DNA from: an uncultured Gemmatimonadaceae bacterium
GTDB taxonomy: Bacteria; Gemmatimonadota; Gemmatimonadetes; Gemmatimonadales; Gemmatimonadaceae
Assembly: GCA_963829055.1 (NCBI GenBank)
Contig: CAWHHI010000020.1
Span: 928,001-992,000, forward strand
DNA: 64,000 bases
Direction: 5' to 3'
Made by a program: the position numbers and the translations under genes. Positions within the stretch are counted from its first letter, which is position 1. Each line of letters starts with the position of its first letter. A model generated the notes under the pieces. The model saw nothing but the letters and a program-made list of their open reading frames with translations. It was not told the origin of the DNA and searched no databases. This document shows, piece by piece, positions 1 through 64,000 of the stretch.

Positions 1-59
1 ACGCCTAGACGCTCACAGACGTCCGTGACACGCAACGTGATCTCGAGGATCTCATCCAC
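1..59 (-). CDS. 5' end of a probable nucleotidyltransferase-like protein (runs off the window)
   Basis: GTG at 59 reads MDEILEITLRVTDVCERLGV. This resembles the N-terminus of NTase-fold proteins that follow small helical proteins like 81-341. Only 19 codons are visible. Confidence 0.4.
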   Translation of the reverse strand, partial: MDEILEITLRVTDVCERLG

Positions 60-80
60 GGCGCGTGAGGAACCGGCGCG

Positions 81-341
81 TCAGAGGCCGTGAACCGCCG
101 GATCCCAGCCGAATACATCCGTCATGAGCGTTGCATCCAACCGCAGCGCGGCCAGTCGCAGGCGCAGCTCCTCGTCGTGAAGGTGCGAGCCGTAGCGCGC
201 ACGCAGGCGAGCCGTCGCGAGCTGATCGAGGGCTCGGTTGAGCGCCACGACTCGGCCGAGCTTCTCGGCCGGGGACATGCGGCGGTATCCCTCGATGATG
301 AGCTGCTCGACTGCTGGCGCGGTATCCGATGGCGAATCCAT
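81..341 (-). CDS. Small helical hypothetical protein, possible antitoxin-like partner
   Basis: 86-aa ORF with DT.P...Q...YRRMSPAEKL pattern, directly upstream of the NTase-like start. Confidence 0.6.
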   Translation of the reverse strand: MDSPSDTAPAVEQLIIEGYRRMSPAEKLGRVVALNRALDQLATARLRARYGSHLHDEELRLRLAALRLDATLMTDVFGWDPAVHGL

Positions 342-406
342 GTGTCAAAGCTACGGCGAAGGATGCGCTGAGGTAACCCGGCCGCGTGGGTGGGCCGGAG
401 GACATC

Positions 407-1298
407 TCATCGGCGCGCCGTTCGGCCGCCTAACGACGCCAGCAGACTCGGTAACACGTCGTGGATGGTCGTGGCGCCGGCTAACGCGCGATCACCTTCC
501 GGACGCACTCGGCCCGACTCGAAGCACGCGTACAGCTCGGCCACGGTTTCAGCGAACGGCTGCGGCAGGCCCGCTTGCATGAGCGCGCCTGCCCGCGCTG
601 CTGCCGGCACGTCGACCACCTGAAGCTGTTTGCCGAGCGCGGAACCTAACGCCAACGCGAGGTCGCGGGATGAGTAGGAGGGGCCTGTGAGGTCGATGAT
701 TTCGCTAGTGGGCGGAGGCGACACCAGCAGCGAGGCCGCGACGCGACCGACATCGCGCGTCGCGATGGTCGGGAACGGCGCGTCCGCCGACGCCATGAAG
801 TTCGGGTAGATCCCCGCCGCGGTCGCCGGCCCGAGCATCGCGCCGACGTTTTCCTGAAACCAGCACGCCCGGATGATCGACAGCGTCGTGCCGGTCGTCC
901 GGAGCGCGCGCTCGAGATAGTGCAGATCCTTCGCCGGGCCGTTGCCGTCCGCGAGCGACGCCGCCACCGCGGACATGCACGACGACATGCGGCACTCGGC
1001 TCGCCCGCACCGCCGTCGCCATCGCGTCCGCCATCGCGCGCCGAGCGCCGTGAAAGTCCGCGGCGAAGGGATCTTCCGGGAGGAGCGCGAAGAATCCGTC
1101 CACTCCGTGGAGCGTGCGGGTCAGGAACTCGGCATCGTCGAGCGATCCGTACGCGGCTTCGCCCCCTCCGATGGCCCAGGCCACACCACGCTCCGCGTCC
1201 CGTGCGATCCCGGTCACGCGGTGCTGCTGCGCGAGCAGCTCGCGGGCAACGACAGACCCAACCCGTCCGGTGACACCGGCGACGACGTACGTGGCCAT
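407..1298 (-). CDS. NmrA-like atypical SDR / NAD(P)H-binding protein (frameshift near 985)
   Basis: N-terminal VVAGVTGRVGS Rossmann motif in ORF 705-1298. The C-terminal half (WFQEN, IATRDVGRVAA, LTGP) is in ORF 407-988. Confidence 0.85.
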
Positions 1299-1321
1299 AA
1301 TACCCCTCAGTATTCCTCGAC

Positions 1322-1906
1322 CTACTTGCCGCTAGGTGGCGAGCGTTCGGCGGGTGGCGTGCTACAGCGGACATCGGCCGGCGGATACGTTGACGCTATC
1401 TCGAATGGTGCGTTCTCGTCAACATCCGGCCACGGAAGCCCTCGGCCGGTCGATGCGATCGCCGTGAGCATGCGGCCGTGGCGTCCCAGCGCCTCGTCGG
1501 CGAGCGCGACCAGCTTCTCGTTAGGCCTGACGGATGGGCTCACCTGGCGTAGTGCCACGGCAATCTCGTGCTCGCTCGCGCCGGGATTCCGCGCGCACGC
1601 CACGATGAATGCCGCGGCCGGCGAGCGCCCCATGCCCGCTCGGCAATGAATGAGGAGTGGCGCGTCCTGGCGCCAGTCGGCGGCGAAGGCGAGCAGCTCT
1701 GCCACGTGCGCGCTCGAGGGGATGACGTGACCGTCAGCAGCCGAGTGGCGATCGTGAAACCGGAGCTTGAGATGCCGCTCGGCGTAGCGAGGACCCGCGT
1801 CCGGAAAGGCGAACTCGGGATCGAGCATGCTGATGATGCGTTCAGGCTTCCGCGCCGCGACGAGCGCCGTGACCTGCGACAGCGGGCAGACGAGAATGGC
1901 CGTCAT
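1322..1906 (-). CDS. Protein tyrosine / dual-specificity phosphatase-like protein
   Basis: CX5R motif LIHCRAGMGRS plus RPNEKLV. Confidence 0.85.
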   Translation of the reverse strand: MTAILVCPLSQVTALVAARKPERIISMLDPEFAFPDAGPRYAERHLKLRFHDRHSAADGHVIPSSAHVAELLAFAADWRQDAPLLIHCRAGMGRSPAAAFIVACARNPGASEHEIAVALRQVSPSVRPNEKLVALADEALGRHGRMLTAIASTGRGLPWPDVDENAPFEIASTYPPADVRCSTPPAERSPPSGK

Positions 1907-1978
1907 CTAGAGGCGGGACAGCCGCCACCACGCGATGAGCAGCGCAATGCCGATGCCTATCACCTTCACGGTGTGCAT
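1907..1978 (-). CDS. 23-aa hydrophobic micro-ORF, possibly an internally deleted membrane protein gene
   Basis: MHTVKVIGIGIALLIAWWRLSRL*, preceded by the SD-like GAGGGAG. Its stop abuts the phosphatase ATG. Confidence 0.45.
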   Translation of the reverse strand: MHTVKVIGIGIALLIAWWRLSRL

Positions 1979-1995
1979 GTGTGTTGGCTCCCTCG

Positions 1996-2517
1996 TTAGG
2001 TGCCCGGCGGTAGCGCGCCCTGGTCGCCGCGTCCGGTCGGGGCTTCGAGTGATTCCTTCGCCTCAGCCGCCGCGAGCGCACGCTCCGCCAACGCGAGCTC
2101 GAGCTCACCGGCAAACTCGCGACCCAGTTCCAGATCCGCGCCGCGCAGTCGAAGCGCCAACTCCGCGGGGTGATCCAGGCTGAGGCCCGCCGCGCCGGCC
2201 ACTTCCTCGAACGCGCGGAGGTCTGCTGCCGTCAGCACCAGGTGCATGACCGGCGGCCAGCCCCATCGGCGCCGTACGGTCGCGCCGGCTACGGCGCTCA
2301 ACGGCACCGTTACCTCGCGCACTGGCTCCACTTCCTTGTCGGTCCGGATCTGCCAGCCGACGCGCTCGGTGGACCGCGCCACGCGCCACTGGATGTGGAG
2401 CTCGTCACCGTCCAGCCGGAGCAATCCGTGCACCGTCTCCTTCGTCGACGTGATCTCGAAACCCACCACGTCGTGCTTGCGGTGGATCACGAACGGAACG
2501 GCAGCGGAGTGCGGCAT
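1996..2517 (-). CDS. Hypothetical protein
   Basis: 173-aa ORF with normal composition, co-directional with neighbours. Confidence 0.7.
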   Translation of the reverse strand: MPHSAAVPFVIHRKHDVVGFEITSTKETVHGLLRLDGDELHIQWRVARSTERVGWQIRTDKEVEPVREVTVPLSAVAGATVRRRWGWPPVMHLVLTAADLRAFEEVAGAAGLSLDHPAELALRLRGADLELGREFAGELELALAERALAAAEAKESLEAPTGRGDQGALPPGT

Positions 2518-2638
2518 GGTGCGTTAGGCTTTCAGAAGCTACTTGCTGCGTGCTGCGTGCACGAGGCACAGTGCTGGTTGCACGCAGCTCATGTTTCGTC
2601 TTGCCGCGACGCGGTGAACGCCGAATGTAGATTCTCCT

Positions 2639-3721
2639 GTGCGACGCGGCAATCGTGATCGTGGTTCACTCTCACCTGTCCAGTCGATCGTGACCCCCGG
2701 CATACCCAATCGACGAGGCGCGCTCACGACGCTTCTCGCGACTGTCCTTGCGACGATCGCGTGCGCCGGGAATGCCTCACCGCCGACCGGTAGCAACCCG
2801 CCCGGCGGCACGGGATCGACCATTCCGCCTGGCCCGTACGTCGTGGGGAAGTCGTACACTGGACGCAACGGCTACATCGAGTACATCGCGGGCAACGCGC
2901 CGCTCATCTACACGGCGCCACACGGCGGCGATCTACTGCCGGCCGAGATTCCCGATCGTACTGCGGCACGATGCGGTGGTTCGGCGACGACGTCCACCGA
3001 TCTCAATACCGAGGACCTCGTGCGCGCCATGCAGCAGCGCCATTTCGCGCGTTATGGTACGTACCCGCACATCATCATCAACCACCTCGCGCGGCGGAAG
3101 CTCGACGCGAATCGCCTCGAGCCGGAAGCCGCGTGCGGCAACGCCGCGGCGGCAATCGCGCTCGTCGAGTGGCACGCGTTCATCGACAGCGCGAAGGCGG
3201 CGGTCCTGCGTACGAGCCCGCGTGGCTGGTACATGGACATGCACGGCCACGGCCACGCGAAGCAGCGTCTCGAGCTCGGCTACCTGCTCACGAGTGGTCA
3301 GCTCGGGCTCTCCGATGCAGCGCTCGATGGCAATCGTGCGTTCCAGGATACCGCGAGCATGCGCACGGTGTCCGAAGCGTCGCCGCTCACGTTCTCCGCC
3401 CTGCTGCGCGGCGCGACGAGTCTCGGCGCCCTGTACGCCGCGAACGGATTCCCAGCGGTGCCGAGTGCGTCGGACCCGAGCCCGGGGGCCGACGATTACT
3501 TGAGCGGTGGGGACGACACGCGCCGCCACGCCTGCGGCGCGGAGGCGAACACGTTAGGCGGCGTGACCAACGGAATGATCTGCGGCGTGCAGATCGAGGC
3601 GAACTTGACCGGCGTGCGTGACACACAGGCGAACCGTGACCGCTTCGGCGACGCTACGGCCGCGGTGCTTGGACAGTACCTGTCGATGCACTGGGGAATG
3701 AGCTTCGGACCAACACGCTAG
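2639..3721 (+). CDS. Lipoprotein, N-formylglutamate amidohydrolase-like Zn hydrolase (start uncertain)
   Basis: Lipobox-like LATIAC, plus TAPHGG, RRKLDANR and DMHGHGH motifs. Confidence 0.7.
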   Translation: MRRGNRDRGSLSPVQSIVTPGIPNRRGALTTLLATVLATIACAGNASPPTGSNPPGGTGSTIPPGPYVVGKSYTGRNGYIEYIAGNAPLIYTAPHGGDLLPAEIPDRTAARCGGSATTSTDLNTEDLVRAMQQRHFARYGTYPHIIINHLARRKLDANRLEPEAACGNAAAAIALVEWHAFIDSAKAAVLRTSPRGWYMDMHGHGHAKQRLELGYLLTSGQLGLSDAALDGNRAFQDTASMRTVSEASPLTFSALLRGATSLGALYAANGFPAVPSASDPSPGADDYLSGGDDTRRHACGAEANTLGGVTNGMICGVQIEANLTGVRDTQANRDRFGDATAAVLGQYLSMHWGMSFGPTR

Positions 3722-3898
3722 CGTTGTCATTCCGAGCGGAAGTCGTCATTCCGAGCGGAGCGCGAGCGCGGAGTCGAGGAATCGTGCGATTCCCGGTAGA
3801 GGGCCCTCTACCGGGACGAGTCTCGATTCCTCGACTGCGGCCGTCGGCCTTCGCTCGCGAGCTGACAGCCGAGCTGGCGCTCGCTCGGAATGACAACG
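3722..3898. repeat. REP-like palindromic element, copy 1
   Basis: Termini TGTCATTCCGAGCG...CGCTCGGAATGACA, inner arms GTCGAGGAATC/GATTCCTCGAC, central palindrome CCCGGTAGAGGGCCCTCTACCGGG. Lies between convergent genes; second copy at 59610. Confidence 0.85.
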
Positions 3899-4705
3899 TC
3901 AGCGCGGCTTCTCCGCGAGGTATGCATAACGCGACAGCCGGTGCTCGACGGACAGCGTGTGCACGCACAGCAGAAAGCGCTGGAGCCCATCGAAGTTTGA
4001 TTCGCCTTCTCTCGCCACGAGTGCGTCCCGCTGCCGCGCGCGCGCGTCGTGCCATCGACGCGCGACGTCCGCGGCGTTCTGCGTGACGTCCTCGACGCTC
4101 AGCACCGCGAAGCCCGCCGCCGCGAGCAGCCGCTCATTCTCGCCCGGAGGCACGAAGAGGTAGTACCCGATGGAACTGCGCGTCGCGATCTCCTCGTGCG
4201 ACACCGTCCCCGTGATGACCATCGCGTCCGTGAACAGCACGCGCCCGCCCGGTCGCAGCACGCGAAACCAGTCGCGCAGCACCGTCGCCCGATCGCGGAT
4301 GTGGCACATGGCGTCATTCGACACTACCGCGTCGAACCGACCATCCGCGAACGGCAGCGGTTGACTCGCATCCACGGCCTGAAACTCCACACGATCAGCG
4401 ACGCCGCGCGCCTCGGCCAGCGCCGTCGCGTTGCGCACCCCGTGCGCGTTGAGGTCCACACCCGTTAGGCGGCAGCCGCGCGCGAGCGCGAGGTACACGG
4501 CGGGCCCGCCGGATCCGCTCCCGACCTCGAGCACGTCGGAGCTCGCGTCGATCGCGAGCTGGTCCGCGAACCGGAGCCACTCGGACGCCGTGAGCCAGCT
4601 ACTCTGGCCCATGTCCTCCCCGTACGTCTCGTGGCGCACGGTCGCCTCGGCGACGCTCGCGAAGTCGCCGTAGACGTGATCGTAGAGACGAACCTCACTG
4701 CTCAT
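3899..4705 (-). CDS. Class I SAM-dependent methyltransferase
   Basis: VLEVGSGSGG motif I, LPFADGRFDAV, RVLRPGGR. Confidence 0.9.
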   Translation of the reverse strand: MSSEVRLYDHVYGDFASVAEATVRHETYGEDMGQSSWLTASEWLRFADQLAIDASSDVLEVGSGSGGPAVYLALARGCRLTGVDLNAHGVRNATALAEARGVADRVEFQAVDASQPLPFADGRFDAVVSNDAMCHIRDRATVLRDWFRVLRPGGRVLFTDAMVITGTVSHEEIATRSSIGYYLFVPPGENERLLAAAGFAVLSVEDVTQNAADVARRWHDARARQRDALVAREGESNFDGLQRFLLCVHTLSVEHRLSRYAYLAEKPR

Positions 4706-4777
4706 GTTGTCTCCCGTCTGGTGGTGTGTGCTTGCTGCCTGTTCCTTGCACGTCGCATGGTGGCTGCAGCAGACCGC

Positions 4778-5182
4778 TCAGCCAGGCGTGAACGTGTAGC
4801 ACCACGCTTCCCCTTCGAGCACCGTCTCTCCCGTCTGCCGCGTGACGACGATCCGAAGTTGAGTGACCGGCTTCGTGGCGTGAACGCTGACGACTTCCGC
4901 CTCCGCCGTGATCGTGTCGTCGATGTACACGGGCGCCGTGAACTTCCACTGCTGGCTCAGGAACACCGAGCCCGGACCGGGCAGGTCCATCGCCACGAGT
5001 GCGTGCAACAGCCCAGTCGTTAGGCCTCCCTGCACCACGAGCGCGCCGAAGCGCGTGCGTGCCGCGAAGTCGGCGTCGAAGTGCAGCGGGTTGTAGTCGC
5101 CGGTGAGCGCGGCGAACGTCGCGACGTGGTGCGCCGTGAGCGTCAACGACCGGCGCGCGGTCTGGCCAACCTGAATCGCCAT
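4778..5182 (-). CDS. MaoC family dehydratase
   Basis: FAALTGDYNPLH and LPGPGSVFLSQQWKFTAPV hotdog-fold motifs. Confidence 0.9.
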   Translation of the reverse strand: MAIQVGQTARRSLTLTAHHVATFAALTGDYNPLHFDADFAARTRFGALVVQGGLTTGLLHALVAMDLPGPGSVFLSQQWKFTAPVYIDDTITAEAEVVSVHATKPVTQLRIVVTRQTGETVLEGEAWCYTFTPG

Positions 5183-5335
5183 GTCTTTCTGGAGCTATGG
5201 TAACGGCCTCGGGCCTCGGACCCATTGCCGAGTTGCAACATCGCGGCCGGCATCTGTCGTGTAGAGTGACCCTGAGCGCCTCGAGCGGAGAATGCGACAT
5301 CGGTCAGCCTCGTGGCTAGGATCTTATAAAGATCG

Positions 5336-5572
5336 GCTGAACGGCGCGAAATCCCGAACGGCGCCAAATCCCGAAGAGCGCGAAATCCCGAAGAGCGCCA
5401 GATGCCGAAGAGCGCGGAATCCCAGACGGCGCCCAACGGCGGTGCCGTTCCGCTCTTTGTCGCCGTTCGGGATTTCGCGCTGTCTGGCATTTCGCGCGTT
5501 CGGGATTTCGCGCCGTCTGGGATTTGGCGCCGTTCGGCATTCCGCGCCGTTCGGCCCCTGCGCCGTTTCAGC
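5336..5572. repeat. Palindromic array of 17-bp tandem units, copy 1
   Basis: Five direct units of ~AACGGCGCGAAATCCCG, a centre containing CGGCGGTGCCGTTCCGCTCTTTGTCGC, then 5-6 inverted units. Confidence 0.9.
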
Positions 5573-5696
5573 AGTTCGCCGTTTGCTCGACGCGCGTCTC
5601 GTCCGGACGTACTTTGTGTCCACGCCACGACCTTCCAGCAAGTCGAGCACGACCTGACATGAACACCCGCCTCGAAGCAGCGCGCAGGCCATAGCG

Positions 5697-8600
5697 ATGA
5701 ACGCGCGGGCGCTCTGTGCAGGAGCCTTGGCTCTGGTCGGCGCAGCCGCCGCTCCGCTACACGCGCAGGAACGCGTCGCGTTCAGACACCTGACGATCGC
5801 CGACGGACTCTCGCAGAACGCCGTCTCGGCCATCGTGCAGGACCGGCGCGGCTTCATGTGGTTCGGCACGAAGGACGGACTCAATCGCTACGACGGCTAC
5901 CAGTTCGTCGTCTTTCGCCACGACCCGTTCGATTCGACGTCGATCTCCGACAGCGAGATCACGACGCTGTTCGAGGACAGCCGCGGGCGCCTCTGGGTCG
6001 GCACGCGCGGCGGCGGCGTGAACCGGTTCGATCGCGCTCACGAGCGGTTCGACACGGGTGGCGGCGGGTCCGGCGCGTGACATCACGGCGATCGCCGAAG
6101 ACTCGAGCGGCGGCATCTGGGTCGGGTCGGCCGGCGAAGGGCTGTTCCGCCTAACGATCAACGCGCAACGGGCGAGGTCACCGTCGATCGATTCGTGCAT
6201 TCGCCGGCGGACGCCGTCGAGCCTCGGCGATGATCGCGTACGCGCGGTGCTGGTCGACCGCCGCGGCGTGCTGTGGGTCGGCACCGAGGCCGGTCTCGAC
6301 CGGCGTGAGCCGCGAGCAGCGCGGGATGTGGCGTTCACGCACTTCACGGTGCGATCGAACGCGCCACTCGCCCTCATCGACACGGCCGTCACGTGCGCTG
6401 CTACGAGGATTCGTCGCGGCCGGCTGTGGATCGGATCGGTGCCGGGCCTGAGCGCGTTCGACTCCGACAGAACGACGCATTCGCCACTACTACCACAGAT
6501 ACCGGACGTACCGGTACGGCTGGGGCATACGCCATCAGCCTCGCCGAGGATCGATCGGGCAGCTCTGGGTGTCGACCGCGCTCCGAGCTGATGCGTCTCG
6601 ATCCGTCGACCGGCGCGTTCACGTATTTCCGCCACGACCCGCTGAATCCCGAGAGCATCAACAGCGATCTGCCGACGCGGGTGTATCGCGATCGCTCCGA
6701 ATGTGATCTGGGTCGGCACGAACGGGTACGGCATCAACATCGTACGATCCGAAGGCGAATCGCTTCCAGACCTTCCGGCGTCCCGAGAACTGGACGTCTC
6801 GGCTGTCGGGGTTCAGCGTGTACACGCTGTTCGAGGATCGCTCGGAGACGCTCTGGATCGACGCCGGCCTGCTCTATCGGTGGAATCGCGCGACCGGCGA
6901 GCTCCGGAGCTTCGAGACCAGCTCGAACCGACCTAACGATTTCGGCAACACTGGCGTGTGGTCGATCGTCGAAGATCCACCCGGCTTTCTGTGGGCCGCG
7001 CACGTACCGCGGGCTCTATCACTACGAGATCGCGACCGGCCGGTCCCGCCAGTACCGATACGACCCGGCCGACTCCGCGGGCCTCCCCGAACAGGTGGTC
7101 GTACGACGTCCTTCGCGACCGCGACGGCGTGATCTGGGCAGTGACGGAGAATTTTCTCGTTAGGCTCGCCGACGCCGAGCGAGGCCGCTTCCAGCGCTTG
7201 CCGCTACAAGGAGCGACCGACAGCGCGGCAATGGATCTTCCCGTCCACGATCCAGGACTCGACCGGCGCGCTCTGGCTCGGGTCGGATCAGGGGCTCGCG
7301 CGGTTCGATCCGAAGACGGGGACGTTCCGGCACTATCCGCCACGATCCGCGCGTACCCGGCGAGCCTGAGTCACGACGCGATCCGCTGCGATTCTGCCCG
7401 ATCCGCGCGAGCCGAACCGCTTCCTGTGGGTCGGCACCGCCGGCGGCGGACTCAATCGACTCGACATCGACTCGGGCACCTTCGTGCACTTCACCGAGCG
7501 CGACGGCCTGCCTAACGATGTCGTGTACGCGGTCCTCGCCGATTCGAGCGGCCGGCTGTGGCTGAGCACGAACAAGGGATTGTCGCGGTTCGACCCGGCG
7601 ACGCAGGCAATTCCGGAACTACGACGCCAACGACGGACTCCAGAGCAACGAGTTCAACTCCGGCGCCGCGTTCAGGAGCCGGAGCGGTGAGATGTTCTTC
7701 GGCGGGCATCTATGGCTTCAACTACTTCCGGCCGGAGGCCATCCGTGACAACCCGAACGTCCCTGCGGTGGCGATCACCGGATTCCGTCGCGGAAATCGC
7801 TACGAGACCGTCCGCGACAGCGGGACCGTGCTGCGCACGCACGATCTCGGAGGCGGACACGCTGCGCCTCTCGTATCGCGACGCCGTGCTCACGTTCGAG
7901 TTCGCCGCGCTCGAGTACTCGGCCCCGGCCAAGAATCGTTACGCGTACCGGATGGTCGGCTTCAACGACGACTGGTTCGAGTCGGGCTCGGTGCGCGCGG
8001 CGACCTACACGAACCTGCCGCCGGGCCGACTACACGTTCCAGGTGCGGGCGAGCAACAACGACGGCGTGTGGAACGAGCAGGGTGCATCGCTCGCGATCC
8101 TGCATCGTGCCGCCGTGGTGGCGAACGTGGTGGGCGTACGCGCTCTACGGCGCGCTCGTGCTCGCGGCGCTGTACGGCGCGAGGCGCTACGAGATGAACC
8201 GGCTGCGTCTCGAGAACCGGCTCGAGATCGAGCAGCGTCGAAGGCGAGCAGCTGCGGGAGCTCGACCGCGCCCGCAGCCGCCTGTTCGCGAACGTGAGCC
8301 ACGAGTTCCGAACGCCGCTGACGCTGACGATGGGACCTCTCGACGATCTCCGCGCCGGGCTCCATGGACCGCTGTCGCCGGCGGCCGCCGAGCAGGTCGA
8401 TCTCGCGCGACGAAATGCCGGACGCGTGCTCGACCTCATCAACGAGATCCTCGAGCTGGCGCGCGCCGAGTCGGGACGAGAGACGGTCCACGCCAGGCGG
8501 GTCGACCTCGGGGCGTTCGTCGGCAGCGTCGCTCGCACGTTCGTGCCGCTGGCGGAGCGAAAGGCCATCGCCTACGACATCCAGGGTCCGGCCGGGGACA

Positions 8601-9893
8601 GCTCATCGTCTACGCGGACCCGGACCATCTCGACCGCGCGCTCTCGAACCTGCTCTCGAACGCCTTCAAGTTCACGCCCGACGGTGGCGCCGTCCGCGTG
8701 ACCGTCAGCGGCGACGAGATCTCGGCGCGCATCACGGTTCGCGACAGCGGCCCCGGAATCCCGGCGGCCGATCTCGATCTCATCTTCGATCGGTTCCACC
8801 GCGCGCGGACCGCCGGCACGCAGCCGGGAACGGGGATCGGGCTCGCGCTCGCGAAGGAGCTGATCGCGCTGCACGGCGGCTCCATCACCGTCGACAGCGA
8901 GGAGGGCTTCGGGAGCACGTTCACGGTCACGCTCCGAAAGGGACGCGCGCATCTCGCGCCCGAGCAGGTCGTCGACGACGGGATCGTCGTCGCGTCGGCC
9001 TCACCGCGCCGCTGGTCCACCGCCGGAGTTCCTGGCTCCGGCGTCTCCCATGCGAGACGTGCCTAACGTCGAGCGCCGGCCCGGAGGCGTCGACCGAGGA
9101 CGTCACGACCGTGCTCGTGGTCGACGACAACGCCGAGGTGCGCGCGTACGTGAGGCAGCATCTCGGCGCCGCGCTACCGGGTGCTCGAGGCGGTGAACGG
9201 ACGAACAGGGGCTCGCGATGGCGCGCCGCCCCCTGCCCGACCTCGTGCTCTCCGACGTCATGATGCCGGTGATGGACGGGTTCGCGCTCTGTCGCGCGCT
9301 CAAGTCGGATCCGGAGACGGACTTTCTGCCCGTCATCCTGCTGACGGCACGAGCCGAGGCAGAGGACAAGTTCACCGGGCTCGACGGAGCAGGCCGATGA
9401 CTACCTGACGAAGCCGTTCGACGTGCGCGAGCTGCTGGCGCGGATCGCGAACATCATCGCGATGCGCCGACGGCTCCGGGAACGGTTCGCGGGCGCGCCC
9501 CTAACGATTCATCCCGCACCGCGTGGACGTCGCGCCGGCGGACCGGAAGTTCGTCGACCAGGTTCGCGCGGCCATTGAGACGCACCTCGGCGACGAGGAA
9601 TTCACCGTCGAGCGCCTCGCCGGCGAGGTCGCGCAGAGCCGCGGCAACCTTCACCGCAGGCTGCGCGAGCTGATTGGGGAGAGCCCGTCGGATCTGATCC
9701 GGCGCATGCGGCTGGAGCGGGCGGCCGAGTTGCTGGAGGCCGGCGCCGGCATCGTGTCGCGGAGGTCGCGTACGCGGTCGGGTTCAAGAGCGTCGCGCAT
9801 TTCTCGAACGCCTTCCACGAGCTGCACGGGGTTCGCCCGTCGGCGTGGCGCGATCGGGCGTTTGCAAACGAGGCCGTGCGAAGGAGGCCGTAG
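5697..9893 (+). CDS. Hybrid two-component sensor/regulator (propeller, Y_Y_Y, HisKA, HATPase, REC, AraC HTH); many frameshifts
   Basis: Spread over several frames: [106 protein letters not shown] at 9891-9893. Confidence 0.85.
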
Positions 9894-9899
9894 ATGGAG

Positions 9900-12555
9900 T
9901 CAATCCGTTCGCAATGCCACGAGCGGATCGACATGCATCGCCCGGCGCGCGGGAACGACAGTGGCGATGATTCCGATCAGCACGATGCACGCGGACGCCG
10001 CGGCGTACACGGCCGTATCACCGGGGGTCACCCCGAAGAGCATTGATGCGACCACGCGTGATAGTACCGCCGCACTCGTTAGGCCGATCGCGAGTCCGGT
10101 CAGCATCAGTGCTGCCGCGTTGCGGGCGAGCAGATGCAGCACGTCGCGACGCTGGGCGCCCATCGCCACGCGGATGCCGATTTCCTTCGTTCGTTGTGTC
10201 ACGGAGTAGGCCATCACGCCGTACAGTCCGACGGCCGCCAGAAACAGCGCCACGCTCGCCAGAACGGTCAGCAGGCTAGCTGCCGTCTTCTGCTCATAGA
10301 GCGGCGCGGCGGTGAATTCGCCCAGGGAAAGGGCATTGAACACCGGCACCGCCGGCTCGAGGGCCCGCACCTCTCGGCGGATCGCGGCCACGGCTTCATC
10401 CACCGAGCCGCTCGTGCGGACGAGGAACGTGAATGGGAACTCGGGCCGGTAGACCTGCCGCATTGGAACGTAGAAATAGGGTGCCGGTCGTTCGGTGAGC
10501 CGATACGTCTTGATGTCCGGCACGACGCCGATGATGGTGAATGGCTTTCCCCACCCGTCCACCTGTCGACCGATCACGGAACCACCGTGGAGGAATCGCC
10601 TCACGAACTCCTCGTTCACGATCATCACCGGCGCGTGCGCACTGTCGTCCTGGATTGTGAAGTCGCGACCTTCACGCATTGGCACCCTCAGCACATCGAA
10701 GTACCCAGGGGCAACGACGGCGCGGTAGATCTTCATGTTCTCGCTCGGGTCGGGAGCGTAGCCCTCGATCCGCAGGTCCTCCCACGATCCTGCCCCGACG
10801 GTGAGCGGTACGTAGTCCGTGTAGCTGACAGCCGTGACGCCTGGCTGACGCTCAAGTCGCTCGCGCACGGCCCGCATGAACGCGTCGCCCTGTGGTCCGT
10901 CATAGCCTGCCGCGGACAGGCTGACGGCCCCGATCGCGACGCCACGCGAGTCGAATCCGGGCTGCACCGCGCGAACGACGAAAAAGCTCTTCATGAACAA
11001 TCCGGCTCCCACGAGTGCCACGACGGTGAGGGCCATCTCACCTCGCCACGAGCAATCCCCGGAGTCGCCCGGACCGTGCGGACCCCGTCATGCCTCGGCT
11101 CCCTGCGCCGAGGGCGTCGCCGAGCTGTTCGCGGGCGACGTACCAGGCCGGTGCAATTCCCGCCAGAATGGTGACCGCGCACGCCAGGCCGGCCGTGAAG
11201 GCGAGCACGCGTGCATCGAGGTGAGGCCGCAGCAGCGTGGGTACGGCCAGGTCCGGCACGAAAAATCGCAACGAGCCGCTGAGCCAATGAGCCACGAGCA
11301 GCCCGAGTGCCGAGCCGGCAGTCGTGAGTACGGCGGATTCCGTCAACAGCTGCCTAACGAGCCGAGCGCGGGGGGCGCCCAGCGCGAGGCGTAGACTCAT
11401 CTCGCGTCGGCGATTCATGGCGCGGGCCAACAAGAGGTTGGCCATGTTGGCGCAGACGATGAGCAGCACGACCGCGCCGGCGCCCGTCAGCATTCCGAGC
11501 GGTGCTCTCAGCCGATCGTGGACGCCATAGTGCGATAGCGACACCGGCAGCATCGCGGCAGTCATCCCTCGATTGGTGTTCGGATGCACCTCCGCGAGGC
11601 GGGACACGGCCGATGCGAGATCCGCGCGGGCCTGCTCGATCGTGACGCCGGCGGCGAGTCGCGCCAGGACGCGGAACATTCGCGTCTTCCGATCCTTGAG
11701 GAATGATCCGCCGTTCGGGTCCAGATGGCTGATCATCGTCGCCGGCACCCAGAGCTCGAACTCGCTACCCGGCATCGACCCGTGAAACCCCCGGGGAGCG
11801 ACGCCAATGATGGTGAAAGGGTAGCGGTTGATGCGTATCGGAGACCCGATGACTGCAGGGTCGCTTTGGTAACGACCGGCCCACAGCGCGTAGCTGATGA
11901 CCGCGACCGCGGGTGAGCCCGCCGCGTCTCCGCGCTCGCCTGCCGAGAAGAAGCGACCGCGCAGAGGTTGGATGCGCAGCACGTCGAAGAAGTTGCCCGA
12001 GACGAGCTCGCCCCAGCGACGCTCGATGGCCCCATCGCTGCCTAACGCTAACCCGGTCGGCAATGAGACCGTCATGGACTCGACGGTTCGCAACCGATTG
12101 CGGAGGTCGCGGAAGTCCGGGTACGACGTCGGCGTCCATTCGCTCGACGGCGTGACGCCCTCTATCGCCACGACGCGGGCGGGGTCGGCGGCGCCTGGCA
12201 ACGCGTCCAGCAGCACGGCTCGCCGCCAGCTGAACACCGTCGCATTGGCCGCGATCCCGATCGCCAGTGTGAGGATGGCCGCCGAGGCGAGTGCCGGGCT
12301 CCGTCGGAGCTGGCGCAGCGCGTAGCGGACGTCCATGGCGAACGAGTCGATCGTCGGCCACTGCCAGACTTCGCGGCTCGTCTCCTCGATTGCCGTCACG
12401 TTGCCGAACTTCCGGCGCGCAGCCGCCGTGGCGTCCACGCGTGACATGCCGCTAGCCATGAGCGACTCGACCGTCTCCTCGAGGTGGGCACTGATCTCAG
12501 CCGAGAGATCGTCGTGCTGGCGACGGCGCGTGAACAGCTGGGCAACCCAGTTCAT
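9900..12555 (-). CDS. Duplicated orphan ABC-type permease (MacB/FtsX x2, ADOP-like); frameshift near 11037
   Basis: DVRYALRQLRRSP, CANMANLLLAR...RRREMSLRLALGA, GLYGVMAYSVTQRTKEIGIRVAMGA, PARRAMHVDPLVALR. Confidence 0.9.
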
Positions 12556-12923
12556 GATTCACCCAAGGCGAGGACGCGGGTGATCCCTTCCAGCATTTTC
12601 TCGAAGGAGGAGACCTGCCGGGCGAGGTGTTTCGCGCCTTCTGGTGTCAGGTGGTAGATGCGTACGCGACGGTTGCTGGACGAAACGCCCCATTCGGCTT
12701 TCACCAGTCCACCCTTGAGCAGGCGCTGCAGCGCGGGATAGAGCGACCCCTCTTCCACCTGCAGCAGGTCGTTGGATGCCTGGTGAATCCGCTGGACGAG
12801 CGCGTAGCCGTGGAGCGGCTGCTGCTTGAGGAGGCGCAGGACCATCATCTCCAGCGCACCGGGGAAGAGATCGCGTTGGTCGTCGGGTTTCATGAACGAG
12901 TCCGGGCGAACCTGTTTACTCAA
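12552..12923 (-). CDS. PadR family transcriptional regulator (start 12923 or 12893)
   Basis: GALEMMVL, LHGYALVQRI, VEEGSLYPALQRL. Stop overlaps the permease ATG. Confidence 0.9.
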   Translation of the reverse strand: MSKQVRPDSFMKPDDQRDLFPGALEMMVLRLLKQQPLHGYALVQRIHQASNDLLQVEEGSLYPALQRLLKGGLVKAEWGVSSSNRRVRIYHLTPEGAKHLARQVSSFEKMLEGITRVLALGES

Positions 12924-13205
12924 TGCCTAGAGCAAAATAGCCTTCTCCGACGGAGGGTGTCAAGCGTGTCCACGCGCGACATAACAACCCGCTCGGAATG
13001 AGCGTGGTTAGACGGCGGTTTGGCGCGCTCGGGTCGCAATTGCGTGCGCATACGTTCAAATGCGACAAGCACGCAACGACCTGATCCATAACCGCTCGGC
13101 CAGACAGCACCATTTCGGCACGTTGGCCCGGACGCTCGCCTCGAGGCGGCGTGACTCCGACGACCGTGGACCGACTGACAATGGGTTCGGTGCAATTGCA
13201 AATGC

Positions 13206-13611
13206 GTGAGCCAGACTGGCGACAGCGCGGACGCGCTGCCGCAGACCGTCCTTCTCGTGGACGACGATCCGGACATGCGGCTCTACCTGCGGAGCTGTCT
13301 CCGCGGGCCTCGCGTTGCCGTTCGACCGCGTGATCGAAGCGGGCGATGGGCTGGAAGCGCTGCGCCTGGTCAGATCCGGGACCGTCAGCCTCGTGATCAG
13401 CGACGTGGGCCTCCCGGGCCTCGACGGCCGACGGCTGTCCCGGGCGATTCGCGACGATGCGGCCCTGCATCACGTGTCCGTCCTCCTCGTGAGCGGTGAC
13501 GGTGTCATGGGGGACAGCACCGCCGACGGCTTTCTCAGCAAGCCGTTCAACAGTCACCAGCTCCTCGCCGCACTCGACGCACTGCCACCCCGACGTTTCG
13601 CCTCGCCATAG
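13206..13611 (+). CDS. Single-domain response regulator (REC); frameshift near 13315
   Basis: VLLVDDDPDMR, then EAGDGLEAL, ISDVGLPGLDG and FLSKPF in the next frame. Confidence 0.75.
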
Positions 13612-13671
13612 ACACGACACAGCAGTCCACGTTAGGCGCCGTTCACACCCCGACCCATACAAGAGGTCACC

Positions 13672-14277
13672 ATGGAGTTCCGCCGATTCGCCCAGCGCGC
13701 CGCCGGATGCGCGCTCGTCATCCTCGCCGTCGCCCCCGAGCGCACGCAGGCGCAGAAGCAGGGCATGACGCCCGCGCTCGAGAGCGTCCGCAAGCTGCTC
13801 GACAAGTACAACGATCCGATCGTCGCCGTGCACGATGGCTTCTACTCGTCGGTCGCCTGCATCTCGTATCCCAGCGGTGGCGGCGAGGGATCCATGCGCT
13901 ATGCCGCGGGCGCCATGGGCGTGCACTTCCTGAACATGGGGAACGTCGGGCCCAAGCTCGACCCGTCCAAGCCGCAGGTGCTGATCTACGAGCCGCAGGG
14001 CGACAAGCTCCGTCTCGTCGCCGCCGAGTGGTTCATGCCCGCCGAGCTTGCCGGCGGGAAGGCGCCGTCGATCCTCGGTCAGGAGTTGGGCGGACCGATG
14101 GAAGGTCACAAGCCGGTCATGCCGGACGGGCTGCACCACTACGACCTGCACGTCTGGCTGTGGAAGACGAATCCGGAAGGCGTCTTCTCGCCGACCAACC
14201 CCGCCGTGAAGTGTCCGACGACTGGATACTCGTTCGCGGAAGCAGCGCCGAAGATGGTCCACTCGCAGCAGAAGTAG
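13672..14277 (+). CDS. Secreted hypothetical protein
   Basis: Signal peptide. Conserved-looking MGVHFLN, PQVLIYEP and YDLHVWLWKTNPEGVFSPTNP segments. Confidence 0.8.
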   Translation: MEFRRFAQRAAGCALVILAVAPERTQAQKQGMTPALESVRKLLDKYNDPIVAVHDGFYSSVACISYPSGGGEGSMRYAAGAMGVHFLNMGNVGPKLDPSKPQVLIYEPQGDKLRLVAAEWFMPAELAGGKAPSILGQELGGPMEGHKPVMPDGLHHYDLHVWLWKTNPEGVFSPTNPAVKCPTTGYSFAEAAPKMVHSQQK

Positions 14278-14280
14278 CGG

Positions 14281-17266
14281 ATGACCACTGCCGCCCGCGC
14301 CTGCCCGTCCTGCCATACTCCGCTTCCGGACGAAGCGCATTTCTGCCTGCACTGCGGTACGGCGACGCCGACCGAGCCGGGCGTTCCGGCTCGCACGGCG
14401 GCGACCGACGTGAGCGAGATCGTCCGGGTGCGGAAGGCGCTCGCCGGCCGAGGCTACGCGATCGAGCGCGTACTCGGCGAAGGCGGTATGGCGACCGTCT
14501 ACCTGGCCACCGACGTGAAGCACCGCCGCCACGTCGCGGTCAAGGTGATGCGTCCCGAGCTGGCCGCGACGTTAGGCGCGGAGCGGTTTCTCCGCGAGGT
14601 GGAGATCGCGGCACAGCTCAGCCATCCACACGTCCTGCCCGTGCACGACTCGGGAGAATCGGACGGCGTGCTGTTCTACGTCATGCCGTACGTGGAGGGC
14701 GAGTCGCTGCACGAGCGAATCAAGCGTGAGACGCAGTTGCCGGTGGAAGAAGCACTCCGCATCGCGCGCGAGGTTGGTGAGGCGCTCGCGTATGCCCATG
14801 GCAAGAAGATCGTCCATCGCGATATCAAGCCGGCCAACATCATGCTCTCGGCCGGCCACGCGCTCGTCGCGGATTTCGGGATCGCGCGAGCCGTAGGCGG
14901 CGGGGCGGCGATCACACAGACCGGGTTCGCCGTCGGCACCCCGCAGTATATGAGTCCCGAGCAGGCCAGCGGCTCGGCCATGGTCGACGGGCGGAGCGAC
15001 GTGTTCGCGTTAGGCTGCGTCGTGTACGAGATGCTGGCCGGCGAGCCGCCATTCACCGGGCCCAACGCGCAGGCTATCGTCACTCGCAGCCTGACCGAGG
15101 CGCCGCGCTCTCTCACGGCCACGCGCGAGGGCATCTCGCCGGCGATCGAAGCGGTGGTCACTCGCGCGCTGACGAAGAACCCTGCCGACCGCTGGCAGAC
15201 CGCAGCAGAGTTCGCCAAGGCGTTAGGCGGGGCCGAGGATCAGCTGCGGCTCGGTCCCATCTCGGGCGCACGGACGCCGGCGCCCATGGCGGTCGCGGGA
15301 TCGGGGCCGGCGGCGGCGACGGTCTGGACGACGTTCGGCATCGCCGGCGTGATGGCGTTGGGTCTCATCTTCGGTCTGGTGCGGCGCTGGGGGCTTCCCG
15401 TCTGGGCGCTCGGCGTCGCGGTGCTCTTCCTCGCGATCGGCGCGCTGGTGCTCGTCGTGACCGGGAAGATGGAAGGCAGAAGGACCGCGGGCGGCAGCGT
15501 CACGGGGCCCGCGGCGCTGTTCACCTGGCGGAACGCCACCCTGGGTGGCGTCGCCGCGTTAGGTCTGTGGGCCGTCCTCGCCACCGTCCTCGTGTTTCGC
15601 GGCCCGGCCAGCGCGTCGGAGCCCAGTTCGGGAGTCAGGCTCGCGGTGCTGCCGTTCGAGAACCGCGGTGCCGCGGACGACAACTACTTCGTGGACGGCG
15701 TCGCCGACCAGGTCCGCGGAAAGCTCATGGGCCTCAAGGGCTTCCAGGTCACGGCCCGCACCAGCTCCGATCAGTACAAGGCGACGAAGAAGACGCCGCA
15801 GGAGATCGGGACCGAGCTCGGTGTCGACTACCTGCTCACGTCCACCGTGTCGTGGGCGAAGGCGGCCGGCACGAAGGGCCGAGTGCAGGTGGTGCCGGAG
15901 TTGATCGACGTGAAGACGGGCGCCGGAAAGTGGCAGCAGAGCTTCGACGCCGAGCTGACGGACATCTTCCAGGTGCAGGGCGACATCGCGACGCAGGTGG
16001 CTGGCGCGCTCAACGTCGCGCTCGCGCCGGCCGAGAAGCAGGAGATCGCCGAGCGGCCGACGAAGAATCTCGCCGCGTACGACCTGTTCCTCAAAGCCAA
16101 GGCTCTGACTGGGAACGACCCGGCGACCCTCCGACAGGCCGTGGCCTACAACGAGCAGGCGGTCGCGCTCGACTCGACGTTCACGGACGCGTGGATCGGG
16201 CTGGGAGTCAACCTGTCGAACCTGTACTTCATGGGCACGCCCGACCCCGATCTCGCGACCCGCGCTCGAAGGGCGGTGGACCACGCGACGGCGCTCGCGC
16301 CGGACAAGGTCGGCACCCGTTCAGCGCGAAGCACGTACTTCAACAGCGTCGCCAACGACCTGACCGCGGCCGACGCGGAGGTCACCGAAGCGATGCGCGT
16401 GGCGCCTAACGACGCCGGCGTGCTGCGGATGGCATCGGGCATGGAGGCACGACGCGGTCGCTGGCAGGAATCGCTGGCTCACGCCGAGCAGGCCATGCGC
16501 CTCGATCCACGCTCCAGAGGGTCGAAGATCACGCTGTACGACAAGCTGGCTCCGCCTGCACAAGTTCCCGGAGGCGGTCGTGCTGGGTCGCGAGGCCATG
16601 GCCGACCGCCCGCGGGACCTCAACACGGCGAACAGCCTCGCCCTTCTGTATCTGATGCAGGGCGACCTCGCGTCCGCGCAGGCGGTGATCCGGAACGTCC
16701 CGGCCGACGTGCCACGCACCGCGGTCGCGACGTACTTCGCGATCTACCAGGATCTGTACTGGGTGCTGGAAGACGACGACCAGAAGCTCGTCATGCGCCT
16801 CGGCCCCTCGATGTTCGACAACGACCGGGCCACGTGGGCGGCGGTCCAGATGCAGATCGCGACGCTGCGTGGGGACAAGACGCGCGCACGGGCATTCGCG
16901 GACACGGCGCAGGCGGAGTTCACGAAGCAGCTGCAGCTGACGCCTAACGATCCACAGCAGCACATCTTCCGCGGGCTCGCACTGGCCACGCTGGGCCGGA
17001 AAGACGAGGCCATCGCGGAGGCGACGCGTGGGGCGAGCTTCAATCCGCTCAGCCAGGATCAGGTCAACGGCCCGTACTACCAGCACCAGCTGATGCGAGT
17101 CTACCTCCAGGCGGGGGAGAACGAGAAGGCGATCGATGTGTTGGAGGAGCTACTCAAGATCCCCTACCTGCTGACACCGGCGCGGATCCGAATCGATCCC
17201 ACCTTCGCACCGCTCAAGGGCAATCCGCGGTTCGAGAAGCTGCTCAAAGGAGCAGAAGCGTCATGA
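14281..17266 (+). CDS. Ser/Thr protein kinase with zinc ribbon, TM helices, TolB_N and TPR domains; frameshift near 16550
   Basis: CPSC..CLHCG, GEGGMATVY, HRDIKPAN, DFG, GTPQYMSPE, hydrophobic helices, LAVLPFEN, TPR tail ending PTFAPLKGNPRF. Confidence 0.9.
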
Positions 17267-17386
17267 ACAGCGAACGGCTCGAAGGGCCGTGCGCTCTGTA
17301 GCGCCGTCCGCCCTGTCCATGTCGAGTGTCCTCACTACTGCCCTGGCGGGTCGCTACCGCAAGCGCGCCGTCGACGCGGCCAACTC

Positions 17387-18448
17387 ATGAGCGACGCGAT
17401 CACCTCGTTGCGGTCGCTCGCCGCCCGCTACCTCATCGAGCGCGAGCTCGGCTCGGGCGGCATGGCGACCGTCTTCCTCGCCCAGGACCTCAAGCACAAC
17501 CGGCAGGTCGCGGTGAAGGTGCTCAAGCCGGAGTTGGCTGCATCGATAGGCGCAGAGCGCTTTCTCCGGGAGATCGAGACGACCGCGAATCTGCGTCACC
17601 CGCACATCCTGCCGCTCTACGATTCGGGCGAGGTGCGCGGCGCTCTCTACTACGTCATGCCGTTCGTGGAAGGCGAGTCACTGCGTGACCGGCTCAAGCG
17701 CGACCACCAGCTGCCCATTGAGGACGCACTCCGCTTTGCGCGCGAAGTGTCCGACGCGCTCAGCTATGCCCACGCCCGTGGCGTCGTCCACCGCGACATC
17801 AAACCGGAGAACATCCTGCTCGAGAGCGGTCACGCGGTAGTCGCGGACTTCGGGATCGCGCGGGCCGTCCGCGCAGCGGGGTCCGAGTCGCTCACCGGCG
17901 CCGGCATGAGCGTCGGGACGCCCGCCTACATGAGCCCGGAGCAGGCGGCAGGCGAAGTGGACATCGACGGGCGCAGCGACCTGTACGCGTTAGGCTGCGT
18001 GCTGTACGAGATGCTGGCCGGCCAGCCGCCGTTCACCGGGCCCACGGGGGCGTCCCTCATCAGGCAGCACATGGTCGCGGAGCCGCCGCCGATCTCCAAT
18101 CTTCGCCCCGCGGTACCCGCGCCCGTGATCGCCGCACTCGAGCGCGCGCTCGCCAAGGCTCCAGCCGACCGCTTCGCCCGTCTCACGGAATTCACCGCCG
18201 CACTGCGGCTCGCGGAAACGACGCCGGTACCATCGAGCGCCGCCGTGCCGCCCGACGTACCGTCGCACCGTCACCGACGTGTCGCAGTGATCGGTGCCAT
18301 CATCGCCATCCTGCTTGGCCTCGCGTTCGCCCTCTGGTGGCGCACGGCCGCGAGCGCGACCGGCGACGTGACGCCGCTCCGCGGAATGCCGGAGTTCGAC
18401 CGGATCGTCGCGAAGGCAGCGCGGCGCGTGGCGGAGTTCAGCGCATGA
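17387..18448 (+). CDS. Ser/Thr kinase with one TM helix and a collapsed C-terminal region
   Basis: Complete kinase motifs, a TM helix, then directly the terminal segment PLRGMPEFDRIVAKAARRVAEFSA*. Confidence 0.85.
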   Translation: MSDAITSLRSLAARYLIERELGSGGMATVFLAQDLKHNRQVAVKVLKPELAASIGAERFLREIETTANLRHPHILPLYDSGEVRGALYYVMPFVEGESLRDRLKRDHQLPIEDALRFAREVSDALSYAHARGVVHRDIKPENILLESGHAVVADFGIARAVRAAGSESLTGAGMSVGTPAYMSPEQAAGEVDIDGRSDLYALGCVLYEMLAGQPPFTGPTGASLIRQHMVAEPPPISNLRPAVPAPVIAALERALAKAPADRFARLTEFTAALRLAETTPVPSSAAVPPDVPSHRHRRVAVIGAIIAILLGLAFALWWRTAASATGDVTPLRGMPEFDRIVAKAARRVAEFSA

Positions 18449-18507
18449 GCGTCGGCGAGCCGCTCGCTTCCGCGAACAAATCTTGAACGTTCCCTAACGA
18501 GGCCGTC

Positions 18508-20454
18508 ATGGGCTTTCCTATACCCGCAGCATTGCTCCTCGCGACGGCGTTGTTTCAGGAATCCGTCACGCCGCCACCGGCGCGGCTCCCGCTTCCGCGC
18601 CCGGTCGCCAACGCGCCGATCGCTCAGGTCAATGACAACCGACAGCCCGCCGGCACTCTGGCGAACGGGCACGCTGACGCTGTCGCTCGACATCGTCGAA
18701 GCGGCGTATCAGGCCGAAGGCGAGCACGATCCCGTCGTGCGCGTGCTGGCGTTCGCCGAAACGGGCAAGGCGCCGCAGGTACCGGGCCCACTGCTCCGCG
18801 CGCCGCTCGGCACCGTCGTGCGATCTCACGGTGCGGAACCGCTCGGACTCCGCGGTGATGTTCGGCGGCCTTCGACAATCGCTCCCAGCGAGCCGTGACA
18901 CGGTGCACATCGCTGCCGGCGCAACACGCGAGATCACGTTCAGGCTCGACAAGGTCGGAAACTTCTTCTACTGGGCCGCGCTCGAGGGTCTCAGCACGTT
19001 CGAGGACCGCTACTGGCTCGATTCGCAGCTCACGGCAGCGTTCATCGTCGACGCGCCTAACGCGTCGCCTTCCGCGAACGAGCGCGTCTGGCTGATCACC
19101 GAGTGGTTTTTCCAGCCGCCGAAAGTGCGCGAGTTCGAATCGGCACTGACGTTCAACGGAAAGGCGTGGCCGTACAACGAGCGCCTGACGTTCACGCAGG
19201 GCGACTCGGTTCACTTCCGCATGATCAACGCGGCAGCGGTCGAGCATCCGCTGCACCTGCACGGCTTCTACTTCCGCGTGACGCGCCATGGCGGCACAGG
19301 CGCGGACACCGTGGTCGCCGCCTCGCTGCAGCCGCTGCAGAACATGCGGGTGATTCCGATCGGCGGGTCGCTGTCGCTCTCGTTCCTCCCGACGACACCG
19401 GGCAACTGGGTCTTCCACTGTCACTTCGCGGGCCACGTCGGCGAGATCGTGAGCCTGCACGACGCAACCGATGCGCAGCACGTGCCTAACGCTGGCGGCC
19501 ACGCGATGCCGGAGCACGACAAGCCCGGCGGCCACACGATGCGCGGACTGGTGATCGGCATGCACGTCACGCCCGCGCCCGGCTACAAGGAGCCGGAAGT
19601 CGCGAATCGGCGGACGATCAATCTGCTCATCCAGAAGCGGCCGAACGGGCTCGTCGGAGGACAGACCGCGTACGGATTCGTGCTGCAGAAAGGCGCCGAA
19701 GTGCCAGCGAGGGACTCCGTCGTGCTTCCGGCACCCGTGCTCGAGCTCAAGCGCGGCGAGCCGGTTCGCATCGTCGTGAAGAACAACCTCGACGAGCCGA
19801 GCGGCGTGCACTGGCACGGACTGGAGATCGAGAGCTATCCGGATGGCGTCGCCGGACTTCAGCGGCATCGGCGACAGGATCATGCCGCCGATTCCGCCGG
19901 GCGAGTCGTTCGCCGCGGAGTTCACGCCGCCGCGGAGCGGCACGTTTCCCTATCATTCGCATCTGCACGAGATGCGGCAGATCGGCTCCGGGATGTACGG
20001 CGCGATCATCGTCAGCGATACGCCGCGCGATACCACGCGCGATCACGTGATCGTCGCCGGCGGCGGCGGGCTTCCTGTGTTCTACAAGCAGGCGCCCACG
20101 TTCCTGCTGGTGAACGGCGAGCGTGAATCCGGCGCCCGTGCGTCATGACCGTCGGGGACACGCAGCGCCTGCGCATCGTGAGCATTCACGCCGACGAGGT
20201 GCTGCATTTCAGATTCGGCACCGACGGCGAGTGCGACCCAGTGGACGCCGCTGGCGCGGGATGGCGCCGACCTCCCGGCCGCGTTGCGCACCCGGGCAGT
20301 CGCCATCACCGAGATGGGGCCGGGCGAGACCGCGGATTTCACGTACGTGCCGACTCAGCCTGGTGACATGATGCTCGAGGTGTGGATCCCGAGCGGCATG
20401 CGGATCGTGCTGCCCGTGATAGTGCGAGCTCGCCAAGTGGCGGCGAAGCCTTGA
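18508..20454 (+). CDS. Secreted multicopper oxidase-domain protein; frameshifts
   Basis: HPLHLHG, WVFHCHFAGH, GVHWHG and YHSHLHE..GMYGAIIV. Signal peptide. Confidence 0.85.
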
Positions 20455-20542
20455 TGAGCGGCGTGGTGGGCGGACTCGTCGGGGTGCCGGAATTCGAGCG
20501 CATCGTCGCGAAAGCGGCGCGGCGCGTGGCGGAGTTCGGCGC

Positions 20543-20546
<4 letters not shown>
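20454..20546 (+). pseudogene. 30-aa remnant matching a kinase C-terminus
   Basis: MSGVVGGLVGVPEFERIVAKAARRVAEFGA* is near-identical to the end of 17387-18448. It overlaps the upstream stop and the downstream ATG. Confidence 0.7.
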
Positions 20547-22913
<2,367 letters not shown>

Positions 22914-23007
22914 CGCCAAGATCCACATCGCACCGTAGACCGCCTAACGGGCGCTGCAACGGCTCGTCCACCTGCCTGAACCAACCCAGCCCTTCAGAGG
23001 CTTCAAA

Positions 23008-23283
23008 ATGTCCGGCACGTCTCCAGAACTCGACGCCATCATCACCGATCGCTACCGCATCGAACGACAGTGGCTCGCGGATGGAACGATCGCGTTCACG
23101 GTGTGGGGCAGCACCGACGCGGCCACACTGCGCCAGTTGACCGGACCCGGTCAGGCAAAGCCGATCGGCGCGCTCGGTCACGTCGCGAACCTGGTCAGCC
23201 TCTCGAAGGCCCTCGCGCGCGGCACGATCATGTGGCGCGAGTATCGGGGCGACGCGTGGATGTACCGGGTGGTGAAACCCTAA
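23008..23283 (+). pseudogene. Collapsed kinase gene (N-terminus joined to an unrelated-looking C-terminus)
   Basis: MSGTSPELDAIITDRYRIER followed by beta-rich sequence ending EYRGDAWMYRVVKP*. Confidence 0.6.
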
Positions 23284-23286
23284 CCA

Positions 23287-23949
23287 GTGTCAGATCCCTT
23301 GGATTCGAGATCCGTACGTAAGCGGACAACTGTCCAGTCAAAGGCTCTGACCCCTTGGCACACAGGGCATCGCGCAATCGTGGTGTGGTTGCTCCTGTTG
23401 CTTTCCTCGGCAACAGCGGCGGCCCAGGGCAAGTCGCCCGCGTCGATATCGCGCGCCTGGGACAGTGTCGAATCGATTTACGTCGTACGGTCGTGGCGGG
23501 AGTCCCGCATCGCACCGACGGATTTCTGTAGTGCGGCGCGCGCAGGGTTCCCCGGTGCGACCGTCGAGGATCGATACACGTTTCGCTCTGTAGGCACGAG
23601 CGCCGATGGAACAATTCGCGACGCGAACGTGAGAGTGGTCGGTCAACTGCACGCATGCTTCGCGATGCCCACCGACTCCGGCCCGATTGCGTTCTACGCT
23701 GATGGTTCGCTCGGTGAGGTCACGTTCACCGGTCGCGGTGAGTGTCGGACCGCGCGCACGGGCTTCCCAGAGGACGGACTGCTGATGCAGCGCTGCTTCC
23801 TTCTGCTCGAGGGCCTGAGCCACGGGCTCATCGGCGGTCACCTCACGACGAACACGATCAACTCCCGTCAGCCGCTCGGCGGGGTAACGGACCCCGCGGG
23901 CTATACGCAGTCGTCGATTGCCACCGTACGACTCTGGCGGCGTCGATGA
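23287..23949 (+). CDS. Secreted hypothetical protein (true start probably later)
   Basis: Hydrophobic signal VVWLLLLLSSATAAA and four Cys. Stop overlaps the next ATG. Confidence 0.7.
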   Translation: MSDPLDSRSVRKRTTVQSKALTPWHTGHRAIVVWLLLLLSSATAAAQGKSPASISRAWDSVESIYVVRSWRESRIAPTDFCSAARAGFPGATVEDRYTFRSVGTSADGTIRDANVRVVGQLHACFAMPTDSGPIAFYADGSLGEVTFTGRGECRTARTGFPEDGLLMQRCFLLLEGLSHGLIGGHLTTNTINSRQPLGGVTDPAGYTQSSIATVRLWRRR

Positions 23950-24699
23950 GCGCGACCCTCGAGCGCCTGAGTGCGTCGCTCGACGGTCGTTACGGCATCG
24001 AGCGTGAGCTTGGGCAGGGCGGGATGGCGACCGTGTACCTCGCGCGCGACGTCAGGCACGACCGCAAGGTCGCGATCAAGGTCCTCACGCCCGAGCCTGC
24101 TCACGTCGTCAGGCGCCGAGCGGTTCTTGCGGGAGATTACGACGACGGCGAACCTGCGACACCCGCACATCCTGCCGCTCTACGATTCCGGTCAGGTGCC
24201 CGCGTCCGGGAGCGATGCCGACGCGGTCGTCTATTACGTGATGCCGTTCATCGACGGCGGCACGCTCCGTGACCGTCTGGACCGCGACAAGCAGTTGCCC
24301 ATCGACGAGGCGCTCGCCATCGCCCGCGAAGTCGCCGACGCGCTCGGTTACGCGCACCGGGAGGCTGCCGCGCGGACGATCGCACTGTCAGGGCCCGACT
24401 ACCCCTTCAGCCAGGCGGTCGACGGATACGTCAAGGCGAAGGCCGGTGACACGGCGGGCGCGCGACGCGTGCTGCGAGAGATGGGAACGGCGCCGCGCCT
24501 CCCCCAGCGGGCGCTGGTGTACGCGGCGCTCGGCGAGCGCGACTCCATGTACGTGATGTTCGAGCGCGCGATCGACGCGAAGGACCCAGATGCGATCTGG
24601 TTCCTCAACGCGATCCCGTCGCTGCGTCCGATGCGCCAGGACCCCCGCTACCAGCAATTGCTCGAGCGGATGGGCCTCCCGAAGGAGTGGCGCCGATGA
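23946..24699 (+). pseudogene. Internally deleted kinase-TPR gene
   Basis: Kinase N-lobe to ADALGYAHR, then a direct jump to the TPR tail (YAALGERD...PMRQDPRY). No HRD or DFG. Confidence 0.8.
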
Positions 24700-24920
24700 C
24701 GATCGCGAGCGACTTCGTGCTGCAGACGAATCCATCGAGCCTGTTCGAGCAGGATCGTCGCTCGACACATGACACGTGGCTGCTCCAGTACACGCGGGGC
24801 GAGCGCTACGACAAGCTGCGAAAGGACCCGCGTGGGCGCGGCGTCTCCCGGCTGACGGAGAGCACTGCACGTATCCGCGCCCTCCACGGCTCCGGAGCTG
24901 CCGGCAGCGACGCTAGGTGA
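24696..24920 (+). pseudogene. Remnant of a kinase/TPR C-terminus
   Basis: ATGA-coupled start. HDTWLLQY...YDKLRKDPR resembles the terminal motif of neighbouring kinases. Confidence 0.5.
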
Positions 24921-25121
24921 CTGGCGATACGGCGCTGACGTCGGCTGACCGGTCCAACTTCAGGGCCTCGAGTGCGACCTTTCGGTCATGGCGGACGTCG
25001 CGGGCGGGATACACCGTGAGCTTGGCGCCCTCGGCCGCGAGACGTTCTACGGCCGAGCGGCCGGCGAGTCGGCGTCCAGTGAGTCAGCGGTCTGGACGCT
25101 AGTGGTCGAGGACGCAATACG

Positions 25122-27565
<2,444 letters not shown>

Positions 27566-27639
27566 TGTCACTCGATAGCCACGGCGAGGTTACTCCACGC
27601 GCACACGCCTGACGCGACTTCGCGGTGGACGTGGGTAGG

Positions 27640-27745
27640 CTACCGACTCCAGCGTAGAAGCTGGTCGATCGCCAGGTCCGGCGTGAGACGCGTCGGGTTG
27701 CTGCCGTCGTCATTCATCACGTAAATCTCGCCACCAGCGTCGTCC
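27640..27745 (-). pseudogene. 3' remnant of a TolB/PD40-repeat gene
   Basis: GEIYVMNDDGSNPTRLT...RWSR* is paralogous to the end of 28554-29561. Confidence 0.65.
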
Positions 27746-27771
27746 CGCAGGCTGCGAAAGGCAATCCGCTT

Positions 27772-28528
27772 ATGGAAGCGATGCGCGATGCCGAGCCGGG
27801 CATGTACGAGTACGAGCTGGAGGCGGCGGCGGAGTACGTGTACAAGCGCGGCGGCGCATACGGCGAGTCGTACTTCCCGCTCATCGCCGATGGGCCCAAC
27901 ATGCCGTACACACACTACCATAAGAATCGCGCGCGGCTCGAGTCGGGCCATCTCGTGCAATTCGATTGGGCGCCCGATATCGCGAACTACACGACCGACG
28001 TGACGCGCGTGTTCCCCGCGAACGGGAAGTTCACGCCGCGCCAGGGCGAGTTCTACACGATCTATCTCCGCCTGTACCAGGCCCTCATGTCGTCGATCCG
28101 CGTGCACGTGACCGCGCGCGAGATTATGGACAGCGCCGTGGTAAGAATGGATCGGATCATGGGTGCCTATCGATTCACGGATCCCGCAGATCAAGGCCAC
28201 CGCGGAGGGGTTCGTGAACCGCTATCGGCGGAATCCGAACGCGCCGGCGCGCGGCGGAGGCTCGTTAGGTCACAGCGTCGGGATGGAAGTCCACGACGTG
28301 CGGAATCCCACCCCGACGCTCGAGCCGGGCTACGTGTTCACGATCGAGCCACAGATGACCATGGAGAGTGGCGAGCTGTCGGTGCGGCTCGAGGACATGA
28401 TTCTCATTACCGAAACGGGCTATGAGAATCTCTCCGCGTTCGTGCCCATCGAAATAGTGGACATCGAGCGGCTCATGACGCAGCGCGGGCTCGGCGCATA
28501 CCGGTTGAAGGGAACGCTGGGGCGTTAG
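27772..28528 (+). pseudogene. C-terminal catalytic part of an M24 Xaa-Pro aminopeptidase; 5' truncated, frameshift near 28190
   Basis: [41 protein letters not shown]. No N-terminal domain. Confidence 0.75.
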
Positions 28529-28553
28529 GCATCCCCTCGCACCGTTGCTTCCA

Positions 28554-29561
28554 CTACCGGCTCCAGCGGGGGAATTCGTCAGCCCTGTTGCTCACCATGA
28601 GGCGCGTCTGCTCCGTACCGTCGGCGTTCATCACGTAGAGCTGTACGTTGCCATCGCGCCTGCTCTGGAAGACGATCTGCGATCCGTCAGTCGACCACGA
28701 CGGAAGCCCGTCGGACGTGGTCGCGCCGAATGTGAGCCGTGTGAGCCCCGAGTTGTCGAGGTTGAGCGTGTAGACGCCGTCCGAGCCCGAGGAATTGGAG
28801 ACGCTGAACGCGAGCCGTCGGCTGTGCGGGTCCCAACTCGGGTAGTCGAGCGTGCCGTCCTGAAACGTGAGCCGGCTGACGCCGGTGCCGTCCGTCTGCA
28901 TGACATACAACTCGGTCCCGAAGACTGGCTGATCGCGCGTGCTCACGAAGGCGATCTGACGTCCGTCGGAGGAGAACGTGGGCTGTCCGTCGAACGTGTT
29001 GTCGTTGGTCAGCCGAACAACCTGGCTGCCGTCGGCGTTCATCACGTAGATCTCGAAGTCAGGGCCCCTGGCCACCGCTGGATCGGCGGCATCGCGGTTG
29101 CTCGCGAACACGATCTGCTTGCCGTCCTTCGACCAACCCGGACTAACGTTGCTGGCGGTTCCGTTCGTCAGACGAACGACCTCGGTACCGTCGGCGTTCA
29201 TCACGTAAATCTCGCCAAGCGGATTGTCACGGTTGCTCACAAAGGCGATCCGCTTTCCGTCGGGGGACCAGACCGCCAACCGGTCCGTGCCGGGCGCGTT
29301 CGTCAACCGCTTCGGGTCGGTGCCATCGGGCTTGACGCTGTAGATCTCCAGGCTTGTTCCATCGCGATCGCTCGAGAACAGAATTCTCTGGTTGCTGCCG
29401 CTGACGTTCTTGCCAAGGTTGGGCGACGACGGCGATTGCGCCGTCGGCATGGGAGCGGCCGCATCCGAGCAGGCGTCGAGGCTGCCGGCGAGCGGCAACA
29501 GCAACGCGATGGTTGGCACGAATCTGCTCACGCGGCGAACACGATATCTCAGCATGTCCAT
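28554..29561 (-). CDS. TolB-like PD40 repeat beta-propeller protein, exported
   Basis: Repeats of WSPDGKRIAFVSNRD and EIYVMNADG...RLT. N-terminal signal with Cys. Confidence 0.9.
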   Translation of the reverse strand: MDMLRYRVRRVSRFVPTIALLLPLAGSLDACSDAAAPMPTAQSPSSPNLGKNVSGSNQRILFSSDRDGTSLEIYSVKPDGTDPKRLTNAPGTDRLAVWSPDGKRIAFVSNRDNPLGEIYVMNADGTEVVRLTNGTASNVSPGWSKDGKQIVFASNRDAADPAVARGPDFEIYVMNADGSQVVRLTNDNTFDGQPTFSSDGRQIAFVSTRDQPVFGTELYVMQTDGTGVSRLTFQDGTLDYPSWDPHSRRLAFSVSNSSGSDGVYTLNLDNSGLTRLTFGATTSDGLPSWSTDGSQIVFQSRRDGNVQLYVMNADGTEQTRLMVSNRADEFPRWSR

Positions 29562-29651
29562 GATCTGGTTGGTTGAAGGAAGTGGCGCTATGCGCGTTAT
29601 GTCCCATCACGCCGTCGCCGGTGGAATCCGGACACCCCAGGAGTGTGCGCC

Positions 29652-30224
29652 ATGAGTCTTCTCGGGCACGCCGATGACGCGGCCGCCATGCAGCGGCTCG
29701 CATTCGCCCTTGTCGATCGTTACCGCATCGAGCGCGAGCTCGGGGCTGGGGGCATGGCCACCGTGTACCTCGCGCACGACATTCGGCACGATCGCCCGGT
29801 CGCGATCAAGGTCCTTCATCCCGAGGTGGCCGAATCGTTAGGCCGCGAGCGATTCCTGCGCGAGATCCGCCTGGCCGCGAAGCTCACGCACCCCCACATC
29901 CTGCCGCTGCACGACTCGGGCGAGGGCGACTCGCGGCCCTATTTCGTGATGCCCGTGATCGAAGGGCAGACTCTCCGCGAGCGGCTGCAGCAGGAGGGCC
30001 AGCTGTCGGTGGAGTCGGCGGTGCGGCTCGCGTCCGAAGTGGCCGACGCACTCGACTATGCCCACCGGCGCGATGTCGTCTACCGCGACATCAAGCCGGA
30101 GAACATCCTGCTGCACGAAGGCCACGCGATCGTCGCCGACTTCGGCGTCGGTAAGGCACTGACTGCGGTTCCAGGGTCTGTTGACCCGGTCGTAGAGACC
30201 ATCGAGCTCCCGCGTGCTGCCTAA
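29652..30224 (+). pseudogene. Ser/Thr kinase truncated shortly after DFG
   Basis: DRYRIERELGAGGMATVY, YRDIKPEN, DFGVGKAL, then a stop without the GTPxYMSPE segment. Confidence 0.8.
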
Positions 30225-30296
30225 CGGCTCCAGCGGGAAGCGCTTGCGGCGGTGACTCGGGCCCGGTAGCATGGCTCGAACCCAGCAAGGCAAGCG

Positions 30297-31357
30297 ATGA
30301 GAACCACGCTCCGCGCATTTCTCGACCTCTTTTCGGGGCAGGGCCCAGCAGAACCACTGGAGCCGGACGACGACGAGCTGTTGATCGACCCGGACGCTCG
30401 CCTTTCCAAAGCGGAGCGAGCAAGGCGAAATACCGAGCGGCGTCAGGACCGCCAGCGGATCCTCGCCGAGGATCCGCATCATCCGACCGTCGAGCACATC
30501 GTCGACAATCGCGTGTTCCTCCTCGGTCTCGATCAACTGTATCGCACGAGAATGAAGCGCCACGAGAGTACGGAACTGCTCGCCTGCGCGCGTGCGGTCG
30601 CGGCGAAGCTGACCGTTCTCCCGGCCGGCGTGCCGATCGAGGGTTACTACGGGGAGACGACGAGGCTCACCGAGTACTTCCGCCTCATTCGCGGTCTGCA
30701 GAGCGTGGACAACAACAAGGTTGGTCGCGTCGCGCGGATGCGCGAATTTCGGCGGCTGTCCTCCATCATGGCGGCGCCGTTGTACGGGCGCCCAGTCAAA
30801 CAGCGTACTCTGTTTCCAGTCGGCTACGACTCACTCACGCAGGCGCTCGATGACACCACCGGGGATCTGAGTCAATTGACCGTTGGCAATCTCGTGGACC
30901 GTCGCATACCGCGTCGCGATCGAGACCAAGGACTTCTCCCTCGTGGGCCTCGCATTCTTTTGCGCGAGACGCGGTGATGATGGCCGCATTACGCGAGTCC
31001 GTCGTCTTGTACGCCGGAGTGACCAGATTTTTTCGGGAGCCCCTCGAGCCGCCTGTTCCCGTCTATGTATGGCACGTCGATCACGAGCTCGCGCGCCGAG
31101 GCGCGCGCTTCGCGGCCACGTTCAACGAGCTGTTCGATGACGATCTGCCGGAGCCCGTCGCGGAGAACGCGGATCTCTTCTTCGAGGCGGCGGACGAGAA
31201 CAAGATCTACGGACGATGCGTCCGTATCGCCGAGGACCCGGAGGCAGGCTTTTACCATTGGGCGGTGCGCCTCGGAGCGGATGGGAGACCGGCGGTCGAC
31301 GACTTTTGGGACACCGAGGTCTGGACGACTGAGCGCTATGAGCTCGAACGCGCGTAG
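30297..31357 (+). CDS. Hypothetical protein, weakly DUF3160-like; frameshifts near 30900-30970
   Basis: Consecutive ORFs with EGYYGETTRLTEYFR and AALRESVVLYA segments. Confidence 0.55.
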
Positions 31358-31422
31358 CGCCAGCGGACTCTTCGTACCGTGCCCCACTCTGGTAATGACT
31401 GGGAACTCACCGACGAGGACGT

Positions 31423-32112
31423 ATGAGCTGCGCTCAATGCGAGGGCATTGATCAGTTGTTCGACTCGAAGCGCGCACGCCGCCATCTCGAGAAATTCCGG
31501 CGCAAGGGCGCGGACCGGACGACCCGGATGCTCATCGAGGATGTGCAGGCCGCAATGCCCCAGCGCAGCGACGGCAACTCGGCCAGCCTCCTCCTCGATG
31601 TCGGCGCAGGTGTTGGGGCCATTCACCACACATTGCTCGACCGCGGAGTCGAGCGGGCGGTACACGTGGATGCGTCGTCGGCCTATCTGCGCTCCGCGCG
31701 CGAAGAGACTGAACGGCGAGGCCACGTGACGCGGGTGGAGTTCGTTCAGGGAGATCTCGTGGATGTTGCGGACCGCGTTCCGACGGCAGACATCGTCACG
31801 CTCGACCGCGTCATCTGCTGCTACCACGACATGCGCGGGCTGGTATCGCGATCGGGCGAAAAGGCGCGCTTCGTATACGGCGCGGTCTATCCTCGCGAGG
31901 GCTGGTGGACCCGACTCGTTGTCAATGCGGAAAATGTGTTCTTCCGGCTCCGAGGCTCTCCGTTTCGCACGTTTCTCCATTCGCCGAGCGACATCGACTC
32001 GGTGCTGGCGGCGCAGGGGCTTCGACGCCGGAGTGTTCGGCGCACAGTGGGATGGGAAGTGGCCGTTTACACGAGGTCCAACGCGGGCGATTCCGAGTCG
32101 CGGACGTCGTGA
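31423..32112 (+). CDS. Class I SAM-dependent methyltransferase
   Basis: LLDVGAGVG, FVQGDLVD, VTLDRVICCY. Confidence 0.85.
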   Translation: MSCAQCEGIDQLFDSKRARRHLEKFRRKGADRTTRMLIEDVQAAMPQRSDGNSASLLLDVGAGVGAIHHTLLDRGVERAVHVDASSAYLRSAREETERRGHVTRVEFVQGDLVDVADRVPTADIVTLDRVICCYHDMRGLVSRSGEKARFVYGAVYPREGWWTRLVVNAENVFFRLRGSPFRTFLHSPSDIDSVLAAQGLRRRSVRRTVGWEVAVYTRSNAGDSESRTS

Positions 32113-32135
32113 TCGGCTGCTTCATGTTCGAATTG

Positions 32136-34404
32136 TCAGCGCGTCGGTCCGGCCGGGTGTTCGATCATCACGTGCGACCACCACGTTCCCGACGCCATGA
32201 CGTACGGCATCTGGGTCCGCTGGAGATCGGACACTGTCGACTCGTCAGGCAAGCCCATCGACACTGCAGTGGCAAACGGGACGTGGAGCGACTGCCAGCG
32301 ATTCATTTGCGCCGTTACCGCGCCGGTCGCCGGAACGTATGCGTCCTGAGGACCGAGCACGCGGTAGCCGGCCGCCGGATGCGCGGGCAGCGTCAGCGTC
32401 CCCGCGCGCACGTCTGCCGTGATGCGTGCGTCGAGCGAGTCACTCGTTAGGCCCGACCGAAGCAGGTCACCAACCCGGAACATGAGCCGAATCATCGTCG
32501 CCTCGTAGCACCGCGCGTCCCACGCCGCCTCACCGGGCACAACCCGCATGCACACCATGCCGTTCGATCCTTGTCGCACGACGACTCGACGGCCCGGCGA
32601 TTCGATACGCATCACCGTCGCACCGCTTTGCAGTTGCTCCGGCAGCGGCAGCACCGCGAAGCGGATGTCGTCGCCGACCGCGTCGTTGCCTCCGACCGCC
32701 GCTGGCCTGAAGCGCCCGGCCGCACCGGCACGCACCTCGGCCAGCGCGGGGACGTCTGCGTCCGCGCGTTTCCAGATCGTCAGTAGTTGCGTGTACGACT
32801 TGATTGCCGCGTCACGGTCACCCATGGCGACACGTGCACGCGCCAACCCGAGCAGTGAGGCAGACCGGTTGGGTACATGGGCGAGCACGCGCTCGAACTG
32901 GGCAGCCGCACTGTCGGCACGCCCGGCTTTCATGTACTCGGCGCCGAGGAGCTCTCGGGCGAAAAGGAACGAGGGCGGGCCAACCATCGGAATCTGATCC
33001 TCGAAGTCGCCGGCGTGAGAGAAGCGCTCGATCGCCCGCGACCGGTCTCCGCGCGCTTGCGCGAGCAACCCCTCGAGCTGCGACGCCAGGAAGTCAAACG
33101 CGGGCGGCGCGCGACGACCGGCGGAATCAGCGCGGGACCGGAACGTGGCAGCGCCCGCCGCCAGCGCCGCCGTATCTCCGCGCACTCCCTGAATAACGAC
33201 GCGCTCGTAATCGGCGCGCATCGCGAAGAACTGCTCGCGTCCGTTCTGCGCCGGCCTTTTAGCAGTTGGCGGAAGGACCGCGTCGTTCCAGCGGCCGGTC
33301 TGGGCGGCCGCGAGAAACGCCAGGTTCGACACGGCGTAGCGTCCATCGATGTGGGACGCGGCGGAGACGTCGGCGTTCCCGATCACCCGGCGCGCGGAAT
33401 CGACCAGCGCACGCGCAGCACGCCAGCGTCCGCTCTCGAGATACGCGTAGGAGAGAAAGAGCAGGCTGTGCGAGTCGAGCTCGGCTCCGCTGAGGTGGTC
33501 ACGCGACCATCTCGCGACGCCATGCGGCCCACGACCGCTCGTTCGACGCGGCGACTTCGTCCCACAGTCCGAGCCGAAGGAATACGTGGGACGGCATGTG
33601 CAGTGCGTGCGACGCGTCCGGTGCTATTCGCGCGTAGGCACGGGCCGCGGGCAGCGCGGACGTCGTGAACGATGGATCCTCGTCGGAAATGTGGATGAGA
33701 TAGTGCGGCGCTCCGGGGTGGTTCGGATTCGTCCTGAACACGTGCTCGGCGCGCTCGACCATCTGCTTCGCCCGAACCTTCTTTGTGTCGGGCGGGTACG
33801 CGTCCTCGCCGATCGCTATCACGAGTGCGAGTGACGTGAACGCGGCAGCCTCCAGGTCGTCGGGGTACAGGCTCGTTAGGCTGCGCATCGAATCCGCGAA
33901 CGCGCGAGCGCGAACCTCCATCGATGTGTCGGCGAAGAACGCCTCGATGGCAGCACCATAGGCGCGTTCGCGCGGCGTCGCTGCCCGGGCCAGGCGGGCT
34001 TGCAGCGTCGGTTCCAGCCGCGCGAGCACCTGACGGGCCGCCTTGGGGTCATCCTCGCTCCACAGCGGGTGCGAGTGCGTGAACGCCTCGAACCAGTACG
34101 GAAGGGCGAACGCGGTGTCGGCGCGCTCGGCGGCTTGAAAGGCTTTCGCCGCCTCCTCGTAATGGAAGCTGTGCAGGAACGCGATTCCGCGGAGAAACGC
34201 CGCCTGAGCGCGAGCGTTGGCTGAGGTTGGGAATGCAACTGTGCCCAGGCGCGGAGCGCCTTCGCCTCTGGCGTCGTGCGCGTGTGTGTCGGCCTGGGCG
34301 ACCAGCGGGTGAGCCTGAAGCGCCAGCGCGAGCGCCGTCGTTCGGGCGATCCGTCGTACCCACTGGCGGCGGATCGAACCCGCCTGATCAATGTGTCGTG
34401 TCAT
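32136..34404 (-). CDS. Secreted TPR-like protein with an extra C-terminal domain; frameshifts near 33385-33520
   Basis: LHSFHYEEAAKAF, HPGAPHYLIH, HALHMPSHVF, PNRSASLLGLARA, then a separate domain ending WSHVMI. Confidence 0.8.
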
Positions 34405-34657
34405 TGTTCTCGAAGCCGTATGCGAGTCGTATGTGCGTTCGCGACTCGACGACATGTGGGTGGGCTCGCGCCGAACGGTGGCAACGACGCCTAACGACCA
34501 GTATACGGCGCGCGTCCGGGACGGGATAGAGCCAGCCGTGCCGCAGCCGCGTCTCCTGCTCGCCTGGGGAGTCGGCAGCGTCCTTGACGGTCACCACAAT
34601 GGGCCCCATGGTTCCCGCGCGTGACTGGAGCATTCCCGTCCCCTTTCCCAGCGACGA

Positions 34658-34873
34658 GTGACGACGGCACCGCAACGTCTCACGACCGTGCTCGGCGATC
34701 GCTATCGCATCCCAGCCGGCAGCAGTCGAAGCGTTAGGCTCGGCGACGCACCGGTGCAGGGCCCGCGCACCGAATGGGACTCGTGGGACGGGCGACGGTT
34801 CGTCGTCGTCAAACCCGTCGACCGGCCCGACATCTATCTGCTTCGCAACTTCGGCGAGCTGCTGAAACGCTGA
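34658..34873 (+). pseudogene. Collapsed kinase gene (N- and C-terminus only)
   Basis: MTTAPQRLTTVLGDRYRI joined to DGRRFVVVK...IYLLRNFGELLKR*. Confidence 0.65.
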
Positions 34874-34895
34874 TCCCGCCGCATCACTGACACGA

Positions 34896-37800
34896 TCAAG
34901 GCCCGAGGCGCGCGTGACGTCGCGCAGCCGCCGCCTGTTGCGCGTACGGGGCGTCGCCATGCTCCCACGCGCGCGCCACCCAGGCGTGGTGCACTGCAGC
35001 GCTATCCGCACGGCCCGCCGCGTCCCACGCCTGGGCCAGGAGCGCGTGCACCTCGGTGTGCGTCACATAATAGTTCGACGCGTCCACCTTCCCACGCAGC
35101 ACCGGCTGCAGGGCAGCGATCGCGTCGCGCGGGCGGCCACGCTCGAGCAGGACGACGGCGAGATCGTAGTTCACGCGCGTGTAGCCGGCGGGCCAGGAAA
35201 AGATCGCGGACCGAAATGCGGCCTCGGCGCCGTCCAGATCGTTTCGAGCGAGGAGTACGAGCCCATGGACGTAGCGACCGAGCCGGCGATCACGCACGTG
35301 TCCACTCTGCGCGCCCACGGCGTCGATCGTGTCCGCCAGCGCCACCACGGCCGCCGTATCCCCCGCGCTGGCAAGCGCTCGCGCCTTGTGCGTTAGGCGC
35401 CACGCCCGCTCCCGCGCCCGGCCGGACGGTGCCTCCTCCGGCGCCCGCCAGTGCGATATCGAATCGAACAGGGCGGCAGCCTCCCGGTACCGGCCAGCCT
35501 CGAACAGGATCGCCGCGAGGGGAGCGGCCGACGGCGACACGGCTCCCACGATCCCGCTGTCGAGCGGCACAGCCAGGGCGCGGTACTGTCGCGCGACGGT
35601 AGCGGCTTCCGTCAGCCGGCCCTGATAGCGAAGAGACAGGATGAGCTGCCAGAGCGCTTCGCGCTGCGCCGGTGCGTTGCCGGCTTGGAGCGCGGCACGA
35701 ACCAGTCGCTCGCCCGTCGTTAGGTCTCCGGTTCGGAGTGCGTGTGTCGACGTCCGGGTCACTGCCGCCACGGGATCCTGGTCGAGCGCGGCAATGCGCT
35801 CGGTCAATTTCGCGGCGTCCGTGAACTTCCCCGCGCGCTCGAATACATCCCAGAGCGCGATCCACGACGCGGCAATGTGGGGCTGCAGTTGCGTCCATCG
35901 CCGCGCTTCCCGCTCCGCCGCGGCGAGTGAGTCAGCCACATCGTAGGCAGCCACGATCTGGAACATTGCCGTACATGCGTTGCAGCCGCCCACGCTGTCC
36001 GCGCGCGTGAACGACAGGGAGTCCATGGCAATCACGCGCTGAAGAGGGGCGATGGCCGCCATGTACTCGCCGTCCTGAAGGCGCGCCAGACCGGCGTAGA
36101 GGTGGCCCTCTGTTTCCTGCGGGTACCGGTTCACGAGCGAATCGGCGACCACTCCCAGCTCAGGCGACGCCGCGAACCAGGCCCAGCCTGCTCGAATCGT
36201 CAACCGCTCTCGTTCCGTTGCACGTGCCGAGAGTCGCAGGGCCCGATTCAACCGGTTCATCATCGGCACGCGCAACGTCGATGTGCGACCATATTGGTAG
36301 GCCGCCATGGCAAACATGGAATCCTCTCGCACCGCCAACCCGAACAACCGTTCGGCCGTCGCAAGGTCTCCGTCCGCGAGCGACTGAAGTCCTTCGACGT
36401 AGAAGCTGTACGCCGCCACCGACCTGGTCGTGGCGCCGGCGATCGATCCCGAAGGAACAGGACTGCCGTGCGCCGCAACGAGGCGTGCCGTTCCGCTGTC
36501 CACCAGCGTGAAGAGGTCCTGCCCCTCGATCGAATGGACGCCGCTGATCGCGCCCGTCGCGAGGTCGACGCGCCGCAGATCGAGGCGAAGCATTCCCTCG
36601 GGACGCGCATACAGGATGCCGTCGATGATCTCCGTCGCCCCCGCCTGACGCGCCGCCTCCACAAAGCCCGCTGCGCCGGTGTCCGCCGGCGTTCGGAGGC
36701 GACGCAGCAGTTCCAGCATTCGCCCCGCACTGACGACCCGAAGTCCGCGCGAGCGCCCAAGGCTCGTGGCCAGAAGATCCGCGACCGGGCCGGCGAGCGC
36801 GCGCGTCGACGAGTCCGCACCGTAGCTGACGATGCGCCCCACCGCCACGACCACCGATGGCTCGTTAGGCGACAAGGTGCCGAAACGTCCCTTGAGTCCC
36901 TGCGTGGCCAGAAGCCCCGCAGCGGCGACGCCAGCCAGCGCCGGGATGAGCCATGCCCGAGTCCAGATGCGCGATGCCTGGCGAGTCGATTGGCGCGCGG
37001 CCACGCCGCTCGCGACCTCGACCGGAGCCGGCGATGGCGATGGCATCGCGCGCTCCACGGCGTCGCTCGCTGGCTCGGACTGGGGGACGACTCGCTCCAC
37101 CTCCGCCGCGACGTCCGGCGGCAGCTGATCGCCCGTTGCGATAGGCGGGGCAGCCGGCTCGGCCCGCGCGGCTCCGGGAGTGGGCCGGGTGACTTCATCA
37201 GAGTGCACGCGCAGCCGCTCGGCCAACGCGGTGACCTCCTTGTCCGGCGGAAGCTCGAGCTCCTGCTCGACGAGCAGTTCGTAGACGCGAGCGTGTCTGA
37301 TCGCGCCAGCACGATCGCCGGACGCGGTGAGCGCTTCCATGAGCCCAACCGCGACGCGGGCGTTGAGCGGCTCGAGTGCCGCGAGCCTTCGCCACCAGCC
37401 GACGGACACCGCGGCGTTCCCGCTAGCGAGCGCACTGCGTGCGAGTGACTCGACCACCCGCGCATGGTCCTGCGCAAGCACCGCGCGTTCGCGCTCGACC
37501 CACCGCGTGAATTCGTCGGCGCCGGAAACGTGGAAGCCGTCGAGGAATGGTCCAGCGTACAGCTCCGCCGCGCGTGCGTCGTTGCCGCGCGAGACCGCCG
37601 CGGCGAACTCGGTCACATCGGTCGTGACGAGCGCGGGATCAAAGCGGAGGTCCTTCGAGCCGCCGATCGCGTCTTCGGCGACCAGGTCCTTTCGCAGCGC
37701 GTAGAGCGCCTGGGAGAGCGTGCGCGATCCGCGCTCGTCGTCGGCGTCGGGCCAGAGCAGCGCGAGCACCTTGTCGCGTGACACGCCCCGCTCACCGGCG

Positions 37801-37913
37801 CGCGCGAGCAGGGCCAGGATCGCCATGCGCCTGGGCTGAGCGGCGGCCCCCGCGAGGGAGGCACCATCGCCGCCACGGACGGAGAGACAACCGAACGTCT
37901 GAATTCGGATCAC
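34896..37913 (-). CDS. SARP/BTAD-domain transcriptional regulator with TM helix and TPR tail
   Basis: IQTFGCL, SRDKVLALLWPD, LSQALYALRK, LYAGPFLDGF, LAALEPLN, a hydrophobic segment and TPR helices. GTG start inferred. Confidence 0.9.
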   Translation of the reverse strand: MIRIQTFGCLSVRGGDGASLAGAAAQPRRMAILALLARAGERGVSRDKVLALLWPDADDERGSRTLSQALYALRKDLVAEDAIGGSKDLRFDPALVTTDVTEFAAAVSRGNDARAAELYAGPFLDGFHVSGADEFTRWVERERAVLAQDHARVVESLARSALASGNAAVSVGWWRRLAALEPLNARVAVGLMEALTASGDRAGAIRHARVYELLVEQELELPPDKEVTALAERLRVHSDEVTRPTPGAARAEPAAPPIATGDQLPPDVAAEVERVVPQSEPASDAVERAMPSPSPAPVEVASGVAARQSTRQASRIWTRAWLIPALAGVAAAGLLATQGLKGRFGTLSPNEPSVVVAVGRIVSYGADSSTRALAGPVADLLATSLGRSRGLRVVSAGRMLELLRRLRTPADTGAAGFVEAARQAGATEIIDGILYARPEGMLRLDLRRVDLATGAISGVHSIEGQDLFTLVDSGTARLVAAHGSPVPSGSIAGATTRSVAAYSFYVEGLQSLADGDLATAERLFGLAVREDSMFAMAAYQYGRTSTLRVPMMNRLNRALRLSARATERERLTIRAGWAWFAASPELGVVADSLVNRYPQETEGHLYAGLARLQDGEYMAAIAPLQRVIAMDSLSFTRADSVGGCNACTAMFQIVAAYDVADSLAAAEREARRWTQLQPHIAASWIALWDVFERAGKFTDAAKLTERIAALDQDPVAAVTRTSTHALRTGDLTTGERLVRAALQAGNAPAQREALWQLILSLRYQGRLTEAATVARQYRALAVPLDSGIVGAVSPSAAPLAAILFEAGRYREAAALFDSISHWRAPEEAPSGRARERAWRLTHKARALASAGDTAAVVALADTIDAVGAQSGHVRDRRLGRYVHGLVLLARNDLDGAEAAFRSAIFSWPAGYTRVNYDLAVVLLERGRPRDAIAALQPVLRGKVDASNYYVTHTEVHALLAQAWDAAGRADSAAVHHAWVARAWEHGDAPYAQQAAAARRHARLGP

Positions 37914-38032
37914 AGCCGGCGGCCTGCCACGTGTTGTGGGCGGTGCGGCTAAGGTAGGTCGCCCCTGAGCGGGGAGCAACGGAGCGGATCGTTCGCGAGT
38001 GCGCTGCATGGCGACGGAACAATCGGCGTGCG

Positions 38033-38062
38033 TATCACGCGGATATCACGCGGTTATCGCGG
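38033..38062. promoter_or_regulatory. Direct repeats with 11-bp period, candidate regulator binding site
   Basis: TATCACGCGG-A-TATCACGCGG-T-TATCGCGG in the divergent intergenic region. Confidence 0.55.
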
Positions 38063-38251
38063 ACGCCTCCGCCAGCCGCCGGGCCGGACCGCAGGCGCGC
38101 ATCGAGACTGTTGGAGCACAACAACTTGAGCGTCATGCGCCGCAGGTGGTTTGCGCGAAATACGCCACGCGCACCATTCGCCCCGCTCGCCACCACGGCG
38201 CGCCGGATTTTCGAATCCGACCCATGCCTGACTAATTCACTGGAGCTACCA

Positions 38252-38671
38252 ATGCGCACGCTTCTTCTCCTATCCGTCGTTGCCACCCTGGCCGCTTGTG
38301 CCGACGAGCAGCCCGCTACGGCCCCACGGAGCACGCCCACGGCAACCGTTCCCATGGCGCAAGCCGGCGTCGACGCTCCGACGGGTCAAGGCAAGCCCGC
38401 AGCTGGACCTGTCGGCTTCACCACGGTCACGGTGGTGACGTCAAACGAGTTCTCGACGCCAGGTGGTGCGATTGCCGGACAAGCCTATTGCCCCGCCGGG
38501 ACGACCCGAATCAGCGGTGGCTACGCCTTCACCAGCGAGGGGAACCCGAGCGCGCCGCCGATCGTGACCCAGAACCAGCCGTTCGGGAACGGCTGGTGGG
38601 TCCGGATTCTGGCCACGCTGCCCGGGTCCTACGGTGGTGCGTTCAAGGTGTACGTGCTCTGCGCGAGCTGA
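38252..38671 (+). CDS. Hypothetical lipoprotein
   Basis: MRTLLLLSVVATLAAC lipobox, CPAGTTRISGGY, terminal VYVLCA. SD GGAG upstream. Confidence 0.8.
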   Translation: MRTLLLLSVVATLAACADEQPATAPRSTPTATVPMAQAGVDAPTGQGKPAAGPVGFTTVTVVTSNEFSTPGGAIAGQAYCPAGTTRISGGYAFTSEGNPSAPPIVTQNQPFGNGWWVRILATLPGSYGGAFKVYVLCAS

Positions 38672-38761
38672 GCATCGCGGATCACGCTGTGACCGAGTCG
38701 CGCGGCCGGTTGCACGTTGCCGGCCGCGCGACGTCTCCTTCCCTCTCTCATGTCCTGACTC

Positions 38762-39193
38762 ATGACCTCGGATCAGGTTCTGCTCGTGCGGTCGTCGTGG
38801 GCGGCGATCGCGACGCACGGCGACGAACTGAGCGTGCGGTTCTACGACCATCTCTTCGCGATCGACTCGAGCGCGGCACGTCTTTTCTCCCATGTGGACA
38901 TGAGCGCGCAGCGAGCGAAGCTCGCGCAGATGCTCGGCGCGGTGGTCCACGCACTCGATGACATCGACAGCCTGCTGCCCACAGTCGCCGCACTCGGCAA
39001 ACGGCACACGCGGTACGGTGTCGAGCACCGGCACTTCGACAGCGTGGAAGAAGCGCTGTTCCGCGCGTTCTCCGATACGTTAGGCGCTGTCTTCACGGCG
39101 GAGCTGCGCGCGGCCTGGGCGGAAGCGTACGCGCTGATCGCATCGGTGATGAAGCGGGCACTGATGCGCAGTACCGAGAAGGCGAACGTGTAG
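38762..39193 (+). CDS. Single-domain globin
   Basis: VRSSW, FYDHLF, QRAKL, LGKRHTRYGV, AAWAEAY. Confidence 0.9.
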   Translation: MTSDQVLLVRSSWAAIATHGDELSVRFYDHLFAIDSSAARLFSHVDMSAQRAKLAQMLGAVVHALDDIDSLLPTVAALGKRHTRYGVEHRHFDSVEEALFRAFSDTLGAVFTAELRAAWAEAYALIASVMKRALMRSTEKANV

Positions 39194-39352
39194 CTCCTGG
39201 CCACCTGTGAGAATCGCCAGTGGCGGCGCAACTTCGACGATCTGCTGAAACGCTGATCCGGCCGTGGGCGGAGGAGTGTGGAACGCGCGAGTACATGCAA
39301 CCCTGCATACTGTCGTACGCGGCGGCAGCGGCTGGTGACATGGACAAGGCGA

Positions 39353-39736
39353 TCATGTATGCCGATATCCACAGGCACGGCCGGCAGCGTCGGGCGGCGT
39401 AGAAGTGCAGATCGCATCCGTCGGATCCCAGAAGAACGCCGGGCCGCCGTACGCCACGTCCGCGCCGTCCTTGCCGCCATCCTGCACCCAGTACACGCCC
39501 TTGTCTCCGACCCTCGAGAAGTTGTCGTCGTAGGTCTTCACCGTGATCATGCTGATGTACGCCGTGTTGCCGACGACTCGAATACAAACGGGTTCCTGTA
39601 TGAGCTCTCCCCTTTGTGAACGGCCCGAACGCGGTTCGACATTCGCGAGTTTCACGATCGCGTCCTTGGAGGACGGCGGGGTGCCCCTCACATTCCTGCG
39701 GCTACCAGTCGAACGCTGGGTCACGCAGACAGGCAC
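39353..39736 (-). pseudogene. Fragment of a probable secreted protein
   Basis: Protein-like segment PVCIRVVGNTAYI...YWVQDGG...D without a credible start. Confidence 0.4.
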
Positions 39737-39746
39737 GAAAGCAAGA

Positions 39747-39850
39747 ATGAGCGAGCGCCGGAGGGCAGCGCTTGCCGATCGCTACCGCATATCCTCGTGG
39801 ATCAGTGGTCTGCGAATTGTGGATTGGTTCTCTGAAGCGGCGCGCGGTTG
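39747..39850 (+). pseudogene. Collapsed kinase gene remnant
   Basis: MSERRRAALADRYRI then LRIVDWFSEAAR, reminiscent of the terminal NWxxEL motif. End approximate. Confidence 0.5.
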
Positions 39851-40040
39851 CGCTGGCGACGTGGATCCAAGAAACGCACACCGACCATCGCCGAATCACC
39901 GATCGGGTCACCACGGAATCACCACCAGCGAGTTCAGGGACGAGACACGATCAGACCGACAGCCAAATGACCTGAACCGCCGGGTTCTTTCGTTATGGCT
40001 GGTGCGGGCACCATCACACGAGATGAGAGGACGGTCTGGG

Positions 40041-41471
40041 ATGCGAACGGGAGCCAGCGTACGAGCAGCAGTGACGGCGGTGGTCGGGTGTGCGGCCACG
40101 CTGACCGCGCAACAACGGCCGCCACTCCCACCCGGCGTCGCCCCATACGTGTCGGTGAACGCACCGCTGGTCGCGCTCACGCACGTGCGCGTCGTCGACG
40201 GAACCGGCGCGCCGGCGCGCGATGATCAGACGATCGTGATTCGCGGCGAGCGGATCGACGCCGTCGGCCCCGCGAGCTCGACTCGCGTTCCCGCCGGCGC
40301 GCAGGTGCTCGATCTCACCGGCCACACCGTCATCCCCGGACTCGTCGGCCTGCACGAGCACACGTGGTTCGGCGGAGTGCGCGTGAGCACGCCGATGGGC
40401 GCGAGCGCGTCATCGCTATACCTCGCGATGGGCGTGACCACGGCCATGACCGCCGGCAGCGAGTTTCCGTATCACGAGCTGAATCTGAAACGCGCCGTGG
40501 ACGCGGGGTCGGTGCCCGGTCCCCGGTTCGAGATCGCCGGGCCCTATCTCAACGGCGGCCCACCGCGCGCCTCCGCGGGGCAGAGCATCGTGCGCTCGCC
40601 GGCGGAAGCTCGACGCACCATCGCGTACTGGGCGAGCGAAGGCGCGACCTGGTTCAAGTTCCTCGGCGCGGAGACCCGCGCCGAGTTGGCGGCCGGGATC
40701 ACGGAGGCGCACGCGCGTGGACTCAAGGTCACGGGTCACCTCTGCTCCGTCACGTTCACCGAGGCGGCCGCGCTCGGGATCGACCTGCTCCAGCACGGGT
40801 TCATCACGAACAGCGAGTACGTGGCGAACAAGGCGCCTGACGTCTGCCCGCCAGAGAACATGCGCGCGCAGGCGAACGTCAATGTGAGCTCCGCGGCGGT
40901 GCAGGCGAGCATCCGCGCGATCGTGTCCCGCGGTGCCGCCGTTGCGTCCACGTTAGGCGTCTACGAGACCTTCATTCCCGAGCGCGCACGCCTCGACTCG
41001 GCTGCAATGGCGATGCTCGCGCCCGCCACACGCACGGAGGTCCAGGCCAACCACGCCGGCCTCGCTCAGAGCGGGTTCACCATTCCCGTACCGCTGTTGA
41101 AGAAGATGATGGAATGGGAACGCGCGTTCGTGCGCGCCGGAGGCCTGCTCGGCGCCGGTTGCGATCCGTGGGGCACCGGCTTCCTGCCCGGCTTCGGCGA
41201 TCTGCGGAACTACGAGTTGCTGCTCGAAGCCGGGTTCAAGCCTGAAGAAGCGGTGCAGATCATGACGTTCAACGGCGCGCGCATTCTGGGCAAGGAACGG
41301 CAGCTCGGCTCGATTGCACCCGGCAAGCTGGCGGACGTCGTGGTCATCCGGGGAAACCCGTTAGGCACGCCGCGAGCCATCTACAATGTCGTGACTGTGT
41401 TCAAGGGCGGCCTGGGCTACGATTCCGCACGGCTGCGGGAGGCGGTGAAGGGTCGAATCGGCGGGTCGTGA
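40041..41471 (+). CDS. Amidohydrolase family protein, secreted
   Basis: VVDGTG, DLTGHTVIPGLVGLHEH, KVTGHLC, GSIAPGKLADVVVIRGNP. Confidence 0.9.
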   Translation: MRTGASVRAAVTAVVGCAATLTAQQRPPLPPGVAPYVSVNAPLVALTHVRVVDGTGAPARDDQTIVIRGERIDAVGPASSTRVPAGAQVLDLTGHTVIPGLVGLHEHTWFGGVRVSTPMGASASSLYLAMGVTTAMTAGSEFPYHELNLKRAVDAGSVPGPRFEIAGPYLNGGPPRASAGQSIVRSPAEARRTIAYWASEGATWFKFLGAETRAELAAGITEAHARGLKVTGHLCSVTFTEAAALGIDLLQHGFITNSEYVANKAPDVCPPENMRAQANVNVSSAAVQASIRAIVSRGAAVASTLGVYETFIPERARLDSAAMAMLAPATRTEVQANHAGLAQSGFTIPVPLLKKMMEWERAFVRAGGLLGAGCDPWGTGFLPGFGDLRNYELLLEAGFKPEEAVQIMTFNGARILGKERQLGSIAPGKLADVVVIRGNPLGTPRAIYNVVTVFKGGLGYDSARLREAVKGRIGGS

Positions 41472-41478
41472 GCCGGCG

Positions 41479-42585
41479 TCATGGCGCGGGATGCAGCGTC
41501 AGCTTCTGGACGCGCCAGTTGAGCAGCTCCGCCACGTACAGCTCGTTCTCCGACGGGCACGCAATCTCGTGGATCCAGCCGAACTGCTTCACGTCCTTGC
41601 CCGCCTCGCCTAACACACCGAGGACCTTGCCGTCGAGCGAGAGCTTGTAGATGCGACCGGGCACCGCATCCGCGCTGTACAGGACCTGATTCGGCCCCGG
41701 CGTTATGCAGATCGCCCACGGTGCACCCGACACGGCGAGCGGGTTCGACCCCGCGCTCGGCATCGCGCCGAGCATGACGTTAGGCGCCCCGGCGAACGGG
41801 ACGTCGATGGTGAACTGGCGGAGGAAGGTACCGTCCGCGTCGAATACCTGGATGCGCCGGTTCGTGCGGTCGGCCACGTAGACGTTGCCGCGGGCGTCGC
41901 TGGCGATCGAGTGAAGGATGTTGAACTGGCCCTGCTCCGCGCCGCGCTCGCCCCACGTCTTCACCCAGCGACCGTGCGCGTCGACCTTCACGACGCGCGA
42001 GTTGTTGTAGCCGTCGGCGATGAATGCGTTGCCGGCATTGTCCCAGGCGATGTCGGTCGGCCGGTTGAACGATCCCCAGCCCGGTCGCGGCTGCGTACCC
42101 GGCGCCGGCTCGGCCGGCGGCGCTTCCACGGCCTCGGCGCGACGGCCGAGCACCATGAGTACTCGACCCGCGGGACTCAGCTCGATGACCATGTTGGTCC
42201 CTTCGTCCACCGCCCAGATGTTGCCGCCCGGGCCAATGCGCACGGTGTGCGCGAATGCGAAGCCGTAGAGATTCTTGCCGAGCTCGCGGATGAACGACCC
42301 GTCGGGCCCGAACTCGAACAGCTGCGAAGCGGCGGCGCCGTGCACGGTGGTGCGTGAGCCGGTGCGGCTGAAGACGAACAGGTGGCGCCGCGCATCCATC
42401 GCGACGCCGGCGACTTCGCCGAAGTAGAGATCCGGCGGAAGCTTGAGGAAGTCGACGCTGGCGTCGAACTGAATTGTCGGCACGCCGGCGGCACCGGGAG
42501 CGCGCTCGGCCTGCTGTGCCTTCGCAGTGGCCGCAACACTCGCGGACAGCGATGCGACAGCAATGACGCCGTAGGTGAAGCTCAT
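41479..42585 (-). CDS. NHL-repeat protein, peptidyl-alpha-hydroxyglycine amidating lyase-like
   Basis: FAHTVRI..GNIWAVD, FNRPTDIAWD..IADGYNNSRV, YVADRTNRRIQVF, AELLNWRVQK. Confidence 0.9.
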   Translation of the reverse strand: MSFTYGVIAVASLSASVAATAKAQQAERAPGAAGVPTIQFDASVDFLKLPPDLYFGEVAGVAMDARRHLFVFSRTGSRTTVHGAAASQLFEFGPDGSFIRELGKNLYGFAFAHTVRIGPGGNIWAVDEGTNMVIELSPAGRVLMVLGRRAEAVEAPPAEPAPGTQPRPGWGSFNRPTDIAWDNAGNAFIADGYNNSRVVKVDAHGRWVKTWGERGAEQGQFNILHSIASDARGNVYVADRTNRRIQVFDADGTFLRQFTIDVPFAGAPNVMLGAMPSAGSNPLAVSGAPWAICITPGPNQVLYSADAVPGRIYKLSLDGKVLGVLGEAGKDVKQFGWIHEIACPSENELYVAELLNWRVQKLTLHPAP

Positions 42586-42736
42586 TGTTATCTCCGCGTT
42601 AGGGCTGACGGGCCGGTCGTCATCGGATCGGGCGCGCAGAATGTACTGCATGACTGCGGTAATCGGGCTGAGCGCTCGACGCCTTGCGGCGCGACCACAG
42701 CATCGTGGGCGTCCATGGTTTGTAGAGGAACAATCG

Positions 42737-42795
42737 TGGACATAGCCTTGACAAATGGTTATTCATCGCCAAATTGCATGGACAAACGGTGGACA
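42737..42795. promoter_or_regulatory. Two pairs of T(G/T)GACA direct repeats spaced 11 bp
   Basis: TGGACA 42737, TTGACA 42748, TGGACA 42779 and 42790, in an AT-richer divergent intergenic region. Confidence 0.45.
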
Positions 42796-42885
42796 GCATG
42801 CGGCCACCGTCGCCGGGGCGGACGACAGACCGAGTCAGTCCTCACCTTCGCCCGGTCCGCCAACACACCCATACGAGGATCCGCC

Positions 42886-43581
42886 ATGATCAACAAACCG
42901 ACTCTCACGCTGGCGCTGCTCGCGACGTTCGCGGTCGCAGCGTGCAGCGACGATGACAACGTGACCGCCCCCGTCACCACGGCGCAGTTGCGCGTCGTGC
43001 ATGCGTCACCCGACGCACCGAACGTGGACGTTCTCGTCGACAATGCGCCGGCGCTCACGAATGTCGCGTACAAGGTGGCGTCGAATTACCTCGACGTTCC
43101 GTCCGGGAGCCGCAACCTGAAGGTGCGCGCGACTGGGACGACCACGGTCGTCATCGACGGAAACAGCACGCTCGCCGAGGGCGTTTTCTACACGGTACTC
43201 GCGACCGGTCGCGTCGCGTCGATCGCCCCACTCGTGCTGACGGACGACCAGACGAGCCCCGCCTCGGGCAACATTCGCCTGCGCCTGGTGCACGCGTCGC
43301 CAACCGCCGGGAACGTCGACATCTACGTGACCGCGCCGTCAGCCGACATCGCTACGGCGACGCCGACGCTGGCGAACGTGCCGTTCCGCGCGGCGTCGGG
43401 CTATCTCGAGGTTCCGGCCGGAACGTATCGCGTACGCATCACTCCAGCCGGTACCAAGACCGTCGCGATCGACGTCAATAACGTCGCGCTCGTCGCCGGT
43501 CAGGTGCGAACCGCGGTCGCCGTCGACGCTCCGGGCGGTGGGGCGCCACTTGGTGCGATTCTTCTCGCCGACAAGAACTGA
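42886..43581 (+). CDS. DUF4397-like lipoprotein
   Basis: Lipobox AVAAC. Two repeats: LRVVHASPDAPNVDV and LRLVHASPTAGNVDIY. Confidence 0.85.
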   Translation: MINKPTLTLALLATFAVAACSDDDNVTAPVTTAQLRVVHASPDAPNVDVLVDNAPALTNVAYKVASNYLDVPSGSRNLKVRATGTTTVVIDGNSTLAEGVFYTVLATGRVASIAPLVLTDDQTSPASGNIRLRLVHASPTAGNVDIYVTAPSADIATATPTLANVPFRAASGYLEVPAGTYRVRITPAGTKTVAIDVNNVALVAGQVRTAVAVDAPGGGAPLGAILLADKN

Positions 43582-43675
43582 GCCGAGCCAGTCGGTAGAT
43601 GCCGCACGGCCAGGTCACTCGCGTCCAGGTGGCCGGCCGTGTTGCACTCGCGGCATCCGCGCGACGCACTCACAC

Positions 43676-44240
43676 CTACTGCAGCCCGTACACCACGATC
43701 TGGCTCGCGCTGGACCCACCCGGCCAGATCGGCGACTTCATCCCCGCCGCCACGCCGATCCGCTGCTTCCCGCCGGCGAGATAACTCACGATCCCGCCGC
43801 CCATCGACTGCCCCGTCGTTAGGCGCCAGAGCACCGCGCCCGTTCGCGGCATCGAACGCGTACAGCGTCCCGCCCAGGTCCGCGGCGAACACGACGCCTC
43901 CCGCGGTCGGCGTGAGGCCCGCGAGCACGGGACGCGACGCCGCGAACTTCCACCGCACCGCCCCGTTGTCCGCGTCGAACGCGGTGAGCCACCCCCTCGC
44001 GCTGTCCGGCGGATCCAGCCGCTGCGACGCGGCGCCGAACCACCCGGCCCCCTTCGCCGGAACGGGCGCGGACTCGGCACGAGCTGCACGGTCGCGCACC
44101 AGTCGACGGCGCCGACGTAGATCGTGTTCAGTGCCGGATGAAACGCGGCGCCATTCCATTCGGATCCGCCGAGGTAGCCGGGACAGAACCGCGTCTTCGT
44201 GTCCGGCGTGAGCGGCGCTTCGATGTCTCGCGCGTAGGGC
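43676..44240 (-). pseudogene. C-terminal fragment of a PQQ-dependent dehydrogenase-like propeller
   Basis: CPGYLGGSEWNGAAF, GWLTAFDA..W, GGVVFAADLGG.LYAFDA, GGIVSY...GKQ. N-terminal part missing. Confidence 0.7.
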
Positions 44241-44690
44241 TGACGGGCGGTCGTCATCGGATCGAGTGCGCAGTGTACCGTCGCGCGTCCCGGGAGTGTC
44301 GAGCCAATTCCGTACGGGGAGTTGCTCGTGCCCCCGGACGTGGCGCATTTCACCAGCGCGCCGTCGTCGAGCGCATCGTCGCACGTGGATGCGTAGCTCC
44401 TGGTCGAACACGTCGGTTATGTTCTCACGTCGCCGTCTGACGTCGAGCTCGAGCCGGAGTTCATACACCGCGACTCTACGCCGTGGACGAACGGCGGAGG
44501 TGATCGCGGGACAGTGGTGTGGCCGGCCGGCGAAACAACTCCACTCGCGCTCGACATCGGCGCCCTGTTCCCGCGTTCTGGACACGTGACCGCGTCGGAT
44601 CGCGTTAGGCGCTCGAACCGTACGAGGCGGTCACGGATTACCTGGGGCCGGACTGGTAGTAGAACGGCCGTTCTTGACGCAGAAGCCCCC

Positions 44691-45084
44691 TCACGGCAGG
44701 AGTCGAAACCCCTCGGCGGTGAAGTCCGGGTCGAGGCCCATCACGTCCGTGAGCCCTTCGGCGTCCATTACGACGAAGCTCACCACGTCGACGAGGCTCA
44801 CCTTCCGCTTATCGGTGCGGAAGAGTCGCTGACGGCGCGACAATGCAGCTCGCTCGAGACCCACTGCACGGTCACGAGCGGCAGGATCCGCTCGTTCCAG
44901 GTCGCGGACAGGTGCGCGGCCAATGCGGTGCAGCACGCGCATGTCCACGCTGACGCTAGTTCGTCGTCACCATTCGGCGGCCGCGCTCCGCCGCTGCGCG
45001 GAACGCCTCCAGCATCGCGCTGTGATCGCGCTCGGTGCGCACGAGCAGCGCATAGAACCCAGACGTGTCGACGAACAGGCTCAC
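44691..45084 (-). CDS. vapC: PIN-domain VapC toxin (indel and internal stop in this read)
   Basis: LFVDTSGFYAL, MVTTN, SLVDVVSFVVM, LDPDFTAEGF. GTGA overlap with the antitoxin. Confidence 0.8.
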
Positions 45085-45338
45085 CGCCGATACGCGTCGT
45101 GCAGATACTTGTCGTGCTCCTGCGCGACGTCCGTCGCCCCCTCCGGATCCTCGTGGGTTCCTGCAACCTGCAATGCGTCGCGCACGCGTTGCGCACGAGT
45201 AGGCACGCCGTGCTCCGCCTCGAGTTGCTGGTCGACGCATCGGCGGATGGCCTCGGACAGCGAGATACCGCGCTGCTGCGCCCAGCGCTTGAGCCGCCGA
45301 TACTGGTCGGGCGTGAGCTGGATCTGAGTACGCACCAT
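45081..45338 (-). CDS. vapB: Ribbon-helix-helix (CopG-like) antitoxin
   Basis: MVRTQIQLT...GISLSEAIRR, terminal HDKYL, upstream of the PIN gene. Confidence 0.85.
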   Translation of the reverse strand: MVRTQIQLTPDQYRRLKRWAQQRGISLSEAIRRCVDQQLEAEHGVPTRAQRVRDALQVAGTHEDPEGATDVAQEHDKYLHDAYRR

Positions 45339-45360
45339 GATGTAATCAGTAATGATGTAA
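45337..45360. promoter_or_regulatory. Candidate TA operator
   Basis: ATGATGTAA direct repeat at 45337 and 45352, overlapping the antitoxin start. Confidence 0.45.
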
Positions 45361-45390
45361 CGATACGTATTGAATGTTACGGCAGAGCCC

Positions 45391-45663
45391 AAACGGCGCC
45401 GAAACGGCGCGAATCCCGAAGGCGCGAAATCCCGAACGGCGCGAAATCCCAGAAGGCGCCAAATGCCAGAGGCGCGAAATCCCGAACGGCGACAGAATGC
45501 GGAACGGCGAGAAGCGGCGGTCGTGGGACGGCGTTCCGCCCTTTGTCGTCGTTCGGGATTTCGCGCCGTCGGGATTTCGCGCCTTCGGGATTTCGCGCTC
45601 TTCGGGATTTCGCGCCGTTCGGGATTTCGCGCCGTCTCACGCCGTGCGCCGTCTCACGCCGTT
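45391..45663. repeat. Palindromic array of 17-bp tandem units, copy 2
   Basis: Tandem GGCGCGAAATCCCGAA units, a centre, then tandem TTCGGGATTTCGCGCC units. Confidence 0.9.
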
Positions 45664-45740
45664 GGTACTGGCGCGCCGCCCCTGAATTCCGGACCTTCAG
45701 CTGCCCCGTTCTACCCCTCACGCGACCGAGATCCCCGACA

Positions 45741-46908
45741 ATGCACGGCCAATTCATCTGGTACGAGCTCACCACGCCCGACGTCGACGCGGCGAAGAAG
45801 TTCTACCCGCGCTTCACCGGGTGGGGGACGCAGCCGTTCGACAACGACTATACGATGTGGACCACCGACGGCGTTCCGATCGGCGGCCTGTTCCAACTCA
45901 GCGACGAGATGCGGCAACAGGGCGTTCCACCGAACTGGATGCCGTACGTCGAATCCAACGACGTCGACGACACCGTCGCGAAGGCGACGTCGTTAGGCGC
46001 CCAGCTCCTCCACGGCCCCGAGGATATCCCCGGCGCCGGCCGCATCGCGGTGCTGCAGGATCCTCAGGGCGCCGCGTTCGGCGTCTACAAGTCGACCAGC
46101 GGCATGAGCGGGTGGGACGGCACGGCGTCCGTCGGACGCTTCTCGTGGCACGAGCTCATGACCACCGACCGCGTCGCCGCGTTCGAGTTCTATCGCGCGC
46201 TGTTCGGCTGGGAGAAGAACGGCGAGATGGACATGGGCGGCGGCGAGATCTACTCCATGTACGGCCACGGCCAGAACATGTACGGCGGCATGTTCAACGC
46301 GACCGGCGACATGGCCGGCAATGCGCCCGTTCTGGCTCGTGTACATCAACGTGAAGGACGTCGGCAAGGCAGTGGCCGCCGCCACGAAGGCGGGCGGCGC
46401 GGTCCACCGCCCACAGATGGACATCCCCGGCGGCTCGATCGCCATCCTCGGCGACCCACAAGGCGCTGGATTCGCGCTGCATCACGTGAGCGCCCAGGCA
46501 CCTGCGGCGCTGCCAGCCGCAAAACCAACCGCGAAGAAAGTCGCGAAGGCGCTCAAGGGAGCGGCGAACTCGCTCGTGAGGGCGGCAAAGAAGGTCACCA
46601 GGAAAGTCGCGACCGCGACAAAGAAGGCCGAGAAGAAAGTCGCCAAGAAAGTCGCGAAGACGGCCAAATCGGCGACGAAACACACCGCGAAGGTAGCAAC
46701 GAAGAAGACTCCGAAGAAACCCGCGCGAGCCGCCACTCGGTCGAAGACAACGGCCAGGACGGCGTCGAAGACTCCCGCTAAGCGGCCGTCAAAGACCGCG
46801 TCGAAAAACGCGTCGAAGAGTCGGTCGAAGAGCGCGTCCAAAGCGAGGCCTAACGCGCGCAAGAAGACGAAGACAGCCAGGAAGTCGGGAGCGACACGGC
46901 GCCGGTAG
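45741..46908 (+). CDS. VOC/glyoxalase two-domain protein with a Lys/Ala-rich tail; frameshift near 46321
   Basis: FIWYELTTPD, WMPYV, AVLQDPQGAAF, FSWHELMTTD, DPQGAGFAL, then AKKVAK-type repeats. Confidence 0.85.
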
Positions 46909-46944
46909 CTGCCGCATCAGGACGGAGCGGTTGGCGGTGGAACC

Positions 46945-47505
46945 CTAGCGAAGCACCTCTGCAAGCGCGCACGTAAAACCAGGGAGGACCGGGCTGGCGT
47001 CGAGAAGGCCATCCGACGAGACAATCGTCAGCCCGCCGTCGTCCCGATACGTGCGCGCCTCGACGCGGGACGGGTCGATGACCCACACGAGCATCGTTCC
47101 CGCGTCGATCCATTGCCCCACTTTGGTCAGCACCTCACCGGGCCGGTCATCGGGCGAAACGATCTCTGCAACCAGATCGGGCGCGAACGCGGCGTACCCA
47201 CGGGACGGAATCAGCCCGACGCGTGCGCGGCAAACGACAGCCACATCCGGCGCGCGCACAGTGTCAGGATCGGATTCGATCTTGAATCCGGTATCCTGCC
47301 CGCACACGACACCGAGGTTGTTTCGGTAGACGTGGTCGGCGAGAAGGTACGCCAGCCTCGCGGCAATGCTGCCATGTCGCGTGCCTGGTGGCTCGCGAAC
47401 GAGCAGCCGTCCGCGCCAGAGCTCGGTCGCCTTCCCGGCCGCGTCCAGCCGCAGAAGCTCCTCAGCCGTAAGAAGATGGGCCATCGAGTCAGCGGGCATG
47501 GCCAC
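46945..47505 (-). CDS. Uma2 (DUF820) family endonuclease-like protein
   Basis: TVRAPDVA, APDLVAEIVSPDD, LVWVIDP, VLPGF. Confidence 0.9.
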   Translation of the reverse strand: MAMPADSMAHLLTAEELLRLDAAGKATELWRGRLLVREPPGTRHGSIAARLAYLLADHVYRNNLGVVCGQDTGFKIESDPDTVRAPDVAVVCRARVGLIPSRGYAAFAPDLVAEIVSPDDRPGEVLTKVGQWIDAGTMLVWVIDPSRVEARTYRDDGGLTIVSSDGLLDASPVLPGFTCALAEVLR

Positions 47506-47665
47506 ACTATGATCCTCGCGGAGTGGGGGGTCAACGGGTTAGGGCGGAGAATCGCGAGGCCCACGCCTTCGGGCATCATCGTGCGGTCGCAGTCCCCACC
47601 GTTTCGACGCCCTAGCGGGTGTCTTACCGCGCCCTAGCTTCCGTCGAACCTCGCACCCACTTCCC

Positions 47666-50600
47666 ATGCGATCCATCGTTCGCACGTTCGCGGCTATCAC
47701 GCTCTCCGCCAGCGCGTTATCGGCCCAGGGCACCCGCCTGCTTCGCGACCCATCGCTCGGCCCGTCGGCAATCGCGTTCACCTACGGCGGCGACCTCTGG
47801 GTCGTCGGACGCCAGGGCGGCGAGGCGAGGCGCCTCACGAGCACGCCGGCGGTCGAGGAGGATCCACAGTTCTCCCCCGACGGCAAGTGGATCGCCTTCA
47901 CATCCAATCGCGGCGGCGGCAACGCCGTCTACGTCGTCTCGGCCGACGGCGGCGATCCGCGCCGCCTGACGTGGAGCCCCGCCGGCGAAAGCGCCCGCGG
48001 CTGGACGCCGGACGGACGCCGAGTCCTGTTCGCCTCGAGCCGAGTGTCGGCGCCGACCGCGTACGAGAAGCTGTGGACGATTCCGCTGGACGGCGGACCG
48101 GCGCAGATGCTCCCCGCCTACATGGGCTTCCGCGGCAGCTTCTCGCCCGACGGCAAACGCATCGTCGTGGACCGTGTGGATCGATGGGACGTGGAGTTCC
48201 GGAGCTACCGCGGCGGCCAGAACACACCGCTCACCATCACCGACGTCGCCAACGGCGAGCGAGACGCGCCTGCCTAACGAACGGACGATGGACATCGACC
48301 CCGTCTGGGTCGGCGAGACGATCTACTTCCTGTCCGACCGCGACTGGGCAACGAACGTCTGGTCCTTCGACACGCGGTCGTCACAGCTCAAGCAGCTCAC
48401 GCAGTTCAAGGACGCCGACGTGAAGACGATGGACGCGCGCGAGAACGCCATCGTCTTCGAGCAGGACGGGTACCTCTGGATGATGGACCCCGTCGGCTCG
48501 GCCCCGAAAAAGCTGACGATCACCGCGCACGGCGATTTCCCGTGGGCGACCGCGCACTGGACGGACGTCACCCGCTCGATCGCGTCCGCGTCGTTAGGCC
48601 CGAACGGCAAGCGCGCGCTGTTCGAGGCGCAGAGGCGAGATCTTCACGGTGCCGGTCGAGAAAGGCGACGCCCGCAACCTCACACACTCGTCAGGCGCCG
48701 CCGATCGCGCACCCGTGTGGTCGCCGGACGGGCAGCGCGTCGCGTGGTTCTCCGACGAAGGCGCCGGCTACCGGCTGCTCATCGGCAATGGCGACGGACT
48801 CGGCACGCCGCGCGCGATCGCGATCGGCGATGCCGAAGATGGCGTGGACACCGACGTGGTCGCCCGACGGAAACCACATCGCGTTCGTGGACAACAAGGT
48901 GCGCATCCGCGTCGTGAATCTCGCGAGCGGCGCCATCACCGTCGCCGACACCGGCGGCGGCTCCACGGACCTCAACGCCATGCGACCCGTGTGGTCACCG
49001 GACTCGAAGTGGCTCGCCTACGCCAAGACGTACCCGAACCAGTTCCGCCGCGTCGTGGTGTGGTCGCTGGCCAACGGGAGCAAGCACGTGCTCACCGACG
49101 CACTGGCCAGCGCGGCCGAGCCGGCGTGGGATGCGAACGGACGCTGGCTCTACTTCCTCGCCAGCACCGATCTCGGCGTTCAGAGCGGCTGGGCCGACCT
49201 CGGCTCACAGACCCGAACGTCCACGTCTGGCGTCTACGTCGCACTGCTGCGCGCCGACGAGCCCACGCCGTTCACGCCCGAGAGCGATGAAGAGCGCGCG
49301 GCTCGTACGGCCGGTACGCCGCCACCAGGAGCACCGTCACCGACGACACCGCCGCCGGCCGCGCCGCCGGGCGGTGCCGACACGACTCGTCGGCAGCCTA
49401 ACGATTCTGCGCGCGCCGGCGGCGACGCGGCTCGCGCACCGAACGTTCGCATCGACTTCGATCGCTTCGACCGCCGCATTCTCGCGCTGCCCATGCCGGC
49501 GCGGGACTACGCGCAGCTCATTCCGGGACCGACCGGCATTCTGTTCGTGGCCGAGCGGGTGCCGAATCAGCCCGGGACGACGCTGCACAAGTGGGAGATG
49601 ACCGGCCGCAAGGTCTCCGTGTTCGTCAGTGGTGTCGGGCGTGTCTCGACGTCGAGCGACGGAAAGAAGATCTTCTGGCAACAGAGCACCGCGACCTAAC
49701 GGCAACTGGGTGATAGCCGGCACCGACGCGCCACCTCGCGCGGGCGACGGCGTGGTGCGCGTCGCGCTCGGCGCCCAGATCGACCCGGCGCTCGAGTGGA
49801 AGCAGATCTTCGACGAAGCCTGGCGCATCGAGCGCGACTTCTTCTACGCGCCGAACCTGCACGGCGCCGACTGGACGGCGGTGCGAGCGCGCTACGAGCC
49901 GCTCATCCCACACGTCAAGCACCGCGCCGACCTCACGTACATCCTCGACATGCTCGGCGGCGAGCTGTCGGTTGGGCATTCGTTCGTCGGCGGTGGCGAC
50001 AACCCGCAGGTGGACAGCTCGCGCGTCGGCGCGTTAGGCGCCGACCTCGTGGCCGACGGCGAGCGCTGGCGCATTGCCCGCATCTACACGAGCGAGAGCT
50101 GGAACCCGGGGCTGCGCGCGCCGCTCGACGCGCCGGGCGTGAAGGCACGCGTCGGCGACTATCTGCTCGAGGTGAACGGCGTGCCGGTGACGACGCGCGA
50201 CGAGCCGTGGAAAGCGCTCGACGGCACGGCCGAGCGTCAGACGGTGCTGCGCCTGAGCGAGCGCGCGAGTGGCGACGCGGCGTGGAACGTGACCGTCGTC
50301 CCGGTACGCTCCGAGACGCAGCTTCGCCAGCGCGCGTGGATCGAGGACAATCGTCGCCGCGTGGACTCGCTCTCGCGACGGAACGCTGGCGTACGTGTGG
50401 GTGCCTAACACGAGCCGGCCTGGCGTCACGTCCTTCGATCGCTACTACTTCGCGCAGCAGGATCGCAAGGGCGCCGTGATCGACGAGCGGTTCAACAGTG
50501 GCGGGCTGCTCGACGACTACATGGTGACGATCATGAACAAGAAGCTCGTCGGCGGCGTCACGGACTACGTCCCGGGCGTGAGCAGCGTGCAGTCTCCCGA

Positions 50601-51011
50601 TCAGCGGCGTGCCGGGCCCAAAGGTGCTCGTCACGAACGAGCTCGCGGGCTCCGGCGGCGACTTCTTCCCGTGGGTGTTCCGGCAGTTGAACGTCGGTCC
50701 GCTCATCGGCACGCGCACGTGGGGTGGGCTGGTCAATGCGTCGGTGCCCTACCCGCTCGTCGATGGCGGCACGATCACCGCGCCGGCGCGGGCGGTGTTC
50801 GGGCCTAACGGGTTCATCGCCGAGGGTGAGGGCGTGCACCCGGATCTGGAGGTCCTGCAGGAATCGCGACTCGTTATGCAGGGCCGCGATCCGCAGCTCG
50901 AGCGCGCGGTGGACGAGGCGCTCAAGCTGGTCGCGACGAAGGGTGTGCGAGGCCGCGAAGACGCCGGCGTTCCCGGTGAAAGCGAAACGACCAACGACCG
51001 TGGTGCCATAA
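47666..51011 (+). CDS. Tricorn-like S41 protease (propellers, PDZ, S41); several frameshifts
   Basis: IAFTYGGDLW, RRLTS, YRGGQ, QIFDEAWRIERDFFY, ELSVGH, IDERFNSGG, AGSGGDFFP, IGTRTWGGL, DPQLERAV. Confidence 0.9.
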
Positions 51012-51040
51012 CACTCGTGGCGACGTTCGAAGGAACGACA

Positions 51041-51649
51041 ATGGCGACGCACGCTCGTCGGTGGACGGCCGTTGTCATCGCCCTCGCGGGTTGTGCGAGG
51101 CCCGGCGCGTCGGGCGGCGCGGGTCACGCCACGCCAATCTCGCGGGCTGACCCGCTGATGGAGTTGGGCACGCTTCCCGGCGGGAGCTCGTTCACCATCG
51201 ATGCCGGCGTATCGGACGTCCGGCTCTCTCTCGAGGCGCGCGACTCGGTCGTCTGGGCGTTCGAGGCAAAGCCGCCCGGCTGCGCCACCGCCGAGGCCAC
51301 GCCTGGACGACTCACTGTCGCGCACCACCACGACAACTGCTCGGCGCGCTGGGACGTTCACGCCCCGCTCATTGCCGACGTGCGCGTCGACGTTTCCGTC
51401 GGCGACGTCGACGTGAGCGCTCCTCTCGATCGTGCGCTCCGCCTTCGCGCGAATGTCGGCAGCGTGCGGCTCCGCATCGACAATCGGGAGCTGCATCATC
51501 GCGGCTCGCCTGGCTCCGGCGACCAACTCGAGCTTGGCGACTTGAGCTCGGTGCCTCGGCTCGACGTACGAACGGGCGTCGGCTCCGTGAGGGCGGACAT
51601 GTTCGCCGACGCGAGCCTCCGTCCACCTGTCATGCGCGCCCCCAGATGA
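51041..51649 (+). CDS. Hypothetical lipoprotein
   Basis: MATHARRWTAVVIALAGC lipobox and repeated VGDV/VGSV beta motifs. Confidence 0.7.
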   Translation: MATHARRWTAVVIALAGCARPGASGGAGHATPISRADPLMELGTLPGGSSFTIDAGVSDVRLSLEARDSVVWAFEAKPPGCATAEATPGRLTVAHHHDNCSARWDVHAPLIADVRVDVSVGDVDVSAPLDRALRLRANVGSVRLRIDNRELHHRGSPGSGDQLELGDLSSVPRLDVRTGVGSVRADMFADASLRPPVMRAPR

Positions 51650-51665
51650 ACGCAGGGCAGCAGTA

Positions 51666-51918
51666 CCGGCGCGAAATGCCGAACGGCGCGAAATGCCGAA
51701 CGGCGCGAAATCCCAGACGGCGCCAAATCCCAGACTGCGCGAAATCCCAAAGAGCGCGAAATCCCGAAGAGCGACAAAGAGCGGAACGGCACCGCCGTTT
51801 GGCGCCTTCTGGGATTCCGCGCCGTTCGGCATTTGGCGCCCTTCGGGATTTCGCGCCGTTCGGGATTTCGCGCTGTCTGGGATTTCGCGCCGTTACGTGG
51901 CCCTGCGCCGTTTCTCAG
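51666..51918. repeat. Palindromic array of 17-bp tandem units, copy 3 (centre inverted relative to copy 1)
   Basis: Six direct units, centre GCGACAAAGAGCGGAACGGCACCGCCG, five inverted units. Confidence 0.9.
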
Positions 51919-53220
51919 TTCGCCTTTAGGTTGGCAGCATCGAGCTTGACTCGATTCGTCTCCGGCAGGAAAACCGTGGCGATGATGGTCACGGCGCAGC
52001 ATGCAACCATGTAGCCTGCTACCGCTCCCGAGCCGTACCGCGCAAGCAGCACCGTAGCGATGAACGGCGCGACACCGCCCGACACGACCGACGTGAGCTG
52101 ATAGACGAGTGATGCCCCGGTATACCGCACGTGCGTCCCGAACAGCTCCGACAGCGTCGCGCCCATCGGCCCGTACATCATGTCGTGCCCGAAGTTCATG
52201 GCCAGGATCATCGCGAGAATGACGAACCCCGGCCCGCGCTCGACCAGCCAGAAAAACGGAAACGCGACGAGCAGCGAGGCAATGCCGCCGGCGAGGTAGA
52301 CCGGTCTCCGCCCAATCCGATCCGAGATGTGCGACCACAGCGGAATCGTGAACAGGCCGAGTAACGAGGCGATCATCACGCCGCGCAGCATCACGGATCG
52401 CGGATAGCCTAACGTCTTCTCGCCGTAGCTCAGCACGAACACCGTGTAGATGTAGAAGATCACGTTCTGGGCGAACCGCATCCCCATCCCGATCAACACC
52501 TCGCGCGGGTGCTCGCGGAACACGTCGAGCAGTGGCGCGCGCGATTCGCGCCGAGCGTCCTTGAGCTTCTCGAACGACGGCGACTCGAGCACGCGGAGAC
52601 GGATGAAGAGCCCGACGCCGACGAGTAGCACCGAGACCAGGAACGGCACACGCCATCCCCACGCGAGAAAAGCGGGCTCCGGGAGCCGCGACGAGAGCAC
52701 CGCGAACACGAGCGTCGAGAGCAGCAGCCCGCCCGGCACGCCCATTTGTGGCCACGACCCATGGAAGCCTCGGCGTTCGCCGCCCGAGTGCTCCACCGCG
52801 AGCAGTACCGCCCCGCCCCACTCTCCGCCGACGCCGAAGCCCTGGATGAACCGGAGCACCACGAGGAGAATCGGCGCCCAGATGCCGATCTGGCTGTACG
52901 TCGGAATCAGTCCGATCAGCGCGGTCGCGACGCCCATGATCAGCAGCGACCACACGAGCATCTTCTTCCGTCCGAACCGATCGCCGTAGTGACCGAACAC
53001 GATGCCGCCTAACGGGCGTGCCACGAACCCCACGGCGAACGTGCCGTAGGCGCTGAGCGTCCCGGCCAACGGTTCGAGCGTCGGGAAGAACAGTCGGTTG
53101 AAGACCAGCGCCGCGGCGGTGCCGTAGAGGAAGAAGTCGTACCACTCGATCGTGGTGCCGATGAAGCTGGCGACCACCACTCGCCGGAGCTCGGCCGACT
53201 TCTCGTCGCTGGGTTGTCAT
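51915..53220 (-). CDS. MFS transporter, MHS (ShiA-like) family; probable indel near the start
   Basis: GTTIEWYDFFLYG, FGHYGDRFGRK, GGEWGGAVL, WGWRVPFL, ESPSF, ELFGTHVRYTG. Confidence 0.9.
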
Positions 53221-53377
53221 GGGGGGCCCAAGTACGACCGAGACAATACGGAGCGCAAGGGGCTAGAGTCGTTGACCGGGCACGGTCGTGGACGCCATGG
53301 ACTCCGGCTGTACGATCATTCGCATATCCCGGCGACCTCTGCCCGACCTATGCGGTGCCAGGCCGACAGTCGACTAT

Positions 53378-53405
53378 TATGTCACACGTGCATATTCGTG
53401 ACATA
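53378..53405. promoter_or_regulatory. Inverted repeat overlapping an antitoxin start, candidate operator
   Basis: TATGTCAC-N12-GTGACATA. Confidence 0.55.
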
Positions 53406-53637
53406 TGCGCAGTACTGTCCGCCTTCCAGACGAACTTATGCGCGCCGCAAACGCCGGGCACACCAGACCGGGCGTAGTCTCACGCACTGCTGGAAGACTG
53501 CGTTCGCGCGGCGCTCCGGCAGCCCGCGGCAGCGCAGCGCGTATCCGAGCTCTCTCGACCTACGGTGGCAAAGGGCTGGCTCCAGGCGTGGACCTGATCG
53601 ACTCGAGCGCGTTGGAAGATCTGATGACGGTCGCTGA
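53405..53637 (+). CDS. vapB: VapB-like antitoxin; frameshifted
   Basis: MRSTVRLPDELMRAA...GGKGLAPGVDLIDSSALEDLM. Confidence 0.7.
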
Positions 53638-53641
53638 TCTG

Positions 53642-54085
53642 ATGCTGCTCGACGTCAACGTGACTCGTGGACGGCCATGCGCGAGGACGCGCCGAGGCAC
53701 CGCGATGTCAACGCGTTCGTCGAGGGGCTCCGCCGGGCGCCGGAGCCGTTCGGCGTGAGCGACGTGGTACTAAGCGGCACAATGCGTGTGCTGACGCATC
53801 CGCGGGTGTTCGTCCCGCCAGACACCGCCGGACGTTGCCCGCGCATACGTGGTCACCGTCCGCTCGACGCCTAACGCCATCGTCGTCGCGCCGGGCCCAC
53901 GGCACTGGGAGCTGTTCGTCGGATTGCTCGAGCAGTCGGGAGCTATTGGAAACCTCGTGGCCAGATGCATGGCACGCGGCGCTGGCCATCGAGCACGGCT
54001 GCGAGTGCGATTCCGACGTCAGCGACTTCTCGCGGATCGTTCCGGGAGCTGCGCTGGCGGCGAAGCCCGGCTGCGCTCGCTGTGA
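53642..54085 (+). CDS. vapC: PIN-domain VapC toxin; frameshifted, end approximate
   Basis: MLLDVNV, MRVLTHPRVF..P, PGPRHW, GNLV, DAWHAALAIEHG, SDFSR across frames. Confidence 0.75.
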
Positions 54086-54210
54086 GATGCCGCACACTGC
54101 GCCGGCGAACGGACGATAGCGACCATCTCGAGTACGTGAACGTTGGGTCGTACGCGCTCGGCATCCATAACGAATGGGAGCGCGCAAACGCTCGCGAGAC
54201 CACCTGACGC

Positions 54211-55170
54211 TCAGCGCGTCTTCCTGATCTCCCGAACGCCGAGATCGAGCCGACGCCGCAGCAGCGCACGCAACGTGGCACCGTCGGCGTAGCCCACGCG
54301 TGCCGCGATGGCGTCAACGCTCGCGCTCCCCGTCTTGAGCAGGTGCACCGCGCGCTCGACACGCAGGCTCTGAAAGTACGAAAGGGGTGTCTTGCCTAAC
54401 GCTGCGTGCATCCGACGCGCGAGCGTGCGCTTGCTGGCGCCTACGGCCTTCGCCGCGTCGTCCAGTGAGAACCCGTCCGCCAGCCGCGCTCGCGCCCAGC
54501 GCTCGAAGCGCTGAACGATCGGATCGGTGTGCACCAGGTGGTCGGTCAACGCGTACGCGGATTGCGACGGCCTGGAATCGACGATGAGATACTTCGCTGT
54601 GAGCGCGGCGAGCTGCGGACTCACGCCGCGGATGAGCCACAGCGCGAGATCCATGTGACTCAGCGCCGCTCCCGCGGTCACGAAGCGGCCGGAGTGCACG
54701 ATCATGCTCGACTCGTCGAGCGACACGCTCGGATAGCGCTGTCTGAACAGCGGCGCGAGCCACCACGTCGTCGTCGCCCGCTGCTCGTCCAGCAACCCCG
54801 ACTCGGCCATCACGAACGTGCCGATGCACGCCGCGGCCATCGTCGCCCCGCCGCGGTGCCACTGTCGAAGCGCGGCGGTCGCATCGCGCACGTCCGGTCG
54901 CGCGAGCGCCGCGACGAGCGGACCGGGCGTCTTGAACCCGATCGCCGGCACGATGGCGCAGTCGGGGCGCCATCGGCCAACGGCGTGAACCGGCACGCGA
55001 AGCCCGTGCGACGTGCGCACCGCCCTCCGTACGCCGACGACGCGCGTCTCGAAACGAGGCACCGCGAGCTCCGACATCTCGGCCAGCTCGTTCGCGGTCT
55101 GAAAGGCGTCGAGCAGGGCCGCCAGGCCGAGGTCGAAGACGTCGTCGAGGACGAGGATGGCGATGCGCAT
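54211..55170 (-). CDS. GlxA family (DJ-1/PfpI + AraC HTH) regulator
   Basis: AACIGTFVMAESGLLD...ATTTWW, TAGA, SKRTLARR, IAARVGY. Confidence 0.9.
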   Translation of the reverse strand: MRIAILVLDDVFDLGLAALLDAFQTANELAEMSELAVPRFETRVVGVRRAVRTSHGLRVPVHAVGRWRPDCAIVPAIGFKTPGPLVAALARPDVRDATAALRQWHRGGATMAAACIGTFVMAESGLLDEQRATTTWWLAPLFRQRYPSVSLDESSMIVHSGRFVTAGAALSHMDLALWLIRGVSPQLAALTAKYLIVDSRPSQSAYALTDHLVHTDPIVQRFERWARARLADGFSLDDAAKAVGASKRTLARRMHAALGKTPLSYFQSLRVERAVHLLKTGSASVDAIAARVGYADGATLRALLRRRLDLGVREIRKTR

Positions 55171-55273
55171 GGCAATAATGATAACAAAGATGGCGTTCTT
55201 GCCCATGGCCAGATGGACGGTGCATCGCCTACGTTCGGCGTACGCAGATTCCACCAACCAGACGAGTCGTGTC

Positions 55274-56217
55274 ATGAGTGCCATTCGCACCACGCCGCGA
55301 AATATCCTGCAGTGCATCGGCAACACGTCGCTCTTGCCACTGCACCACGATCGTGCCGTCGAGTGGCGCTCGCATTCTCCTCAAGATCGAGAGCGAGAAC
55401 CCCACCGGCAGCATGAAGGACCGCATGGCGCTGGCGATGGTCGAAGCAGCCGAGGCGGACGGGAGGCTCGCGCCCGGCGGCTCGGTCGTCGAATACACGG
55501 CCGGTAGCACCGGCGTGTCGCTGGCGCTCGTCTGCAGCTGTGAAGCGCTACCCGCTGCACATCGTGACATCGGACGCGTTCGCGCGGGAGAAGCTCGATC
55601 ACATGGCGTTGCTCGGTGCAAGGCTGCGCATTCTTCACAGCGACGACGGGCGCATGACGGCCAAGCTCACGCGCGACATGATCGAACAGGCGCGTGTGGT
55701 CACCGAGGAGACGCGCGGCTTCTGGACCGATCAGCTCAATAACCGCGATCAGCTCGCGGCCTATCAGACCATGGCGGACGAGATCTGGACGCAGACGGAC
55801 GGCGAGATCGATGGCTTCGTGCAGAGCGTCGGCTCGGCGGCGTCATTCCGCGGCACCACCGAAGCGCTGCGACAGCGCAACGAGCGGATCAAGGCCGTCG
55901 CGGTAGAGCCGGCCGAGTCGGCCGTGCTTTCAGGCGGAGCGCCCGGCGCTCACAAGATCGACGGCGTGGGCGCGGGGTTCGTCGTGCCGCTCTGGAAGGA
56001 CGGCGTCGCCGATCAGATCGAACGCGTGTCCACGGAGGACGCGGTCGCGATGGCGCGCCGTCTCGCGCGTGAAGAAGGACTCTTTGCGGGCACGTCCACC
56101 GGCGCGAACGTCGTCGCGGCGTTGCGACTGGCCGAACAGCTCGGGCCTAACGCGACGGTCGTGACGATCATGTGCGACACCGGCATGAAATATCTCAAGA
56201 TGTTCGCACACGCTTGA
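55274..56217 (+). CDS. PLP-dependent cysteine synthase family protein; frameshifts
   Basis: KIESENPTGSMKDRMA, EYTAGSTGVSLA, HKIDGVGAG, EEGLFAGTSTGAN, DTGMKYL. Confidence 0.9.
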
Positions 56218-56677
56218 GCATCCGCGTCCACTCGGGCACGTATCCGGCCGCCTCGTATACGCGCCGAGCGCGATCGTTGTCCTCGAAAACGTGCAGCGAG
56301 AGCCACGGATAGCCCGCCTCCTCTGCCCACCGCTCCGCCGCCGCGAGCAGCGCGCGCCCGATCCCGCGACCTTCCCCTGCGCGCGTGACCGCAATGTCGA
56401 CCACGTGCCCGGCGAGCATGTCGGTGAAATAATCGCGCTCCGACTTCAACCACACGAACCCCACCGGGTTGCCTAACGCATCCTCGGCCACGAGAAACGT
56501 CGTTTCCGGCGCCGGGGCCACGAGCTCGCGCGCCCACTGCGCGGCGACGGCATCGTCCATGGCTTCGGTCTCGCGCCACGAGGGCGGCCCGAACTCGTGC
56601 ATCCGAGGCGCTAACAGGGTGATCCAGCTCGCATCCTCCGGCCGCGCTGGCCGGATACGAACGTCCGCGTCGCTCAT
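56195..56677 (-). CDS. GNAT acetyltransferase
   Basis: GEGRGIGRALL, LHVFEDNDRARRVYE. Confidence 0.85.
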   Translation of the reverse strand: MSDADVRIRPARPEDASWITLLAPRMHEFGPPSWRETEAMDDAVAAQWARELVAPAPETTFLVAEDALGNPVGFVWLKSERDYFTDMLAGHVVDIAVTRAGEGRGIGRALLAAAERWAEEAGYPWLSLHVFEDNDRARRVYEAAGYVPEWTRMLKRVRTS

Positions 56678-56738
56678 GACCTGACCCTCAGGAGATGTAC
56701 AGGCGGAAATCTATTCCCGCCGGCGCACTATCGCCCGG

Positions 56739-58223
56739 TCATCGGGCCAGGAACTCACTCCAGGCGATAGGCTGGTAGTTCTGCACGCAGAACAGCGTGT
56801 CCACCGCGAGCTTCTCGCGATCGACCGCGTTGCGCAGGTCCACGAGCGACGTCTCGAAATATCCCTTGCCTGGCTGCCCGGTGACCGCGCGATTCGGGAA
56901 CACCAGGTCGGCGCCATAGAGCAGCTTCGCGTCCGGGAAGTACGCCATGAGCATGCGCTCGCCGTACGGACCGCCGACGGGATAGAGCTCGATGCGGTTC
57001 TCTCCCTTTCCGATGACGGTCTTCGCGCTCACCGGCATGAACTTCGGCGCCCTGGGTTGCTTCGCCAGCCGGTCCGGCTCGAGCGTGTGCGGCGCCTTCG
57101 CGACTTTCGTGAGGAACGGGACGCTCCCGGCCTGCACGTAGATCGGGATGCCTAACGCGATCGCCTCGCGCACGCCGCCGATGTGCGCCCACGGGTCGGA
57201 CGTCATGACGATCGCCTTGATCGGCGACCCGGGCCATCGCCGGTTCGCCTCGTCGATGACGTCGTGAAGGTACTGCGCGCTGATGTGCGCCTCGAAGATC
57301 ACGACGCCGTCCGGCTGCTTCACGAGCGTCATCGCCCACTGGTCCGGGACGCGCACGATCCCCGGCCTGAGCTCCGTCGGCTGTCCGCGCGCGCCGAGCC
57401 GAAATGTCGAGAAGTTGAGCTTCGAGTTTGCCGCGTACTGCGCCCGCGCCGAATCCGACACGGTGAGCGACTCGGCCGGCACGCGCGCGGTGTCGAGCGC
57501 GACGGTCGTGATCGACACGTCGTGAAGCAGTTCCCCGTTCAACAGCACGCGCTCGTGCATCGGCCACCAGGCGCCTGACGAGTGGATCGACCAGCGCCCG
57601 TACTCGGTGCGCATGGTGACGTCGCCGAACGCGGCCCAGCGGAAGTTGTCGGGATAGGCACGGACGATGTCGACGGCGTCCGGCAGATGCGTGTCGCGAT
57701 TCAGCTCGAGGCGCATTCGCCCGTTTCGCCACGGAAACGACAGCACGTCGTACGTGATGCCGAAGTGCGTCGCGGTTCCGTCGAGCCGCAGGGCCGGTGA
57801 CGCGGCGGCAAGCATGAGCGCGCGGGCTGGCGCTGCATCGATGCGGTCGATCGCATCCTCGTACGCCGCACGCGACGAGCCGGTCTCGCGCGCGCCGATT
57901 CGATTGGAGACGACCGAGTCGGTGAGAACGGTGACGAGCTCCGGGCCAGGGCCCGTCGTCGCGAGGTTGCGGAATGTCCGCCGAAAGCTCGAGGAAGTAC
58001 CGTCGCGCAGTTCGGCGAACTGGCTGTACGTGGGGTACCACGGCCCGTCGGCGCGCTCGCCGTTTCCGAGCACGTAGTCGTGTTGAAGACCTGTGAGGCG
58101 GTATGCGCGAACGTCGCGAAGCGACGCGGAGCGCTGTAGCGCCGCGACCGCGGCATCAACAAGCGCGCGCGGGTCTGGCGGTGCGGGCAGGGCGACGGAA
58201 AGCGCGAGCAGGACAGTCAGCAT
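56739..58223 (-). CDS. Secreted protein with a degenerate metallo-beta-lactamase-like C-terminal domain
   Basis: Signal peptide, GVVIFEA, PIKAIVMTSDPWAHIGGVRE, LMAYFPDAKLLYGADL. Confidence 0.75.
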   Translation of the reverse strand: MLTVLLALSVALPAPPDPRALVDAAVAALQRSASLRDVRAYRLTGLQHDYVLGNGERADGPWYPTYSQFAELRDGTSSSFRRTFRNLATTGPGPELVTVLTDSVVSNRIGARETGSSRAAYEDAIDRIDAAPARALMLAAASPALRLDGTATHFGITYDVLSFPWRNGRMRLELNRDTHLPDAVDIVRAYPDNFRWAAFGDVTMRTEYGRWSIHSSGAWWPMHERVLLNGELLHDVSITTVALDTARVPAESLTVSDSARAQYAANSKLNFSTFRLGARGQPTELRPGIVRVPDQWAMTLVKQPDGVVIFEAHISAQYLHDVIDEANRRWPGSPIKAIVMTSDPWAHIGGVREAIALGIPIYVQAGSVPFLTKVAKAPHTLEPDRLAKQPRAPKFMPVSAKTVIGKGENRIELYPVGGPYGERMLMAYFPDAKLLYGADLVFPNRAVTGQPGKGYFETSLVDLRNAVDREKLAVDTLFCVQNYQPIAWSEFLAR

Positions 58224-58293
58224 CGTCGAGTATGATTGTGGTTATAGGCTCAATCCCACACGATGCACGCACCCCGAGGACCTCCAAACGACT

Positions 58294-58326
58294 TTGTGGC
58301 CAGTGACTGTTATGATGTGGCCACAA
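58294..58326. promoter_or_regulatory. Inverted repeat, candidate operator
   Basis: TTGTGGCCA-N15-TGGCCACAA in an AT-richer region upstream of 58223. Confidence 0.35.
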
Positions 58327-58414
58327 GCGGAAAATCGGGGTGCTCGTATTCCTGAGGCCACTTTCCTAAGGCCTCCTTCCTGAGCCTACCAACCCTGACG
58401 CGACACACCGCGCA

Positions 58415-59601
58415 TTACTTCGCGCGACTCCCGAAGTACACCACATTCGGCGCGTCCGAGCGCGCCGCGGCAATGTCCATGACGCCATCGCGATTCAGGT
58501 CCGCGATCGCGAAGCCGTAGACCGTGCCTTTCCTGTCGCCAACCGGAATATCGCGGAACCGTCGTCCGGAACCGTCGTTCAAGTGCACGATGGATGGCGC
58601 CTCCACGTTGCCGACGATGATGTCCGGTTTGCCGTCGCCGTTCACGTCCGCGACGGCGAGCGCGTACGGCGCCACCTTCGCGTCGGCCACGGACACAGGC
58701 CGCCGAGAAGGCGCCGTTCCTCTGACCGAAGTAGACCGCCGTGCCTTGTCGCTCGTCGATGGCGACGAGATCGAGGTGTCCATCGCCGTCCAGATCCGCC
58801 GCTTCCGTCATCCGGATTGTGCGCGTTAGGCGGGCCGAACGGAATCGTTCGCGAGGGCGAGAACGTTCCCTTCGGACCCGCGAGGTACACGCGACTCTGG
58901 CCGCCGTCCCGGTACGGCACGGCGAGGTCGATCAACCCGTCGCCATTGAAGTCCGCGGCTGTGATCGTCGTCGCGGGCTCGCGCGAGAACGCGACGCAGT
59001 CCGAGTCGAAGCGCCCCTTCCCCTTGTTGAAGCAGATGTAGTTCGCGCCGGTGCTGTCGCTGCGATTGGCGACGACGATGTCCGGGAGCCCGTCTCCATC
59101 GATGTCCGCCACCGTCGCGTTTCGAGTCTCCCACTCCGGCCGCCCGAACGTCGATCCCACGCTGAAGTGTCCCTTGCCGTCATTCAGGTACACGAGCTTG
59201 GGATCCGGCCTGTCGTTGCTGATGATCACATCGAGATCACCATCGCGGTCCACATCCGCCAAGTGCCCGGAGTACGATCGGTCCGAGGCCTTCCCGAGCG
59301 GGTACCCGGCCGCGAAGTGCCCAGCTCCGTCGCCTAACAGCACCCGATCGACGAGCGGCCAGTGGCGACCCTTCGCGAGCACGAGATCGAGGCGGCCATC
59401 TCCATTGAGGTCACCGGCGCTGACGTTCGCGGACGTCTCCGACGTCGACTCGAGCAGAAGAACCCGGTCGAAGGTGGGGAACGTGTCCACCGAGATTCCA
59501 CTCGGTCCGTGCATCGCCGCTGGAGCCCGTACGGCAGTCGCCGCCGACACCACTCCACCGAGTACGACAACGGCGGCCGCTATAGCGCGCGCGCGGTTCA
59601 T
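58415..59601 (-). CDS. FG-GAP/VCBS repeat protein, secreted; frameshifts
   Basis: Repeated (A/G)DxNGDGxxD motifs and a signal peptide. Confidence 0.85.
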
Positions 59602-59609
59602 CGCATCTC

Positions 59610-59757
59610 GTGTCATTCCGAGCGGAGCGGGTGTCATTCCGAGCGAGCAGCGAGAGCGGCGGAGTCGAGGAATCCTTTCCTTCTTGATAGAGGGCCCTCT
59701 ACCCTGCAAGCCAAGGATTCCTCGACTGCGGCCTTCGGCCTCCGCTCGGAATGACAC
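59610..59757. repeat. REP-like palindromic element, copy 2
   Basis: Same termini, GTCGAGGAATC/GATTCCTCGAC arms and TAGAGGGCCCTCTA core as 3722-3898. Confidence 0.85.
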
Positions 59758-59765
59758 CGTTGCCA

Positions 59766-59787
59766 TCATGCTAAATTATTAGCATGA
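59766..59787. promoter_or_regulatory. Perfect AT-rich inverted repeat, candidate operator
   Basis: TCATGCTAA-ATTA-TTAGCATGA. Confidence 0.5.
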
Positions 59788-59887
59788 AACGACGCCGGGG
59801 TCAAGCATGAGATCGCACGAGACGCGCCCCGAGCTCGCCACGTTAGGCATGCCGTGCGGCCTTGGCTCGTGAACCGCCGATGCTGGA

Positions 59888-60346
59888 CTATCGGGGACGA
59901 AGATCGCTCACCGAGTACACGGGCGCATCCGCCGCTGGATCGCCGAGCGCGATCCGGGTCGGAAACCCGAGCGTCAGGTCGTACTGCACGGAGAGCGACG
60001 TGGTGCCGTTGCGAATCGCGTCATCCACGATCGCGAACAGTCCCTCCACGGCGGGGAACAGCTCGGCGTATTGAGCGGGAACGGCGGCGTTCGAGCGCGT
60101 GTACTGTCGCGACTCGACGACGCCATTCCGAACCATGACGATGACCGGCCCGCTCATCTCCGGCAGACATTCGCACGACCGCGAGATGGTATACGTGTAC
60201 GCCGCGGGGGCGACGCGAGCCCAACGCGTTCGCGCCGCCGTCAGCTCGTTGGCGGGAGCGGTGCTGCCTGAATTGCATGCGGCGGCACTCAGGACCACGA
60301 CGGCCGCGAGCGAGGTGACACACGAGGAGGCGCGCCGGTAGCGCAT
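59888..60346 (-). CDS. Lipoprotein, DUF6174-like
   Basis: Lipobox SAAAC, YTYTISRSCEC, VEGLF, YDLTLGFP. Confidence 0.75.
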   Translation of the reverse strand: MRYRRASSCVTSLAAVVVLSAAACNSGSTAPANELTAARTRWARVAPAAYTYTISRSCECLPEMSGPVIVMVRNGVVESRQYTRSNAAVPAQYAELFPAVEGLFAIVDDAIRNGTTSLSVQYDLTLGFPTRIALGDPAADAPVYSVSDLRPR

Positions 60347-60434
60347 GATGGCTCCGCAGATGAGGAAACGTGTCGATCGGCTGAACTTGCCAAACCTCAT
60401 CTCGCGTTCGCGGTCACTCCGGTCGCTACGCGAC

Positions 60435-60471
60435 GGCGGCGGAATCGCTTATCGCTCGCGACTCCGCCGCC
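60435..60471. other. Intergenic GC-rich hairpin
   Basis: GGCGGCGGAATCGC...GCGACTCCGCCGCC. No U-tract, so not called a terminator. Confidence 0.35.
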
Positions 60472-60500
60472 CTGCATTGCAACCTGATACTACTGGGGTA

Positions 60501-61043
60501 CTAGAAGTTCGGCCGCGTCTCCGTGCGCCCGGTGGTCTGGCCCGCGCCGTATGTGCGCCCGCCGAGTTGCGTCAGCTCTGAGCGCAGACGCTCCGCCGAC
60601 ACATCATCCGCATCGACAGCGACGAGCACGCCACCGCGCTCGACTGTCGATCCATAGAACTCCGCTTCATCACGCGAGTATCCGGCTTTGGAAAACGCGC
60701 CAGCCAGCGCGCCAGACGTACCGCCGACGATCGCGCCGGACGCGATCGCGCCGCCCGTCGCGCCGAGTGCCGAGGCGAGCACACCAGCGGTGACGAATGG
60801 GCCGACTCCTGGAATCAGCAGCGCGGCCAGCCCGAACAGCGTGCCGACACCAGCGCCCGCGAGCGCGCCCTTGCCGACGCGCTCGCCAGTCGTGTCATCG
60901 GTTGCACGTCCCGTGACGTCGATGTCATCCGGACGTCGCGATACGATGGACATTTCGCTATCCGAGATGCCTCGGCGACGAAGCTCTGCTATCGCGCGCT
61001 CGGCCTGCGTACGGTCGTCGAAAACTGCGGTCACACGTGCCAT
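60501..61043 (-). CDS. General stress protein-like membrane protein (glycine zipper)
   Basis: VTAVFDDRTQAERAIAEL, GAGVGTLFGLAALLIPGVGP, VERGGVLVAV. Confidence 0.85.
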   Translation of the reverse strand: MARVTAVFDDRTQAERAIAELRRRGISDSEMSIVSRRPDDIDVTGRATDDTTGERVGKGALAGAGVGTLFGLAALLIPGVGPFVTAGVLASALGATGGAIASGAIVGGTSGALAGAFSKAGYSRDEAEFYGSTVERGGVLVAVDADDVSAERLRSELTQLGGRTYGAGQTTGRTETRPNF

Positions 61044-61337
61044 AGTTGCATCCTCCACCTGCTGTATGTCCCAGCGCGCCACGATTAATGGTTCTGAGAG
61101 CGAGACGATAGCAGCGATGTCCTGTGAGACGGGCACAGCCGCACCCGCGCCCACGCTCCCGGCGCGCGAAAAGCGGTTACACGAATCATGCCGACGAGGG
61201 TCGCGGAGGCCGCCAACCGACAACCACTGAGGCGGGCTATACAGGCGCGGGGATCTACGGTCCAATGACGTTAGGCAGCGCCTCCCCCGTCTACGTGGTC
61301 GCGCACTGGACTGCTGCCGCCACTCGCCGGCATATTC

Positions 61338-62873
61338 GTGGTCATGGCCTTCACCGCTCACAGCGCACGCGCGATGACAAGCCCGCGCTCCCGTCGGCGC
61401 CTCTCACGACTGCGCGCATTCGTGCCAGCGGCCGGTATCTACCTGACACACCTAACGTGTGCGACCGCCGCCCATGCGCAGGCCGCATCCGGCGCAGCTG
61501 GGACCGACTGGACCTGGAGCACACTGCGACAAACGCCCGGCGTGGATACGGCACGCGTGACGTGGCTCGAGCGACACGTCAACATTTCCGACGCGCGCGC
61601 GCTGTTCGCGATCATTGGCCAGCTGTCGAAGCCCGAGGTCGCGCAGCTCATCGTCGAACGGATGTACGGCGACGGCAGCGTCGGCGCGGATCGCGCGCTC
61701 GCCGACAGTCTCTATACGCGACCGTCGTCAGGCATCGCTGGAGCAGTGGACGTCGCGTATCTCACGACGCGTCTCCGTGAGACGGTACTGGCGCGCGCCC
61801 GCGCGGGCGGCGCGTTCGCGACCGAGTTCTCGGGCGAGCGACTCACCGTCCCGACGATCTCGAGCGCGACGCGAACGAAGCACGCTCCGCGGCTGACGCT
61901 GCGCTTCGACTTCGCGCCGGCCGAGACGTTGCTCGCGATCGTGTCCACGCCGAACATCACGGCGAACGCGGCCACGAAGCGTATCAGCACGCCGTTGTTC
62001 GATCCGCTCATCAGGCACCGGAGCCAGCCGTTCTACCCGATGCCGTGGTCACGCGAGTTGCTCGGCGCGAACCTGGCGCGTGCCGCGAGCACGGATCCCA
62101 TCGACCGGCTCTACATCTACGCGCAACCACGCGGTCTCCTGCAGTACGGTGATGTCAGCCTGCATCGTGAGCGCTATCGCGCCGTGCTGCGTGCCTTGCA
62201 GCAGAACGAGCATGCGATCCTCGCGTACGTGGCCGACACGCTGACGCCCTACGTGCCCGAGGGATTCACGATCGACCGCGCCGTGTCGATCTACTTCGCC
62301 GGCGGTGCCGACGGTTGGGCCTCGAGCGGCGCGACCGCCTTCGATCTCGAGTATTTCAAGGACGACTATCAGCGGCTGCTGAACGTGATCGTGCACGAGA
62401 CGTATCACGGGGCGCAGAGTGCGGTCGCCGCAGCGAGCTCGCCCCGCGCACGACTGGTCACCGTCCGCGACAGTGCGCTGGCTCAGGCCGCGACCACGAT
62501 CTTCCTCGAAGGGACAGCCAACTACATCGCCCCGGCGAAGCAGCGCACGCCCGCGGAGGTGCTGAGCGCGGCGCGCGAGGGAGAGCAGCTCGTATCACGC
62601 GTCTATGCGGCGACGGGCGGCACGGTGGACCGCGACGCGATGCGGCAGGCGTTGAACGCGGGCGTTGCGGGCGGTGGGCCGTTCTACTGGTTAGGCGCCA
62701 CGATGTCCAAGGCGATCGTGGATGCGTTCGGCCGGGAAACTCTCGCGAAAACTCTCCGCGGCTCGGGCGCAGACTTCGTCGCCGAGTACGTACGCGCGAC
62801 GCGCGCGCTGCCCACGGCCCCACGTTTCTTCACGCCAGAAATCACCGCGGCGATTCTGCGACTGCGCAACTGA
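61338..62873 (+). CDS. Secreted putative Zn-dependent protease (DUF5700-like); start uncertain
   Basis: HExxH motif VIVHETYH plus downstream EGTANY. Signal ending AAHA. Confidence 0.75.
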   Translation: MVMAFTAHSARAMTSPRSRRRLSRLRAFVPAAGIYLTHLTCATAAHAQAASGAAGTDWTWSTLRQTPGVDTARVTWLERHVNISDARALFAIIGQLSKPEVAQLIVERMYGDGSVGADRALADSLYTRPSSGIAGAVDVAYLTTRLRETVLARARAGGAFATEFSGERLTVPTISSATRTKHAPRLTLRFDFAPAETLLAIVSTPNITANAATKRISTPLFDPLIRHRSQPFYPMPWSRELLGANLARAASTDPIDRLYIYAQPRGLLQYGDVSLHRERYRAVLRALQQNEHAILAYVADTLTPYVPEGFTIDRAVSIYFAGGADGWASSGATAFDLEYFKDDYQRLLNVIVHETYHGAQSAVAAASSPRARLVTVRDSALAQAATTIFLEGTANYIAPAKQRTPAEVLSAAREGEQLVSRVYAATGGTVDRDAMRQALNAGVAGGGPFYWLGATMSKAIVDAFGRETLAKTLRGSGADFVAEYVRATRALPTAPRFFTPEITAAILRLRN

Positions 62874-62946
62874 GTGAGCCCTCACTTGCATGGGTTGGGC
62901 ATTTGCCGGATGTTCTGCGGCAGGCACCCAACCTGTGAGGACGACC

Positions 62947-64000
62947 ATGAGACGCGCAGCCGAATACATGTCCGCCGCGATGTTTCTCGGCGTCCTCGCA
63001 GTCGCGGGGCCTGCGTTCGCCCAGGACGTGGCGAGCGTAACGGATGCGGCACGATACACTGCTCGGCGCGAGAGAGCCTACGCGCGACTCGGGAACGACC
63101 TGCTGGTCGTTCGGTCGAGTTGGGCCCCAGCGCACTACACACAACCAGCGTTCGAGCAGGACCCGACCTTCTACTATTTCACCGGCGCCGATCATCTGAC
63201 TCGGCGCCATCCTCGTGCTCGACGGCAAGACGCGACGGTCCGAGCTCTTTCTGCCGAGCGCGTTGCCGGCGTTCCTCGGCCCCGTCGCGGACAACCAAGG
63301 GAAGCCGACCCCTGCGAGGGACGCCGCGTGGCACGTCGACGCCGTGGCCGACTGGAACCAGTTCTCGCGGTACATCGCACGCCGGTTGGCGGATGATCCC
63401 CAAACTGTCGATCCGCGTTGACGGCGGCGATTTCACGCTGGAAGGCCTGCGCGGCTGGATCGGGATCCCGCTGGACTCGACGGCCGCGCCCGGTCGGTCA
63501 CGTTCCGTGTGGACGGATGCGCTGCGGCAGCGCTGGCCTGACGCGACCATTGTCCCAAGCCGCGCGACGATTTCCATGGAGCTGCGCGCGGTCAAAGACT
63601 CCGTGGAGATCGCCACGCTCCGCCGCGTCGCGGCGAACAGCGCCGCCGCACTGCGCGCCGGGTTGCTTCGCTTCGCGCCTGGCCGTCGCCAGCGCGTCGT
63701 CGAAGCCGCGGTCGTCGAGACCTGCACCGCCACCGGCGATGGGCCTTCATTCTGGCCGTTGGCACTGTCGGGGCCGAACTCCGTCCTGACGCCGATCGTA
63801 TTGAGCGTGGACATGCACAACCTCGACCGCGTAATGCGCGCCGGCGAAATCGCGCACCTCGACATCGGCTGCCAGGTCGATCACTACATGGGCGACGTCG
63901 GCCGCACGGTGCCGGTGTCCGGGACGTTCACCGCCGGCCAGGCCGAGGTGGTCGACCTGCTGCTCGCGACGTACCGCGCCGGTCTCGCGGTCCTGCGTGA
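62947..64000 (+). CDS. M24B Xaa-Pro aminopeptidase, secreted; frameshifts, runs off the window
   Basis: FEQDPTFYYFTG, ELRAVKDSVEI, LDIGC...YMGDVGRTVPVSGTFT. Confidence 0.85.

Follow-up and report, generated by a model that had tools for sequence, protein, structure and literature searches.

To our knowledge, the hyper-abundant words described in bacterial genomes are few, namely uptake sequences, HIP1, Chi and KOPS. Chi and KOPS are strand-polarised with replication, and ComP is the receptor of the DNA uptake sequence (DUS). Proteins that act on the chromosome through dispersed sites, such as MatP (matS), Noc (NBS), SlmA (SBS) and ParB (half-sites), have sites that number in the tens to hundreds, are mostly palindromes and cluster in particular regions. 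The word described here, with the consensus (C>T)GTTA(G>T)G(C>T>G), resembles the USS of Pasteurellaceae and the DUS of Neisseriaceae, as portrayed in PMC7811141, in that it is not a palindrome, occurs on either strand about once per kb with even spacing, enters genes through point mutations and is scarce in newly acquired DNA. With cyanobacterial HIP1 (GCGATCGC) it shares the character of a hyper-abundant coding octamer that is kept between species and patchy over the tree (PMC4390886; PMC13756078); PMC13756078 describes the function of HIP1 as still open after thirty years. We propose that a specific protein organises or protects the chromosome through the word, as MatP, Noc, SlmA and ParB do through their sites, but unlike matS, NBS and SBS the sites are non-palindromic, number in the thousands and lie genome-wide.

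In the window, which is the whole stretch of 64,000 nucleotides analysed here, 77 dispersed copies of the (Y)GTTAGG(Y) set lie between positions 428 and 62696 (43 on the plus and 34 on the minus strand, ~1 per 830 bp), against 4.8 GTTAGG hexamers expected under an order-2 Markov model of the window. CGTTAGG occurs 71 times (41 +, 30 -) against 2.3 expected, and CGTTAGGC 60 times (36 +, 24 -) against 1.0 expected under the same model. The recount reproduces the hexamer and heptamer numbers of an earlier sequence-only reading of this DNA, and each of the nine positions that it gave as examples carries a site; its zero-order expectation was ~7 heptamers, and the GC content is 67.1% instead of its ~69%. 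Its observation that most sites lie inside genes also stands, since 55 of the 77 are within predicted genes. The first copy is a CGTTAGGC on the minus strand (428..435), another lies on the plus strand at 1519..1526, and the last is a weak-flank variant, GGTTAGGC (62689..62696, +). In a Ser/Thr kinase gene (14281-16947), CGTTAGGC at 15008..15015 (+) is read as GCG TTA GGC (Ala-Leu-Gly), and in a kinase gene at 17387-18448 the copy at 17988..17995 (+) likewise encodes Ala-Leu-Gly with the rare TTA codon. The stop codons noted previously at 1996, 28528 and 30224 all fall within sites that end genes predicted by a dicodon model: the reverse complement of a CGTTAGGT variant (1994..2001, +) forms the TAA stop of gene 1996-2517 (-), CGTTAGGC at 28523..28530 (+) supplies the TAG stop of gene 28163-28528 (+), and a minus-strand CGTTAGGC at 30219..30226, which reads GCCTAACG on the plus strand, forms the TAA stop of gene 29652-30224 (+). 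An Rfam gathering scan of the whole window gave 0 matches.

The enrichment extends over the entire genome of this Gemmatimonadaceae soil bacterium, G000 (7.78 Mb in 20 contigs, 86% complete with many frameshifts), which contains 7,103 hexamers, 6,391 heptamers (249 expected) and 5,004 CGTTAGGC octamers (102 expected). Under order 1-2 models the GTTAGG word ranks first at k = 6-8; it is found on all contigs at 0.75-1.22 per kb and is spread evenly over both strands at about one site per kb, while long foreign-looking blocks are free of sites. Across 143 windows of 50 kb the strand skew is slight (+0.027), and neighbouring sites show no orientation bias at any distance, supporting the earlier view of a lineage-specific, unpolarised signal. 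Six further assemblies of the genus carry 2,501-5,112 octamers each, with sites at orthologous positions, which dispels the concern about a base-calling artefact. No alternative iterated word was found in 9-32 kb samples of word-poor genomes, a size at which sparse words can escape. In the main text of open PMC and bioRxiv papers, a search that a supplementary methylome table could escape, no description of the word or of the candidate protein introduced below was found among the matches listed, and the sole match to the exact heptamers and octamers as whole words was unrelated.

Individual sites of the word are maintained even where codon preference runs against them. A codon-aware test in G000 found TTA in 1,452 of 3,365 xCG-Leu-GGY contexts versus 18 of 5,758 xCG-Leu-GCN contexts, and CCT in 832 of 1,041 xxG-Pro-AAC-G contexts versus 0 of 56 before AAT. 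The sites make use of rare codons, as pointed out earlier. Of the 711 TAA and 1,435 TAG stops, 258 and 185, respectively, belong to a copy of the word. Between species, 54/58, 52/61 and 56/58 sites are retained (85-97%) at 33-41% divergence of four-fold positions, and comparison of orthologues traced the gain of sites to substitutions within conserved codons, with no indels involved. Sites avoid each other within ~300 bp: occupancy of xCx-Leu-Gly contexts is 4% when another site lies within 50 bp and ~40% at 400-1,200 bp, and control words showed no comparable close-range gap in this type of test. Around the sites extends a symmetric GC3 halo of ~100 bp, in which we looked for helical periodicity and found none; protein binding alone does not explain this halo.

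Outside the window, G000 encodes a stand-alone AP2-fold protein (C3:271467-271769) that is the likely reader of the word. It comprises 100 aa (11 kDa, pI 11.4), consisting of one 64-residue AP2-fold domain and Lys/Ala-rich tails, and it looks cytoplasmic, with no export or prepilin signal found in its sequence. GTTAGG-NN-GTTAGG, an 8-bp tandem, occurs once in 7.78 Mb, ~50 nt 5' of this gene, and in 7/7 genomes of the genus two to five word copies lie at -46 to -86; the tandem array is located directly upstream of a -35/-10-like promoter. Across 31 genomes, 49 sites lie in the 300-nt stretches that precede the domain, versus ~3.7 expected (27 versus 1.9 outside the genus), with at least one site at 23 of the 31 AP2-fold genes and none at eight. 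For comparison, only 104 of 5,771 genes in G000 have at least two sites in a comparable upstream stretch. Reads from the region of the gene were present in 17 soil RNA runs from 12 studies, although these runs were chosen by this gene and may contain DNA, and near-identical contigs span the ORF in 4/4 soil RNA runs examined.

An AlphaFold2 model of the protein (pLDDT 93) has three strands and a helix, in which the three-stranded antiparallel sheet packs on the helix as is characteristic of AP2 domains. It matches the DNA-bound AP2 domain of Plasmodium SIP2 (6sy0) with Z 6.3 and rmsd 2.2 over 52 residues, a Z that common folds also reach, and Foldseek with this model returned nothing at E <= 0.001. 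The modelled sheet and helix, as well as the conserved Arg and aromatic residues in the strands, are shared with AP2/ERF, ApiAP2 and the AP2-type domains of integrases and HNH endonucleases. The candidate reader differs from known AP2 proteins in its stand-alone 64-residue domain with Lys/Ala tails and in its score, as Pfam PF00847 gave no match above cut-off at the G000 gene and a homologue from Chthoniobacterales reached E = 0.03 (15 bits versus a cut-off of 33.3). Non-integrase bacterial AP2 proteins are predicted in PMC4117751 to be specific transcription factors; in contrast to a regulon, the putative sites of the candidate reader number thousands and lie within genes.

Co-occurrence of gene and word was analysed in a panel of 401 genomes assembled before the candidate gene was found. 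In the family of G000, in which word-rich denotes at least 60 sites per Mb, strong matches were obtained in 12/17 word-rich and 0/76 word-poor genomes; in the sister family f2 they were obtained in 6/6 word-rich and also in 31/160 word-poor genomes, and in other orders in 0/136. Within genus g89, only the word-rich genome G389 has a strong match. Fisher's test gives p 1e-11 for the association, a value that is overstated, as kin are not independent. Among the 31 word-poor carriers of f2, the ten of genus g29 have His in place of a conserved Tyr and lack the upstream site, and no other iterated word was found in 69 kb of this genus, while G358 retains canonical residues, two upstream sites and ~35 sites per Mb. 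Site density among gene-carrying genomes varies more than tenfold. The word also extends beyond the phylum: eight metagenome contigs carry a nine-letter version, TCGTTAGGC, with T at -2 in 91% of 84 sites, and for two of them cluster members bear the name Chthoniobacterales or Verrucomicrobiota. A homologue of 33% identity, with a site 19-20 nt ahead of its start, is encoded on two of the eight, although these contigs were selected by the word and the L534 match takes in the upstream site. Three tailed-phage contigs carry 0.8-1.9 octamers per kb, and the viral loci examined had no AP2-like gene.

With three queries whose positive controls worked, the gene was not found in five of the 17 word-rich genomes of the own family (G241, G298, G402, G305, G217) or in the word-rich G036, G038 and G040 of another family. 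G305 is 100% complete, and G036 (90% complete) and G040 (87%) use the same spelling as G000. Weak matches in G036, G040, G096 and G305 proved to be out-of-frame noise. A different spelling, GTTRGGC, prevails in the four richest of the gene-less genomes: they have 13-30 copies of CGTTATGC, versus 583 in G000 and 708 in G014, and 969-1,489 copies of CGTTGGGC, versus 271 in G014, and each of the three of them tested has 24 copies of CGTTAGGT, versus 1,540 in G014. This change of spelling points to a second reader in these four genomes. A search for it through tandem copies in G241, G298, G402 and G305 found no AP2-like ORF in 30 loci.

The match of the word to the integron core (GTTRRRY/RYYYAAC) that had been pointed out earlier is confirmed in the attC sites of this order, whose outer boxes (R' GTTRRRY, R'' RYYYAAC) are the word: CGTTAGGC terminates 36 of 42 attC-like sites in three arrays from two relatives, the opposite end is TGTTAGGC or CGTTAGGC, and variants TGTTAGGC, CGTTAGGT and CGTTATGC are also seen at attC-like ends. 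The genome sites are unlike attC in that they are single, unpaired, hairpin-free and in frame in ordinary genes. In G000, pairs at attC spacing (50-140 bp) are depleted in all orientations, hairpin candidates number only 60 genome-wide, most of them attributable to chance, and CGTTAGAC, a frequent attC word, shows no enrichment at 24 copies. The intI gene of this genome is divergent, a second integrase copy is an N-terminal fragment close to a contig end, and attC-like sites are scattered on C20.

Taken together, we consider it fairly probable that the word is the binding site of the AP2-fold protein, which would regulate its own gene and coat the chromosome as a sequence-directed nucleoid protein. 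Binding, one of the options raised by the sequence-only reading, gains circumstantial support from the promoter arrays and from gene/word co-occurrence, from which we infer that the candidate recognises double-stranded DNA specifically through its sheet. It would prefer CGTTAGGC over CGTTAGAC, CGTTAGCC or scrambled DNA, would act on its own gene through the tandem array and would occupy the chromosome about once per kb. Each bound site may serve ~100-300 bp, so that selection or drive for bound alleles would fix isolated sites and ignore close seconds. More speculatively, the specificity may have originated on the outer attC boxes of integrons, at which dsDNA binding could restrain cassette excision, and may later have been extended to marking self DNA, a mark copied by phages. 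In its widest form the proposal is tentative, possible rather than probable: a stand-alone AP2-fold nucleoid protein would have rewritten genomes of soil bacteria in two phyla, and at least two independent readers would have converged on the attC core, leading from cassette control to the phage-copied self mark.

The alternative that survives best, which we nevertheless regard as unlikely, casts the AP2-fold protein as a binder that follows the word: a single other factor would drive the word throughout the rich lineages, and the AP2 gene would have persisted where it met ready-made sites. The eight word-rich genomes without the gene, the 31 word-poor carriers in f2 and the convergence of every spelling on the attC box speak for it, as does G241/G298, a pair lacking the gene in which 11 of 18 sites are shared at 42% four-fold divergence and close pairs are depleted. 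However, the spelling changes precisely in the four richest gene-less genomes, which fits different readers better. The integron integrase was considered as the driver and rejected, as it is above cut-off in 24/41 genomes, most of them word-poor.

A role as a DNA uptake sequence seems improbable; in this reading a competence pilus would recognise the word, molecular drive would spread it, and its fit to attC ends might serve to harvest gene cassettes from soil DNA. The density of the word, its presence on both strands, its even spacing and the site-free foreign-looking blocks are as reported for USS in PMC7811141; competence genes are present, biased conversion in short tracts could create the GC3 halo, and transformation supplies cassettes to integrons according to PMC8946536. 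By presence or absence, the competence genes examined do not track the word: ComEC is found in 55/55 and a ComEA-type HhH domain (HhH_3) in 70/70 genomes, and a PilW-like pilin in 52/64, word-rich and word-poor alike. The gene that does track the word encodes the presumably cytoplasmic AP2-fold protein and not a pilin. Moreover, unlike USS and DUS, the word occurs in two phyla and in tailed phages and shows strong close-pair exclusion with hardly any inverted terminator pairs (of 7,103 sites, 33 adjacent inverted pairs are closer than 50 bp); in H. influenzae, by comparison, 17% of USS have another copy within 30 bp (PMC7811141).

A HIP1-like mechanism, in which CCTAAC would carry a methyltransferase mark on one strand and biased mismatch repair would add sites until every stretch has one, appears highly doubtful. 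An adenine at position 5 of a non-palindromic hexamer suits type IIG-like N6-methyltransferases; the word offers this adenine, and G000 has one such enzyme with an SNF2 helicase. Elhai's model, as given in PMC4390886, reaches saturation near one site per kb. Yet, irrespective of the word, 49/52, 15/15 and 6/7 genomes of the three families have the methyltransferase, and no column of its alignment separates word-rich from word-poor genomes; mapping the rich label on a quick tree of 33 rows takes 10 changes, a number as low in 141 of 500 shuffles. Our motif search, in an 86% complete, frameshifted assembly where others may be missed, gave only this order-wide enzyme and none that tracks the word. 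The word further differs from HIP1 in being non-palindromic and in its proposed dedicated binding protein with the word in its own promoter. Its graded tolerance (CGTTATGC, TGTTAGGC) resembles a binding profile, and four-fold divergence beside sites is not lowered (+0.003, null sd 0.007), so that neither this divergence nor the order-wide enzyme supports the methylation-linked repair suggested earlier. Finally, cassette-insertion scars, a polar signal of Chi/KOPS type and an assembly artefact are largely refuted: the identity of the word with attC boxes, the intI and attC-like sites of G000 and its frameshifts had made them conceivable, but sites are gained by substitution without indels, lack the strand polarity of Chi and KOPS (skew +0.027, no neighbour orientation bias) and recur in other assemblies at the orthologous places. 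Compared with an AP2-fold reader, the uptake, methylation-repair, Chi and artefact readings are the poorer fit.

What is new here is a candidate reader for a hyper-abundant word, with the word in its promoter. A word as abundant as HIP1 or uptake sequences now has an expressible 11-kDa candidate reader. If binding is true, the protein would define a new class of sequence-specific, nucleoid-type protein that reshapes codon use in abundant soil lineages, give a function to bacterial stand-alone AP2 domains, and turn the word into a host marker for phage contigs. It would also point to a sequence-specific factor for integron attC ends, for which the relevant passages of PMC8946536 name SSB and RecA and no sequence-specific factor. 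If the AP2-fold protein reads the word, the two would represent a novel means by which a bacterium labels its own chromosome.

The tallies that the sequence-only reading had made by eye proved exact: the window carries 77 hexamers (GTTAGG), 71 heptamers (CGTTAGG) and 60 copies of the full octamer CGTTAGGC, hereafter the word, where an order-2 model expects 4.8, 2.3 and 1.0, respectively. The word is over-represented throughout the source genome (G000; 7.78-Mb assembly, 86% complete; the window spans C20:928001-992000), in which we counted 7,103 GTTAGG and 5,004 CGTTAGGC versus 102 expected for the octamer, with copies on 20 of 20 contigs. The core is preceded by C (89%) or T (6%) and followed by C (79%), T (12%) or G (6%), and CGTTATGC is a genuine variant, with TTA used in 67 of 279 xCG-Leu-TGY contexts. 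Within genes called by our own model on this frameshift-containing assembly, the word encodes Leu-Gly, Pro-Asn, Leu-Thr or Val-Arg, or supplies stops; the earlier impression that it uses otherwise rare codons was borne out, as 68% of all TTA codons in G000 lie inside it. The window itself holds genes typical of the lineage, namely an ADOP-family permease in two ORFs, likely through an assembly frameshift (9900-12555, minus strand), two Ser/Thr kinases (14281-18448, plus strand) and a TPR protein (34896-38009, minus strand). REP-like intergenic palindromic repeats, with 8-mers such as ATTCCGAG and TGTCATCC, are also abundant in G000 and distinct from the word.

Sites of the word repel each other: their pair correlation, 0.28 for spacings of 0-50 bp, climbed to 0.55 for 150-200 bp and reached about 0.9-1 past 300 bp, and control hexamers had no comparable short-range gap. 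Protein-permitted positions were occupied in 4% of cases when another site lay within 50 bp and in about 40% at 400-1,200 bp. Strand polarity in G000 was next to none, neighbouring sites had no orientation bias, and the word fails defining tests of Chi/KOPS. The sites are also conserved; comparison of genome G001 with three congeners, over 91-95 kb aligned for each, showed that 54 of 58, 52 of 61 and 56 of 58 sites were retained, and four-fold positions differed by 33-41%. Divergence flanking the sites was not reduced in these comparisons, and protection is therefore limited to the site itself. Synonymous GC in genes was symmetrically raised around sites: the excess came to about 2 points over the nearest 30 bp (1.8 points at a distance of 12-25 bp) and had faded to zero by about 150 bp. 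Eight unrelated control words and shifted positions did not match it, and the pattern was seen again in G001 as well as in other genera pooled. In G000, the longest gaps between sites (48, 37 and 32 kb) correspond to blocks of metabolic genes at contig ends, which look foreign or chimeric; contig-end blocks nearly without the word (C6:6854-55038, C6:591809-623330 and C11:1-44055; L030-L034) carry trp, chorismate and other metabolic genes and are probably foreign or chimeric.

Of 38 metagenome contigs with lengths of 4 kb or more, eight were unlike G000 and spelled the word TCGTTAGGC; two of these eight have cluster members named Chthoniobacterales or Verrucomicrobiota. One of the eight (L534) encodes a basic 105-aa ORF with a weak AP2 match, and tblastn from this ORF reached a faint G000 homologue (C3:271467-271769), our candidate reader of the word. 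The protein has 100 aa, a pI of 11.4 and 26 Lys/Arg, and no signal or prepilin sequence was seen on inspection. Its predicted structure (pLDDT 93) comprises three strands and a helix, and its top structural matches were three Toxoplasma mitoribosome chains (Z 6.6-7.2), which we take to be AP2-derived. The DNA-bound AP2 domain of SIP2 was also among the best matches, at Z 6.3; non-integrase AP2 proteins of bacteria have been predicted to act as specific transcription factors (PMC4117751). At E <= 0.001 the family counts 971 representatives. The ESM Atlas also contains unnamed clusters of the family from Gemmatimonadota, and near-identical contigs from soil RNA libraries span the ORF. The word forms arrays at the promoter of this gene. 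Two tandem copies, the sole 8-bp tandem of its kind in G000, lie about 50 nt upstream, and in each of the genus's seven genomes 2-5 copies sit directly upstream of a promoter-like element read by eye as TTGxxx-N17/18-TATCTT. In genus g77, from another family, a site lies directly downstream of a conserved CATAAT. Among 31 genomes, the 300 nt preceding the domain held 49 sites, where rough genome densities predict about 3.7. These data suggest that the candidate reader very probably binds the word directly. The exclusion over 100-300 bp is consistent with a benefit that levels off as soon as a single protein sits close by.

The candidate reader and the word co-occur. Every one of the seven genomes in the genus is rich in the word, and across a phylum panel of 401 genomes richness was confined to scattered genera of the order, with background levels elsewhere. 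A strong match to the reader was present in 30 of 80 genomes picked by word count, each of the 30 being word-rich or intermediate. Scoring 15 candidates per panel genome, we found it in 12 of 17 rich versus 0 of 76 poor genomes (among them G013, which is unpublished) of its own family, in 6 of 6 rich yet also 31 of 160 poor genomes of sister family f2, and in 0 of 136 genomes of other orders. Homologues in poor genomes of genus g29 have the conserved Tyr replaced by His and lack the upstream site (10 of 10). Variant or paralogous AP2-like genes without the upstream word were also noted in g29 (L669-L678, often two per genome) and as weak matches in G324:C1, G166:C4, G122:C14, G299:C28, G131 and G330. 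A broad profile that recovered its positive controls found no gene in G241, G298, G402, G305, G217, G036, G038 or G040, and G036 and G040 spell the word as G000 does. G241, G298 and G402 (genus g46) and G305 have, counted as YGTTAGGY, 670-1,130 sites per Mb and, by whole-genome counts, spell GTTRGGC and lack both variants, CGTTATGC and CGTTAGGT (L073, L074, L075, L325-L329); this spelling therefore points to a likely second reader in these four genomes, in which no AP2-like gene was found. We consider it somewhat probable that the candidate reader caused the genome-wide spread of the word. That an unknown driver shared across lineages spread it, with the AP2 protein as a follower, appears unlikely.

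A DNA uptake signal is slightly less likely still. The word resembles USS/DUS (PMC7811141) in abundance and placement, yet fails defining tests of this class, and the same holds for HIP1 (PMC4390886 and PMC13756078). Three tailed-phage contigs (L265, L394, L401), chosen by a two-site pattern among the 124 viral loci listed, each have 16-29 dispersed CGTTAGGC over 15-20 kb, and two DNA methyltransferase-like proteins are also encoded on L394. Same-strand clusters of CGTTAGGC on viral contigs L200 and L246 (14 copies within 4 kb; a run with a 108-bp period) are probably tandem repeats of another kind. A methylation-repair ratchet seems highly improbable. G000 encodes a type IIG-like N6-adenine methyltransferase followed by an SNF2-like helicase among housekeeping genes (C8:73551-79061; L029:7551-13061). 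The methyltransferase measures about 1,070 aa in relatives and, unusually for a restriction-type gene, occurs as a single copy in nearly every genome of the order (49/52, 15/15 and 6/7 genomes in three families).

The word is identical with integron attC boxes, yet fails defining tests of attC sites (for background on integrons, PMC8946536). Word-poor relatives have it in integron arrays: across three such arrays, from G025 and G027, CGTTAGGC forms the end of 36 of 42 attC-like sites, which were identified by eye from paired boxes and an adjacent integrase. In G000, a divergent integron integrase scoring at the cut-off (265 bits) is accompanied by attC-like sites dispersed over about 90 kb (C20:119424-208958, L008), and further isolated ones lie on C9 and C10. 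An origin of the system in integron control is doubtful, and a nucleoid-coating or self-marking role for the candidate reader is a tentative proposal with a somewhat better claim.

Among the matches listed by our search of open PMC and bioRxiv text, none described the word or the candidate-reader protein. The word is real and belongs to no known family, and its candidate reader is concrete and testable; the word could also serve as a binning check.
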